64,000 bases of DNA from Chiloscyllium plagiosum (GCF_004010195.1 NC_057718.1:74157604-74221603); one strand, 5' to 3'. Counted from the stretch's first letter, positions 1-64,000 are shown. Notes: generated by a model from the letters alone, not told the origin. Program-made: numbers and translations.

Positions 1-378
1 TTTCTTCTGTCTTTGATGAATAGCTGGTAAGTTTTTTTTTCAACCAGTTCTCTCAGTCAGAAATGCCTCTCCCTTTTTTAGGTCTTCAGACATTCTTCAC
101 TCCTTTAGTGAGTTGTCTAGTGTAATGTTTGAGTTCTCCCAGCATATGGTCAATACATGTGATCGTCAGAAAGGAGGATGTGGCATTTCAGTCAGGCCCA
201 ACAAGCAGGATGTGAGACAGACTATATTAGGATTAATTTTATTTGTTTGTTTCTGCTGTTTTGAAAAATGCTATGTTACTTAGAATACAAATAACTCAAT
301 GCTAAGCACATTCAGTGTAAGCAGGTCTGCTGTTTACATATAATATCATCAAAAAAGAACTGCTGAAGCATCCTTTAT

Positions 379-681
379 GGTGGCATGGTGGCTCAGTGGT
401 TGGCACTGCTGCCTCACAGCACCAGGGTCCCAGGTTCGATTCCAACCTCGGGCGACTGTATGCGTGGAGTTTGCACATTCTCCCTGTGTCTGCGAGTGTT
501 CCGGTTTCCTCCCACATTCCAAAGATGTGCACATCAGGTGAATTAGTCATGCTAGATTGCCCATAGTGCTAGGTGCATTAGTCAGAGGGAAATGGTTCTG
601 GGTGGGTTACTCTTTGGAAGGTCAGTGTGGACTGGTTGGGCTGAAGGTCCTGTTTCCACACTGTAGGGAATCTAATCTAAT
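379..681 (+). mobile_element. HE1-type tRNA-derived SINE (V-SINE)
   Basis: Box A (TGGCTCAGTGG), box B (GGTTCGATTCC), central GTGGAGTTTGCACATTCTCCC domain, CR1-derived tail, (AATCT)n end. Confidence 0.9.
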
Positions 682-2479
682 CCTCAGATGAGGAATAGGC
701 TGTCACGGTTGGGAAGTCTGAAGCATTTCTAATTCTAAACGTAGCTGGTATGATAGTACTTCTAGCAAACTCTGTCCTCATACAAATCTACTGAGGGGTT
801 TATTCTGAAATGTGAACACATTGCTACTTTCCACAGTTCCCCACTGGGAGTTTCCAATGTGTGCATTTTCTTGTGTTGTTTTTCTTTCCGAAGGAAAGCC
901 ACACAGTGGCTACCTCTTGTAGAAATTAAGTAATACTGAATGTTGCTTCAAATTGTAGCCTCACTGAAGATTAGTAGTATTAACAAGTGAAAGAGAGTAT
1001 CTTTGCTGACCTGAATTCCTAAGAAACTAACACATAATTTGATCAATTAAACTAGTAAGTTGCAAATTGATCCATATTAAATATTCATATTTCTAATCCT
1101 CACTTTTGGTGGAATGCAAAGAAAACAGGAAACCTCAACTGAGTTAATAAGAGAGTAGTCAGCACTTGATATTTTGTCAGAGGCCCTCAGTTTTCCTTCA
1201 TAAATTTTCTCTTCCGTTGTTTAGCAGTCCTGTGGTTTAGCTCCTGCTTTATTCACCCTTTTCCTTTCTGCTCCTCACCTCTCATTTCCTTCAGACTGAT
1301 GAACTACAGAGAGTTAACATGTACACTAATAGATAGAAAAACCTGCTAGCTTTGAGAATACTGATTGATTTGCTTTCAGAATATAGTCAATTCTTGAATA
1401 TTATTTAAACAATAACTACACTCTTGATACAATATAAGAATCAAGGCCTTGACTTAAAAATTCATTAAAGAACTGATTCATTTTTAAAATGACTCAGAGC
1501 ATTGACATGGCTAGTTTTGGTAATTGTCTGGTGTAATTTTACAGGAATTGAAGATGCAGACAGATGTACTCTGACAATCCTCATATCCTAGCTTGGGAAT
1601 TACGGGTTACTGGAGAGACATGCTTAAAAAAAAAGTGAGTTAAAGATTGAAAATATTAAATGAAAGTAGAGGAAGTCCATTTGTACCACATAAAAGATTC
1701 TATGTGGGCAAACTATATTAGAGGGTTACATAATATACATATAGGTTATATAATATATTGATTATATATGTTCCCAAAGTTGTAGTAGAGCAGAGAGAAA
1801 CCTTGCAACTAAAGTGAAATATGGCTCACAGAAATCACAATCCCCACTCATTGGGGATTTAATTACCCAAAGTTGCACTAATAAAATTAATTGTCACTTG
1901 GACAACTATGGATTAACTTAAAAAGCCAACAGATTTGTTAAGGTCAAGTCATGTTTAGCTAACAAGTTTCATTGAGGTAGTAGAGACAGTTGATAATTAC
2001 AATATAAAGTGTGGTATATGGACTGACAAAAGAAGTTTTATAAAGTGTTGTGTAGTACACTTTCCAACAAATTTTAATCCTGTGGCAAAAAGTGACACTG
2101 GCAGTATAGTCGCAAAATTGGCTCAGTTACAGGAATAGATCATATGCTGAATGTTCACTTCTGACTGGAAGAAGGTATATAGTAGGTTCCTCAGAATTCA
2201 ATGTTACGAGCCTTTCTTTTATTTATCTAGTTTAATATTAATCAGGCACAGATGTTACAAAATAGAAGTATTGCAAACTGCAAGGAGGAAAGCGATCATC
2301 TTTAAGAGACCATAGAGATAACAGGACAGGGGATATCTGGCTGATGCAACAATAGAAATCCAAAGAGTTGTATATTCTAAGAAGAATGATTGGAGATGAT
2401 ATAAAATGATGGACATAATTCTAAGGGGGTGTGGTTTCAGTAAAAGCAAAATAGAAATAATGAAACACCATACATCTGA

Positions 2480-4660
2480 TGAGTCTGTCCCAACAATCAA
2501 TGTGATCACTGCTGACCTTAGGCTTCAATTCTACTTTCCTACCTAATCCCCATCTCCCTTGATTCTCTGTGAGGCCAAACATTTGTCAGCCTGAACCTGG
2601 AATTACTCAATGTTGGGACATCTGCAGCTGTATGGGATAGAGAATTGCAAACACTTTGAGTGAAGAAATTTCTACTCATCTCAGTCCTGAATGATTGGTC
2701 CCTTCACCTTAAAGTTGCGGCTTTACATTGTAAATCCCAACGTCAGAGGAAATAACCTCTCAGTATCAACCCTGTTAAGCCCTTTCATAATCTGTGCGAA
2801 AACGTTATTCTCCTCTCATCTTAAAAATGATCCCCTACTCTTGGGAAAAGACTTTGGCTATTCACCTTAGCTATGCTCCTCATAATTCTGTAAACCTCTA
2901 TAAGGTTACTCCTCTTCCCCCTAAACTCCAGTCTAAAAAGTCCCAGCCTAAGCCCATAACTCAAACCCTCCAGTCCCAGATTCATCATGGCAAATCTCCT
3001 CTGAACTCTCTCTAATTTAATAACATTCTTCCTATAGACAGGAGAACAGAACTGTAAAAAGTACTCCAAAAGTGTTCTTACCAATGTCCTGCACAATCTC
3101 AACGTGACACCCCATCTCCTGTACTCAATGTTCTGAGCAAAGAAGGCAATCATGCTTCACACCTTCTTAACCATCCTATCTACCATTGACACAACTTTCT
3201 AAGAACTATGTGCATAAACCTCTAGGTCTCTCTACAACATTACCTAGGACTCTAACATAAACTATATACAAAATGCAATACTTCATATTTATCCAAATTA
3301 AGCTCCATCTGTCACTCCTCAGCCCATTCGTTAAATTGATCAAGATCCCTTTGTAATCTTAGATAACCTTCTTTACTGTTTTGGTGTCATCCGTAAACTC
3401 ACTAACCTTGCCTCCTAAATTCTCATCCAAACCATTTCAATAAATGAGAAACAATAGTGGACCCAGCATAAATCTCTGCAGAACACTACAGGTCACAGGC
3501 CTCCAGTCTGAAAAACAACCCTTCACCACCACTCCGTCTCCTACTGTCAAGCCAATTTTGTATCCAATTGACAAGCTCTCCCTGAATCTCATGTGATCTA
3601 ACTTTTTCATGCAGAACCCTGTCAAAAGCTTTATTGAAGTCCATATGGACAATGTCTACCACTCTGCCCTCATCAATCTTTTTTGCTAGGCCCTCAAAAA
3701 ACTTCATCAAGTTTGTGAGACATGATCGCCAAAGCACAAAGCCATGTTGACTCTACCTTTTCAATTGTTGCCTCTTCAAATGCATGTAAATCCTATCTCT
3801 CAGAATCCCCTCCAAAACTTACTCACCATTGATGTCAGACTCAATGGTCTATATCTCCCAGGCTTCTCCTAACAGCCTTTCCTAAATAAAGGCATAGCAT
3901 TAGCCGTGGCCCAGTCCTCCGGGCACCTCTCCTCTCGCTGTATATGATACAAATATCTTTGTTTGGGCCCTGCAATTTTTTTCTCTAACTTCCCATAACG
4001 CCCTGGGATACAGTTGGGTTGGGTTCTGGAGATTTACCCATCTTTATGTTTTTTAAGACTTCTAGCACCTCCTCTTCTGTAAAGTGGATAATTTTCAAGA
4101 CATTAATATTTATTTCCTGAGTTCCCTAGCATCTATCCCTTTCTACACAGTAAAAGCTGTTACGAAATATCAGTTTAGAATCTCTGCCATCTCATATGGT
4201 TCAACACATAGACGACCTTGCTGAACTTTAAGGGGCCATATTTTGTCCCTAGTTGCTGTTTTGCTCATAATGTACTTGCTCTTAGTCATTCTTAACCTAA
4301 TCTGCCAAGGCTATCTCATATCCCTTTTCATTCTCCTTATTTCTCTCTTAGGAATGCCTTTACACTCCTTACACTCTTCAAGAGATTCACTTGATATACG
4401 TTGTCTATATCTAACGTATGCCTCCTTCTTATTCTTGACCAGAGCCTTGAAATCTTTATTCGTCCATCGTTCCCTACTCTTACCAGCCTTATCCTTCATT
4501 CTAACATCAACATAATACCTCTGAACTCTAGTTATTTGAATCTTGAAAGGCTCCCACTTGCCACTTGCCCCTTTACCTGCAAATAGTCTATTCCAATCAT
4601 CTTTTGAAACTTCCTGTCTCATACTGTCAAAATTGGCCTTACTCCAGTGATAAACTTTAA
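2480..4660 (-). mobile_element. CR1 LINE fragments (RT and 3' end), decayed
   Basis: Minus ORF pieces SCLTNLMKFFE...VDIVHMDFNKAFDRV and LCRTLVRTLLEY...LERVQRRF. Confidence 0.85.
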
Positions 4661-4669
4661 CTTAATTTT

Positions 4670-5335
4670 GAATTGATTTATTATTGTCACATGTACCTAG
4701 GTACAGTGAAAAGTTTTGTTTTGCTGGGCATTACAGGCAAATCATATCATACACAAGCATAGGGTAATTGAACAGAGCAAGGAATACAAAATTATAGCTA
4801 CAAAGAAGGTGCTCAAAAAGTAAGATCAAAATTAGATTTTAAATTGGAGAAATCCATTCAGAAGTCTAATAACAGCAGGGGAGAAGCTGTTCATGAACCC
4901 TGTTGGTATGTGTGTTTAAGCTTTTGTATCTCCTACCTGAAGGAAGAGTTTGACAGAGGGTAGAAGTGGGCTAGGAGTGGCTTTTGATGATGTTGGCTGT
5001 CTTTCCGATGCAGCGAGAAGTGTAAATGGAGTCCGTGGATGGAAGGTTGGCTTGATGATGGACTGGGCTGTTTTCATAACTCTCTTTAGTTTCTTACAGT
5101 CCTGGGCAGAGCAGTTGCCATAGCAAGCCATCCAGGTAAGATATTTTCTATGGTGCATTTCTAAAAGTTGGCGACAGTCCTTACGGACATGCCACATTTC
5201 CTTAGACTCCTGAAGAATAAGAGACATTGCTGTGCCTTCTTGACTGTTGTATCTAAGTGGGTGGTCCACGACAAATTGTTGATGATCATCACCACCTCCT
5301 AGGAATTTGATGCTTTTGCCCTTCTCTATCTCATC
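4670..5335 (-). mobile_element. Rex1/Babar-like LINE 3' fragment
   Basis: Peptide ACYGNCSAQDCKKLKRVMKTAQSII typical of the Rex1/Babar RT C-terminus; 3' tail cttttcactgtacc...gtgacaataataaa. Confidence 0.65.
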
Positions 5336-5343
5336 TCTATTGG

Positions 5344-5775
5344 GTTAAAAATCACACAACACCAGGTTATAGTCCAACAGGTTTATTTGGAAGCACTACC
5401 TTTCAAAACACAGCTTCTTAATCAGGTGGTTGTAGACCAGAATCACAAGACACAGAAAGTATAGCAACAGGATTGCAGTGTCATGGAATGTTAAGTCTGT
5501 CATCTTTTAGAATGATCATGTTAGTTTCGGTTCCTCCATATTTAAATCCCAGAACTATTTTAATGTTACATTCACAAGATAGCTTTAACAATAGGTGCCA
5601 TCTCAGCTCAGATGATGTATTGAAGGTGTGAGGTTAAAGTCTGTCTGTGTCCCAATGTTAGGTCAGACTGGTTCTATTTATAAAGTGAGATTTACAGAAT
5701 CTCATATAGATTTATGCAGTTTTGAGCAAAATAAAATGTAATTCTGCAAGTACAAATTCACCCCACAAATTTGAA
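5344..5775 (-). mobile_element. PLE family A terminal fragment
   Basis: Shares AAAAATCACACAACACCAGGTTATAGTCCAACAGG terminus and internal sequence with 10937-11600; decayed hammerhead motif. Confidence 0.7.
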
Positions 5776-5799
5776 CTTGAGTCTGATCCAACCCAAACT

Positions 5800-6880
5800 C
5801 TAGATTGGATACGTAGATGACATTTTTGTTATCATTAAGAGAATAGAAGTCAAGAACACACACTGGATCATCCACACCATACTCACAGGGATCAACTTTA
5901 GGAGAGAGGAAGAAACCAACAATCAACTCCCATTTCTGGATGTGATGGTGCAAAGAACACAGAATGCACCACAAAAGTGTGCAGGAAAGTCACACACACT
6001 GACCAAATCCTGAATTACACCAGCAACCACCCAAACATGCAAAAGAAGCTGCATTAGGACCCTGTTCAAAAGGGCTACAGTTCACTGCAGCACTCCCGGC
6101 CTATGAAGGAAAGAGGACGAACATCTCTACAGAGTATTCACCAAGAACGGAGATCCCCGTAGCTTCAACCACGGATACCTAACAGACAAACAACGTGATG
6201 AGGACATGCCACGACCTAACTCACTAGCCACGTTAAGTACATAAAAAATGCCTTGGAACTGACAGCCAGCTTGTCCGACCATTCAGATTCATGACAACCC
6301 ATAAACCGACAGCCACACTCAGACAACAACTCACCAGGACAAAAGACCCTATACCTATCATGTGCACGGCCAATGTAATTTACAGGATTCCATGCAAAGA
6401 CTGGACAAAACACTTTAAAGGGCAAACAGGCAGACAACTAGCAATCCACATCCATGAACACCAACTGGCCACTATATGCCATGGCCAGCTGTCCCTAGTA
6501 GCCATACACACAGATGACAGGGACTACAATTTGTACTGGGACAACACAATGATTATAGGACAAGCTAAACAGAGGACAGCCAGAGAAATTCTAGAAGTAT
6601 GGCACTCAGCCATGGACTCCATCAATAAGCACACTGACCGAGACCCAATGTACCGGCCCAAATGACAAACAACTGGAACCAGCAGCAGAAGCAACAGGAA
6701 CAGAACCATATAAGTTTCAGAAGACACAGTCCAGCAGTGCTTCACAGGAGACTCCAAAGCACTGAAGATGTCACCCAGACAGGGGACAAACAGCTGCAAA
6801 TCAACTTGCCAGTTCGGAGAACATACCCATAACCACAACATCCAGCACCTGAGCTACAAATCTTTACACAAACTTTGATT
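5800..6880 (+). mobile_element. Penelope-like element family C: RT C-terminus, GIY-YIG endonuclease and 3' terminus
   Basis: EEETNNQLPFLDVMV, THTDQILNYTSNHP, NVIYRIPC...GQTGRQLAIHIHEH; decayed hammerhead CTGAAGA TGTCACC...GGGGAC(A)AAC at ~6762-6791. Confidence 0.85.
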
Positions 6881-7839
6881 TGTATCATGGGCCTCCTTCC
6901 TGATTTCCATACCTATATCATTCACTTTGGATTAAGAAGGACTTGATATAGTTCTGAGGTGGCTGATAAGTCCAAAGCATGATCTGCAAATTCTGCCACG
7001 TGGTGCCACTTGGATTGTCAGGTTGATGCATTGTTTGGAGGTTTGTCCACTTCCTCAGTCACCTCGATTGCACCTCTACATGTTCCAACCAAGGTCTCTT
7101 GACATGTTTGGTGCCTTCCGAAATGAAGCTTCTCTATTTTGACTTGTCAAAAGCCAGAGTCACCCATGAGTTGGTGAGAATGTTTGACCACTGCAGTGCA
7201 TGTGTAACTATGTTAAGAGTACCACTGTCAGAAGCTAAGCGGAATGGCAGAGTTGACCTCCATTTGCGCAAGAAAGGACAATGCAAGCCTGGGCATCTTT
7301 TTGAGAGGGATGGTCAAGAGTGACATTGGAGGGGGAGGTGCAAGTGAGATGGTGTCTGATCTTGGTCAGTAGAATCAAATCTTGGCATTTAGAGTGGACA
7401 GGGGTGGAGAATCAGAAACCTTAGGATGGTGGTGTATGTTGGGGGTTGAGGATTGGACATGAAAGAGGAATCACAGGGAGATAAGCAGGCATTCATGCTT
7501 TATCCAGTAGTCAAATAAAAACTACTTGTCACCTAATCTAGCAGTTCTTGTCTTGAACTTAGCCAATGATCTTCCCAATCTCTTGCCATCCAGCATTAAG
7601 TTTCAACTGATGAATAAAAAGGAGTTATACAGCACCATGATAATATTTAAAGAGATAAGCTGCCTCCACAGAATGAGTTGGTCACTTGCTCTCAACTCTG
7701 TTGCCATTAAGACCAGAACTGGGTGAGTTGGTAGCAGAATGGAGTTGGGATGCTAAAACAGAAATTTAGTTTAAAGAGAAGCAAAGATAGCAGCTCAGCA
7801 TCCCTGCAAAGTGGAGTTTTCAGGCAGCTTAGACAAGGG

Positions 7840-10615
7840 AATAGAAAATGTTGGGTGCAGCACGATTGGTTAGAGAATCAATTACAGCTATGAGGAAGGA
7901 TGTGATACTAAATGAAACAGCAAATGTGTGGTTTTTAGCTCAGAAACCAGAAAAGGGCATGCACACTGATGTGTACTGCAGACTCCTAAATAGTGGAAGA
8001 GCACTAGAGGAACACAAACACAAGTAAAAATTCTAAATGAGGGATTTCAATTACCAAAATATTGCCGAGGATACAGTGTGAAAGGCACAGAAGACAAACA
8101 TTTTTGAAGTGCATTCAAGAGCACTTTTTGAGCCATTGCATAACAAGTCCAACAAGAGAGAACTCAATTCTAAATTTAGACACAGAAAGTTAACCTGGGC
8201 TGGTGGATGAAGTTGCAGTGGGTGACTATTTTGGAGATAGTGATCATGATACAATTAGATTTAAAAACATTATTGAAAATGACAAAGATAGAAGAGGGGT
8301 ATAAAAATGTGCTGATTAGTAAGTAGTAGACAAAGCCAATGTGTTTCTGTAAGGATTAATAGTGGGACCAAAATTCCAGAGAATGCAGGATATAAACAAA
8401 TGTATAAATTGGATAAGGGAAAAAAAGGAAGCTTATTGTAGATACTATCGGGTCAGAATAACAGATATCCAAGATCCAAGAGTTGTTTAGGATGTATAGG
8501 GGGTTAGTTAATAAAGAAGTTTGGAAAGCAAAGAGAGGACATGATAAAACACCCTCTAGGAATATCGAAAGGCATTTTGTAAGTATAATAGGGATAACAG
8601 AATAAACAGGGAAAAGATGGGTCCCAATAGAGACGTAAATGGTCAAATGAGGATGGAGTGAGAAGACATTCGTGTGGTTTTAAAAGAGTATCTCTATTTG
8701 CATCTCTGTTCATGATAGATATTGAAATAGGGGTGGAGTCTGGTCTGTGAAATGTTTGAGCTAACTATTAATGAGAGGGAAAAGGTATAATCAGTTTTAC
8801 TGGTCTTAAAATTGGCTAAGGCCCAATGCCTAGAAGAAATGGATGCCATCTGCTGTAGGAGGTAAATAAAGATAGAGGTGGGCCCTAATATTAATATTCA
8901 ATCCTATATGACCACAGGAAGGGTGCGAAAAGAGTAGAAGTCAGTTAATTCAGGAAGGTTGGTCAGGTAAATCAGAGTATTCTAGGCCAGTGGGTTTATC
9001 ATCAATGATCAGAAAGAAAATATTTTGAGGAACAGAATTAATCTCTACTTGGAGAATGAAAGATAGTCAGCATGGATCTTTCACCAAAGGTCATGTCTGA
9101 CGGGTTTGATTGAATTTTTCAGGAAAGTGACTAATGTTTCGCTGAGAGGAGAGCAGTTGATGCAGTACATGGGCGGCACGGTGGCACAGTGGTTAGCACT
9201 GCTGCCTCACAGCGCCAGAGACCTGGGTTCAATTCCTGCCTCAGGCGACCGACAGTGTGGAGTTTGCACATTCTCCCCGTGTCTGCGTGGGTTTCCTCCG
9301 GGTGCTCCGGTTTCCTCCCACAGTCCAAAGATGTGCAGGTTAGGTGAATTGGCCATGCTAAATTGCCCGTAGTGTTAGGTAAGGGGTAAATGTAGGGGTA
9401 TGGGTAAGTTGCGCTTTGGCGGGTCGGTGTGGACGTGTTGGGCCGAAGGGCCTGTTTCCACACTGTAATGTAATCTAATCTAATCAGTAATGTAATCTAA
9501 TCTACATATGGACTTCAGTAAGGCTTTTGACAGGGCCTTGCATGATAGACTGGTTAAGAAGCTAAGACCCCATAAGATCCAGAAAAGTTTAGCAAATTGG
9601 AGCCAAAATTGGTTGAGTGACAGGAGGCAGAGGGTGATGATCAGAGGACATTTCTGTGACTGTAGTGTGCCACACAATTCGTTGCAGGGTCCCTTGCTGT
9701 TTGTTATGTACATTAATGATGTGGACATGAATGTAGGAGGTATGATCAGTAAGTTTTCAGATGGCATAGAAATTTGTTGGTTTGATATATAGTGAGGAGG
9801 AAAGCTTTAGACTATAGGGTGATATTGAGCAGATAATCACATGGGTTGAACAGTTGCAAATGGAATTTTATCTTGTAAAGTGTGGGGTGGTGCATTCTGG
9901 GGAGACTAACAAGGTAAAGGAGTACGTGATGAATTGGACTCTGGGAAGTATAGAGGATCAGAAGGATCTTGTGGGCACATCCACAAAGCTTGAAGGTGGA
10001 TAAGGTCATTAAGAAGACTTTGGGAAACTTGCCTTTATTCATCGAGACTTGAATACAAAAACAGGGAGGTTATGATTACTTTAATGAGGCCACAGCTGAA
10101 GTATTGTGTGCAGTTTTGGTTGCCACACTATAGGAATGATGTGATTGCCTTAGAAAAGTGGCAGAGGATTGCCTGTGCTGGAGCATTTTCACTGTGAAGC
10201 GACACTGATATCTGGGCCTGTTTTAATAGAAGGCTGGGAGGGAGACCTGATTGAGGTAAGTAAAATACAAGGCACATAGATAGGATTGATAGGAAGAAAC
10301 ATTTCCCTGCAGTAGAGGGGTCAACAACCAGGATGCACATGCTAACGTAAATGGCAGGAGGATTAAAAGGGATTTAGCGAGCAGTATTTTCAGCCAAAAG
10401 GTGTTGGGTAAGTAGAATTCAATGTCTGAAAGAGTTCCAGACATGGAAACCATCTCAACATTCAAGAAGTATTTAGATAATCACTTGAAACATCATAGCT
10501 GCAAGACTGCATGCCAAATCTAGAAAATGGAACTAGAGTAGATAGGTACTTGAACACCAGTGCTTGCAGACAAGATGGGTTGAAGGGCCTCTTCCTGTGC
10601 TGTAAAAATCTATGA
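7840..10615 (+). mobile_element. CR1 LINE, decayed ORF2 and 3' UTR, interrupted by an HE1 SINE
   Basis: MDFSKAFDRALHDRLV...LQGPLLFVMYINDV...ISKFSD; CR1 tail gaagggcctcttcctgtgctgtaaaaatctatga. Confidence 0.85.
9171..9502 (+). mobile_element. HE1 SINE inserted in CR1 RT
   Basis: Full head-to-tail copy; TSD tacat at 9166-9170 and 9503-9507; the host RT motif AVDAV|HMDFSK is split. Confidence 0.92.
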
Positions 10616-10936
10616 CTAATAATAAAGCTATTGAAAATTTCAAAGAAATTATATTTTAAGAAGCTTATAGAAGCATAGAAAGTAGAGAGATGAGTGAAAA
10701 ATGAAATTAGGAAAGCAAAGCAGTGATATGGAAAAATATTGGCTAGTGAAATTAAGCAAAATTTTAAAATATTTTCAGTACATTAATGACAAATGGATGA
10801 CTTAGGAAAGGATTGGGTACTAAAGATGCACATGGTGACTTGTGAGTGGATGCAGAAGATGTGGACATTTTTAAGGAGTCTTAACTAAGGTTTCTTAGTG
10901 TGCACTTTGTCTTCACAAAGTAGAAGAATGATGCTA

Positions 10937-11600
10937 AGTTAAAAATCACACAGCACCAGGTTATAGTCCAACAGGTTTATTTGGAAGCACTAGCTTTCGG
11001 AGCACTGCTCCTTCATCAGGTGGTTGTGGAGTATCAAATCGTAAGACACAGAATTTATAGCCAAAGTTTACAGTGTGATGTAACTGAAATTATACATTGA
11101 AAAAGACCTGGATTGTTTGTTAAAGTCTCTCATCTTTTAGAATGAACATGTTGGTTTCAGTTCTTTCATATGTAAATCGCAGAACTTTTTAAAAGTTACA
11201 TTCTCAAGTGAACTTTAACAATTGATCTTATGTCAGCCCAGTTAATGCATTGATGGTGTGAGGTGCCCTGTGTGAGACTCTCTGTGTCACAATGTTCCGA
11301 TGCAGACCCTCTGTCATACACAAACTCTCTCTCATACGCTTACACATACAGTCACACACTCACCTGCACACACGCACATTCTCACAGACGTATGCTCCTT
11401 TACACTCACACTCAGACACATACACATATCTCTCACAGACACTCATTGCACACCCTCCCACACGCACATTTACATGCACACATACATGTATAAGTTTGTG
11501 GGGTGAATTTGTACTTGCAGAATTACATTTTATTTTGCTCAAAAACTGCATGAATCCATGTAAGATTCTGTAAATCACTTTTTAGATTAGAATCAGTCTG
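10937..11600 (-). mobile_element. PLE family A terminal fragment with CA-rich tract (11315-11490)
   Basis: Family A terminus, intact hammerhead motif, internal similarity to 5344-5775. Confidence 0.75.
10988..11022 (-). ncRNA. Minimal hammerhead ribozyme motif (PLE family A)
   Basis: Minus strand CAC CUGAUGA A GGAGC AGU GCUCC GAA AGCU A GUG: full core, 5-bp stem II, palindromic AGCU stem III, CAC:GUG stem I. Confidence 0.75.
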
Positions 11601-11604
11601 AATA

Positions 11605-11867
11605 TGGTAGTAGTTAACACTGCAGCCTCACTGGGTCTGTGTGGAGTTTGCACATTCTCCCTATGTCTGTGTGGGTTTGCTCTGGTTTCCTCCCACAATC
11701 CAGAGATGTGCAGGTCAGGTGAATTGGCCAAGCTAAATTGCCCATAGTGTTAAGTGCATTCATCAGAGGTTAATATAGAGGAGGGGGGTGGGTCACTCTT
11801 TGGCAGGTCAGTGTTGACTTGTTGGGCTAAAAGACCTGCTTCCATACTGTAGGGAATCTAATCTAAT
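11605..11867 (+). mobile_element. HE1 SINE, internally deleted and diverged
   Basis: GTGGAGTTTGCACATTCTCCC domain and aatctaatctaa tail. Confidence 0.8.
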
Positions 11868-12479
11868 TTACATGCTGATACACTGTAATCACTCAGCGCC
11901 AAATGGTTTTGTAGAAATAAGTGTACAGATTTTCCAGGTAATATTGAACCAGAAATGTCCATATTTCTCCAACACAATCGAAACAATTTCCCAAAATAGA
12001 AACAGCAACTGCTGGGGAAACCCAACTGGTCTGGCATTTAATATTTGTAACATTTAATATTTATGCAATATTTAAATATTGACTTACGTTGCCATAGCTT
12101 TTAGGGCGGTAGGCCAAAAGCTTGAGAATAGGATCAGTGCAATCAGGTCTTTGCCATCTGTACCAATCTGTATGTTTATAATTATACCTTGTGTAACTCT
12201 GGAAGAAATTGGATATTTTCTAGTACCACAGAATCCATTGGTACAACAAAGTGAGTCAGGGACTTTGACTAAGACAAATCTGTCAGTGTCACAGTCTCAA
12301 ATATTAAATGGAGTTGCTAGCCAACTTAAAAGTTCTAATTTCATATAATCAGCTGAGAGAGCAAAGTCAAATTGATGGAAAAGGAAGGAGGTAACCAAAT
12401 AGAAAGAGAAAAAAAACAGATCGGTTAGTTGAAAGTATACACGAGTCCAGCCGAGAAGCTGTTTCCTTCAGTACTCAGG

Positions 12480-12760
12480 CAATTTAGTCAGTAGTGGTCC
12501 TACCAGGCCACTCGTGATAAGTAATCGAGGCACCTGTCTGAATATATTCTGTTCCCTTATTTCCTTTGATGCTTCCTCCAAGCAGTGTAAGACGTGGAGG
12601 AGTACTGATTCATCAGTACTGAATCCTAAGGGAGAGTCGTAGATGGTTAGCAAAAGGTTTCCTTGACCATTTTTGCCTTGATGTTATGAGACTTCGGGGA
12701 TCTAGAATGAATGCCAAGGATTCCCAGAGCCATTCCTTCTAAACTGTATATCATTGGGAA
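12480..12760 (-). mobile_element. Old CR1-clade LINE endonuclease fragment
   Basis: Minus peptide GQGNLLLTIYDSP...DESVLLHVLHCLEEA. Confidence 0.55.
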
Positions 12761-13354
12761 TGAAGTATCATCAACAATGCTGAACTTTTCAGTGATGTTT
12801 ATATCTTACAAAAGAATAAAACAAATTTGTACTGACAATTTGAGCTGGAAGCAGCATAGTAACAAAGCAACCTCTAATTGTTTTGGAAAAGTGTATGAAA
12901 TCTGTATTTCTTTTCATGTGTGTCAAAATACTTGAAAGAGCTTTCATAGATTGTGAGGTTAATTTTTATTTTCTTGGATAAGAAGAAATATTGGTCCCAG
13001 TAATCTTTGACCTAATAGCCCCATGAGCTGGAAGGAAATTAAGAAAGAAGCTGTGTAGCTGACAGGCACAAAGGTGAGCTGCAGACATAGTGGAGAGCTG
13101 CAAGCAAGAGTGTTGAAGGGTGAAGGTGATAGGTGCATGGGTGCAGACATAAAAGAGAAAGCAAATACAGACATAAAGTGGATGGTGTAAGTCACAATTA
13201 TGAAGAGGTCAGTTCTTATGTTTGTTAATAAAACAGATAGGACGAGTTGGAGATAGTCTGTGAGACGGTTAAAATGGTCTCAAATCTGGAAAGATATAGG
13301 AATAAATCAGAGATGCTAAAGAGCTGAGTGTTTTCCAGAAATGACCAAACCATT

Positions 13355-16300
13355 GTATGTTTTCGTATTTTGGCTTGAGTTTTCCTTACTCCTAAAGTGT
13401 CTCCTACTTATAATTCATGTGCTACCTGCAGCACCTTCTTTCTATAACCCACTGGCAATGCAACTTGATAAACTTCTGCCCATTTCTCATCTGCCTGAAT
13501 GTGATAGTTTCCATTTCTTCATGAAGACATCATTTTTAAGATAGCAATATCTTGGAATACACTCAGATTTTTCTTCTGTGAGCGCTTTTTGATACAATTG
13601 CTTCAGTTTTTCAGCTTTCTATTGTAACTCTGTTACTTTCTCTAATCTAAAAACATTCGCTTTGTCCTCCACCTGTTCTTGTTTTTTTCTCAACCATTTA
13701 ATTAAACATGGTCTCTGATAATTGTACTTCAACCCCCTCATCTTTATTCTTTGATTTCTCCTCCTGCTTCAATGTTTGGTTTTGTGACTTTGTTATCATG
13801 CAGTCAGAGAAAATCCTGTACTATCTCAGTTGCCTGATTTTCCACAGTAGGCAGCAGTCCTGCTTGTGATCCAGCTATATCATTACCAAGGACAAATTGT
13901 ATTCCTGGAGCTGAGAGTTCTTCCAGTGCTTCTACCATCACTTTTCCACTTTTCGTCGGACATTCCAACCTCACTTTACATAATGGATTATTTCTCGTCT
14001 CACCATGAGTCCACAGTTTACCACATTTTCTGGCAATTGTCCTTCTGAATGACATATCTACTCATCTCTCAACATCAAAGATTGACATGCTCCTGTATCT
14101 CTCAAAATTGTAATTTCTTGAACTACTCCTCCTGGCATATGTGAGTAAACCTTACCTTTGAAAGTAAATGGTTTAAGATGTTCTGGCACTTTCTTCTCAA
14201 CCAAACTCTGACCAGGTTATATGTTCTGGTGCAACTTTTTAGCTTCTACTGTGCTTCCATTTTACTGCTTCGACAAAATTCACTGGCTTTATTCTGTTTT
14301 CCCATATCCATCTTCCCAGTGCTTTTTCTAAATCACCAATATGTGGCTTCCTTTATTGCAGTGAAAACACCTGAGCTATTTTACTTCTCTTTCCTCTTCA
14401 TGAATTTCCTTCTTTCCCTGTGGTAAACTATCTTTATTATCTTCAATGAGATCTACCTTTCCCTTACTACCTGAGGATTTCTCTTTTCCCCAATTTCTAT
14501 CCTTCACAGGTTGAAATTGATGTCGGAAGCCAAACTTTGATTTATGAACCAACTCATAATCATCAGCCATTTCAGCTGCTAATCTTGCTGTTTTAACCCT
14601 CTGCTCTTCCACATGAGTTCTCACTACTTCAGGAAGTGATTTTTTGAATGCTGCCAAAATAATCATCTCTCTAAGAGTGTCATATGTTTGACCTATCTTC
14701 AATGCCCTTATCCACTTATCAAAATTACTTTATTTGATCCTTTCGAACTCAAGGTATGTTTGACCAGGATCCTCCTTAGATTCCTAAAACATTGTCTGTA
14801 GGCTTCTGATATATTTCATAAGCAATTAAGATGGCTTTCTTCACCTCCTCATACTCCACAGCCACCTCCTCTGACAGTGATGTAAATACCTCACTATCTC
14901 TACCTACAAGTTTTGTTTGGATCATCAGCCACTTCATTTGTTTAGCCACTTTTTCAAATGAGGTGAAAAAGGCTTCTACACCCCTCTCATCAAATTTAGG
15001 CAATGTTTGGATATATTTAAACAAATCCCCATCAGGCCTTTGGTTTGCTTGTCATCACTATCCTCCCACGAAGTCTATCTTCACCTCCATCCTTTGACTC
15101 AACTCTCCCTCTAATTTCCAGCTTCCAAAGTTCAAATTCTTGCTTTTCCTCTGCTTTTAACATAATTTAAATTGTTTCATTTTCATTTCATGTTCAAACT
15201 GCTTCACATGCAACTGAATTCTAGCCATTTCCAAACATTCCGATGGCACTTTCAGCAAATTTGTCTGTGGAGCTATTGCTGCAATTACCTCCCCTTTTCT
15301 CACGGACAAAGGCAACCTCAACTCCAGCTTGTCCGCCAATTCCAACAGCTTTGCCTTGCACACTTTTTGTAAAATTCTCAAAGTCACTTCTTCCACCCCC
15401 AGAAAGGTGTTAGTGACTGAAAAGAGCCATCACTACACAAGACACACCCGGTTTAAACCAACTGAGTTCAATATCCAAAACAGAAGACACTAAAATTATC
15501 ACCTCCAACAATCCTAAACTCAAATTAGAATTTTAGATTTTGATCCAGGAGAAGCCACCAAATTGCTATGGAGCAGAGCAGACCCCCTTAAAATATTTTA
15601 AGAAGGTAGCTTAGACCTAACTCTTTCTTATTTTAAAGGTAGATGAGAAGTACATGTTCCAGATGTGATGAAACTGGTCAAACTATTCAACATTAAGCCA
15701 AATACAATTTATTTAAAACCCAATACAATTTACGGGTGGCAAGGTGGCACAGTGGTTAGCACTGCTGCCTCACAGCGACAGAAATCTGGGTTCAATTCCT
15801 GCCTTAGGCAACTGTCTGTGTGGAGTTTGCACATTCTCCCCATGTCTGTGTGGGTTTCCTCCAGGTGCTCTGGTTTCCTCCCACAGTCCAAAGATGTGCA
15901 GGTTAGGTGAATTGACCGTGCTAAATTGCCTGTAGTGTTAGGTGAAGGGGTAAATGTATGGGATGGGTCTGGGTGGGTTGCTCTTTGAAGGGTCGGTGTG
16001 GACTTGTTGGACCAAAGGGCCTGTTTCCACACTGTAAGTAATCTAATCTAAACTTTATAGTTAAATGCAAACAAAAGTAAGAGGAATTTAGAATAACGTA
16101 ACTATTGAAAAACTTAACCGAATAACAGGTACAGTATCTACTACTAATTAGCTGTTCCAATATAGTAACATCCCATAAACACACCCTTTAGTAAAAAGGT
16201 AGATTCAGTCACAGCTTCTTGCATCCAGTTCTCCAATCCAGGAGGAAACAGTATCAAAAGAGATTTCAGAGAAACTAGCAGCTAGGAATCATTTACTGAA

Positions 16301-16516
16301 GCTTCCCACTCTTCTGGGACCCCAGACAGCTTCTAACAGCTACAGCTTGAAAATACAATGTCCAAAAGCCCAGTCTGTGAGAACTGACCACTCCCCTTCC
16401 ATTGTTAAACTGTTCAAAAAACTTACCCCCTAGACTCTTCAGCACCTTTACCTTTACAACCTCTCTTCAATAAACCTAGGACAAAGTAACCTTTTTAAAG
16501 TGACAGTATCGTCATG
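13355..16516 (-). mobile_element. Truncated Gypsy LTR retrotransposon, Gmr1-like (5' LTR, PBS, gag, protease, integrase N-terminus)
   Basis: LTR ~15564-16516; PBS TGGTGGCTTCTCCTGGAT (15543-15560) resembling tRNA-Pro; gag PKFDE..VEAFFTSFEKVA, EYEEVKKAIL, SLPEVVRTHV..AAEMADDY; knuckle remnant CFHCNKGSH; protease ILRDTGACQSL..VLGNDIAG; integrase start LPVGYRKKVLQVAHEL*VGDTLGVRKT; stops and frameshifts present. Confidence 0.85.
15734..16051 (+). mobile_element. HE1 SINE inserted in the Gypsy LTR
   Basis: Full HE1 head, central domain and tail. Confidence 0.9.
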
Positions 16517-17159
16517 CCATGAAGCATGATAACATTGGTTAGTCAACTGAAAAGGATTTCAGGGGTGCCACATACAGTTGTGGTCCATTGAAGAAAGAAA
16601 GAATCTCTTCAATTTGCCTTGTTAATGATGACCATACTCATGAAATCTAGCACTCTTAAAGTACTCTTTGTGCATAAAGAACAAATTGTGGAAGCATGTA
16701 GTTACCTTGTCCAACACTGGTACAGAGAGTGGTGTATATGCTAATTGTTACATGGAACTGGCTTTGTTTTATCATCAATTTAAAGTGAAATTTATCTTTT
16801 TTATTTGAACTATTGTCTAACTGTTAATTCATGTGCAATTTTGATTGTGGTTCATGCTGAAATGAAAGCTACAAGACTTTTTGGATAACCACTTCTTTTG
16901 AGGGTCATTCAGTAAAATTGTTATTGTTGGTTTAGTTTCCTTATATAGATAGTAACAGTTAAGCTATAGCTTGCTTAATATTTGGGGCAATGCTCCCAAT
17001 GTTAGCAGAAGAGCAAGTTGACACAAGAATAAGAGTTCTCTGCATCATTGTTGTTTTCGATTCTTAGGCTCATACTGGGTTCCCATTCCGGGTTTTATTC
17101 TTTTTTTGACTTTTATGCAGTGGTTTGGTACAACAGTGTGGTTGGTCTGGTTGTTTGAT

Positions 17160-18603
17160 ATTAGATTAGAGTGTGGAAACAGGCCCTTCGGCCCAACAAG
17201 TCCACACCGACGCGTAACCCACCCATACCCCTACATTTACCCCTTACCTAACACTACGGGCAATTTAGCATGGCCGGTGAGTCTCACTTCTGTTGTGGGC
17301 AAAGTCTTAGAGAGAATTGTAAGGGATAGGATTTATGCACATCTGGATAGGAATAATGTGATCAAGGATAGTCAGCATGGTTTTGTGAAGGGCAGGTCGT
17401 GCCTCACAAACCTTATTGAATTCTTTGAAAAGGTGACGAAGGAGGTTGATGAGGGGAAAGCGGTAGATGTGGTATATATGGATTTTAGTAAGGCGTTTGA
17501 TAAGGTTCCCCATGGTAGGCTACTGCAGAAAATACGGAGATATGGCATTGAGGGTGAGTTGGAGGTTTGGATTAGAAATGGGCTGGATGGAAGAAGACAG
17601 AGGGTAGTAGTTGATGGCAAAGTTTCTTCATGGAGTGCCGTCACTAGCGGTGTTCCACAAGGATCTCTTTTGGGACCATTGCTGTTTGTCATTTTTATAA
17701 ATGACCTGGAAGAGGGGTTAGAAGGTTGGGTAAGCAAGTTTGCGGATGATACGAAAGTCGAAGGAGTTGTTGACAGTGAGGAAGGATGTGGCAGGTTACA
17801 GCAGGATATAGAGAAGCTGCAGAGCTGGGCAGAAAGGTGGCAAATGGAATACAATGTAGCTAAGTGTGAGGTGACTCACTTTGGGAAGAATAACAAAAAG
17901 ATGGGGTACTGGGCTAATGATCGGATACTTGGTAGTGTGGATGAGCAGAGGGATCTTGGTGTCCATGTACACAGATCTCTGAAAGTTGCCACCCAGGTAA
18001 ATACTGCGGTGAGGAAGGCATATGGCGTACTGGCTTTTATTGGTAGAGGAATTGAGTTCCGGAGTACTGAGGTCATGATGCAGTTGTATAAGACTCTGGT
18101 ACGACCGCATCTGGAATATTGTGTGCAGTTTTGGTCGCCCCTTTTTCCGCGTATGGAGTCGGGTATTACAAGAGGGCATAGCTATAAATTAAGGTGGGGG
18201 GGGTAGATATAGGACTGAAGTTGGGGTAGGTTCTTCACTCAGCGAGTCGTCAGTTCATGGAATGCCTTGCCAGTAGCAGTGGTGGACTCTCCCTCTTTAT
18301 GGGCATTTAAGCGGGCATTGGATAGGTATATGGAGGATAGTGGGTTAGTATAGGTTAGGTGGGCTTGGATCGGCGCAACATCGAGGGCCAAAGGGCCTGT
18401 ACTGCGCTGTATTGTTCTATGTTCTATATTAATTCACCTGATCTGCACATCTTTGGACTGTGGGAGGAAACCGGAGCACCCGGAGGAAACCCACGCAGAC
18501 ACGGGGAGAATGTGCAATCTCCACACAGTGAGTCACCTGAGGCGGGAATTGAACCCGGGTCTCTGGCGCTGTGAGGCAGCAGTGCTGTACCACCGTGCCG
18601 CCC
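17160..18603 (-). mobile_element. HE1 SINE split into 17160-17275 and 18431-18603 by a CR1 insertion
   Basis: The two halves rejoin as caatttagcatggcc|aattcacctg, the continuous HE1 sequence seen in other copies here. Confidence 0.9.
17272..18430 (+). mobile_element. Young 5'-truncated CR1 LINE with open RT core
   Basis: Uninterrupted PVSLTSVVGK..QHGFVKGRSCLTNL..YMDFSKAFDKVPH..GVPQGSLLGPLLF..SKFADDTK..YKTLVRPHLEYCVQFWSP; tail tgttctatgttcta. Confidence 0.93.
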
Positions 18604-20233
18604 ACATTCACATTGTATAGGTTTAGAGTCACACATAGGGCTAACTGGATGAGGATGGCAGATTTCTTTCCCTCAAGAATATTTGTACACCAGTTATATT
18701 TTTATGACATACAGTGATGGTCATTTAGGCCTATCATAACTGACATGAGCTCTCAATTCCAGATTGCTCAATTGAATGTAAATTCCATAACCTACTGTCA
18801 TGGGATTTGAATGCATATTCTGAAGATAATTATCCAGAGCTGTCAGATCAAGTAGTCTGGTGACATCACTAGAAACTCAGCATTTGAGGCCTAATTGTGT
18901 TGAACTGATTGACTTGCTTGGCCGTTGCCGAGGCTAGTTAAGAGGCAACCACATTGCTATGAGGCTGGACTCACATCTAGGCCAGACCAGATATGAATGG
19001 AAACCTTCCTTTTCCCCAGTGGTATTGGATGTTGCTGTACTAAGAAATCCCTGCAGTGATGACTAGGCTGATTTGTTTCCAATCAGTTACAAGCATAATG
19101 ACATGCAAATGTATGTGTAGTCATCTGCCTCCTCCAACATGCTCTGCCAATCAATACGTTAACAGCTGAACATTTACATCAGCTCCATTTCCCAGCCCTA
19201 TCCCAACTTCCTTTGTGTGAATAAGGTCAAATTGTGCTGGAGAATATCAGCAGCAAACTATGACTCTAGCTATTGGACAATTTTCCTCTTGAACTGCACT
19301 GGAGTTTAATGATGACTCACAAATGTCATGGTCAGTCACTCTCACTGCATCTCTGGAATTTAGTTCTTCTATGTTTGAAACACGGCCATATGAGATCAGA
19401 AATGATTGGTCATGGTACAATCCAAACTGAGCGGTTCTAGTGCTACAATGGTAACATTCCTCCCCGTGCAGGAGCCCTCAGTTCAAGTCCCACCTTATTT
19501 AGAAGTGTGTCATAACATCTATGAACAGATTGAGAAGAAAATATCTACAACCCAAACTGAGCATTAGTGAATAGGTTATTGATCAGTGTCACATGTTAAC
19601 ACATCTGAATTAGGAGCAAACCTATGGCATTTGGCACCTCAAGCTTGTTTGACATTCAGTAAAATCACAGCTAGTGATTGTTAGAGATTTAGAATTAGGT
19701 TTATTGTCACGTATACTCAAGTAACAAAAGAACAGGAGCAGATTGAGAAGGGTACAATGTCGACAACAAGGCACCATCTTAGGTACAAAATATGCAGGTA
19801 CATAGCTTAAGGACAAAAATAAAGAGAAAATAAAGAAAACAGTTATGCTATTTATATCTGTAATATAGAGTAAATATGAATTAGGAAAATAAGAAATAAA
19901 GGTATAAAGATAGATATGGTCTGACCGGGTGCCACCGATTCCCAACCGGCATCCATCTTCACTCTAGGCCTGCTGGCCACCTTCCCCACTCTGCTCTGGA
20001 CTAACTGGCTGTGCTCACTCTCCTCTGGGCTTGTTGGCCACTGTTTGCCATTTCCAGGTTGCTGTGTGCCGCCACTCCACTCTGGGCCCACTGGCCGCTG
20101 CTGCTGCTTTGCTCTGGGCTGTCGGTCACACTCCCCCTACTCTGCTCCAGGCCACTGGCCACCCTCTCATCACTCGGGGCTGCTGGCAGAAGAGGAAAAG
20201 CCGGAAGAGAAAAAAGGAAAAAAGGAGTGATAG

Positions 20234-20676
20234 GGGTGTCACGGTGGCTCAGTGATTAGCACTGTTGCCTCACAGCACCAAGGTCTCAGGTTCGATTCCA
20301 ACCTCAGGTGATTGTCTGTGTGGAGTTTGCACATTCTCCCCGTGCCTGCGTGGGTTTCCTCCGGGTGCTCCGGTTTCCTCCCACAGTCCAAAGATGTGCA
20401 GGTCAGGTGAATTGGCCATGCTTAATTTGTCAATTAAGTGCATTAGTCAGAGGGAAAAGGGGTTTGGGTGGGTTACTCTTCGCAGGGTCTGTGTAGACTT
20501 GTTGAAGGACCTGTTTCCACACTGTATTAGATTAGATTAGATTAGATTACAGTGTGGAAACAGGCCCTTCGGCCCAACAAGTCCACACCGACCCGCCGAA
20601 GCGAAACCCACCCATACCCCTACATTTACCCCTTACCTAACACTACGGTCAATTTAGTAGTGCCACCGTGCCGCCC
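20234..20676. mobile_element. Two HE1 SINEs tail-to-tail (+ copy 20234-20526; internally deleted - copy 20527-20676)
   Basis: + head, central domain and tail, then (TAGAT)n, the reverse-complement tail, and only the first ~17 nt of the head (gccaccgtgccgccc). Confidence 0.88.
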
Positions 20677-21307
20677 ATGGGACTCTAAGGAGTGGTCAGA
20701 GCAGATGACCTACTCTACCACCATCTTGAATCATCCACATTCCTTGTTAAGCTTTCTATTAAGCAAGGAATGGGAGTCATAGGTTATCAGGGCTAAATGG
20801 GAATATGGATATGAGGTTATCATCAGAATGCTATGATTTTATTAAATGGCAGAGCAGCCTCCAGAAGTGAATGCCTCGCTCCTATTCCTTGTTTGTATGT
20901 TTTTCTCCTTAACTCCATAACCTTTGACTCCCTTGTTAGAATCTATGCATCTGTGTTTTAAGAATATTCAATAACTGTGTCCACTGCTCTCTGTGGAAGG
21001 GAATTTGAAAGACTCACAACCATCAGAGGAAAAAAAATCCTCTTCATTTCAATACCATTGATGACTCCTTACAACACAGTGATTGGAAATCAGTTGATAG
21101 CACAATGCTTAGCTAAGTGGGAATTGCCTTGGCTTTTGTGACAGGATACATGTGGGCCATTTTAACTTTGTTAAGTAGATACCAGTGTTTTAGCTTAGTC
21201 AGAGGTACAGAGGTACAGATCCTGGAGTCAAGGCACTTCTGGTTGTCGAGAGGGTCCCAAACAATTCAGCCTTGTCATCTGATTGCACAACTGTCACTGA
21301 GGAGAGT

Positions 21308-21526
21308 CATGATTTGGAGACACCGGTGTGGACTGGGGTGGACAAAATTAAAAATCACACAACACCAAGTTATAGTCCAACATGTTTAATTGGAGCGCGG
21401 CTCCTTCATGAGGTGGTTGTGCCTGATGAACCATACAACCACCTGATGAAGGAACAGCTCTCCGAAAGCTAGTGCTTCCAATTAAACCTGTTGGACTATA
21501 ACCTGGTGTTGTGTGATTTTTAACTT
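21308..21526. mobile_element. Fold-back PLE family A mini-element with 16-bp TSD
   Basis: Inverted arms ~21342-21420 and 21435-21529; TSD tgtcactgaggagagt at 21292-21307 and 21527-21542; hammerhead core on + at 21440-21474. Confidence 0.85.
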
Positions 21527-22741
21527 TGTCACTGAGGAGAGTGATACTCATGGAGCCTGCATTTCTATCAGTTGTTTAATTGTCTCCAGTCATGACTGGA
21601 TGCAAAAAAGCTGCAGAACATTGATTTGATCCATTAGATGTGGAATTGCTTAGTTCTATCACATTCTGCTTCAGCTATTTAGCATGCATGTTGTCCTGTC
21701 ACAGAGTTGACAGTTCATTTTCAAGTATAGCTGCTTTTCCTGATGGTTCACTGGGTGTCAGATATGCAATTTTGAGTTGACAGATTGTTAAATGAGATTA
21801 GTTCAGAATTAGAGAACTGGTGCCACAAATTGGAACACGTTCTAAGATGGAGAATGGAACTTGGTTCTCACAAGGACAATGAGGTGGTTACATTTGTCAG
21901 TCATGGACAGATGTCTTTGAAACTGGCTCTTACTATTGTGTCCTTTAATGCAAAGCCAGTTCCATCAGTCTCCCTCCTCAAATCTCTTAGAAGTGGTGTC
22001 CAACACAGACTCATCAGGTGAGAATGGATTAGAATAAAAAGGCAATATCAGTGTTTTGCTGCTGTGACACAACACTGATTTGAAACAGAGAAGATTAATC
22101 TTTTCAGTATACAATATCTGTTGAAACGTGGATTGCTGTGAACTGTCAAGAATAATTTCTGTTTCATTCATGAAACTTCATAGTTTGGAATCAATGTTGA
22201 GCTGGCCATTAGTTTGCAGGATGTTACCTAAAGAGTTGAATAAATTTCTTAAGTTATCATCACATGATCGTTGTGTCTCCAATAGTCTCACCACAATTCT
22301 TGTCTGACACACTGCTTTCCTGCACTGACTAGAAAGTGCATTGAATTCATGATTCTTGACTGTCATATAGGCATTTCCTACCCAACTTATCCTAGAACAT
22401 TGCCAACAAGAATGCTGAGTCCAAGGACATTTTAGAATTTTAAGATATAAATTATCCCAAATATTGGCTAATCATTGGCCTCAGGGCAATTTATAGAGTA
22501 TTGCCCACTTAGAATTGGATGTAGAATTCCTAATCCTATTTCTATACACGGGAACAGATAGTAATTTCTTATAGTTTTATCTAGTATGAGCATCCAAATT
22601 CCATGAGGAGAAAATTCCATGTACTTCCCTCAATGTTTACATGGTCATTTATATACATTTTGAATAGCTTAAAAATGCATTTCCTTTGCAACATTAAAAG
22701 TTGAAGAAACCCAACCACTCAATATTAAGCAATTAAACATC

Positions 22742-22747
22742 TTTATT
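22742..22747 (-). terminator. Probable NT5E polyadenylation signal
   Basis: AATAAA on the minus strand ~850 nt after the stop, followed by a GT-rich tract (gagtggttgggtttcttc). Confidence 0.55.
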
Positions 22748-23054
22748 CAAAATTCAATTAGATCAGTGCACGAATCAATCAGAACTCAAATCTTAAGCCA
22801 ATGCACTACATAGTTTCAATCTCTTGAGCAAAGCTATGGGCGATCAAACCCTTCATCATAAAATTATCTTAAAATTAAAGTGTTCTGATTTCAAAATAAA
22901 CATTCATAGATTTGTGCAACAAATGAATTAAGAACTCCAGATTCCATAATTTCTTATGGAAATACACAATTTGAGGTACTGCTATCAGTTTATAGGACTG
23001 TACATATAATGAGTACAGTATTAGTCTTGTTTCCATGATTCAGAAATAGCCCTT

Positions 23055-23395
23055 AAGTCAGTCGTTATGGGTTAAAATTCCACTTCAGAATGTTGGATAC
23101 AATGCCTGGCTATTGTTCTAATACAGGAAGTGATTCACTGTGGGAGATGCTGTCTTTACAACAGGACCTTGAGCAGAGGCTCATCCATGGATATGGATGA
23201 CTCTTAGAGAAATTTGTTGCCCTGCCAAATATTTATTCTTCAGACAAGAAATACAAACATATTTTCTGGTAATTTGTCTCATTACTGTTTGTGGGAGACC
23301 CTCTGTGCAAACTAGCTGCCATGTTTTCAACATTACAACATGGCTGAACTTTATCAATGGGAAAGCATTTTAGGATATACTGATGCTGCGTTAGG
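23055..23395 (+). mobile_element. Ancient Deu-domain SINE (SacSINE1/AmnSINE1-like) in the NT5E 3' UTR region
   Basis: Recognisable blocks actgtgggagatgctgtcttt, gccaaatatttatt, cattactgtttgtgggag..gctgccatgtttt..cattacaaca. Confidence 0.6.
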
Positions 23396-23596
23396 CATCA
23401 CTCGTTGGTTGCACTGTGCAGCTACAGCTAGAAACTCAGTTATCTCTTCAGTGAGCAGGTGGTCTGAAAATCAACTTATCAATATTTTAAATAGAAAGTA
23501 TGATTAACATCTCCTGGCAAATGCAAATTACAACAAAACAACATCTTTAGGAAAGGAATTAGTTATTTCACTGAACAAGTTAACTTATTATAATCA

Positions 23597-23766
23597 TCAA
23601 AAATGGAATAAGAATGCAAAAATTGAGACAGAAAGCAATCCAATTTTCATATTAATGTATAACTGTGAGCCACTGTTTTCAATAAATGATATTCTTCCAT
23701 CAACTCCAGGATAAACCCGTTGCATTAGCTTGATGTAGTTTGAAATCACTGAAATATCTGTATCAC
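23597..23766 (-). CDS. NT5E: NT5E exon 9 coding part (terminal exon, GPI-anchor signal)
   Basis: gttctag|GT GAT ACA...CAT TTT TGA TGA; (G)DTDISVISNYIKLMQRVYPGVDGRISFIENSGSQLYINMKIGLLSVSIFAFLFHF*; small-residue NSGS followed by a hydrophobic tail. Confidence 0.94.
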
Positions 23767-24407
23767 CTAGAACAGCAAAATAAACACTTATTAAAATAAC
23801 ATTTCATATATATATTGGCAGAGACCATAAAATCTGCAATGAAATTATAAATCTTATTGCAACTTTACTTCTTTAAATATCCATCCAGTGCCATTCCATG
23901 CTCTTGTGTCTTCCTTCTAAGCCATATTCATCCTATTGCTTTCATCTCCACTCCAAAGATCCTCATTCTATCCCTTGCTCTAACCTCTCTTCTGTTTCTA
24001 TCTCTGTCATCCCATACCTCCCATACTACAGTCCCCTTCCATGCTGCAACCCCCTTTGCTGATCTCCCCATCCCATTCCCCCCAAACCATGCCATTTCCC
24101 ACTTCAATTTGTACCTCTTCCCATTCCACCAGTTCCCTCCAGCCATGCAGACTTTGTTGTTGGACTCCCCTTACTTTCTACTTTTGTTTCCCTCCACCAA
24201 CTCTGTCCCAAACCACTGACACCATCACCAACCACTTGAAGCTACATGCTCTCCAAATGCATCAGTTGTCTGCACGCCCATGTGCGCCAGCCCTGTTCAC
24301 CAAACTAACTCACTGGCAATCAGAAGTGTGGACAGATTAAACTTGTGTATTGTGGATTGGTGATTAATGGCTGGTGGTTTGAACATCATGTGAAAATGCG
24401 TGTTTAC

Positions 24408-24608
24408 CGGTGTCATGTTTCAGCTTTTCATTCTTCAACATGGTGAATCCATCTCCACCGTCAGCGATGTAAGAGTTGACAACAATTTTGTAAATTTTGG
24501 AGTCTTCGAGCGGCTCATAGTGTGGCACGCGGCACTCTGAGCAGAGAACATCTAGTCTGACCACCCTGTGTCCTGGCTTTCTACTCAGGTCAAATTCTAT
24601 GTGGACTC
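24408..24608 (-). CDS. NT5E: NT5E exon 8
   Basis: ttcttag|GA GTC CAC...ACC G|gtaaac; 201 bp; (G)VHIEFDLSRKPGHRVVRLDVLCSECRVPHYEPLEDSKIYKIVVNSYIADGGDGFTMLKNEKLKHDT. Confidence 0.96.
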
Positions 24609-26298
24609 CTAAGAAAATGAATTTTATTATTCTTGGCAGCAAGCTTAAAAACAATCAACTCTTTAAAAGATCAACAAGATTGTCTATGTTTGGAGCCACA
24701 AGGGATGGGCGTAATCCTAAATGAATATTTCTCATCAGTACAAAAGGGTCTAGAGGGGCAATATTTTACAGTGGGTTGAGAGTACCTGGAACAGGCTGGC
24801 AGAGGTAGTGGTGGAGGCAAGTACATGGATGGGATAGGTATGGAGGGATATTGACCAAATACAAGCAAATGGAAATTACATTAATTGAATGGATAAGTTG
24901 GGCTGAAGGACCTGTTTCCTTGCTGTAAACCTCTGGTTCTATACTGGCACATATTGGGCATTTGCTTGAAGCTGTTCACTTTATCTCCCTCCCACCTGGA
25001 TTCCTCTCTTTCCTCTGAAGCCTTCCTCTTCTATTCACTTTTCCTAAATAATGACATTTTTCTATTGACTGCAAGATGAAGTTGCTTCACTGCTGTGAAA
25101 TGCATGTCTTATGATCCCAGTTCACATATGTCAAGGGGTGTTCCACATGAAATGTCAGGCTGTCTGCCAACTTCTTGAGTCTTTACATCGGATTGAAATG
25201 AAGTGCCACTACGTTCAGGCCACCATCACTGTCTATGCCAGAGTCGAAACACTTACATCAGTCTTGATGAGTGAAGTTTGTGTATTGTTGGCATTGGACA
25301 CTGAGGAACTGGGTTCCTGAGCAGCCAAGTCAATTAGTGAAAACTGGAGACTTTGTTGGCTTTTGCAGGCTCCTTTCTCCTGCTTTCTTACTTACATTGT
25401 AGTTTAAATGGAGATTACATAATTCACCAGAAGAGCATGGGGAGATCAGACAAATAACAATAGATCAGAACTGCTCAAGGAGTACTCCTGGTCTTTTTTA
25501 ACCAGGGTTTTGTATATGTGAAGCATGACTTCTATCCCCTTGCATTCCAGGCCTCTAGATCTTTCATCCATTACACTTTTGTTATTTTCCGGACATGATC
25601 ATGACATTTTAATTATTTGTGTACAGAATCCCTGTTCCTGATTCAATATTTGTTTTCTTGGGATATTCAACATGCTGGCCTCTTCCTCAACTGCAAATAT
25701 TAATGTAAAGTAATTATACCGAATTTGCCAACTTCCATTGACAATGGCACTGTTGCATTGATCTGATCACTTTTTTTTTTAATAATACTGTGCCATAAGT
25801 TTGTCCAGTTTAATATGGACAGTCATTGTCTCAATGCATTACCTAAATCTTTCTTAAATCTCAAAGCTTAGTAGCTGATTTGCATTTCTCCATTTCTCCA
25901 CTTCAAACACCAAGTTGAATTTAACCTAATATAATAACTATTAGATAAAATCTTACTTGTTCTTTGCCTAACCACTATTCCCTCTAATTTTATTCAGTGA
26001 TGCAGAAACATTTGTTTCTGTTTGCAGGCTCAATACTTTTTGGACTAAACCTAGCTGTGCAACAGGCAAGAAACACTGCTGTAAGCAAAATCTGGCTCAT
26101 TACTCTTTAGGAAATCTAATTTTGCATGCACTCTTGGTGACTGTAAATTGTGACCAAAATCTATCAAGGACTTACTTAAACTTTCTCACCGGTGCTAGTT
26201 TGTTTATTCCAGTCTGTATGAGAGTTAGAATCCCCTATTAAAACCATCTACGCCTTTGTTCAATCTCTGCATTTATATTGTTTACCACATCACAGCTG

Positions 26299-26471
26299 TG
26301 ATATCAAAGTGCTGGTGTTGGACTGGGGTGGAGAAGGTGAAAAGTCATACAACACCAGGTTTATTTTAAATCACAAAGCTGTCAGAACATTGCTCCTTTG
26401 TCAGGTGAAGTGACTGTTTTCAAATAAACCAGTTGGACTACAACCTGGTGTCATGTGACTTCTGACTTACT
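26299..26471. mobile_element. Fold-back PLE family A mini-element, diverged
   Basis: Partial inverted arms; TSD tcacagctg at 26290-26298 and 26472-26480. Confidence 0.75.
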
Positions 26472-26619
26472 TCACAGCTGCTATGAAGGGTCTCTGCATA
26501 ATTCCCAGAAAATCCTTAGTTGCTTTTCCATTTTATAATTCTACTTTCACTGGCTATTCCTGCCCCTTCACCATTTTGCCTATCGTGACTGTAAACCTTA
26601 TAAGCTATTTGTTTCCTTT

Positions 26620-26925
26620 ATTCATTCACAGGATAAGGACATCGCTGACCACAGCCCATCCATAATTGCCCAAAGGGCAGATAAGAGTGAACCACATTGC
26701 TGTGGGTCTAGAGTCACACGTAGGCCAGACCAGGTAAGGATGGCAGTTTCCTTCTCTAAAGGACATTAGTGAACTAGATGGGTTTTCTTAACAATGGAAT
26801 ATAATGAAAACCATGAATCCAAATTCCACCATCTGCTGTGGTGGGATTTGAACCTGGGACCCCAGACATTATCTAGATCTCTGGGGTGATAGGCCAGTGT
26901 TAATACCACAAGGCCACCACCTTCC
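26620..26925 (-). mobile_element. Second tRNA-derived SINE family (CR1-clade tail)
   Basis: Minus head TGGCCTTGTGG / GGTTCAAATCCC; body ggccagaccaggtaaggatggcag also seen near 18630, 18980, 29005 and 59960. Confidence 0.7.
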
Positions 26926-27921
26926 CAGTCATTTTGCTTTCAGATGACTGCTACAACCTAATGGTTGCAGCTGACTCTAATAGCCTGACTGTAGGTCAGT
27001 TAACTGTGGCTACGAAAACAGTTTAGGATTGTGCATGATTAAAGGAAAAGGCTCATGTTGCTAGAAGTAGCAATAATTCTGAGGATTGTAGTTCATAGAA
27101 TGTAACTAAAGGAGGACCTTTAAAATAAGGGAGAATAGAAAATGAATGCAATCAAGCAAAAATGATAAAAGCTTCTGTACGTATGTCTTTTTTTTGCTGG
27201 CAAGTTTTTCTTTCTTTCTGCTAGGCTAACTCACTTTCCTTGTTTAATATTTCCTTTACCTACAGTCCCTAAAGCTCAATTTCCTGTCATAGAGTTATAA
27301 CAGCACAGGCAAAGATCATCATGGGTCTCTGTAGAGCAACTCAGTCAGCTCCATTCCCCTGCTTTATATTCAAACCCTTGCAAGTTTATTTCTTTTAATG
27401 CCTACCCAATAGAATTGGTCTCTTCATGTCCATCTCTCTGTAGGGACAGAGTTCCAGGTCTTCACCATTTTCAAAGTAGAAACTAAAAGGAAATCCTCCT
27501 ATATCTCTTGCCCAGAATCTTAAAATCTGTGACTCTTAATCTCAGCTAATGGGAAGGCCATTTTTTGCAGTCCATATCCGAATCTGCCATAGTCTTGTAA
27601 ACTTCTATTAAATCTCACTCAGTCTCCTTTGTTCCAAAAAGGATAAACTAACTGTAGCAGCTTCTTCAACATAATTTTGGAACAAGGTTTGTTGTAACGC
27701 TAATCTCTTCTCTTTTGTTTGTTTTGGGATTATTATTTAGACGATCTTTTCCACTTGAATTCCTGCCTTCGCCCTTTCTGCATTGACTGGTTTAAAGGAT
27801 TTGTGACTGTCCTATTCACCTTTTTCACAAGGATTCTTGTTCAAATAGGGAACCAGTTCCAATTATTAGTGACCTCTGTCACAGTACTGTACTGCTATCA
27901 AAGTCCAATGAAGGTACCGCT

Positions 27922-28051
27922 GCTCCTGATGAAGGGTCCTGCTGGAAATGTTTACTCTCCTGCTCTTCAGATGCTGCCTGACCTGCTGTGCTTTTTCCAG
28001 TGCCAACTCTACCTACTCTAATTCTCCATCATCTGCAGTCCTCACTATCTC
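27922..28051 (+). mobile_element. PLE family B terminal fragment
   Basis: cctgatgaaggg...gatgctgcctgacctgctg...ctgcagtcctcact. Confidence 0.75.
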
Positions 28052-28495
28052 ACATATTACTTCTTCAGTAATGCAATTACCTCTCCAAATGGCATATCTT
28101 CAGGATTCAACTATCACCAGAATGGTAACGGGGGTCTATGTCATTTTAGGATCTCAATTTGTATATTAAAAAGATCTGAGGTGTAAATGAAACATGCAAA
28201 CATGTTTTTTCTTCTGATGGGAATATAAATTATCATGGGCAAATAGTAATGTTTAAAGGGAAGTAAGTCATTCATTGAGGAAGCTATGATTTAAACTGTG
28301 GTAAAATTTGTTGCAGTTATAAACTTGTATATTCTTGAACCCCAACTGTGCAGAATAACTGTTTAACAGTCTTAATCAGCAACATTGCACAAGTGGTATC
28401 AATGATTCCTGAAGTATTTTATCACTCTCAAAGACATCCATTTTTGTATTTCAGCAACAGTTAGTTTGTAAGAAATGGGTGTATTCAGCCTTACT

Positions 28496-28698
28496 GTGAT
28501 GTGGAGATGTCGGTGCTGGACTGGGGTGGACAAAATCAAAAATCACATGTCACCAGGTTATAGTCCATTAGGTTTATTTGAAGTCACAACCTTTTGGAGC
28601 GATGCTCCTTCATCAGGCGCAAATAAACCTGTTGGACTGTAACCTGGCATCATGTGATCTTTGACTTTCCCAGTCCAATACTGGCACCTTCACATCAT
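28496..28698. mobile_element. Fold-back PLE family A mini-element in NT5E intron 7
   Basis: End-to-end inverted arms (gtgatgtggagatgtcggtgctggactggg...cccagtccaatactggcaccttcacatcat) enclosing a hammerhead remnant. Confidence 0.82.
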
Positions 28699-28772
28699 GG
28701 CTATTATCGACACTACAAACTGCCGGCTGGAGAGGATCTCAAAGAAGATTGTGTATATCAACTCAGCCTTAC

Positions 28773-28922
28773 CTGACACCTGCAGAAACTCCCCTGTGTT
28801 CTGTCCATATCTTCTGACAGAATGCTCAAAAACTGCTCTTAATGTTGAACCCCGAACTTTGAGCAGATCTATAGTACCTCCAAATGGTAAAACTGCTAAA
28901 ACATTTTCTACTCGTATTGTTC
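28773..28922 (-). CDS. NT5E: NT5E exon 7
   Basis: cttacag|GA ACA ATA...TCA G|gtaagg; 150 bp; (G)TIRVENVLAVLPFGGTIDLLKVRGSTLRAVFEHSVRRYGQNTGEFLQVS. Confidence 0.96.
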
Positions 28923-30004
28923 CTGTAAGTAAGAGGAAAGACCAACTCATTAAGTTATTTGGTAAGAATGGATCATTTTAGTCAACATTACCGGAGTCAA
29001 ATTTGGGCCAAACCAGGTAAGGATGGCAGATTTCCTTCCATTAAAAATACAAATGTATTTTCAAACAAATGATCAGCACTTATTTTCAAATTTCATGGTC
29101 AGCTTTTATATTTCACATTTATGAATTAAATTTCAATTCCACTAGCTGTTCTGGCAGGATTTGAAACCATGAACTCAGGGCAATAGCCTGGGTCTCTAGA
29201 TTACAGATTTAATAATATGCCCATCTATCGAGCAAGGTTCTATCCTAATCACAACATTTCCTCTTGTATAGAATTTGAATTTTCTAATAACTTAATTTAT
29301 AACTTTTTTGCACAGATTATAATAAAGTAAAACATCTCAAGCCTTTTAAGCAACTCATTGATTTTATATGAATGTTCACATGATATACAATCTATTGCAT
29401 CCCTTTATTTAGCCCGTCATTCAGTTCTTCAAAGAAAATGATTACAATTCTCCATCCTACTCGTCTTCTTAAACTCAGGTGGAGCTCAATGATTGACAGT
29501 GTGAGCTGCGTAGTAAAGTCTAAAAAAAGCTTCTTTATCCAACTACTGACAATATTTTCACACATGTCCACATCGAAAAATGCCCACAATCCCCTGATAA
29601 TGTGCACAACATCCCCCCTTACGATGCTCACTGTCCATCACTTCACTCCGCCCATCTTCCCCTACGATGCCACTCTCTTCCACATCCCCATGATGCTCAA
29701 CCTCTTCCACAATGTCCACCCTCTAATCAGCCCCCTACCATGCTCACCCTGCCACTGTCCCCCACAAGCATCTCTCTTCATCCCAACCACAGTCTATCCA
29801 AATGCTGACTAACTACATCAGATCATGGTACAGCTTTCATATGATTTTACATCTATACAATGTCAAAACTAGCAGAACTTCTGCTACAAGATTTGTAGCC
29901 AGATCAACAATTGCATTCAATGTAAAAACTCTACTCTGTAGTATTTATTTGAAGTTTAGTTTAGTTTCTATTTATCCTGTGTTTCTGGGTGACTTGCGAC
30001 TTTG

Positions 30005-30650
30005 TGCAGAAGTCAGGGCAGGACTTATACACTTAATGGTAAGGTTCTGGGGAGTATTGCTGAACAAGGACTGCAGGTTCATGGTTCCTTGCAAATGGAT
30101 TCACAGATAGACAGGATAGTGAAGAAGGCATTTAGTATGTTTTTATTGGTCAGTACATTGAGTGGGGATGTCATGTTGCAACTGTACAAGATGTTGATTA
30201 GGCCACTTTTACAATACTGCATGCAATTCTAGTCTCACTAATACAGGAAGGATGTTGTGAAACTTGAAAGCGTTCAGAAAAGCTTTACAAGAATGTTGCC
30301 AGCGTTGGAGGATTTGAGTTATAGGTAAAGGCTGAATAGGCTGAGGCTATTTTCTCTGGTGCATCAGAGGTAGAGGGGTGACTTTATGGAGGTTTATAAA
30401 ATCATGAGGGCATGATATTATGAATAGACTAGGCCTTTTCCCCAGGGTGTTAGAGTCCAAACTAGAGGGTATAGGTTTAAGGTGCCAGAGGAAGTGGTAC
30501 AATTACAACATTTAAAGGCACCTGGATGGTATATGAATAAGAAGAGTTTCGAGGGATATTGGCCAAGATTAAATTTTGGACATCAGGTCAGCATGGATGA
30601 GTTGGACGGAAGAGTTTGTTTCCAAGCTGTACAGCTCTAAATGACTCTAA
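30005..30650 (+). mobile_element. CR1 LINE 3' fragment
   Basis: DVMLQLYKMLIRPLLQYCMQF plus CR1 3' UTR. Confidence 0.85.
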
Positions 30651-32409
30651 TGCTGATTAATTCATTATAATGTATGATATTCATGACCTTGAATTGGAAC
30701 AATGACTATACAAACATGTTGGCAGATTAATCCTAGTTTACCACAGCCAGGGAGATTCACAGGATTTTGGGTGATATTCAGAGTGGAATCTTACAGGGGT
30801 CTGAACAGTATGGGCTATGGTGAGATTTGTGGCTGGTTTAGACAAGAAGTCCGATGAAGCTCATCTCGACATCAGGATCAGCTTGCTCCATCTGGAAGAG
30901 TCTAGCCAAGCAGCAAGATGTGCTTTGCACTTTGCTGGGGCGAGTTACTAATTAAGTCGGATTATTGTTTGTTAAATGGCTCATTAATTATTCAAGTCAC
31001 CTCATTAATATTCTGCTTCCTTTTTTAACCAAACTCTTCACATAAGCTAGGCATCAAGAATTCAAGACATGGAAAGCTGGTGGATTCAAGTTGCTACTAA
31101 CTCCAACAACTTCCATGTTCAATACTGCACACCAATATTTCAGACCATGCTCCATAGGAATGGACCCCATATGCCTATGTCCACTAACATTGGCATCTAA
31201 TATGTATCAGCTTCTATGAATCTTCATGAAATCTATAATTGACTCACAGTCCATTTCTGCAATTCCAATGTTGTATCTCTGGCCTCACCAGTTATAAGGA
31301 TACTATGCATTTGGGGGTATGTCCAGCCCATGGGCGGGACTAGGCTGTATCTCTAGACTTTTCGTTTGCTGTCAGAGAGCTCACTCGCTCTGGGCCTATC
31401 TGGATTCTCATACCATTTCCTTTCCTTTTCTGTGCTTTGACCCCTCAGAGATACCAGGCTGTCATTATTGTTGTATTGCAGTGCCATTCAGCACAGACAC
31501 AAAACCACAAAACTTGTCACAGTTGTCAGCAGGCCTCAGTTAAGTAAAGGGGGGGATAGCCTTCAGTCAGGGTATCTTGGCACAATAAGTCCATGGCACC
31601 CTTTGATACCAGTCAAAGAGCTTGGACATGGTCAATTCACCACTTGGGGCACTCAGAAACAGGATGCTATCCACATTAGGGAGCCCATCATCTGTCTTCA
31701 TTCTTTCTGCCCTAGTGGGGATTATTTTGCTCCTGAAAGGAGATTCAGGTACAATGGGAGATGGAAATGGGTGGCATAGCTGTTACTTTTGATGCAGGTG
31801 GGGAGATGCCTCAGCACGTGAGTAGGCAGTACTAAGGATATGCAGGGTTAGTAATGTTTGTATTAAGGAGTGACAGTGAATGAGGAAAGATTTTGTCGGA
31901 AGTAGTGAGTCATAGAGTCTAACTTGATTCAACTTACAATTAGCCAAAAAAAAGGCAAGGTTGAACTCTGTCTTTTTGCCTCACATATGTTTTACTGCTC
32001 TAAGACCTGAGAATGTTAATAAGCTAAGGACCAGAATGAAACTACATGACCAGTGACTATGAGGAATTCAGGCTTGCTACATTTTAGGATGTGTATATGC
32101 TTTGACAACTTGCAGTTAGCAAGCAATTTGTCTGTAAGTAAACCTCTGGGATTTCAAAATAAATTTAATCTATGCTATTACTCATTATGAAAGTTATAAT
32201 TTTGTAATACGGTAATACAAAATTGCAGTATCAGAAAATGGTTTCAAGTCCAACTTCCAATTCCCACAAGTTGCAATAACTGAGCACTTTGATGTCCCGC
32301 GTGCCTCTTAAAGGCCAGTTTTAACCAATGCAGTTGCACAGAATCATGTCTCTGAAATCCAAACAAACTGTCAGGTTTCTAATCTTAGTGGTTCCACTAT
32401 TACTTATTC

Positions 32410-34140
32410 TTTAGCTGTAAAGAAAGATGGTGGACAACTCACTTGAGGAGATGGATCCATAAATATCTGCATGCTCAATAACAGGGGTGCTCAGCACATC
32501 AGTGCAAGAGAATAGGCTGAAGCATTTGCAACAATCTTCAGCCAGAAATGCTGAGTGGGTTGTCCACCTTGGCCTCCTAAAGTGGTCCTCAGCATTACAG
32601 ATGCCCGGCTTTAGTCAATTTGATTCACTCTACATTATATCAATAAATGGCTGGAGGCATTGGATACTGCAAAGGCTGTAGGCTCTTAAAGTATTCCAGT
32701 AGTAGTCTGAAGACTTGTGCTCCGGAGCTTGATGAACCCTTAGCCAAGCTGTTCCATTAAATCTACAACATTGGCATCTAGCAAACATTATGGAAAATTG
32801 CCAAAGTATGTCCCGTAGGCAAAAAAAGCAGGACAAATCTTGCCAATTACTGCTCAATATCTTATTCTCTATCATCAGTAAAGTGAATGAAGGTGTCACC
32901 AACAGTCCTATCAAACAGCACCTGTTTAGCAATAACCTGCTCAGTGATGCCCAGTTTGGATTCTGCCAGGGTCACTCAATTCCTGACCTCACTACAGGCT
33001 GGGTTCAAACATGGATAAAAGAGGTGAATTCCAGAGGTGAGGTGAGTGACTGCCCTTGACATCAAGGCCATATTTGACCAAGTGTGATGTCAAGAAACCA
33101 TAGCAAAACTAAAATCAATGGATATCGAGGCAAAATGTACCACTGGTTAGAGTCAGATCTGGCACAAAGGAAATTGGATGTGGTTGTGGTAGCTGGAGGT
33201 CAGTTTTCTCAAATCCAGGACACCTCTGTAGCGATCTTCTTGTAGTGTCCTGACCCAAACATCTTCAGCTCCTTTAACCAATAATCTTCTCTCCATCATT
33301 AGGTCAGAAGTGGGAATATTCGATGATGATTGCACAATGTTCAGCACCACTCACAGACCCTTAGATACAATTCCCTGCTCGAACGCATCAAGACTTGGAT
33401 AATAGGCTTGAGTTGACAAGTAACAAGTGACTTTCTCCCCACACAAATGCCAGGCAATGATCATCTCCAAAATGAGAGAATCAAATGATAACCTCTTCAC
33501 ATTCAATGGTGTTCTCGCCACTGAAACCCCAACTTTCAACATCCTGAATTAGAATTGAGCAAAGAGAAGGACTAGTTTAGCCATATAAATATCATGGCTA
33601 GCACAGCAGGTCAGGCGATAGGAATACAACAGCAAGTAATTCTCCTCCTTATCTCAAAGACTTCCCACCATTAGCAGGGCAAAAGTCAGGAGTGTGATGG
33701 AATACTCCTGCTTACCTGGATAAGTGTAGCTCCAACAGCACAAAAGAAACTTGACACCATCTAGGACATCCACTTTCTCCATGACCAATGCTCAGTAGCA
33801 GTGGTAGGTACCAGCTATAAAATGCATTGTAGACATTCACCAGGGTTCCCTGGCAGCACCTTCCAAAACTATAACCACTGATATCTAGAAGGATAAGGAT
33901 AGCAGATACATAGGGACACCACCACATGCAAGTTCCTCTCCAAGCCACTCACCATTTTGACTTGGAACTATATTGCTATTCCTTCAGTGTTGCTTGGTCA
34001 AAATCCTGGAACTTCATCCAAAAAGTGTTGTGGGGTTACCTATAGCAAATAGACTGCAATAGTTGAAAGAGCAGCTCACCACCCTGTTCTCAAGAACAAC
34101 AGTAAATGGGCAATAAATGCTGGTCCAAAAAGCAATACGT
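32410..34140 (+). mobile_element. Old CR1-clade LINE (RT and 3' tail)
   Basis: LFSIISKV..IKQHLFSNNLLSDAQFGFCQGHSIPDL..TW..NSRGEV; tail gcagctcaccacc..tgggcaataaatgctgg. Confidence 0.75.
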
Positions 34141-34447
34141 ATGAATTGGAAAAAAAAACATTCTTGGCCTTACTTTCTCCTTGATTCACAACAATTATCT
34201 CCTCCATTGTTACAGGTGCCTGATAGATTTTTTTCTTGCTAAATGCCCAACAACTCCTAAATCTCAAACCTTAATAATGTCCTTAAATTAGCCAAACATT
34301 CTTCAATGCTTTAAATTTATTAACACTTCATGAGTGGTTCAGTTTGGGCTATTTCTAGTTGAGATAGATCCTAATGAAATGGGGTACAGGTTATCAGGGA
34401 AAGAGATACTCAGAAGTATTTGTAGAAGTATTAGCTGTCCAACATAC

Positions 34448-34556
34448 CATTATTAGCTTTCTCGTCAATGGATGCACGGATTCCACCCCCTTGAGTCAAA
34501 CAAATGGATACATGGGTCCATGAAATGTCATCTGGTTTCCGGATATTTTCATAAAT
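34448..34556 (-). CDS. NT5E: NT5E exon 6 (absent from the ORF track)
   Basis: atttcag|ATT TAT GAA...AAT AAT G|gtatgt; 109 bp; IYENIRKPDDISWTHVSICLTQGGGIRASIDEKANN, with the GGGIR motif. Confidence 0.95.
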
Positions 34557-34704
34557 CTGAAATTGTTGTAAACCAAGTGAGAAGAGCAATAGAGGTTCTG
34601 TTAACTTACTTTAATAATACTCCACATGTTGCCGAATTTTCATTCTTATCACTGTGCTCTCAGCAATCACCTTGTTCATTATTTACTGATTACTGAGATT
34701 CAAC

Positions 34705-35360
34705 AAGAACAAGAACTTATATTTGTAGAGCACCTTTATCAAATGAAATGTCCCAAGGTGCTCACAGGTGCATTATAAAACAAAATATGACACAAAACCA
34801 CAAAGTGATGTTAGGTTGGATGTGTAAAACTTGGTTAATCAGGTAGGTCTTAGGAAACCTCTTAAATGGGGAAATGAGTTACAGAAGTAAGGTTGGGGGT
34901 CTAGACTAGACTATTCAAGACACAGCCATTAATGAAATGTATGTAATTCTGAATGCACAAGAGGACACAATTAGAGGAGCACAGTCATCTAGGTGGCTAC
35001 TGGAATTGGAGGAGATTACAGAGTTTGTGATGGGTGAAGCCACAGAGGAATTTGAAAACAAGGATGAGAATTTTAAAATCAAGATATAATTTAGCTGGAA
35101 GCCAATGTAAGTTAGAAAGCACGGGGTGAGAGGGCAAAAGGACGTCCTGTCAACAGCATGGTTTTGCTTGTCCTCAAAAGCTAAAATATGACAGACCAAT
35201 TGGAGTGTGTCAGAATAGTTGAATGTGGAGGTAATGAAGGCATGAATGAGGGTTTCAGTAGCAGATGATCAAAGATAGGGGTGAGATCGAGTGATAATAC
35301 TGAGGTGACAAAAGGCAATTGATGGCAATGTAAATGACTGCCAACGTGGTCAGATCAATT
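34705..35360 (-). mobile_element. L2-like LINE 3' fragment
   Basis: aacttatatttgtagagcacctt...gtcccaaggtgctcacag end and purine-rich body typical of L2 antisense; a similar piece lies at ~49515-49800. Confidence 0.55.
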
Positions 35361-37039
35361 AAAAAGTTATGAATTTCAGTTTAAATAGATATAGACAATG
35401 AATATGAAGAATGGAGATCATATAAGAGAATGTATTATATTTCTGTTGGCTAAACAAAAGAACATGTTGTATGTTATAATATATCAATATACAGTAACTC
35501 CCTCTTTAATGATGACACACTTCATACGACTTTATTTACAATGTTAAAGTGAAATAATGTCAATATATATGCATTTAACAATGAGTGTTGCAGTTTAATT
35601 CATCCACCACAAGTTTCCTGTTTTGTAGCCTGAAAAGACCCCCGGCCAGCATCCATTTCCATCCTGAATCTTACTTTTATTGTTTCGAGATTCCATTGTT
35701 ACCACGAGGGACTTTAGCTGCTTTTCTTCCTGACTTCCTACCCTTATTCTCAGACTTGCCTTTAGATTTGCTCCTTCCAAAACTGGGAGTCAATGCATCA
35801 ACATGCATGGACCATCTGATGTTGTTTTTAACCCACTGCTGCCTTTCTCTAACCTTTCTGCCATCCTTGTTCCAGCCTTGGGCCTGAGCTTGCCCTCAGC
35901 CTGGATTTCAACCTTGTTCCCACACCTGTCCTTGTCCTCAGTTCCTCTTTGCCCATTTCCCATTCACAGCGTTTTGTTCTTATCTTGGGATTTCAACTGT
36001 TGCCAGTCAATTTCTGCAACTAGATGGAACTTGGTCAAGCTAAAATTAGACGAGTGTAATTTTTCAAACTTTTATTTTATATTTACTGTGTTTTTGTAAC
36101 TAAATTTACTTTATTTTAATGGTTATTTATCTTATATATTTAGGAACGTGCAGCATTTCAACTTCCAAAATGTTCATGTCTTTTGTCTGCTGCAAAAGTT
36201 TCTAATGTACTAATAATACAATTTCTTTTTTACATGTAATAATTTATTTTACTTTGCCGATTTTTTGAGTCAGGAGTGTACAATACTACACATAAATAAT
36301 ATTTCAATTTGTACATTGGTTTGATAAGGGAAGAAAAAATATTCAAAAGAACCTAACTCCAGGTTACATTCCAACACTGATTCCTATGGAAACCCGTTAG
36401 TTCACTTAAACATCTATTTTTGCAGTTCCAATAGATTTTCATTGCTTGCACTTGTAAATTTGTTTACAAAAAAACAGTTTAGTAAATTTGAGTCAGAATC
36501 ATACAGCATGGAAACAAACCATTCAGTTCAACTAGTCCACGTCAACAAAGTTCCCAAACTAACTGGTCCCACTTGCCTGCATTTAGCCCCTATTCCTCCA
36601 AAGTTTTCCTATTCATGTATTTATCCAAATGTCTTTTAAATGTTGTAACTGTATCTGCATCTACCACTTCCTCTGGTAGTTCATTCTACACATAAACCAT
36701 TGCCCCTCATGCCCTTTTTAAAACGTTCGCCTCTCACCTGAAAAATATGCCCCCTCGTTTTGAATTTCCCCTTTCCTAGGGAAAAGACCTTTGGCATTCA
36801 CTTTATCTATGCCCCTCATGATTTTATAAACCTCAACCTCCTACTCTCCAGTGAAAGAAGTCCCAGCCTATCCAGCCTCTGTTAATAACTCAAACCCTCC
36901 ACTCCGAGAGACATCCGGTATATTTTTTCTGAACCCTCTCCAATTTAATAACATCCTTCCTATAACAGGGTGACCAGAGCTGGACACAGTATTCCAGAAG
37001 AGACCTCATCCTGTATGACCTGAACATGTCGTCCTAACT

Positions 37040-37850
37040 AGGGGAAAGTGAGGATTGCAGATGCTGGAGATCAGAGTCAAAAAGTGTGGTGCTGGAAAAG
37101 CACAGCCAGTCAGGCAGCATCTGAGGAGCAGGAGAATTTACATTTCGGGCATAAGCTCTTCATCAGGAATGTGGCTTGTGGGCCAAGGGGTGCTCATAGA
37201 TAAATGGAAGGGGTTGGGCTGGGAGGAGGGTTGCTGGGAAAGTGAGAAGTAGCTAAAGGTGGGGCTGAAAGTGATGGGTTGGAGAGGAGGGTGGAACAGA
37301 TGGGTGTGAAGGAAGATAGACAGGTAGGACCGTTCAAGAGCGCAGTACTGAGTTAGAAGTTGGGGACTAGGATAAGGTGGGGCGAGGGGAAATGGTGAAA
37401 CTGGTGATATCCACATTGGTCCCGTGTGTTTAGAGGGTCCCTGGGCTGAAGATGAGGCGTTCTTCCTCGGGTGGTTAGGGTTTGGTGATGGAGGAGGCCC
37501 AGGACCTGCATGTCCTTGGAGGAGTGGAAAGAGGAGTTGAAGTGTTCAGACAAGGGGTAGTGGTGTCAGTTAGTGCGGGTGTCCCAGAGATGTTCTCTGA
37601 AACTATCCGCAAGTTGGCGTCCTGTCTCCCCAGTGTATAGGAGACCACATCGGGTATATTGGATGCAGTAGATGACAGGTGAAGTGTAGAAGTACAGGTG
37701 AATCTCTGATGGATGTGGAAGGATCCTTTGGGGCCTTGGATGGAGGTGAGGCAGGAGGTGTGGGCACAATTTTTGCATTTGTGCGATGGCAGGGGAAGGT
37801 GCCAGGAGGGGAGGGTGTGTAGATGGGAGACATGGACCTGACCAGGGAGT
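37040..37850 (-). mobile_element. PLE family B 3' part with GIY-YIG endonuclease
   Basis: VIYCIQYTRCGLLYTGETGRQLADSFREH; family B terminus; degenerate TSD ending tcctaact on both sides. Confidence 0.85.
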
Positions 37851-38200
37851 CATGGGCATCCTAACTCCTATACTCAATGAATGTAAGCACAATAAATGCC
37901 TTCTTAACCACTCTGTCTGCCTGTGATGCAATTTTCAAAGAAGTGTGCACCTAAACTCTTAGTCTTTGTTCTACAACACTACTCAGGGCCCTGGCATTAA
38001 CTGTACAAGTCCTGTCCTTGTTGGCTTTACTGAAATGCAATACCCTTACATTTGTCCAAATTAAACTCTATGTGCCATGCCTCAGTCCATTGAACCAGTT
38101 GATCAAGATCTCTTCATAATCTTAGGTAAGCTTCTTCACTGTCCACTATACTAACAATTTTGGTGTCATCCGCAAACTTACTAACCATGTCTCTGATATG

Positions 38201-38318
38201 GAAGGGCTTATGCCCGAAACGTCGATTCTCCTTTTCCTTGGATGCTGCCTGACCTGCTGCGCTTTTCCAGCAACACATTTTCAGCTCTGATACCCAGCAT
38301 CTGCAGTCCTCACTTTCT
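38201..38318 (+). mobile_element. 118-bp PLE family B terminus with 16-bp TSD
   Basis: TSD ccatgtctctgatatg at 38185-38200 and 38319-38334; the insert starts inside the hammerhead core. Confidence 0.88.
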
Positions 38319-39399
38319 CCATGTCTCTGATATGCTCATGACGAACAACAGTGGGCTCAGTGCTGACATTTGTGGGACAACGCTTGTCACAGGCCTCCAG
38401 TCTGAAAAACAACCCACCATCACCACTCTCTGTCTCCTACCATAAAGCCAATTTTGTATCCAATTGGCAAGTTCACCCTGAATCCCATGTGGTCTGACTT
38501 TACTAATTAGTCTACCAAATGGAATCATGGATCTATTGCTCTGTCTCAATTCTTTTGGTTACTTCCTCAAAAAGCTCAAATCAAGTTTGAAATAAACTCT
38601 TTCTCTTGCACAAAGCCATGCTCACTTTCCCTAATTAGTCCTTGCCTCTCCAAATGCACGTAAATCCTATCAGTCAGAATCACCTCCAACAACTTACCCA
38701 AGACTGATGTCAAGCTCATAGATCTATAGTTCCTAGGTGTCTCCTTACAGCCTTTCTTAAACAAAGGCAAAACATTAGCCACCCTCCAGTCCTCTAGCAC
38801 CTCATCCATGGTTATAGATGATACATATATTTCTGTGAGGGGTCCCACAATTTCTTCCCTAATTTCCCGCGACATCCTGGGATAAACTTGATCAGGTCCC
38901 AGAGATTTAACCACCTTTATGTTTTCTAAGGCTTCCAGCACTTCCTCTTTTGTAATGAGAACTGTTTTCAAGACATCTGTATTTGTTTCCCCAAGTTCTC
39001 TCACCTCCATTTATTTGTCTACAGCAAAAACTAATGCAAAATATTCATTTAGTCTCTCACTCATCTCCTGTGATTAAACATGATCTTTTAAGGAGTCTTA
39101 TTCTCTTTCTATTTGCTCTTTCGCTCTTAATTTACTTGTAGAATGTCTTTGCATTATCCTTAATCTTATCTGCCAAGGTTCTCTCATTTCCCTCTCTGCC
39201 TTCCTTATTTCCCTCCTTAAGAATGACCCTACACTTTTTATGCTTGGCTGTATTTCAGCAGCTAGAAGACAATTTGTGTCATTGAGGTTATATTCACAGC
39301 ATGACTGACAGTTTTAAGAAGTTTTTAATGGATTACATGTCTTTGATGTAATTACTGATTAAATGTTTCCATTTATAACAATGATTAGTTGATGAGATT

Positions 39400-41910
39400 T
39401 ACTTTTGTTTAAATTGGGTCTAAATTATTTTACTTGGAAGAGGATAAGAATGGGCCTGAAATCAAAGTTCTAAACTGTTTGAAGGCTGAGTTTAATAAAA
39501 TCAGATATGTTTTGGTCAGAGTGGACTGGGGCAGATACTTTCAGATAAATCAGTCTCAGAACAGTGGAATGTGTTCAAGATGGAAAAAATGGAGAGTATT
39601 TGGCTAAAAGGGTCCAATAAAGAGAAAGAGATCTTCAAATCGTGTCAACTCTAGATAACAAAGATATACATCATTGGATAAAGAGGAAGAGAAGTGAGGC
39701 TTATGATAAATGTCGACAGCTGTAAACAGCAGACACCCTACAGGACTAATGTGCAAGAGGGAACTTGAAAAGATTAAGAGAGTTAAAAGGTTACACAAAA
39801 AGATGCTGACAGATAAAACAAAAGAAAAATTGAGGTTGTTTTAACAGCACATTGAGGTTAAAAAATAATGAGCGGAAGAATAGGGCCCATTGAGGACTAT
39901 AGTGGTAATTTGAGCATGGAGCCAGAGGATGTAAGTAGAGTTCCAAATAAATACTTTGTGTCGGTGTTCACTAATGAGAGGGATGATATGGGTGTGGAAA
40001 TCAGGGAGAAGGTCTGTGATGCAATTAAAAGAATTACCATAAATAGAGAGGAGGTTCTGAGTAGTCTGGCGAGCTTAAAAATAGATATGGCCAGGGCCAA
40101 AGGAAATTTATCACAGATTGTGGGAGACAAGGAAGGAAATAGCAGAGGCACTTGCAAAAATTTCCCAATTGCACTCTGGCTACAGGAGACATGCTGGAGG
40201 ACTGGAAGACAGCCAGTCTGATACCATTACTCAAGAGGGAGCAAGGGATAAATCAGGAAATGTGGCCTGTCAGTGTAACCTTATTGATGGATAATCTATT
40301 GGGACAATTCTGAGGGACAGAATTAATCTGCATTTGGAGAGGCAGGGATTAAATCAAGAATAAAGTTAAATTGGCTTTGTTAAGGGAAGGTCATGTTTGA
40401 GGAACTTGATGGAATGTTTCGCAGAGGTGACAAGGTGTGTAGATGAGGGCAATACTTTTGATGTAGTATATTTGGACTTCAGCAAACCTTTTGAGACAAT
40501 CCTACATGTGAGATCGATATCAAAAGGAAGAGCCCATGGGATCCAAGGAAATTGGCAAATTTAATCCACAATTTGCTCAGTAGCAGGAAGCAGAGGGATA
40601 GTTCCAGCGTCTCTCCCTGACTGAAATTGTATCCAGTGGGGTCCCACAAGGGTTATTGGTGGGGCCCTTCCTGATTGTGGGTTACATAAATGATTTAGAC
40701 TTCAGTGTACGAGGGCTGATCAGTAAGTTCGCACATGTTACAAAAATTGGTTGAGTACTAAGAATGAGGAAAATAGCCTTAGTCTACAAGAGGATATAGA
40801 TATGTAGGTCAGATGGGCTAATTGATGGCAAATTTATTTCAGTCTGGATAAACGTAAAGTGATGCCTTGTTTGTCCTGTCCAAATGCAAGAGAATACATA
40901 ATGGATACAGGGTCCTGGGAAGTACAGAGCATCCGAGGGACCTTGAGAGCATGTATACTGGCCCCCGAAGGTACAGGACAGGTGGTTAAGAGGGCAAATG
41001 GTACACTTGCCTTTATTAGCCGAGGCATTAAGAGCAGAGAGGTTATGCTGAAATTATATACAATGTTGGTTAGGCTACAGCTGGAGTGTTGTGTGTACTT
41101 CTGGGATCCAAATTATAGAAGGGATATAATAGCACTGGAGGGGTGCACAAGGGATTTATCAGAATGTTGCCTGGGCTGAAGAGTTTTAGTTAAGAAGAGA
41201 TTTGACAGATTAGGGTTATTTTCCTTAGTGCAGAGGAAATTAAGAGAGGTCATGATTGAGATGTACAAAATTGAGGGGCACAGATAGAGTAGACAGAAAG
41301 AAACATTCCACTTTGAATCATTGAATTACAACAATGGAAACAGACTATTTGGCCCACCAAGTCCACACTGACCCTCTGAAGACCATCCCACCCAGACCCA
41401 TTCCCCTACCCTATCCCTGTAACCCTGCATTTTCCATGGCTAATACACCTAATCTGCACATCTTTGGACTGTGGGAGGAAACTGGAACACTCGGAGACAG
41501 ACTCTCACGCAAACACAGGGGGAATGTGCAAACTCTACACAGACAGTCGCCTAAGGTTGAAATCAAACCCAGGTCCCTGGCACTGAGAGGCAGCAGTGCT
41601 AACCACTGAGTCGCCGTGCCGCCCATAATGGAGGGATTAATGACCATAGGTAAGGGCAGAATGTTTAGAGGAGATGTGAAGAAAAACTTTTTCTGGTGGG
41701 TATCTGGAACTTGCTGCCTGTAACAGTATTTGAGGCAGAAATCCTCATAACATTTCAGTTGCATTTAGAAGTGCACTTGTGCTGTCAAGGCATGGAAGGG
41801 TATGGGCCAAGAGCTGGAAAATGAAATTAGAATAGTTAGATGGTTGTTTTTGACTGGTCTGAACACATGGGTCAATGGGCCTTTTTCTGTGCTGTAGGTT
41901 TTTATAGCTC
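39400..41910 (+). mobile_element. CR1 LINE, decayed, with nested HE1
   Basis: ORF2 remnants (PNKYFVSVFT; EVMLKLYTMLVRLQLECCVYFWDP) and 3' UTR. Confidence 0.85.
41314..41624 (-). mobile_element. HE1 SINE inserted in CR1
   Basis: Reverse-complement head (gccgtgccgccc), central domain and tail. Confidence 0.88.
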
Positions 41911-44239
41911 TAATTATTATGATTTTCAGTGACAGCTATACTTAATTATTAGAGGGTGCATTGTTAAACCTGGTTCAAAGAATTCTCATTGATGTTACAT
42001 GGTTCCTGGGGACTGTACCAACTGAGACAGTGTTATGGAGACTGCATTGGGAGTATTACAGAGTATTGGGTTTGGAAGGATATAGAGAACATAGTGTATG
42101 GAGGGCATGAGAGGACATGAAAGCAATGAGTTGGGCGAGAGCTGGACTGACACGGCAGTGAACCGAGACAGGATGTCTGATGAGCCCACCTTGTCACCTA
42201 CAATCCTTTGACATTGGGTTGGGAGTTGGAAAACCTGAACAATGTCAAACCACATCTTCAAGTAAATAAAAATATGGCAAGTCTGGGTAGAGGACAGGCA
42301 GAGGTTTCAAGAGTCAGGACATGGGTCTAAATCACATTTCCCTATTCAAAGACACAGACAGTCGCCTAAGGTTGAAATCAAACCCAGGTCCCTGGCACTG
42401 AGAGGCAGCAGCCCATAGTCACTGTTGTAATGCAGTAAATGTTGCAGTCAGTTTTCACTCAGTGAATGCAGCCAAGTGATGTGATAATGAGCAGATAATC
42501 TATGTTTTAGTAATACTAGTTGAGGGACAAATATTATCCAGTACACCAGGAAGAACTTGCCTTCTCACTGAATTCCAGAGCTGAATTTCAATTCACCTTT
42601 AACTCATCTCTTTCCTTCAACTGTTTCAGTAAAATTATTAACTCAGTATTAAAACAATAGCATAAAAATTTAAGTAATGTTCAGGAGCAGCAATGACAGT
42701 CTATGCTTTTAGCCAGTCAACAGTCGCTAACTTTGCAGCCATACAAGAGAATGGCCAAAAGTGAATTGGTGTGGGAATTGTCCCAGTATACATTTCCATC
42801 TTTCAAAGATATGCAGTGACAGAGGTGTCTCTTAGGATGTCTTTTTTTTCAAAAGTGCTCTTACACACAACTGATGCGCCCCAATCTCAAATCACCATGG
42901 TTTTTATTCATTAACCACCATCAGTAAATCACCAGTGTTTTCCAATTGAATTATTTTATGTACAAAGCCCATTAAGGGCAATGTAAATCATGAAAGGTGA
43001 GGAAGACATAGAGAGGGAGCTAAATCAAAATGAGGTTGGAACACAAGGTGTCTTTATTACTTAATGTACAACTAACGTATATTACCTGAACAAAGAGAAT
43101 GATCTGAAGGTATCCCTTTCCCTATCTTAGTTAAACAATATCAGATAGCCCACATTTTTCTTATAGAGTCATAGAGTTATAGAAATATAAAGCATGGAAA
43201 CAGATCATTCAGTCCAACTCATCCGTGCTGACCAGATATGCTTAACTGATCTAGTCCCAGCATGGGCCAGCATTTGGCCCATATTCCTCTAAACCCATCT
43301 TATTTATGTACACATACAAATGTTTTTTAAATGTTGTAATTGTGCCCACTCTGCCACCATCTCTGGCAGCTCATTCCCTTTGCATGTAAAGGTTACTCAT
43401 CAGGCTCATTTTAAATCTTTTCCCTCTCACCTTAAACCTATGCCCTCTTGTTTTGGACTCCCCTATCCTGGGAAAAAGACCTTTACCATTCATCCTATCC
43501 ATGCCCCTCATGATTTTATAAACCTCTATAAGGTCTCCCATCAGTCTCCAATCATCCAGGGGAAAAGCCCTAGACTACTCAGTCTCTACCTGCAGCTCAA
43601 ACCCACTAGTGCTGGCAAAATCCATGTAAGAGGAGAGAGTGAGGACTGCTGGTACTGGAGATCAGAGCTGAAAATGTGTTGCTGGAAAAGCGCAGCAGGT
43701 CAGGCAGCATCCAAGGAACAGGAGAATCGACGTTTCGGGCATAAGCCCTTCAGGAATGAGGAAAGTGTGCCCAGCAGGCTAAGATAAAAGGTAGGGAGGA
43801 GGGACTTGGGGGAGGGGCGTTGGAAATGTGATAGGTGGAAGGAGGTCAAGGTGAGGGTGATAGGCCAGAGTGGGGTGTGGATATATTTCCCTCCCCTCCC
43901 CTATCAGCATTCCAATCAAGACCACTCCCTCCGGGACTCCCTCGTCAGATCCACACTCCCCACCAACCCAACCTCCACTCCCGGTACTTTCCCCTGCAAC
44001 CGCTGGAGGTGCAAGACTTGCGCCCACACCTCCCCCCTCACCTTCCTCCAAGGCCCCAAAGGAAACTTCCATATCCGCCACAGATTCACTTGCACCTCCA
44101 CACACATCATCTATTGCATCCTCTGCACCCGATGTGGCCTCCTCTATATTGGGGAGACAGGCCGCCTACTTGCGGAACGTTTCAGAGAACTCCTCTGGGA
44201 CACCCGGACCAACCAACCCAACCACCCCGTAGCCCAACT

Positions 44240-45197
44240 NNNNNNNNNNNNNNNNNNNNNNNNNNNNNNNNNNNNNNNNNNNNNNNNNNNNNNNNNNNNN
44301 NNNNNNNNNNNNNNNNNNNNNNNNNNNNNNNNNNNNNNNNNNNNNNNNNNNNNNNNNNNNNNNNNNNNNNNNNNNNNNNNNNNNNNNNNNNNNNNNNNNN
44401 NNNNNNNNNNNNNNNNNNNNNNNNNNNNNNNNNNNNNNNNNNNNNNNNNNNNNNNNNNNNNNNNNNNNNNNNNNNNNNNNNNNNNNNNNNNNNNNNNNNN
44501 NNNNNNNNNNNNNNNNNNNNNNNNNNNNNNNNNNNNNNNNNNNNNNNNNNNNNNNNNNNNNNNNNNNNNNNNNNNNNNNNNNNNNNNNNNNNNNNNNNNN
44601 NNNNNNNNNNNNNNNNNNNNNNNNNNNNNNNNNNNNNNNNNNNNNNNNNNNNNNNNNNNNNNNNNNNNNNNNNNNNNNNNNNNNNNNNNNNNNNNNNNNN
44701 NNNNNNNNNNNNNNNNNNNNNNNNNNNNNNNNNNNNNNNNNNNNNNNNNNNNNNNNNNNNNNNNNNNNNNNNNNNNNNNNNNNNNNNNNNNNNNNNNNNN
44801 NNNNNNNNNNNNNNNNNNNNNNNNNNNNNNNNNNNNNNNNNNNNNNNNNNNNNNNNNNNNNNNNNNNNNNNNNNNNNNNNNNNNNNNNNNNNNNNNNNNN
44901 NNNNNNNNNNNNNNNNNNNNNNNNNNNNNNNNNNNNNNNNNNNNNNNNNNNNNNNNNNNNNNNNNNNNNNNNNNNNNNNNNNNNNNNNNNNNNNNNNNNN
45001 NNNNNNNNNNNNNNNNNNNNNNNNNNNNNNNNNNNNNNNNNNNNNNNNNNNNNNNNNNNNNNNNNNNNNNNNNNNNNNNNNNNNNNNNNNNNNNNNNNNN
45101 NNNNNNNNNNNNNNNNNNNNNNNNNNNNNNNNNNNNNNNNNNNNNNNNNNNNNNNNNNNNNNNNNNNNNNNNNNNNNNNNNNNNNNNNNNNNNNNNN
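44240..45197. other. Assembly gap (958 N)
   Basis: Run of N. Confidence 1.
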
Positions 45198-45298
45198 CCC
45201 TCACCTTGACCTCCTTCCACCTATCGCATTTCCAACACCCTTCCCCCAAGTCCCTCCTCCCTACCTTTTATCTTAGCCTGCTGGGCACACTTTCCTCA

Positions 45299-45332
45299 TT
45301 CCTGAAGAAGGGCTTATGCCCGAAACGTCGAT
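45299..45332 (+). ncRNA. Minimal hammerhead ribozyme motif (PLE family B)
   Basis: UC CUGAAGA A GGGC UUAU GCCC GAA ACGU C GA: full core, 4-bp stem II, palindromic ACGU stem III, GUC cleavage triplet. Confidence 0.75.
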
Positions 45333-45605
45333 TCTCCTGTTCCTTGGATGCCGCCTGACCTGCTGCGCTTTTCCAGCAACACATTTTCAGCAACATCTAT
45401 GTAAGGCTTTTCTTCACCCTTTCAAGTGTAACAACATCTTTCCTCAAGCATAGAAATCAGAATTGAACTCAGCAGTCTAAAAGTGGCCTCACCCAATGCA
45501 CTCTACAGCGCAACATAATGTCTTAACTCCTACATTAAGCGCACTGATGCCAAATGTCTTCTTCACCACCCTGTTTACCTGCAACTCCACTTTTAAGGAA
45601 CTATG

Positions 45606-46388
45606 TCAAGAGTGTGGTGGTGGAACAGCAAGTCACGCAGCATCCGAAGAGCAGGAGAATCAACGTTTTGGGCAAGAGTCCTTCATCAGGAATGAGGATG
45701 GGAGCCTCGGAGGTGGAATGATAAATGGGAGGGGGTTGAGGCTGCGGGGAAGGTAGCTGAGAGTGCCATAGGTAGATGGAGGTGAGGGTAATGGTGATAG
45801 GTTAGAGAGGAGGGTGGAGCGGATAGATGGGAAGGAAGATGGACAACTGGGACGAAATGGAAGTTTGAAACTGGGTTAAGCTGAGGGGAGGGAAATGAGG
45901 AAACTAGTGGTCCATATTGATGCCGTGTGGTCCATCCCTGTTCCCTTACCACTCAACGCTTGGAGGAAGAACACCTCATCTTCCACCTTGGGACCCTCCA
46001 ACTCCATGGGATCAATGTGGATTTCACCAGTTCCCTCATTTTCCATCCCTCCACCTTATCCCAGTTCCAACCTTCCAACTCAGCACTGCCCTTATGACCT
46101 GTCTACCTGTCCATCTTCCTTCACACCAATCCGCTCCACCCTCCTCTCTGACCTATCACCTTCACCCCCACATCCATCTACCTATCATATTCTCAGCTAC
46201 CTTCCCCCCAGTCCCACTCCCTCCCATTTAATTCTGTACCCTCTCAGCTCACAAGCCTCACTCCTGATGAAGGGCTCTTGCCTGAAATGTCAATTCTCCT
46301 GCTCCGCGGATGCTGCCTGACCTGCTGTGCATTTCCAGCACCACAGCCTGGACTCTGATTTCCAGCATCTGCAGTCCTCACCTTCTCC
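45606..46388. mobile_element. PLE family B inverted pair (minus 45606-45935, plus 45935-46388)
   Basis: Two opposed family B termini with C-rich/G-rich 3' UTR. Confidence 0.8.
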
Positions 46389-46389
46389 A

Positions 46390-48610
46390 AGGTGCGAAGA
46401 TGATCTATGATAGAGTGATGTGCTCTTCCTGTCAGATGTGGGAGTTTAGGGAGAGTTTCTTTGTTACTAATGATGTTGTCTACAGGAAGTGTGTTTGGTT
46501 GCGAGTCCTATCAGATCGCATGGCTTGATTGGAGTGGCAGTTAGAGGCAATGAGGAATTTACAGGAGCTCGGGAGTGTGATGGATGGCAGTTATAGGAAG
46601 GGAGAAAAACCACAGATAGAGTCAGGTAGATTGGTTATCTCCAGGAAAAGCAGGACAGGGAGGCAGGTAATGCAGCCGTCTCTTGTAGCTATCCCCATCT
46701 CAAACAAGTATGCTGTTTTGGAAAATGTACGGGGTGATGAACTCTCAGGGGAATGTAGCACAAACAGCCAAGGTTATGATACTGAGAATGGCTCTAATAT
46801 AATGAGGGGTATGTCAGGTTCCAAGTGATTGATTACGATAGGGGACTGTCTAGCCAGAGGCACAGATAAGCATTTCTGCGGCCGACAGCGAGAAATCAGA
46901 ATGCTGTATTGCTTCCCAGGTGCCGGGATCAAGGATATCTCAGAGACAGTGCAGAATATTCCCAAAGGGAAGAAGGACCAGCAGGAGGTTGTTGTCCACA
47001 TTGGAACTAACAACATTGGAAGTGAAAGGATGAGATTCTGAAGGGAGAATATAGAAGGTTAGGCAGGAGTTTAAAAAGGATGTCCTTGAGGGTAGTAACA
47101 TCTGGATTACTCCCCGTGCTACGAGCTAGTGAGGGTAGGAATAGGAGGTTAGAGCAGATGAATGTGTGGCTGAGGAGCTGGTGCAGGGAAGAAGGGTTCA
47201 TATTTTTGGATCATTGGAATCTCTTCTGAGGTAGACGTGACCTGCACAAAAAGGATGGATTGCACCAGAATTGTAAAGGGACTAATATACTGCCAGGGAG
47301 ATTTGCTGGAGCTACTCAGGAGGATTTAAACTAGTAAGATGGCGGGTGTGGAGGTGTGGGTGGGACCTAGAAAGATAGTGAGGCAAGAGATCAGGCTGAG
47401 ACTGGAATAGTTGGGAAAAGGAGCAAGTCAAACAGTCAGGGCACACAGGAATGAAGCAGAGAACGAGGTAGGACTGATAAATTAAACTGCATTTATTTCA
47501 ATGCAAGAGGCCTAACGGAAGGCAGATGAACTCAGGGCATGGTTAGGAACATGGGACTGGGATATCATAGCAATTACGGAAACATGGTTCAGGAATGGGC
47601 AGGACTGGCAGCTTAATGTTCCAGGATACAAATGCTACAGGAAAAATAGAAATGGAGGCAAGAGAGGAGGGGGAGGGGCGGTTTTGACAAAGGATAACAT
47701 AAGTGCTGTATTTAGAGAGGATATTCCTGGAAGTACATCCACAGAAGTTAGTTGGGTGAACTGAGAAATAAGAAAGAGATCATTATCTTATTGGGATTGT
47801 GGTATAGAACCCCCCCTCCACCACCACCAACAATAGTCAGCAGGATATTGAGAAACAAATCTGTAAGGAGATCTCAGTCATCTGTAAGAATAACAAGGTG
47901 GTTATGGTAGGAGATTTTAACTTTCCACAGACTGGGACTACCATCGTTTTAAGGGTTTAGATGGTGAGGAATTTGTTAAGTGCGTATAAGAAAATTTTCT
48001 GATTCAGTATGTAGATGTATTTAATACAGATGCAAAATTTGACCTGCTCTTTGGAAATAAGGCAGGGCAAGTGACTGAGATATTGGGGGGGGTGGGGGGA
48101 ACTTTGGAGCCAGCGACTATAACTCAATTATTTTTAACGTAGTGATGGAAAAGGATAGACTAGATCTAAAAGTTGAAGAAACAAATTGGGGGAAGGTCAA
48201 TTTTGGCAGTATTAGGCAGGAACTTTCCAAAGTTAATTGGAGGCGGATGTTCGCAGGTAAAGGGACGGCTGGAATATGGGAAGCCTTCAGAAATGAGATA
48301 ACAGAATCCAGAGAGAGTATGTTCCTATTAGGATAAAAGGCAAGGCTGTAAGGTATAGGGAATGCTGGATGGAGAAATTGAGGCTTTCTTCAAGGAGAAG
48401 AAGGAAGCATATGTCAGGTATAGACAGCAGAGATAGAGTGAATCCCTAAAACAGTCTAAAGGCAGAATGAGTATACTTAAGAGAGAAATCAGGAGGGCAA
48501 AAAGGGGACGTGGGATAGCTTTGGCAAATAGGGTTAAGGAGTATCCAAAGGGTTTGTATAAATACATTAAGGACAAAAGGGTAACTAGGGAGAGAATAGG
48601 GCCCCTCAAA
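46390..48610 (+). mobile_element. CR1 LINE 5' part: ORF1 (zinc finger, SGNH esterase) and ORF2 endonuclease, decayed
   Basis: MCSSCQMWE..RKCVWL; IGDCLARG..FPGA..VVVHIGTN; CIYFNARGL..DIIAITETW. Confidence 0.88.
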
Positions 48611-48611
48611 G

Positions 48612-48742
48612 AACCTGACAAAGGGTTCTTGCCCAAAGCGTTGATTCTCCTGCTCCTTGGATGCTGCCTGACCTACTGTGCTTTTCCAGTACCACACTCT
48701 CGACTCTGATCTCCAACACCTGCAGTCCTCACTTTCTTCTTT
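48612..48742 (+). mobile_element. PLE family B terminal fragment
   Basis: cctgacaaagggttcttgccc...gatgctgcctgacc...ctgcagtcctcacttt. Confidence 0.78.
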
Positions 48743-49271
48743 CAAGAAACTATGTTTTCAGACAGGAAGTCCCACAGTAATGTGATAATATCGGATCATC
48801 TGTTTTATGTAATACTAGTAAGGAAGAAATATTGACTCAAATGCTAAAGAGTATACTCCTTTCTTTTCCAAGTGGGCATGTCTTGTGCCCAGCTGAGTGA
48901 GAGTTGGGCAAAAAGTGCAGAGTCTCCTCTGGCCAGAGCGAACTGCTGCCAATCTCCAAGTTTAAGTCATTGTCTAGTCCACTGGCAAGTCTTGACCAAC
49001 TGCCCATGGCTATTCATTTAATTTGAGAAGACTATTAAGAAAATTAGGGGAAAAAAGACATACTAAACAAAAAGACACTAACTGTGTCCCTTTGTGAATA
49101 TTTCTCTCACACAAAGCTAAAATGGCATTTTCCACAGGATGATAGTTGTGCCTGGCTAACTGAAGTGAGTATTCTACGTGTCAGCTGTTGCATCTCAGCA
49201 CTGTTTTCCTGGTGCTGGGATCAAATTTTTGAAATAAATAGCACAGAGGTTTCCACACAAATGTTTCTTAC

Positions 49272-49426
49272 CATGGCTTCACAAATTAAATTCCCCATAT
49301 TGCACTCACGATTCCTGCATTCTTCTCTTGTTCCGTTCAGATAAACCAGTGTTTTCCCAATGTATTCCTTTCCAAAGCTCGCAAGTGCTTTTTTCCAGCT
49401 GTTTACATCAGCCAGTAGCACTTTAT
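49272..49426 (-). CDS. NT5E: NT5E exon 5
   Basis: catatag|AT AAA GTG...GCC ATG|gtaaga; 155 bp; (D)KVLLADVNSWKKALASFGKEYIGKTLVYLNGTREECRNRECNMGNLICEAM; phase continues exon 4. Confidence 0.96.
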
Positions 49427-49899
49427 CTATATGTAAGGCAGGAGACAAAGGGTTAATGCCTTTCATTGGATTAAATAATACCTTAATAGTTTTTCCTACT
49501 GTTTGAAAAATTAACTGGTATTTGTATTTATATCATGCCTCTAATTGGTAAACGTCCTGGGATTTCACAAAGCATTATCAAACATCAAATCACAATGAAA
49601 TATTTGAACCAAAAGCTTGGGTCAAACAGCATTGCTTCAAGGTGTGTTTTAAAAGGAGGAGCAAGAGATGGAAAAAGTTGGAATTATTTGGAGAAGAAAT
49701 TCCAGAACTTCGGGAGGCATCTGAAAGCATAGCCACCAATGATAGAGTGATTAAAATCAGGGATGCATGAGAAATCAGATGTAGAAAATTGCAGAGCTGT
49801 CAAAGTACCACAGAATCTTTTATGGCCAGGCCAGATGATGCTTTTCTTTCATGTTTCTTCTGATATCACTGTGTCCTGAAACACTCATACATGTGTCAG

Positions 49900-50225
49900 T
49901 GAGTACCGCACTCACCCTCTGAGAAGGTTCAATTCCAGGATATTGACAGAGAAGTTAAGGCTGACACTTGGTGCAGTACTGAGAGAATGCTGCACTGTTG
50001 GAGGACTGTTGGTCTTTTGGGTGAGGTATTTAACTAACGTCCCATTTATCTATACAGATGAATGTAAAAGAATGCATGACAATATTTTTGAAGAAGAGGC
50101 ACGGAGTTTTCCCCAGTAGTCAATTAAAAGATTGCAATCCAATATGCGGACTGCAAACTCCCAGAAACAGCAATGTTTTTACATCACAACAGTGACTGTG
50201 CTTCAAAGTACGTTATTGACTTTAA
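49900..50225 (+). mobile_element. Deu-domain SINE
   Basis: gtgcagtactgagagaatgctgcactgttggagg..gaagaagaggcacggagtt..acaacagtgactgtgcttcaaagtac. Confidence 0.65.
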
Positions 50226-50544
50226 AAAAAAACATGTGGCTGAATCCAATGTCGAGATTTTCGGAAGGTTTGTCAGCACGAGGCCAAGCAAGTTCTCTCG
50301 CTGTATCCCACCAAACTCACCATTGTCAACTCTTCCTCAAGGCATCTCTCACATTTGTTTTCCTTGCTTTTCACAGAACAACTTGCCACTCAGCAGATAA
50401 CTGCTGAAAAATAGTTCCTGTGCTCATGCTATCTTTAAAACACTGCAGTGAATTTGGGCAAGCACTGACATTCCAAAGTTGCCTAGCTCATTTAAGGCTG
50501 GATCCACAAGGTGGCAGAGAAGGGGAATATGGGAACATGACTCA

Positions 50545-50990
50545 TCATAAGGGACCTAGAGATGCTGATGGATAGGGTGATGCAGAGGAGGGCCATCCTC
50601 TTCTTAGAGGACTGTCAGAGGAGGCCATGTTGCCACACCTTGCCAGTCAGCTTTGAGGTTACTGCCCAGGTCAATGCCATCTCAGTGGTGCAGAACAGAA
50701 GTCAGTAGCTCTGCCAGAATAAGTGTCATATTCTTCTCGCTGCCACCTCTGAGGCACTATCTATAACATCTTCCCTCACTGCTTTTACCCAGTCTCCCAC
50801 AACAGTAACCCTGCAAGTCCTCTATGCTGCCTCTTTTATCCCACATGTTCCAGCACTCATAGCCATGTCTCCCACGAATAATCACACTTATTCACTGTCT
50901 TATTCTCATTGCAGGAGAAGACAGCCCATAACAGGATACAAAGATGCCTGATGGGTCAAGAGGTACCTGACATCAGGCTCTGTAGCCACT
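50545..50990 (+). mobile_element. PIF/Harbinger Myb/SANT-like ORF fossil
   Basis: RDLEMLMDRVMQRRAILF..FEVTAQVNAISVVQNRSQ*LCQNK, then acceptor cattgcag|EKTAHNR..PDIRL. Confidence 0.55.
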
Positions 50991-51339
50991 AATAAACTGT
51001 AAGATGTAGGAGCAGAAATAGATCAATCAGCTCATCAAGTCTTCTCCACCATTCAATCAGATCACAACTGATCTGAAATCTTCAACTCCACTTCTCTGAC
51101 TTTTCCACACAAGCCTTGATTCCCTTACCAACTAAAAATCTCTCAGTCTTGAATATACATAATGACCCAGCCTTAACAACCTTTTACAGTAAAGAATTCC
51201 ACAGATTCACCACTCTCCAACAAGAAATTTCTTCTCATATCTATTTTAAAAGGACGACTCTTTTTTGTGAGATTATGCCTTCTGGTTCCAGATTCTCCCA
51301 CAGGGAAAACAACATTTCAGCATCTAATCTGTCAAGTTT

Positions 51340-54230
51340 GTTAAGTGTGTTCAGGAAAGTTTCCTAAAGCAGTATTTAGAGGCTCCTACTTGGGAAGGGG
51401 CAAGACCTGTTCTACTCTTGGGAAATAGGGCAGGACAGGTGATGGAGGTGACAGTGGGGGAGCACTTTGGGACCAGTGGCTATAGTTCTATTAGTTTTAT
51501 AATAGTTATGGAGAGGGACAAAACTGGTTCACAGATTCAAGTTCTAAATTCGGGCAAAGATAAATTTTGCTGGAATTAGACAGGAGCTTGCAGGGGTTGA
51601 TTGGTTTGTTTGCAGGCAAAGAGACCTCTGGCAAGTGGGAGTCTTTTAGAAGTGAGATAGCTACAGTTCAAAGTCTATATGTTCCTGTGAGGGTGAAGGG
51701 CAAGGTTGGTAGGAATAGGGAACCTTGGATGACAAGCGATATTGAGACTTTGACCAGAAAAAAGAAGGCATGGCTCAGGTACAGATCAAGGGAACCCCAG
51801 GAGGTATACAGAGGATATGAGATAGCCTTGGCTGAGAAGATTATGTCAAATCGAAAGAGTGTTCTTTAAGTACATTAAAGGAAAAATAACAAGAGAGATT
51901 ATAGGACCTGCCAATGAGCAATGTAGACATGTGTGCGTGGAACTGCATACATGCAGGGCAAGGTCCTCAATGAATATTTCTCCTGTGTTTACTGTGGAGA
52001 AAGACATGAAGACTTCACGTGGTAGTCGTAAGAACTTGGCATACTGCTGCATGATGGGATACTTGACCAAAGTATAAGGTATCTTGGCTCTCAGGCTCGC
52101 AGCTATAGTGGAAAAATACTTCCAGAGATAAAGACTGAGATTGTGTAACTATAGTTTGATGAAATATAGGGAGTGTACGTAAACCTTGTTAGTTACTCTG
52201 TTCTTGAGCAACATTGGGAACAAAACGGCTCTGTGCTTATCTTTATTTTGAATTATTGTACTGAACATTCCTGAGATGTGGAATGAAATCAAAGTTGTTT
52301 GTCTCATTGCATAAATGTAGGCTGAATATTCTGCTTGAGAGAGTGCTGTGAGACAGTGAAGGCTGTAGTAGCTTCTTTGAGAATTCACAAAAAATAAAGC
52401 TTCTTGAATCAAATCTCAAGTCTCAGACTAAGTTATTTTCTTGATACTTGGGAGTTGGGGAAGTTAGTAGTGATGTCTTGGGAACAATCCATAACATAGT
52501 AGAGGAGGTGTTAGACATATTCGAATGTATGAAGATGGATAACTATCCTGGTCTTGACCACATATTTCGAAGAACACTACAAGAGGCGAAAGAAGAAGTT
52601 GCGGAAGACCAGGGAATTTTAGATGAGTAAGCTTAATATCTGTGGTAGGTAAGTTACTTCAGAAGATTCTGAAAGACAAGTTCTTCATGCATTTAGAAAG
52701 ACAAGGTTTGATTAGGAGTAGTCAGCATGGCTGTGTGTAGGAGATCATGCCTTATAAATTGGTTAGAACTTAGAACAATACAGCACAGAACAGGCCCTTC
52801 AGCCTACGATGTTGTGCCGAACATTTGTCCGAGCTTAAGCACCCATCCATGTACCTATCCAATTGCCGCTTAAAGGTCGTCAATGATTCTGACTCTGCCA
52901 CTCCCACAGGCAGTGCATTCCATGCCCCCACCACTCACTGAGTAAAGAACCTACCCCTGACATCCCCCCATATCTTCCACCCTTCACCTTAAATTTATGT
53001 CCCCTTGTAACACTCTGTTGTACCCAGGGAAAAAAGTTCTTTGATTGATGAGGGCAGGGCAGTACACAGAGGCTATATGGATTTCAGTAAGGCCTGTGAT
53101 AAGATTCCACATGGTAGGCTGCTTTGAACGGTTAGATTGCATGGAATCCAGGGGGAGCTGGTAAACTGGATACACAATTGGCTTGATAGCAGGAAGCAGA
53201 GGGTAATAGTGGAAGATGCTTGTTGGACTGGAGACCTGTGACTAGTGGAGTGCATCAAGGGTCTGGGCTGGGCTCATTACTGTTAGTTATCTATACTGAT
53301 GATTTGGATGAGAATGTACAAGGCATGATTAGTAAGTTTGCAGATAACATTAAAATAGGCGGTATCATGGACAGTGTGGAAGGTTGTTAGAAATTGCAGC
53401 AGTACCTTGATCAGCTGGGGAAGTGGGCCCAGAAATGGCAAATGAAGCTTAATATAGAAAATTGTGAGGTCTTGCATTTTGGACCTTAATGGTCCAAATG
53501 GTAAAGGGTAGGGCCTTAAGGAGTGTAGTGGAACAGAGAGACCTTGGAGTTCAGGTGCATGGTTCTCTGAAAGTGGAGTCACAGGCAGACAGGGCAGTGG
53601 AGAAGGCTCTTGAGACACTGGCCTTCATCAGTCAGGACACTAAGTATAGAAGTTGGGAAGTTATGTTGCAGTTGTACAGGACATTGGTGAGGCCCCATTT
53701 GGAGTATTACGTTCAGTTTTGGTTACCTTGCTATAGGAAGGATGTTATTAAACTGGAAAGATTGTGGAAGAAATTTACAAGGATGTTGCCAGAACTAAGG
53801 GTCTGAGTTATCAGGAGAGGTTAGACAAGCTAGGGCTTTTTTCTTTAGAGTGGGGGAGACTGAGGGGGGATGTTATAGAAGTATATAAGATCATGAAAGG
53901 CATGGATAGGGTGAATGCACTCAGTCTTTTTCCCAGGGTTGGAGAATCAAGGACTAGAGGCATCAGTTTAAGATGAGAGGGGAAAAATAAAAGAGAACCT
54001 AAGGGGTAACTTTTTTTATGCATATGGAATGAACTGTCAGCAGAAGTGGTTGAATACATTAACAACATTTTAAAAGGCATGTGGACAAATACATGGTTCG
54101 GAAAGGTTTAGCAGGATATGCAGGGAAATGGGGTTGGTGTGGATGGACATTTTGGTCAGCATGGACCAGTTCGGGCTGAAGGGCCTGTCTACATGCTGTA
54201 GGACTCTGACTCCATGATACTCTGACTCTA
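51340..54230 (+). mobile_element. CR1 LINE nested in a minus-strand CR1 (51000-51335 and 54230-54560), with two internal inserts
   Basis: EVMLQLYRTLVRPHLEYYVQFWLP and other ORF2 remnants; minus CR1 tail inserted at ~52770-53035. Confidence 0.83.
52016..52445 (+). mobile_element. Solo-LTR-like ~430-bp insertion
   Basis: Interrupts the CR1 sequence; actt duplicated at 52012-52015 and 52446-52449; AATAAA at 52393-52398. Confidence 0.5.
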
Positions 54231-54564
54231 TCTTCTAAACTCCAATGAGTACAGGGCCAACTTATTCAACCTCCCATTCAGACAATCCCTGCAAGCCTGG
54301 GATTGCCTAATGAACATTCTCTGAACTCCCTCTTATGCTGTTATAAGGGACAGAAAACTGTTGACAGTAATCCAGGAGTGGTCTGACTAGTTCCTTGTAT
54401 AGTTTTAGAAAAAACTCTCTACTTAATATTCTATTTTTCTTTGAATAAAGGCCAACAGTCCATTTGCCTTCCCAATTATTTGATGAACTTGGAAACTAGC
54501 TTTTTTAGATTCACGGACAAGAACTCCTAAATCCCTCTGTTCCATAGCTTTCTACAGTCTTAGC

Positions 54565-56876
54565 AGTCAGGAGTTTCATCCAAATGCACAGGGGCTCAAT
54601 GTGTAGATAGGCCACCAAGACAGATGGCCACATTGGATTTGGTGCTTGGCAACGAACAAGGTCAGATGTCAGATCTCTCTGTGGGAGAGCATTTCGGTGA
54701 TAGTGATCACAACTCCCTGACGTTTACTATGGAGGGGGAGAGGAACAGACAGTATGGGAAAGTATTTAATTGATGGAGGGGGAATTACAATGCTAATAGG
54801 CAGGAACTGTGGAGCAGAAATTGGGAACAGATATTCTCAGGGAAATGCACAACAGGAATGTGGAGGTTCTTTAGGGAGCACATGCTGTCAGTGTTGGTCA
54901 GTTTTGTCCCACTGAGGCAATGAAGGGATGGTAGGGTCATGGAACCTTTGGTGACAAGGGATGTGGAACATCTAGTCAAGAGGAAGAAGGAAGCTTACTT
55001 AAGGTTGAGGAAGCATGGATCAGACAGGGTTGTGAAGGGTTACAAGGTAGCCTGGAAGTAACTGAAGAATGGACTTAGAAGGGGGCATGAAAAAGCCATG
55101 GCGATAGGATTAAGGAAAACCCCAAGGTGTTCTACACTTTTACGTGAGGAATAAGAGATAGCCAGAGTGTGGGTAGAACTCTTCAGGGATATTGGTGGGA
55201 ACTTGTATCGGAGGAGGTATGCGAGGTCCTTAATGTATAATTTGCTTAAATATTCATTAGTGAGACTGGCCTTGTTGTTTGTGAGGACAGCATGAAACAG
55301 GCTGATATGCACGAACAGGTTAATATTAAGAAGGAGGATGTGCTGGAAATTTTGAAAAACATGAGGATAAGTCCCCTGAGATACACCCAAGGTTACTACT
55401 GGAAGCGAAGGAAGAGATTGCTGCACATTTGGCGATGGTCTTTGCATCCTCACTGTCCACTGGAGTAGTACCAGATGATTGGAGGGTAGCAAACGTTATT
55501 CCCTTGTTCAAGAAAGGGAATAAGGATTGCCCAGGAAATTATAGACCAATCAGTCTTATGTCAGTGGTGGGCAAATTATTGGAGAGGATTTTGAGTGACA
55601 GGATCTATGATTACTTGGAAAACAACAGTTTGATTAGAGATAGTCAGCATGGCTTTGAGATGGGCAGATCATGCCTCACAAATCTTATTGAATTCTTTGA
55701 GAATGTGACAAAACACATTGATGAAATTAGAGCAGTGGATATGGGTGTCTATAGATTTTAGCAAGGCATTTGATAAGGTTCCCCATGGTAGGCTCATTCA
55801 GAAAGTAAGGAGGCATGGGATACAGGGAAATTTGGCTGTTTGGATACAGAATAGGCTGGCCCATAGATGACAGAGGGTGATAGTAGATGGAAAGTATTCA
55901 ACCTGGAGCTTGGTGACCAGTGGTGTTCTGCAGGGATCTGTTCTGGGGCCGCTGCGCTTATGATTTTTATAAATGACTTGGATGTGGAAGTGGAAGGGTG
56001 GGCTAGTAAGTTTGCCAATGAACTGAAGGTTGGTGGAGTTGTGGATAGTGTGGAGGGCTGTTGTAGGTTGCAACGGGACATTAACAGGATGCAGAACTGA
56101 GTTGATAAGTGGCAGATGGAGTTCAATCTGGAAAAGTGTGAAGTGATTAATTTTGTAAGGTCAAATTTGAATGCAGATTACAGGGTTAAAGACAGGAATC
56201 TTGGCAATGTGGAAGAGCAGAAAGATGTTGGGGTTCATGTCCGTAGATCCCTCCAAGTTTCCACCTATGTAGATAGGGTTATTAAGAAGGCCTATGGTGT
56301 GTTAGTTTTCATTAGCAGTGGAATTGAGTTTAAGAGCCGTGAGATTATGCTGCAGCTCTATAAAGCCCTGGTTAGAGCACACTTGGAATATTGTGTCCAG
56401 TTCTGGTCGCCTCATTATAGGAAGCTTCAGAGAGAGTGCAAAGAGGATTGACCAGGATGCTACCTGGACTGGAGGGCATGTCGTATGAAGAATGGAGCTA
56501 AGGTTTTTCTCATTGGAGCAAAGAAGGATGAGAGGTGACTTGATAGAGGTTTACAAGATGATGAGAGCCATAGATAGAATGGATTGCCAGGGACTTTCTC
56601 CCAGGGTGGAAATGGCTATCATAAGGGGGCATAATTTTAAGGTGATTGGAGGAAGGTTTTGGGGAGATGTCAGAAGTAGGTTCTTTACACAGAGAGTGGT
56701 GGGTGCATGGAATGTACTGCCAGCAATGGTGGTAGTCAGATACATTTAAGTGACTCTTGGATAGGCACATGGATGAAAGTAAAATGAAGGGTACATAGGT
56801 TAGTTATTTCTTAGAGTTGGATAAAAAGTCAGCATAACTTCGAGGGCTGAAGGGCCTGTACTGTTCTACATTCTAT
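54565..56876 (+). mobile_element. CR1 LINE ORF2 and 3' UTR
   Basis: VVPDDWRVANVIPLFKKG..NYRPISLMSVVGKLLE..QHGF..SCLTNL; LYKALVRAHLEYCVQFWSPHY. Confidence 0.9.
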
Positions 56877-58546
56877 GAAGAGAAGCAGTGGCAGTGGCAT
56901 GTGAGAGATGATGGCTATCCTTGCCCAGAAACTAGATCAATGCAGCCAGTCAAGTGACAGTCTGGCTGCCTTCATGGACAGGTTGGCTACTGCCATGGAG
57001 AGCCAGGCCCAGTGATCTACTGGACAGCAGAATTTATCTGCACTCTATCACCGCACCCATTGGTCTCCAGGACCAAAGGCATGGCAATAGGGGGACTGGG
57101 AACCTTGACCAGAGTCCAGGCTCCCTTTCCTCACAAGGAGTCAGGGCACTGCCAGGAGGCACCCAGCTGGATGACGAACCACACTGGTAAGATGACCCTT
57201 GGTGTATCTGGTGCATCTAGACATGAATGGCCGCAGGGTCATCCTGCCAATACCACAGAGCCTACAGCACAGCAGTACTCTTTCCCCTCCCCGACTCCAG
57301 CTATAAATGGGAGAGAGAAAAAACAGAAAAACAGTTATTGAGGGTGCATTGGTGGCACAGGTGAAGAAGGTTATCTTATTTTTCTAAATGCGTACATATA
57401 TATCATTGATTGTAACTTTCAGGAATCTGTTTGAGTCTCTTTTTGTAAGTGCTTGACACATTTTCACAGCAGCTCACAGCCAATCAAGATGGACTGATGT
57501 TTGTGTTTAGCTACAACCAGAAGAACAAGCTACAGGCACCACATGACCTTCTTGAATGTCCGGAATGTTTGGGTCCCTCTGTGCACACAGGTGTTGTTGC
57601 CAAAGAGTTGCCCAGCAGCAGCTGTGGCAGGGAGGTGCCACCTTCGAAAAGGGTCAATGGTGCAGAGTAACCAGCAAGTATGTTTCCTACTGGTCTTTGT
57701 GCTAGACCTTTCAGGGGTGTATGACCAATGTTGTTTCCACTTTAAAAGCCCTCTAAATGGTGTGTGGTGCAATCCCTCCCTCACAGGTCGAATCACTTAT
57801 CCCGCTCAATTCAATTGTGGTCGCAGCCATTTTCATCCCATTGCACACTCTTGATTTTCAACATGATGGGATGTGACGGTGAGCATTCCTTTCTCAGCAC
57901 CTCCCAGCTGTTTTGTCTAGACTGTATACCCACGCAGCTGCTCCAGTGTTTTATACACAGCAATCGGTGTTGGCACATCGATCTCAAGATTGACCTTGCA
58001 TGGCAGCGATTTCCAGAACTGCATGGGCTTTAAGGCCTCCAGAGGTGAGTAGAAAATTAGAAGGAATGCTGATCACAGACTCACACTTCCCAATGTCCCC
58101 ATGCAACCTGTCTACATTCATTTACACCATCAATTATCATGCTCCCTGTGCTAGCAGTGCATTTTTGAGTAACAAAGCAGCTTCCTAAAACTGAAGTCTG
58201 TCTGTTCCTTCAGAAAGACCATTCTGCATTGGAGTAGAAGGCGGTATTCTTATAACTTATCCACTTTGTAGTAAGCAATAATAATTTTGTCTGAATTGAC
58301 TCCATCCTGTCAGGTCCCTGGCACTATTTTATAAATAGGTGGGATTTCTTAATCTGGCCAACAACTATCCCACAATTGATACCCCAATGTAAAGTAAGTA
58401 CTGTAAGAAATAGAATTCAAATATGAAGAGAAAATAAAATTACATGGTTTATCCCAGGAGGACCATTATTAAATATAATAACTGGATGTAAAACCGAGGA
58501 AAATTGAAATTTCCCAGGTGACAAAGTCAACCCTTCTCAAATAACA

Positions 58547-58707
58547 GGAGAATTGACGTTTCGGGCATAAGCCCTTCTTCCTGAAGAAGGGCTTATGCCC
58601 TAAACATCGATTCTCCTGTTCCTTGGATGCTGCCTGACCTGCTGCGCTTTTCCAGCAACACATTTTCAGCTCTGATCTCCAGCATCTGCAGTCCTCACTT
58701 TCTCCTC
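58547..58707. mobile_element. Fold-back PLE family B mini-element in NT5E intron 4
   Basis: 38-bp arms at 58543-58580 and 58583-58620 with a 2-nt loop; TSD ctcaaataaca at 58536-58546 and 58708-58718. Confidence 0.88.
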
Positions 58708-58879
58708 CTCAAATAACATTCAACATAAAAGATTCAGCATTTAAATCAGGTCTGATTGAATTCTTTCAATTATGCTTTGTCATAACTCAAAACGCATGAC
58801 TTTGATAAGTTGCTTCAGAAGCTCAAATATTTTGATGCAATGAATAATTTACCAATGAAATGTGCACTTGTCACATTAC

Positions 58880-59077
58880 CTTGAGCAATACTGCTGTCTA
58901 ACAGTATTGGATTTCCCTCAGCTTTGGTCACTATTCCCATATCATTGAATGTAATTTTTAGATGTCCAAGGTATTTTCCATATGCATAGGCCTGTACCAC
59001 AGGGACATTTCTGCCATCATCTGATTTTACCCAGTAAGGATATTCACCAACAGGGATATTATTAGAAGGAGGCGTGC
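58880..59077 (-). CDS. NT5E: Ecto-5'-nucleotidase (CD73) exon 4
   Basis: Minus strand ttcacag|GC ACG CCT...CAA G|gtaatg; 198 bp; encodes (G)TPPSNNIPVGEYPYWVKSDDGRNVPVVQAYAYGKYLGHLKITFNDMGIVTKAEGNPILLDSSIAQ, with the 5'-nucleotidase VPVVQAYxxGKYLG motif; size and phase match mammalian exon 4 as recalled. Confidence 0.96.
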
Positions 59078-60234
59078 CTGTGAAGTGAAAGCAAACATTG
59101 CAATCAGTTTAGCAGACAGAAGCAGCAAAAATTAAGATCTATTATTAGCCTTGTATAGTCTGAAGGTTTTACCACACATTCAGCTCACCAAGCCTATGTT
59201 AGTTCATTAAAATGCAGCAGACTTTATTAGCTGGCACTTATGGAATCAGGAGTATGCTGATTGTTCAAAAGGTCCACACAATCAGTACAAAATCACACAC
59301 TAAATAATATAAACAAAAGGCAGGGTGTATACATATTTAAAACTTTACTTACAGAATAAATCACTTAAATATAGTTCAACTTTGTCTTAAATAAAACTCA
59401 CCAACAGAGAGCCTTCTCACTCGCACCCTCAACAGAGATCACAATAATATAGTAAACTTGCAGAATTTCAGGTATATAATTTTTGTTGGTTTATTCAGAG
59501 TGCCAGTTCGTTCGGTGCCGGTTAAAACAAAGTTTGCTGTAAATATTCAATTATTTTGTGATCCTGCTGTTGCCCAGAGTTCTGCAAACTTCTTTCATTT
59601 TTAAGTGGAGATACATTTCCTTTTAAAAGTCACTAGTGAACCTGCTTTCATTACCTTTCTGGCAATGCATTCCTGATCACACTAGCTCTGTGCAAGAAAA
59701 AAAAACTCTCATCTTCCCTGCCTTTTTGGCCATTATTTCTTACTTCATTCTTGTTCTCAGTTTTTTTTCTATTTTTTCTGTGCATGTGGGTCTCTGTTAA
59801 TTAAGGTTAGCATTTATTGCCTATCTTTAATTGTTTTTGAACTGTGTGGCTTACTAAGCTGTTTCAGAGGGCAGGAAAGAGTTGACTCCAATGTCAGAGT
59901 CGTACAACATAGAACAAGCCCTTCAGCCGATTGAGTCTGCTGTGGTCTAGAGTCAAATGTAGACCAGACAGGGTAAGGATAGGAGATTTCTTATTAATGA
60001 TAAGATATTAATGAACTAGATGGAGATTTACGACAATCAATGATAGTTTCTTGGATGCCACATTGAAATTAGCTTACAATTCTAGGTTTTATTACCAACC
60101 ATCCTAACGATAGAAACATTTTCTATCCATCCAATCAAAACTTCGGTCCCTTTAGCCTACTCTGCCATTTAATAGGATATGGCTGATTTGACATTTCTTA
60201 CATACAATTTCCTCACTTTCCCCATCTCACCACT

Positions 60235-63200
60235 GAACTAAAGGCACGGGATGGCTGAGTAACCAGGGTTATATATTTGGGCGGTTGCTTTACCCGAAAC
60301 ACTAATCAGGTAGTGTCTCCCACCCATCCTCCTCCTCTAACCAAAAACAAACGTTCTGTGTGCCGATTTGATAAGGTTACTAGCTTTTTTCAGTAATTCC
60401 TTTGGGAATTTAGAACAATGGGAATGGAGGTTGGAGCAGTTGAATGCTCCTTCTGTAGAATGTGGGAGGCAATGGTCACCGCTAGTGTCCTTGTTGACTT
60501 AAACTGCAGGAAGTACACCAAACTCCAGCTCCTTGGAATCGGTATTAGGGAAAAGAAGCTGGAGCTGGATGAACTAAGGATCATTCGGGAGGCTGAGGGG
60601 ATAATTGAGAGGAGTTACAGGGAGGTAGCCACACCTCAGGTACAGGAAGAAGGTAGATGGGTTACAGTCAGGGACAGAAAGGGAACAGGCAGACAGTGCA
60701 GGGATCCTCTGTGGCCGTTCCCCTCAATAACAAGTATACTGCTTTCGATACTGTTGGGGAGGACGACTTAACAGGAGTAAGCCATGGAATACAGGTCTCT
60801 GGCACAGAAGGGAAGGTGGGGAGAGGAGTAGAGCATTAGTTATTGGGGTCTTCATAGTTAGGGGGAAAGATAGGAGGTTCTGTGGGAACGAGAGAGGCTC
60901 ACGGTTGGCGTATTCCCTCCCAGGTGCAGGGTCCATAGTGTCTTAGATCGTGTTTTTAGGATCCCTAAGGGGGAGCAGCCTCAAGTCATGGTCCACATAG
61001 GCACCAATGGCATAGGTAAGAAGTGGGATGGGATGTAAGGCAGAAATTCAGGGAGCTAGGATGAAAGCTTAATGCCAGAACAAACAGTGTTTTATCTCTG
61101 GTTTGTTACCTGTGTCACATGCTAGCGAGGTGAGGAAAAGGGAGAGAGAGGAGTTGAACATGTGGCTACAGAGATGGTGCAGGAGGGAGGGATTCGGATG
61201 CCTGGATAATTGGGGCTCATTCTGGGGTAGGTGGGTCCTCTACAAACAGGATGGTCTACGCCTGAACCAGAGAGGTACCAATATCTTGGGGTGGGGGTGG
61301 GGGTTGCTAATGCTCTTCAGGCGGATTTAAATTAATTCAGCAGAGGGGGGATGGGAACCTGAATTGTAGCTCCAGTGTACAGGGGGTTGAGAGTAGTGAG
61401 GTCATGAATAAGGTTTCAAGGTTGCAGGAGTGTACCAGCAGGCAGGGTGTCTATTTCAATGCCAGGAGCATCTGGAATAAGGTGGGTGAACTTGCAGAAT
61501 GGGTTGGTACCTTGGTCTTCGATGTTGTGGGCATTTCAGAGACATGGATAGAGCAGGGACAGGAATGATTGTTGCATGTTCTGGGATTTAGCTGTTTCAG
61601 TAAGAACAGGGACGGTGGTAAAACAGGGGGAGGTGTGGCATTGTTACTCACGGACAGTATTATGGTGGTAGAAAGGACGTTTGAGGAGGACTCGTCTACT
61701 GAGGTAGTATGGGCTGAGGTTTGAAACAGGAAAAGAGAGGTCCCTCTGTTGGGAGCTTTCTATAGGCCTCCAAAAAGTTCCAGAGATATACAGGAAAGGA
61801 TTGCAAAGATGATTCTGGATAGGAGTGAAAGTAACAGCATAGTTGTTAGGGGGACTTTAACTTCCCTAATATTGATTCAAAATGCTATAGTTTGAATACC
61901 TTAGATGGGTCAGCTTATTCCCAATGTATGCAGCAGGTTTCCTGACACAGTATGTAGATAGGACTGCAGATGCTAGAGATTAGAGTTGAGAGTGTGATGC
62001 TGGAAAAACACAGCAGGTCAGGCAGCATCTGAGGAGCAGGAGAATTGACGTTTTGGGCAGAAGCCCTTCCTGATGAAGTCGATTCTCCTGCTCCTCGAAT
62101 GCTGCCTGACCTGCTGCGCTTTTCCAGCATCACACTCTCGACAGTATGTAGATAAGCCAATAAGAGGCAAGGCCACATTGGATTTGGTACTGGGTAATGA
62201 ACCAGGTCAGGTGTTAGATTTAGAGGTATGTGAGCACTTTGGTGATAGTGACCACAATTCAGATAAGTTTACTTTAGCATTGGAAAGGATTATAAGAGAT
62301 AAGATTTATAATCATCCAGAAAGGAATAATTTGATTAGGGATAGCCAGCATGGTTTTGTAAAGGGTAGGCTGTGCATCACAAAGCTTATTGAAGTGACAA
62401 AACAGGTGGTTGAGGGTAAAGTGGTTGATGTGGTATATATGGATTTCAGTAGTGTTGATAAGGTTCCCCACAGTAAACTATTGCAGAAAATATGGAGGCA
62501 TGGGATTGTGGGTGATTCAGCAGTTTGGATCAGAAATTGCTAGCTGAAAGAAGACAGAGGGTGGTGGTTGCTGGGTGGTGGTTCATCCTGGAGTTCAGTT
62601 ACTAGTGGTGTACAACAAGGATCTGTTTTGGGGGCTCTGCTGTTTGTCATTTTTATAAGTGACCTAGATAAGGGCGTAGGATTATCGGTTAGTAATTGCG
62701 GATGACACTAGAGTCGGTGGAGTTGTGGACTGTGTGGAAGGATGTTGCAGGTTACAGAGGAACATAGATAAGCTGCAGAGCTGGGCTGAGAGGTAGCAAA
62801 TGGAGTTTAATTTGGAAAAGTGTGAGGTGATTCAATTTGGAATGAGTAACAGGAATACAGAGTACTGCGCTAATGGAAGATTCTTGGTAGTGTGGATGAG
62901 CAGAGAGATCTCAGTGTCCATGTGCATAGATCCCTGAAAGTTGACACCCAGGTTGATAGGGTTATTAAGAAGGTATAAGGTGTGTTAGCTTTGATTGGTA
63001 CAGGGATTGAGTTTCAGAGCCATGAGATCATGTTGTAGCTGTACAAAACTCTGCTGCAGCTGCACTTGGAGTATTGCATAGAGTTTTGGTTGCCACATTA
63101 TAGGAAGGATGTGGAAGCTTTAGAAAGGGTGCAGCGGAGACTTACTAGGATGTTGCTGGGTATGGAGGGAAGGTCTTATGAGGAAAGGCTGAGAGACTTG

Positions 63201-63590
63201 AGGCTGTTTTTGTTAGAGAGAAGGTTAAAAGGTGACCTAATAGAGGCGTACAAGATGATCAGAGGTTTATATAGGGTGGACCGTGAGAGCCTTTTTCCTC
63301 GAATGGTGATGGCTAGCAGGAGGGGACATAGCTTTAAAATGAGGGGTGATAGATATAGGACAGTTGTCAGAGGTAGGTTCTTCACTCAAAGAGTAGTAAG
63401 GGCGTGGAATGCCCTGTCTGCAACAGTAGTAGACTCGCCAATTTTAAGGGCATTTAAATGGCCATTCGATAAATACATGGATGATAATGGAATAGTGTAG
63501 GTTAGATGGACTTCAGATTGGTTTCACAGGTCAGCGCTACATCAGGGGCCGAAGGGTCTGTACTGCGCTGTATTGTTCTCTGTTCTATGT
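60235..63590 (+). mobile_element. CR1 LINE with 5' UTR, ORF1, ORF2 (internal deletion) and 3' tail
   Basis: AVECSFCRMWE..NCRKY; ELNMWLQRWCRREGF..YKQDGL; LDLVLGNEPGQV..FGDSDHN; QHGFVKGR; LERVQRRLTRM. Confidence 0.9.
61961..62140. mobile_element. Fold-back PLE family B mini-element with 14-bp TSD
   Basis: TSD acagtatgtagata at 61947-61960 and 62141-62154; inverted arms enclose a hammerhead remnant. Confidence 0.88.
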
Positions 63591-64000
63591 TCTTTGACAA
63601 ATAAAAAAAAATAACTTGGCCACATTACTTAAGTGCTTTTCATGATGCATTGTTCCACAGTCATAGATGATTGTTTCTTGATTGATTTTCTAAAGATGTT
63701 GATCAGAGTCACCTCTTCAGTTTACTCAATAATACTTATAATTTAGTTTTGTCTTCTCTGAGCCTCCAAGCTTTTCTCATGGGAGGTTTTTTCTGAAACA
63801 GTCCAAAACCTAATTCAAATTCGGATCACTCTCTGACAGACAGACCAACCATCAGCTCTATGAATTCCCAGTAACCATTTAACATCTGCCGTCTGCTTGA
63901 GCATAAAATATTTTCCCAACTTGCTGGAACCAATTCCCAGGTACTGACCTCACTAATATCCAACTTTTGCTATCTGTTTAAACAGAGTCATCTTCCATGG

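What the first reader, a model, noticed from the sequence alone, without database searches (positions are those of the whole stretch)
21292..62154. Recurrent MITE-sized fold-back elements built from Penelope termini and centred on hammerhead ribozyme motifs
Seen: five short (160-220 bp) palindromic insertions from two unrelated sequence families (A: 21308, 26299, 28496; B: 58547, 61961), four of them with clean 9-16 bp TSDs. In each the inversion falls at or just beside a CUGANGA..GAAA motif, and lone B termini (27922, 38201, 48612) also start at or inside that motif. Known: PLEs carry minimal hammerheads in their terminal repeats and often have an inverted 5' repeat. Inference: a ribozyme-processed short RNA, or RT stalling and template switching at the ribozyme, repeatedly yields a non-autonomous hairpin element. 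That would be a retrozyme-like or MITE-mimicking class in sharks.
Basis: partly seen in the sequence, partly recalled or inferred. Interest (0 to 1): 0.7.

Follow-up and report, generated by a model that had tools for sequence, protein, structure and literature searches.

The report
Mini fold-back Penelope retroelement insertions
The five small DNA hairpins are real, but they are one-off stumps left when a known kind of jumping gene (Penelope-like) lands head to head, and they seem to end where the element's RNA begins rather than where its ribozyme cuts.

Summary
All five fold-backs exist, four with 9-16 bp TSDs. They are miniature Penelope-like element (PLE) insertions with the published 'inverted 5'-truncated copy + 35-nt tail' layout; two larger fold-backs of family B in the window invert 129-302 nt upstream of the ribozyme. 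The clustering is real: 11 of 20 arms start within -12..+5 of the hammerhead C3, and public reads of family B show a 6.5-fold depth step with top 5' loose ends at -4/-3. That is the front edge of helix I, about 30 nt before the cut site, so self-cleavage does not explain the main peak. The -4 base is an initiator-like A with an AT-rich hexamer 32-35 nt upstream. Best model: the PLE enzyme primes on both nicked target strands at two internal start sites, runs off the RNA's 5' end (inferred transcription start), and the two cDNAs join through short inverted repeats in the ribozyme core. All five junctions differ, none keeps an intact ribozyme, no dominant shared junction was listed: not a propagating MITE or retrozyme family. 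A minor signal at the cut site remains open. The scan reported this pattern before on other DNA of this genome.

The parts
21292..21307 (+). A1 left TSD (16 bp)
21308..21421 (-). A1 inverted arm: starts -9 from hammerhead C3 (21412), 16-nt deletion removing GAAA and the cut site, ends with the ~35-nt tail
21422..21433 (+). A1 junction filler, mostly a copy of the CUGAUGA box
21434..21526 (+). A1 direct arm: starts -9 from C3 (21443), ends at the tail-less terminus
21527..21542 (+). A1 right TSD; first 4 nt also match the element end
26290..26298 (+). A2 left TSD (9 bp)
26299..26407 (-). A2 inverted arm with tail; decayed core (C3 at 26404); inner end between -3 and -12; 15-nt internal deletion
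26408..26471 (+). A2 direct arm: begins at or just after the predicted cut site (+29 to +33), ends at the tail-less terminus
26472..26480 (+). A2 right TSD
27923..28051 (+). Lone family B copy, starts -3, ends with tail; no TSD found
28497..28619 (-). A3 inverted arm with tail, starts -3 from C3 (28616)
28620..28699 (+). A3 direct arm, starts +36 (8 nt after the cut site), also carries the tail; no TSD found
37038..37851 (-). Long lone B copy: endonuclease C-terminus, 3' UTR, hammerhead (C3 37166), tail
38201..38320 (+). Lone B copy, starts +5, ends with tail, 16-bp TSD (38185-38200 / 38319-38334)
43631..45391 (.). Large B fold-back: inverted tailed arm 43631-43881 (inner end -129), then + strand GIY-YIG endonuclease, N gap 44240-45197, tail-less end; 16-bp TSD with 2 mismatches
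45266..45271 (+). AT-rich hexamer, only W6 run in the 104 nt upstream of C3; candidate TATA-like box
45296..45302 (+). Initiator-like heptamer; its A (45298) is the top 5' loose-end position in three public runs; inferred transcription start
45298..45333 (+). Intact minimal type I hammerhead of family B (C3 45302, GAAA 45322-45325, predicted cut 45329|45330)
45605..46388 (.). Mid-size B fold-back: tail-less inverted arm (inner end -262) and tailed direct arm (inner end -302); no TSD found
48614..48740 (+). Lone B copy, starts -1, ends with tail
58532..58546 (+). B1 left TSD (15 bp, 1 mismatch)
58547..58580 (-). B1 inverted arm, +2 to +35 only; outer end internal, with 4-nt match to target; shares a 3-nt overlap with the direct arm
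58578..58703 (+). B1 direct arm, starts -3 (C3 58581), ends with tail
58704..58718 (+). B1 right TSD
61947..61960 (+). B2 left TSD (14 bp)
61961..62069 (-). B2 inverted arm, starts +5, carries most of the tail
62067..62140 (+). B2 direct arm, starts -3 (C3 62070), 17-nt deletion of helix II, ends at the tail-less terminus
62141..62154 (+). B2 right TSD
10936..11601 (-). Long lone family A copy: intact minimal hammerhead (C3 11019), TATA-like hexamer at -40, tail-less end
5344..5772 (.). Family A inversion: tail-less inverted arm 5344-5659 (inner end -234) next to a + strand upstream piece 5663-5772

Best explanation
Each hairpin is a dead-on-arrival PLE insertion built anew at landing. (1) Shown: both families have two preferred 3' ends about 35 nt apart (the PLE 'tail'); 5 of 7 two-armed copies carry one of each. 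(2) From published biochemistry, applied here by inference: the PLE protein nicks and extends both target strands and starts reverse transcription at two internal sites near the ORF start. (3) Shown for family B: most copies stop at a hard boundary 3-4 nt before the hammerhead core. Inferred: this boundary is the 5' end of the RNA, a transcription start at the front of helix I, so cDNA primed 90-125 nt downstream simply runs off. (4) Inferred: the two same-sense cDNAs are joined head to head through short inverted repeats in the ribozyme core, giving a different joint, filler or deletion each time. The ribozyme marks the place because it sits at the start of the RNA and offers short self-complementary words, not because it cuts.
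For: Two 3' ends: +89 and about +124 in B, about +83 and +120 in A; 314 reads continue into the tail at 45391 in run X21. In B an ATG-led frame opens about 20 nt after the cut site and is open through the tail in 4 of 5 tailed copies translated, as the rotifer pLTR holds the first 12 codons and 22 with the tail (PMC3846280). Both-strand extension, a predicted dimer and two internal RT starts: PMC11167929. 11 of 20 arms start in -12..+5 (binomial 1e-13 uniform null, at most 8e-7 under four exponential nulls; window chosen after looking). RNA-read depth 104 upstream versus 680 downstream; top listed 5' loose ends at 45298/45299 in X1 (55, 48 contigs), X13 (82, 51), X21 (84, 33 reads), loose letters near random (agreement 0.34-0.39). 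45298 is the A of an initiator-like heptamer in 3 of 4 long B copies tested and all 4 have their only AT hexamer 32-35 nt upstream (joint shuffle frequency 0.004-0.007 per copy; copies are related). Family A copy 11019 has TATAAA at -40, 31-32 nt before where both A1 arms start. Arms of one element share private variants (A1, B2). 3-nt overlaps at B1 and B2 joints.
Against: No direct RNA 5'-end data: one search listed no place where many molecules begin. The initiator motif is common in this pyrimidine-rich region (up to 6 matches in 120 nt); A5425 lacks the AT hexamer and neither A copy has a full initiator match; the A start was chosen after looking. In D. virilis Penelope the start lies 46 bp before a 75-bp intron and the promoter is TATA-less (PMC2377424), so start and ribozyme do not coincide there. 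Two arms (A2, A3 direct) start at or up to 8 nt after the cut site, and 5 of 12 shown filler joints link 45329/45332 to 45298/45299 (kind not shown; 51 more hidden). Part of the depth step may come from subfamilies with other upstream sequence (45% of reads at 45340 are older-type; the loose consensus of X21 at 45298 is C-rich like pLTR). A3 has tails on both arms and B1 has an internal outer end. Only family B was tested in reads.
Confidence: 0.62

Rival explanations
1. Same independent formation, but the boundary is an RT stall or template-switch site caused by the folded ribozyme (or by hairpins in the new cDNA), not the RNA's 5' end.
For: Deletions skip helix II or the core in A1 and B2; A1's filler is a copy of the CUGAUGA box; B1 and B2 joints use a 3-nt inverted repeat inside the core. 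Depth keeps rising inside the ribozyme (379, 527, 603, 662 over four bins).
Against: A stall is expected where RT enters a structure (3' side), yet the sharp peak is at its far 5' edge (reasoning); the monomer motif folds no better than shuffles (z +0.95 to -1.51 in 11 of 11 segments); promoter-like motifs sit at the expected spacing.
Confidence: 0.2
2. Ribozyme self-cleavage makes the template: the 3' cleavage product is reverse-transcribed, explaining at least the arms that begin at the cut site.
For: 2 of 20 arms (A2, A3 direct) begin at +29 to +36 with the cut after +28; B2 can be parsed with its direct arm starting at +25; 5 shown joints involve 45329-45332. The Anolis ribozyme cleaves when the protein is present (PMC11167929).
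Against: 11 of 20 arms keep the whole core upstream of the cut; depth rises only about 10% across the cut-site bin; no loose-end row at 45330 among the 18 shown (385 hidden); complementarity of the two helix I strands explains such joints without cleavage; cleavage was not needed for insertion in vitro and no RNA-seq ends were found at the cut in Anolis.
Confidence: 0.1
3. A self-propagating non-autonomous hairpin family (retrozyme-like or MITE-like) copied as a unit from master fold-backs.
For: A2 and A3 share a similar layout, as do B1 and B2; one opposite-strand joint (45298/45309) is listed in three runs from two organisms; some filler joints have contig depth 44-90, above the 4-13 of several other pieces.
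Against: 0 of 5 joints are identical; B1 and B2 belong to different subfamilies; TSD lengths vary; ends are offset by the tail; cores are decayed; that shared joint is 1 contig per DNA run and 11 of 975 reads. Sensitivity is limited: perfect palindromes may break contigs.
Confidence: 0.06

Closest known systems
Complex insertions of endonuclease-bearing Penelope-like elements: inverted 5'-truncated pLTR, 30-40 bp tail, TSD (Arkhipova et al. 2013, PMC3846280; Craig et al. 2021, PMC8557442; passages read)
   Same: Head-to-head arms, tail usually on one end only, 8-16 bp TSDs, palindromes or microhomology at the joint, pLTR reaching into the first codons of the ORF, TATA plus initiator-like motif in the pLTR.
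   Different: Here both arms are only 35-125 nt, with no ORF body, and the 5' ends pile up at a fixed base in front of the hammerhead instead of being variably truncated; that fixed boundary was not found in the passages read.
Minimal type I hammerheads in metazoan PLE terminal repeats (Cervera and De la Pena 2014, PMC4209133; parts 1-2 of 4 read)
   Same: Core boxes, one extra base before helix II, G-C first pair of helix II, palindromic two bases after GAAA, no helix III; mostly single dispersed motifs; pairs on opposite strands 100-700 bp apart were noted in Schistosoma.
   Different: Helix II is 4-5 bp here versus 7-8 bp in Schistosoma; sharks are not named in the parts read; no breakpoint analysis there.
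PAc (Poseidon of Anolis) internal initiation of reverse transcription (Frangieh et al. 2024, PMC11167929; parts 1-2 of 4 read)
   Same: Two RT start sites defining the tail, near the ORF start and downstream of the hammerhead; both target strands extended.
   Different: That work did not describe head-to-head mini-insertions or a fixed 5' end in the text read; its Fig. S2 could not be seen. Here 2-5 nt of target match the element end in several copies.
Non-LTR retrozymes (Cervera and De la Pena 2020, PMC7229834, passages; Li et al. 2026 bioRxiv 10.64898/2026.07.22.740005, part 1 and passages)
   Same: Short, non-coding, PLE-related, hammerhead-bearing, long TSDs.
   Different: Retrozymes are head-to-tail tandem units of 150-450 bp with canonical type I ribozymes yielding circular RNA; these are head-to-head, minimal-type and decayed.
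MITEs; L1 twin-priming inversions (both recalled, MITE definition also in PMC8969392 passage)
   Same: Small size and inverted repeats (MITE); second-strand internal priming with short target match (B1's short arm).
   Different: No transposase-type termini or uniform copies; in L1 twin priming the inverted part is upstream sequence, whereas here the same 3' module is copied twice.

Membership tests
Endonuclease-bearing PLE (family B) | C-terminal GIY-YIG endonuclease upstream of the terminal repeat | tested here: met
   43878-44237 hits Pfam GIY-YIG at E 0.0057, below the curated cutoff; 57 of 198 candidate proteins at E<=1e-10, some with RT domains, best 69% identical; they map to 37356-37851 and 43869-44237
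Neptune clade (family B) | CX2-5CxxC linker between RT and endonuclease (PMC8557442) | tested here: met
   C-X4-C-X2-C in P0001; no tree was built, and Nematis shares a similar motif
Endonuclease-bearing PLE (family A) | RT and GIY-YIG ORF linked to the terminal repeat | tested here: inconclusive
   No A copy in the window reaches its own ORF; assignment rests on hammerhead, tail and inverted layout
PLE insertion unit | 30-40 bp tail present at one end | tested here: met
   Two 3' ends about 35 nt apart in both families; 5 of 7 two-armed copies have one of each
PLE insertion unit | Adjacent inverted 5'-truncated copy and TSD | tested here: met
   8 of 13 A/B insertions in the window are inverted; TSDs in 4 of 5 small fold-backs
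Minimal type I hammerhead | CUGANGA, extra base, paired helix II, GAAA, two bases, UH | tested here: met
   Met by long copies at 11019, 45302, 46264; 0 hits in 20 simulated sequences; not met by any of the five fold-backs
Minimal type I hammerhead | Self-cleavage activity | not testable with these tools
   Needs an in vitro assay
Non-LTR retrozyme | Head-to-tail tandem units each with a complete hammerhead | tested here: not met
   No tandem A or B units in the window self-comparison; fold-back cores are decayed. Whole genome not available
Non-LTR retrozyme | Circular RNA | not tested
   The RNA run laid was polyA single-cell data, unsuited
MITE | Inverted repeats flush with both termini and a family-fixed TSD length | tested here: not met
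   Ends offset by the tail in 4 of 5; TSDs 9, 14, 15, 16 bp
MITE / propagating family | Many copies sharing one internal structure | tested here: not met
   0 of 5 joints identical; no dominant joint listed (family B only, limited sensitivity)

The most novel reading that the evidence does not exclude
Shark PLEs transcribe from the very front of their hammerhead, so internal RT initiation mass-produces 'run-off' cDNAs of fixed size; any dead copy that keeps about 40 bp of promoter upstream can act in trans as a SINE-like donor; and the minority of arms that start at the cut site are a genomic footprint of the minimal ribozyme cutting in vivo, which has not been shown for metazoan PLEs in the papers read.
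Probability: 0.15. Interest if true: 0.68.

Novelty: new variant of a known kind. Interest (0 to 1): 0.36.

Why it matters
How PLEs make inverted ends and tails, and what their ribozyme is for, are stated open questions in the papers read. If the run-off model holds, a shark genome holds a very large natural record of single integration events (13 A/B insertions in this 64 kb) that ties the 2024 in vitro results to genomic products, locates the promoter, and separates transcription start from ribozyme cut. In practice it also warns that such hairpins will be mislabelled as MITEs or microRNA precursors (sub-threshold miRNA hits). It is not a new class of element.

Tried and rejected
Whole-genome census: no genome is held for this window. 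Rfam scan: 4 matches, all sub-threshold miRNA models on hairpins, no hammerhead family. Pattern scans: viral contigs 1 and 0 loci, metagenome contigs 48 loci; none of the 49 aligns beyond 26 nt, taken as chance. Run search listed no RNA holder on record; run X22 laid 0 reads, no test. Folding 11 ribozyme segments as monomers gave no signal, expected for a motif without helix III. No fetched protein carried the proposed B N-terminal peptide motifs, so the ORF start rests on DNA frames only. A 3' splice site at the B boundary (as in D. virilis) was rejected because no AG precedes 45298 in the long copies and short copies share no upstream exon. My first label 'Poseidon' for family A was dropped: the PLE-like ORF remnant at about 5790-6665 ends in a different terminus and had no Pfam hit. 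Literature: searches gave no paper describing a fixed 5' boundary at the hammerhead or shark mini fold-backs; most subscription papers, Repbase and Dfam could not be searched, and Fig. S2 of PMC11167929 is an image that may bear on this.
Full report
Observation. TSDs are 16, 9, 15 (1 mismatch) and 14 bp for A1, A2, B1, B2; A3 has none; 1 of 500 random site pairs scored as well as the weakest of the four. A self-comparison of the window gave all A and B copies: 13 insertions (5 A, 8 B) with 20 arms that carry a 3' end.

What the families are. Family B is linked to a GIY-YIG endonuclease remnant with a C-X4-C-X2-C linker; its relatives include RT-bearing proteins and, closest, shark-labelled records at 63-69% identity. 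The linker fits the Neptune clade as described in PMC8557442; no tree was made. Family A reaches no ORF in the window, so its clade is open. Both carry the minimal type I hammerhead of PMC4209133: a strict descriptor matches three long copies (11019, 45302, 46264) and none of 20 simulated sequences, and matches none of the five small fold-backs.

Outer ends. Both families end at two positions about 35 nt apart (B: +89 and about +124 from C3; A: about +83 and +120). [quoted passage not shown] Five of 7 two-armed copies have one tailed and one tail-less end; A3 has two tails; B1's short arm ends internally at +35 with a 4-nt match to the target. PMC11167929 shows for an Anolis PLE that both target strands are cut and extended and that RT starts at two internal sites near the ORF start, which define the tail. 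In B an ATG-led frame opens after the ribozyme and runs through the tail in 4 of 5 tailed copies.

Inner ends. Eleven of 20 arms start between -12 and +5 of C3, 2 start at +29 to +36 (cut after +28 in A), 7 run far upstream (B arms; A arms read by eye). Binomial tails are 1e-13 for a uniform null and at most 8e-7 for four exponential nulls; the 18-nt window was chosen after looking. For an outside test I laid four public runs on the young B copy 45198-45450. In raw RNA reads (X21, 975 laid) depth is 104 over 45261-45287 and 680 over 45324-45368; even if all older-type reads (45%) are removed, at most 30% of the rest extend upstream. The top listed 5' loose ends are 45298 and 45299 in X1 (55, 48 contigs), X13 (82, 51; a second organism) and X21 (84, 33 reads; 27 more at 45302), with near-random flanks; 385 further rows were hidden. 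X1 may be the source of the window; X22 laid nothing. The predicted cut is 45329|45330, about 30 nt downstream.

Why there. Base 45298 is the A of an initiator-like heptamer (consensus recalled); 3 of 4 long B copies tested match it at -4, and all 4 have their only six-base AT run 32-35 nt upstream (joint shuffle frequency 0.004-0.007 each, copies not independent; a fifth copy shows the same). Family A copy 11019 has TATAAA at -40, about 31 nt before the start of both A1 arms; copy 5425 lacks a clean hexamer. A TATA plus initiator-like pair was described in a rotifer pLTR, while D. virilis Penelope is TATA-less and starts about 120 nt before its ribozyme. I infer that the boundary is the transcription start, and that cDNA primed at the two internal sites runs off it. 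This is inference: no capped-end data were seen.

Joints. All five differ: a 3-nt overlap from a short inverted repeat in the core (B1, B2), a filler copied from the CUGAUGA box (A1), joints near the two helix I strands (A2, A3), and deletions of 15-17 nt in three arms. B1 and B2 come from different subfamilies, while the two arms of A1 and of B2 share private variants, as expected if both were copied from one donor. In one search only 2 of 15 shown filler-free joints are opposite-strand; one (45298/45309) appears as 1 contig in each DNA run and 11 reads in X21. No high-depth shared joint was listed, though palindromes may break contigs and only family B was laid. Against my reading: 5 of 12 shown filler joints link 45329/45332 to 45298/45299 (kind not given, depth 34-90), and two A arms start at the cut site. 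This may be helix I complementarity or true cleavage products; it stays open.

Comparison. It works like, and B is a member of, endonuclease-bearing PLE insertion units. It fails the tests for non-LTR retrozymes (head-to-tail tandem units with complete ribozymes; PMC7229834; bioRxiv 10.64898/2026.07.22.740005) and for MITEs (flush termini, uniform copies). Opposite-strand ribozyme pairs 100-700 bp apart were already noted in Schistosoma. A fixed 5' boundary at the ribozyme was not found in searches; Repbase, Dfam and most subscription papers were out of reach, and supplement figures were unreadable. What I saw of each paper: PMC4209133 and PMC11167929 parts 1-2 of 4; the bioRxiv preprint part 1 of 5 plus passages; PMC3846280, PMC8969392, PMC2377424, PMC7229834 passages; PMC8557442 passages and section 15.

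Earlier notes of this scan describe the same pattern in other windows of this genome, and two of them also suggest the boundary is the start of the copied RNA. My start-site idea was noted; these notes are not independent support. One search found none that mention TATA or initiator motifs together with these terms.

Verdict. Real, explained largely by known PLE biology, with one modestly new and testable feature: a fixed 5' boundary that looks like the transcription start. New variant of a known kind; interest 0.36.

Noticed in passing
window 5344-6880: Composite: inverted family A end, a short + strand A piece, then a decayed PLE-like RT/endonuclease remnant of a third family ending in its own hammerhead-like terminus near 6760-6878.
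   Followed up: partly
window 20231-20665: A SINE-like repeat (7 or so copies in the window) also forms a head-to-head or tail-to-tail inverted pair here (arms 20458-20504 / 20575-20621).
   Followed up: no
window 41537-41596 and 42352-42411: A 60-bp stretch duplicated at 100% identity about 800 bp apart.
   Followed up: no
window 44240-45197: The only assembly gap (958 N) lies inside the large young family B fold-back.
   Followed up: partly
window 17022-18206 and others: Many decayed LINE reverse-transcriptase fragments (RVT_1 hit E 3.5e-31 for 17280-18140); no host gene was identified, none was searched for.
   Followed up: partly
window 45391 to 45347/45348 (table 5c): A recurrent joint from the tail-less terminus back to the predicted ORF start region, depth 243 and 70 in run X1; kind not shown, possibly a short tandem or tail-to-tail form.
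   Followed up: no
3' ends of A1, B1, B2, 38201 copy: 2-5 nt of the TSD also match the element end, hinting at short base-pairing during priming, whereas the in vitro study reports initiation without homology.
   Followed up: partly
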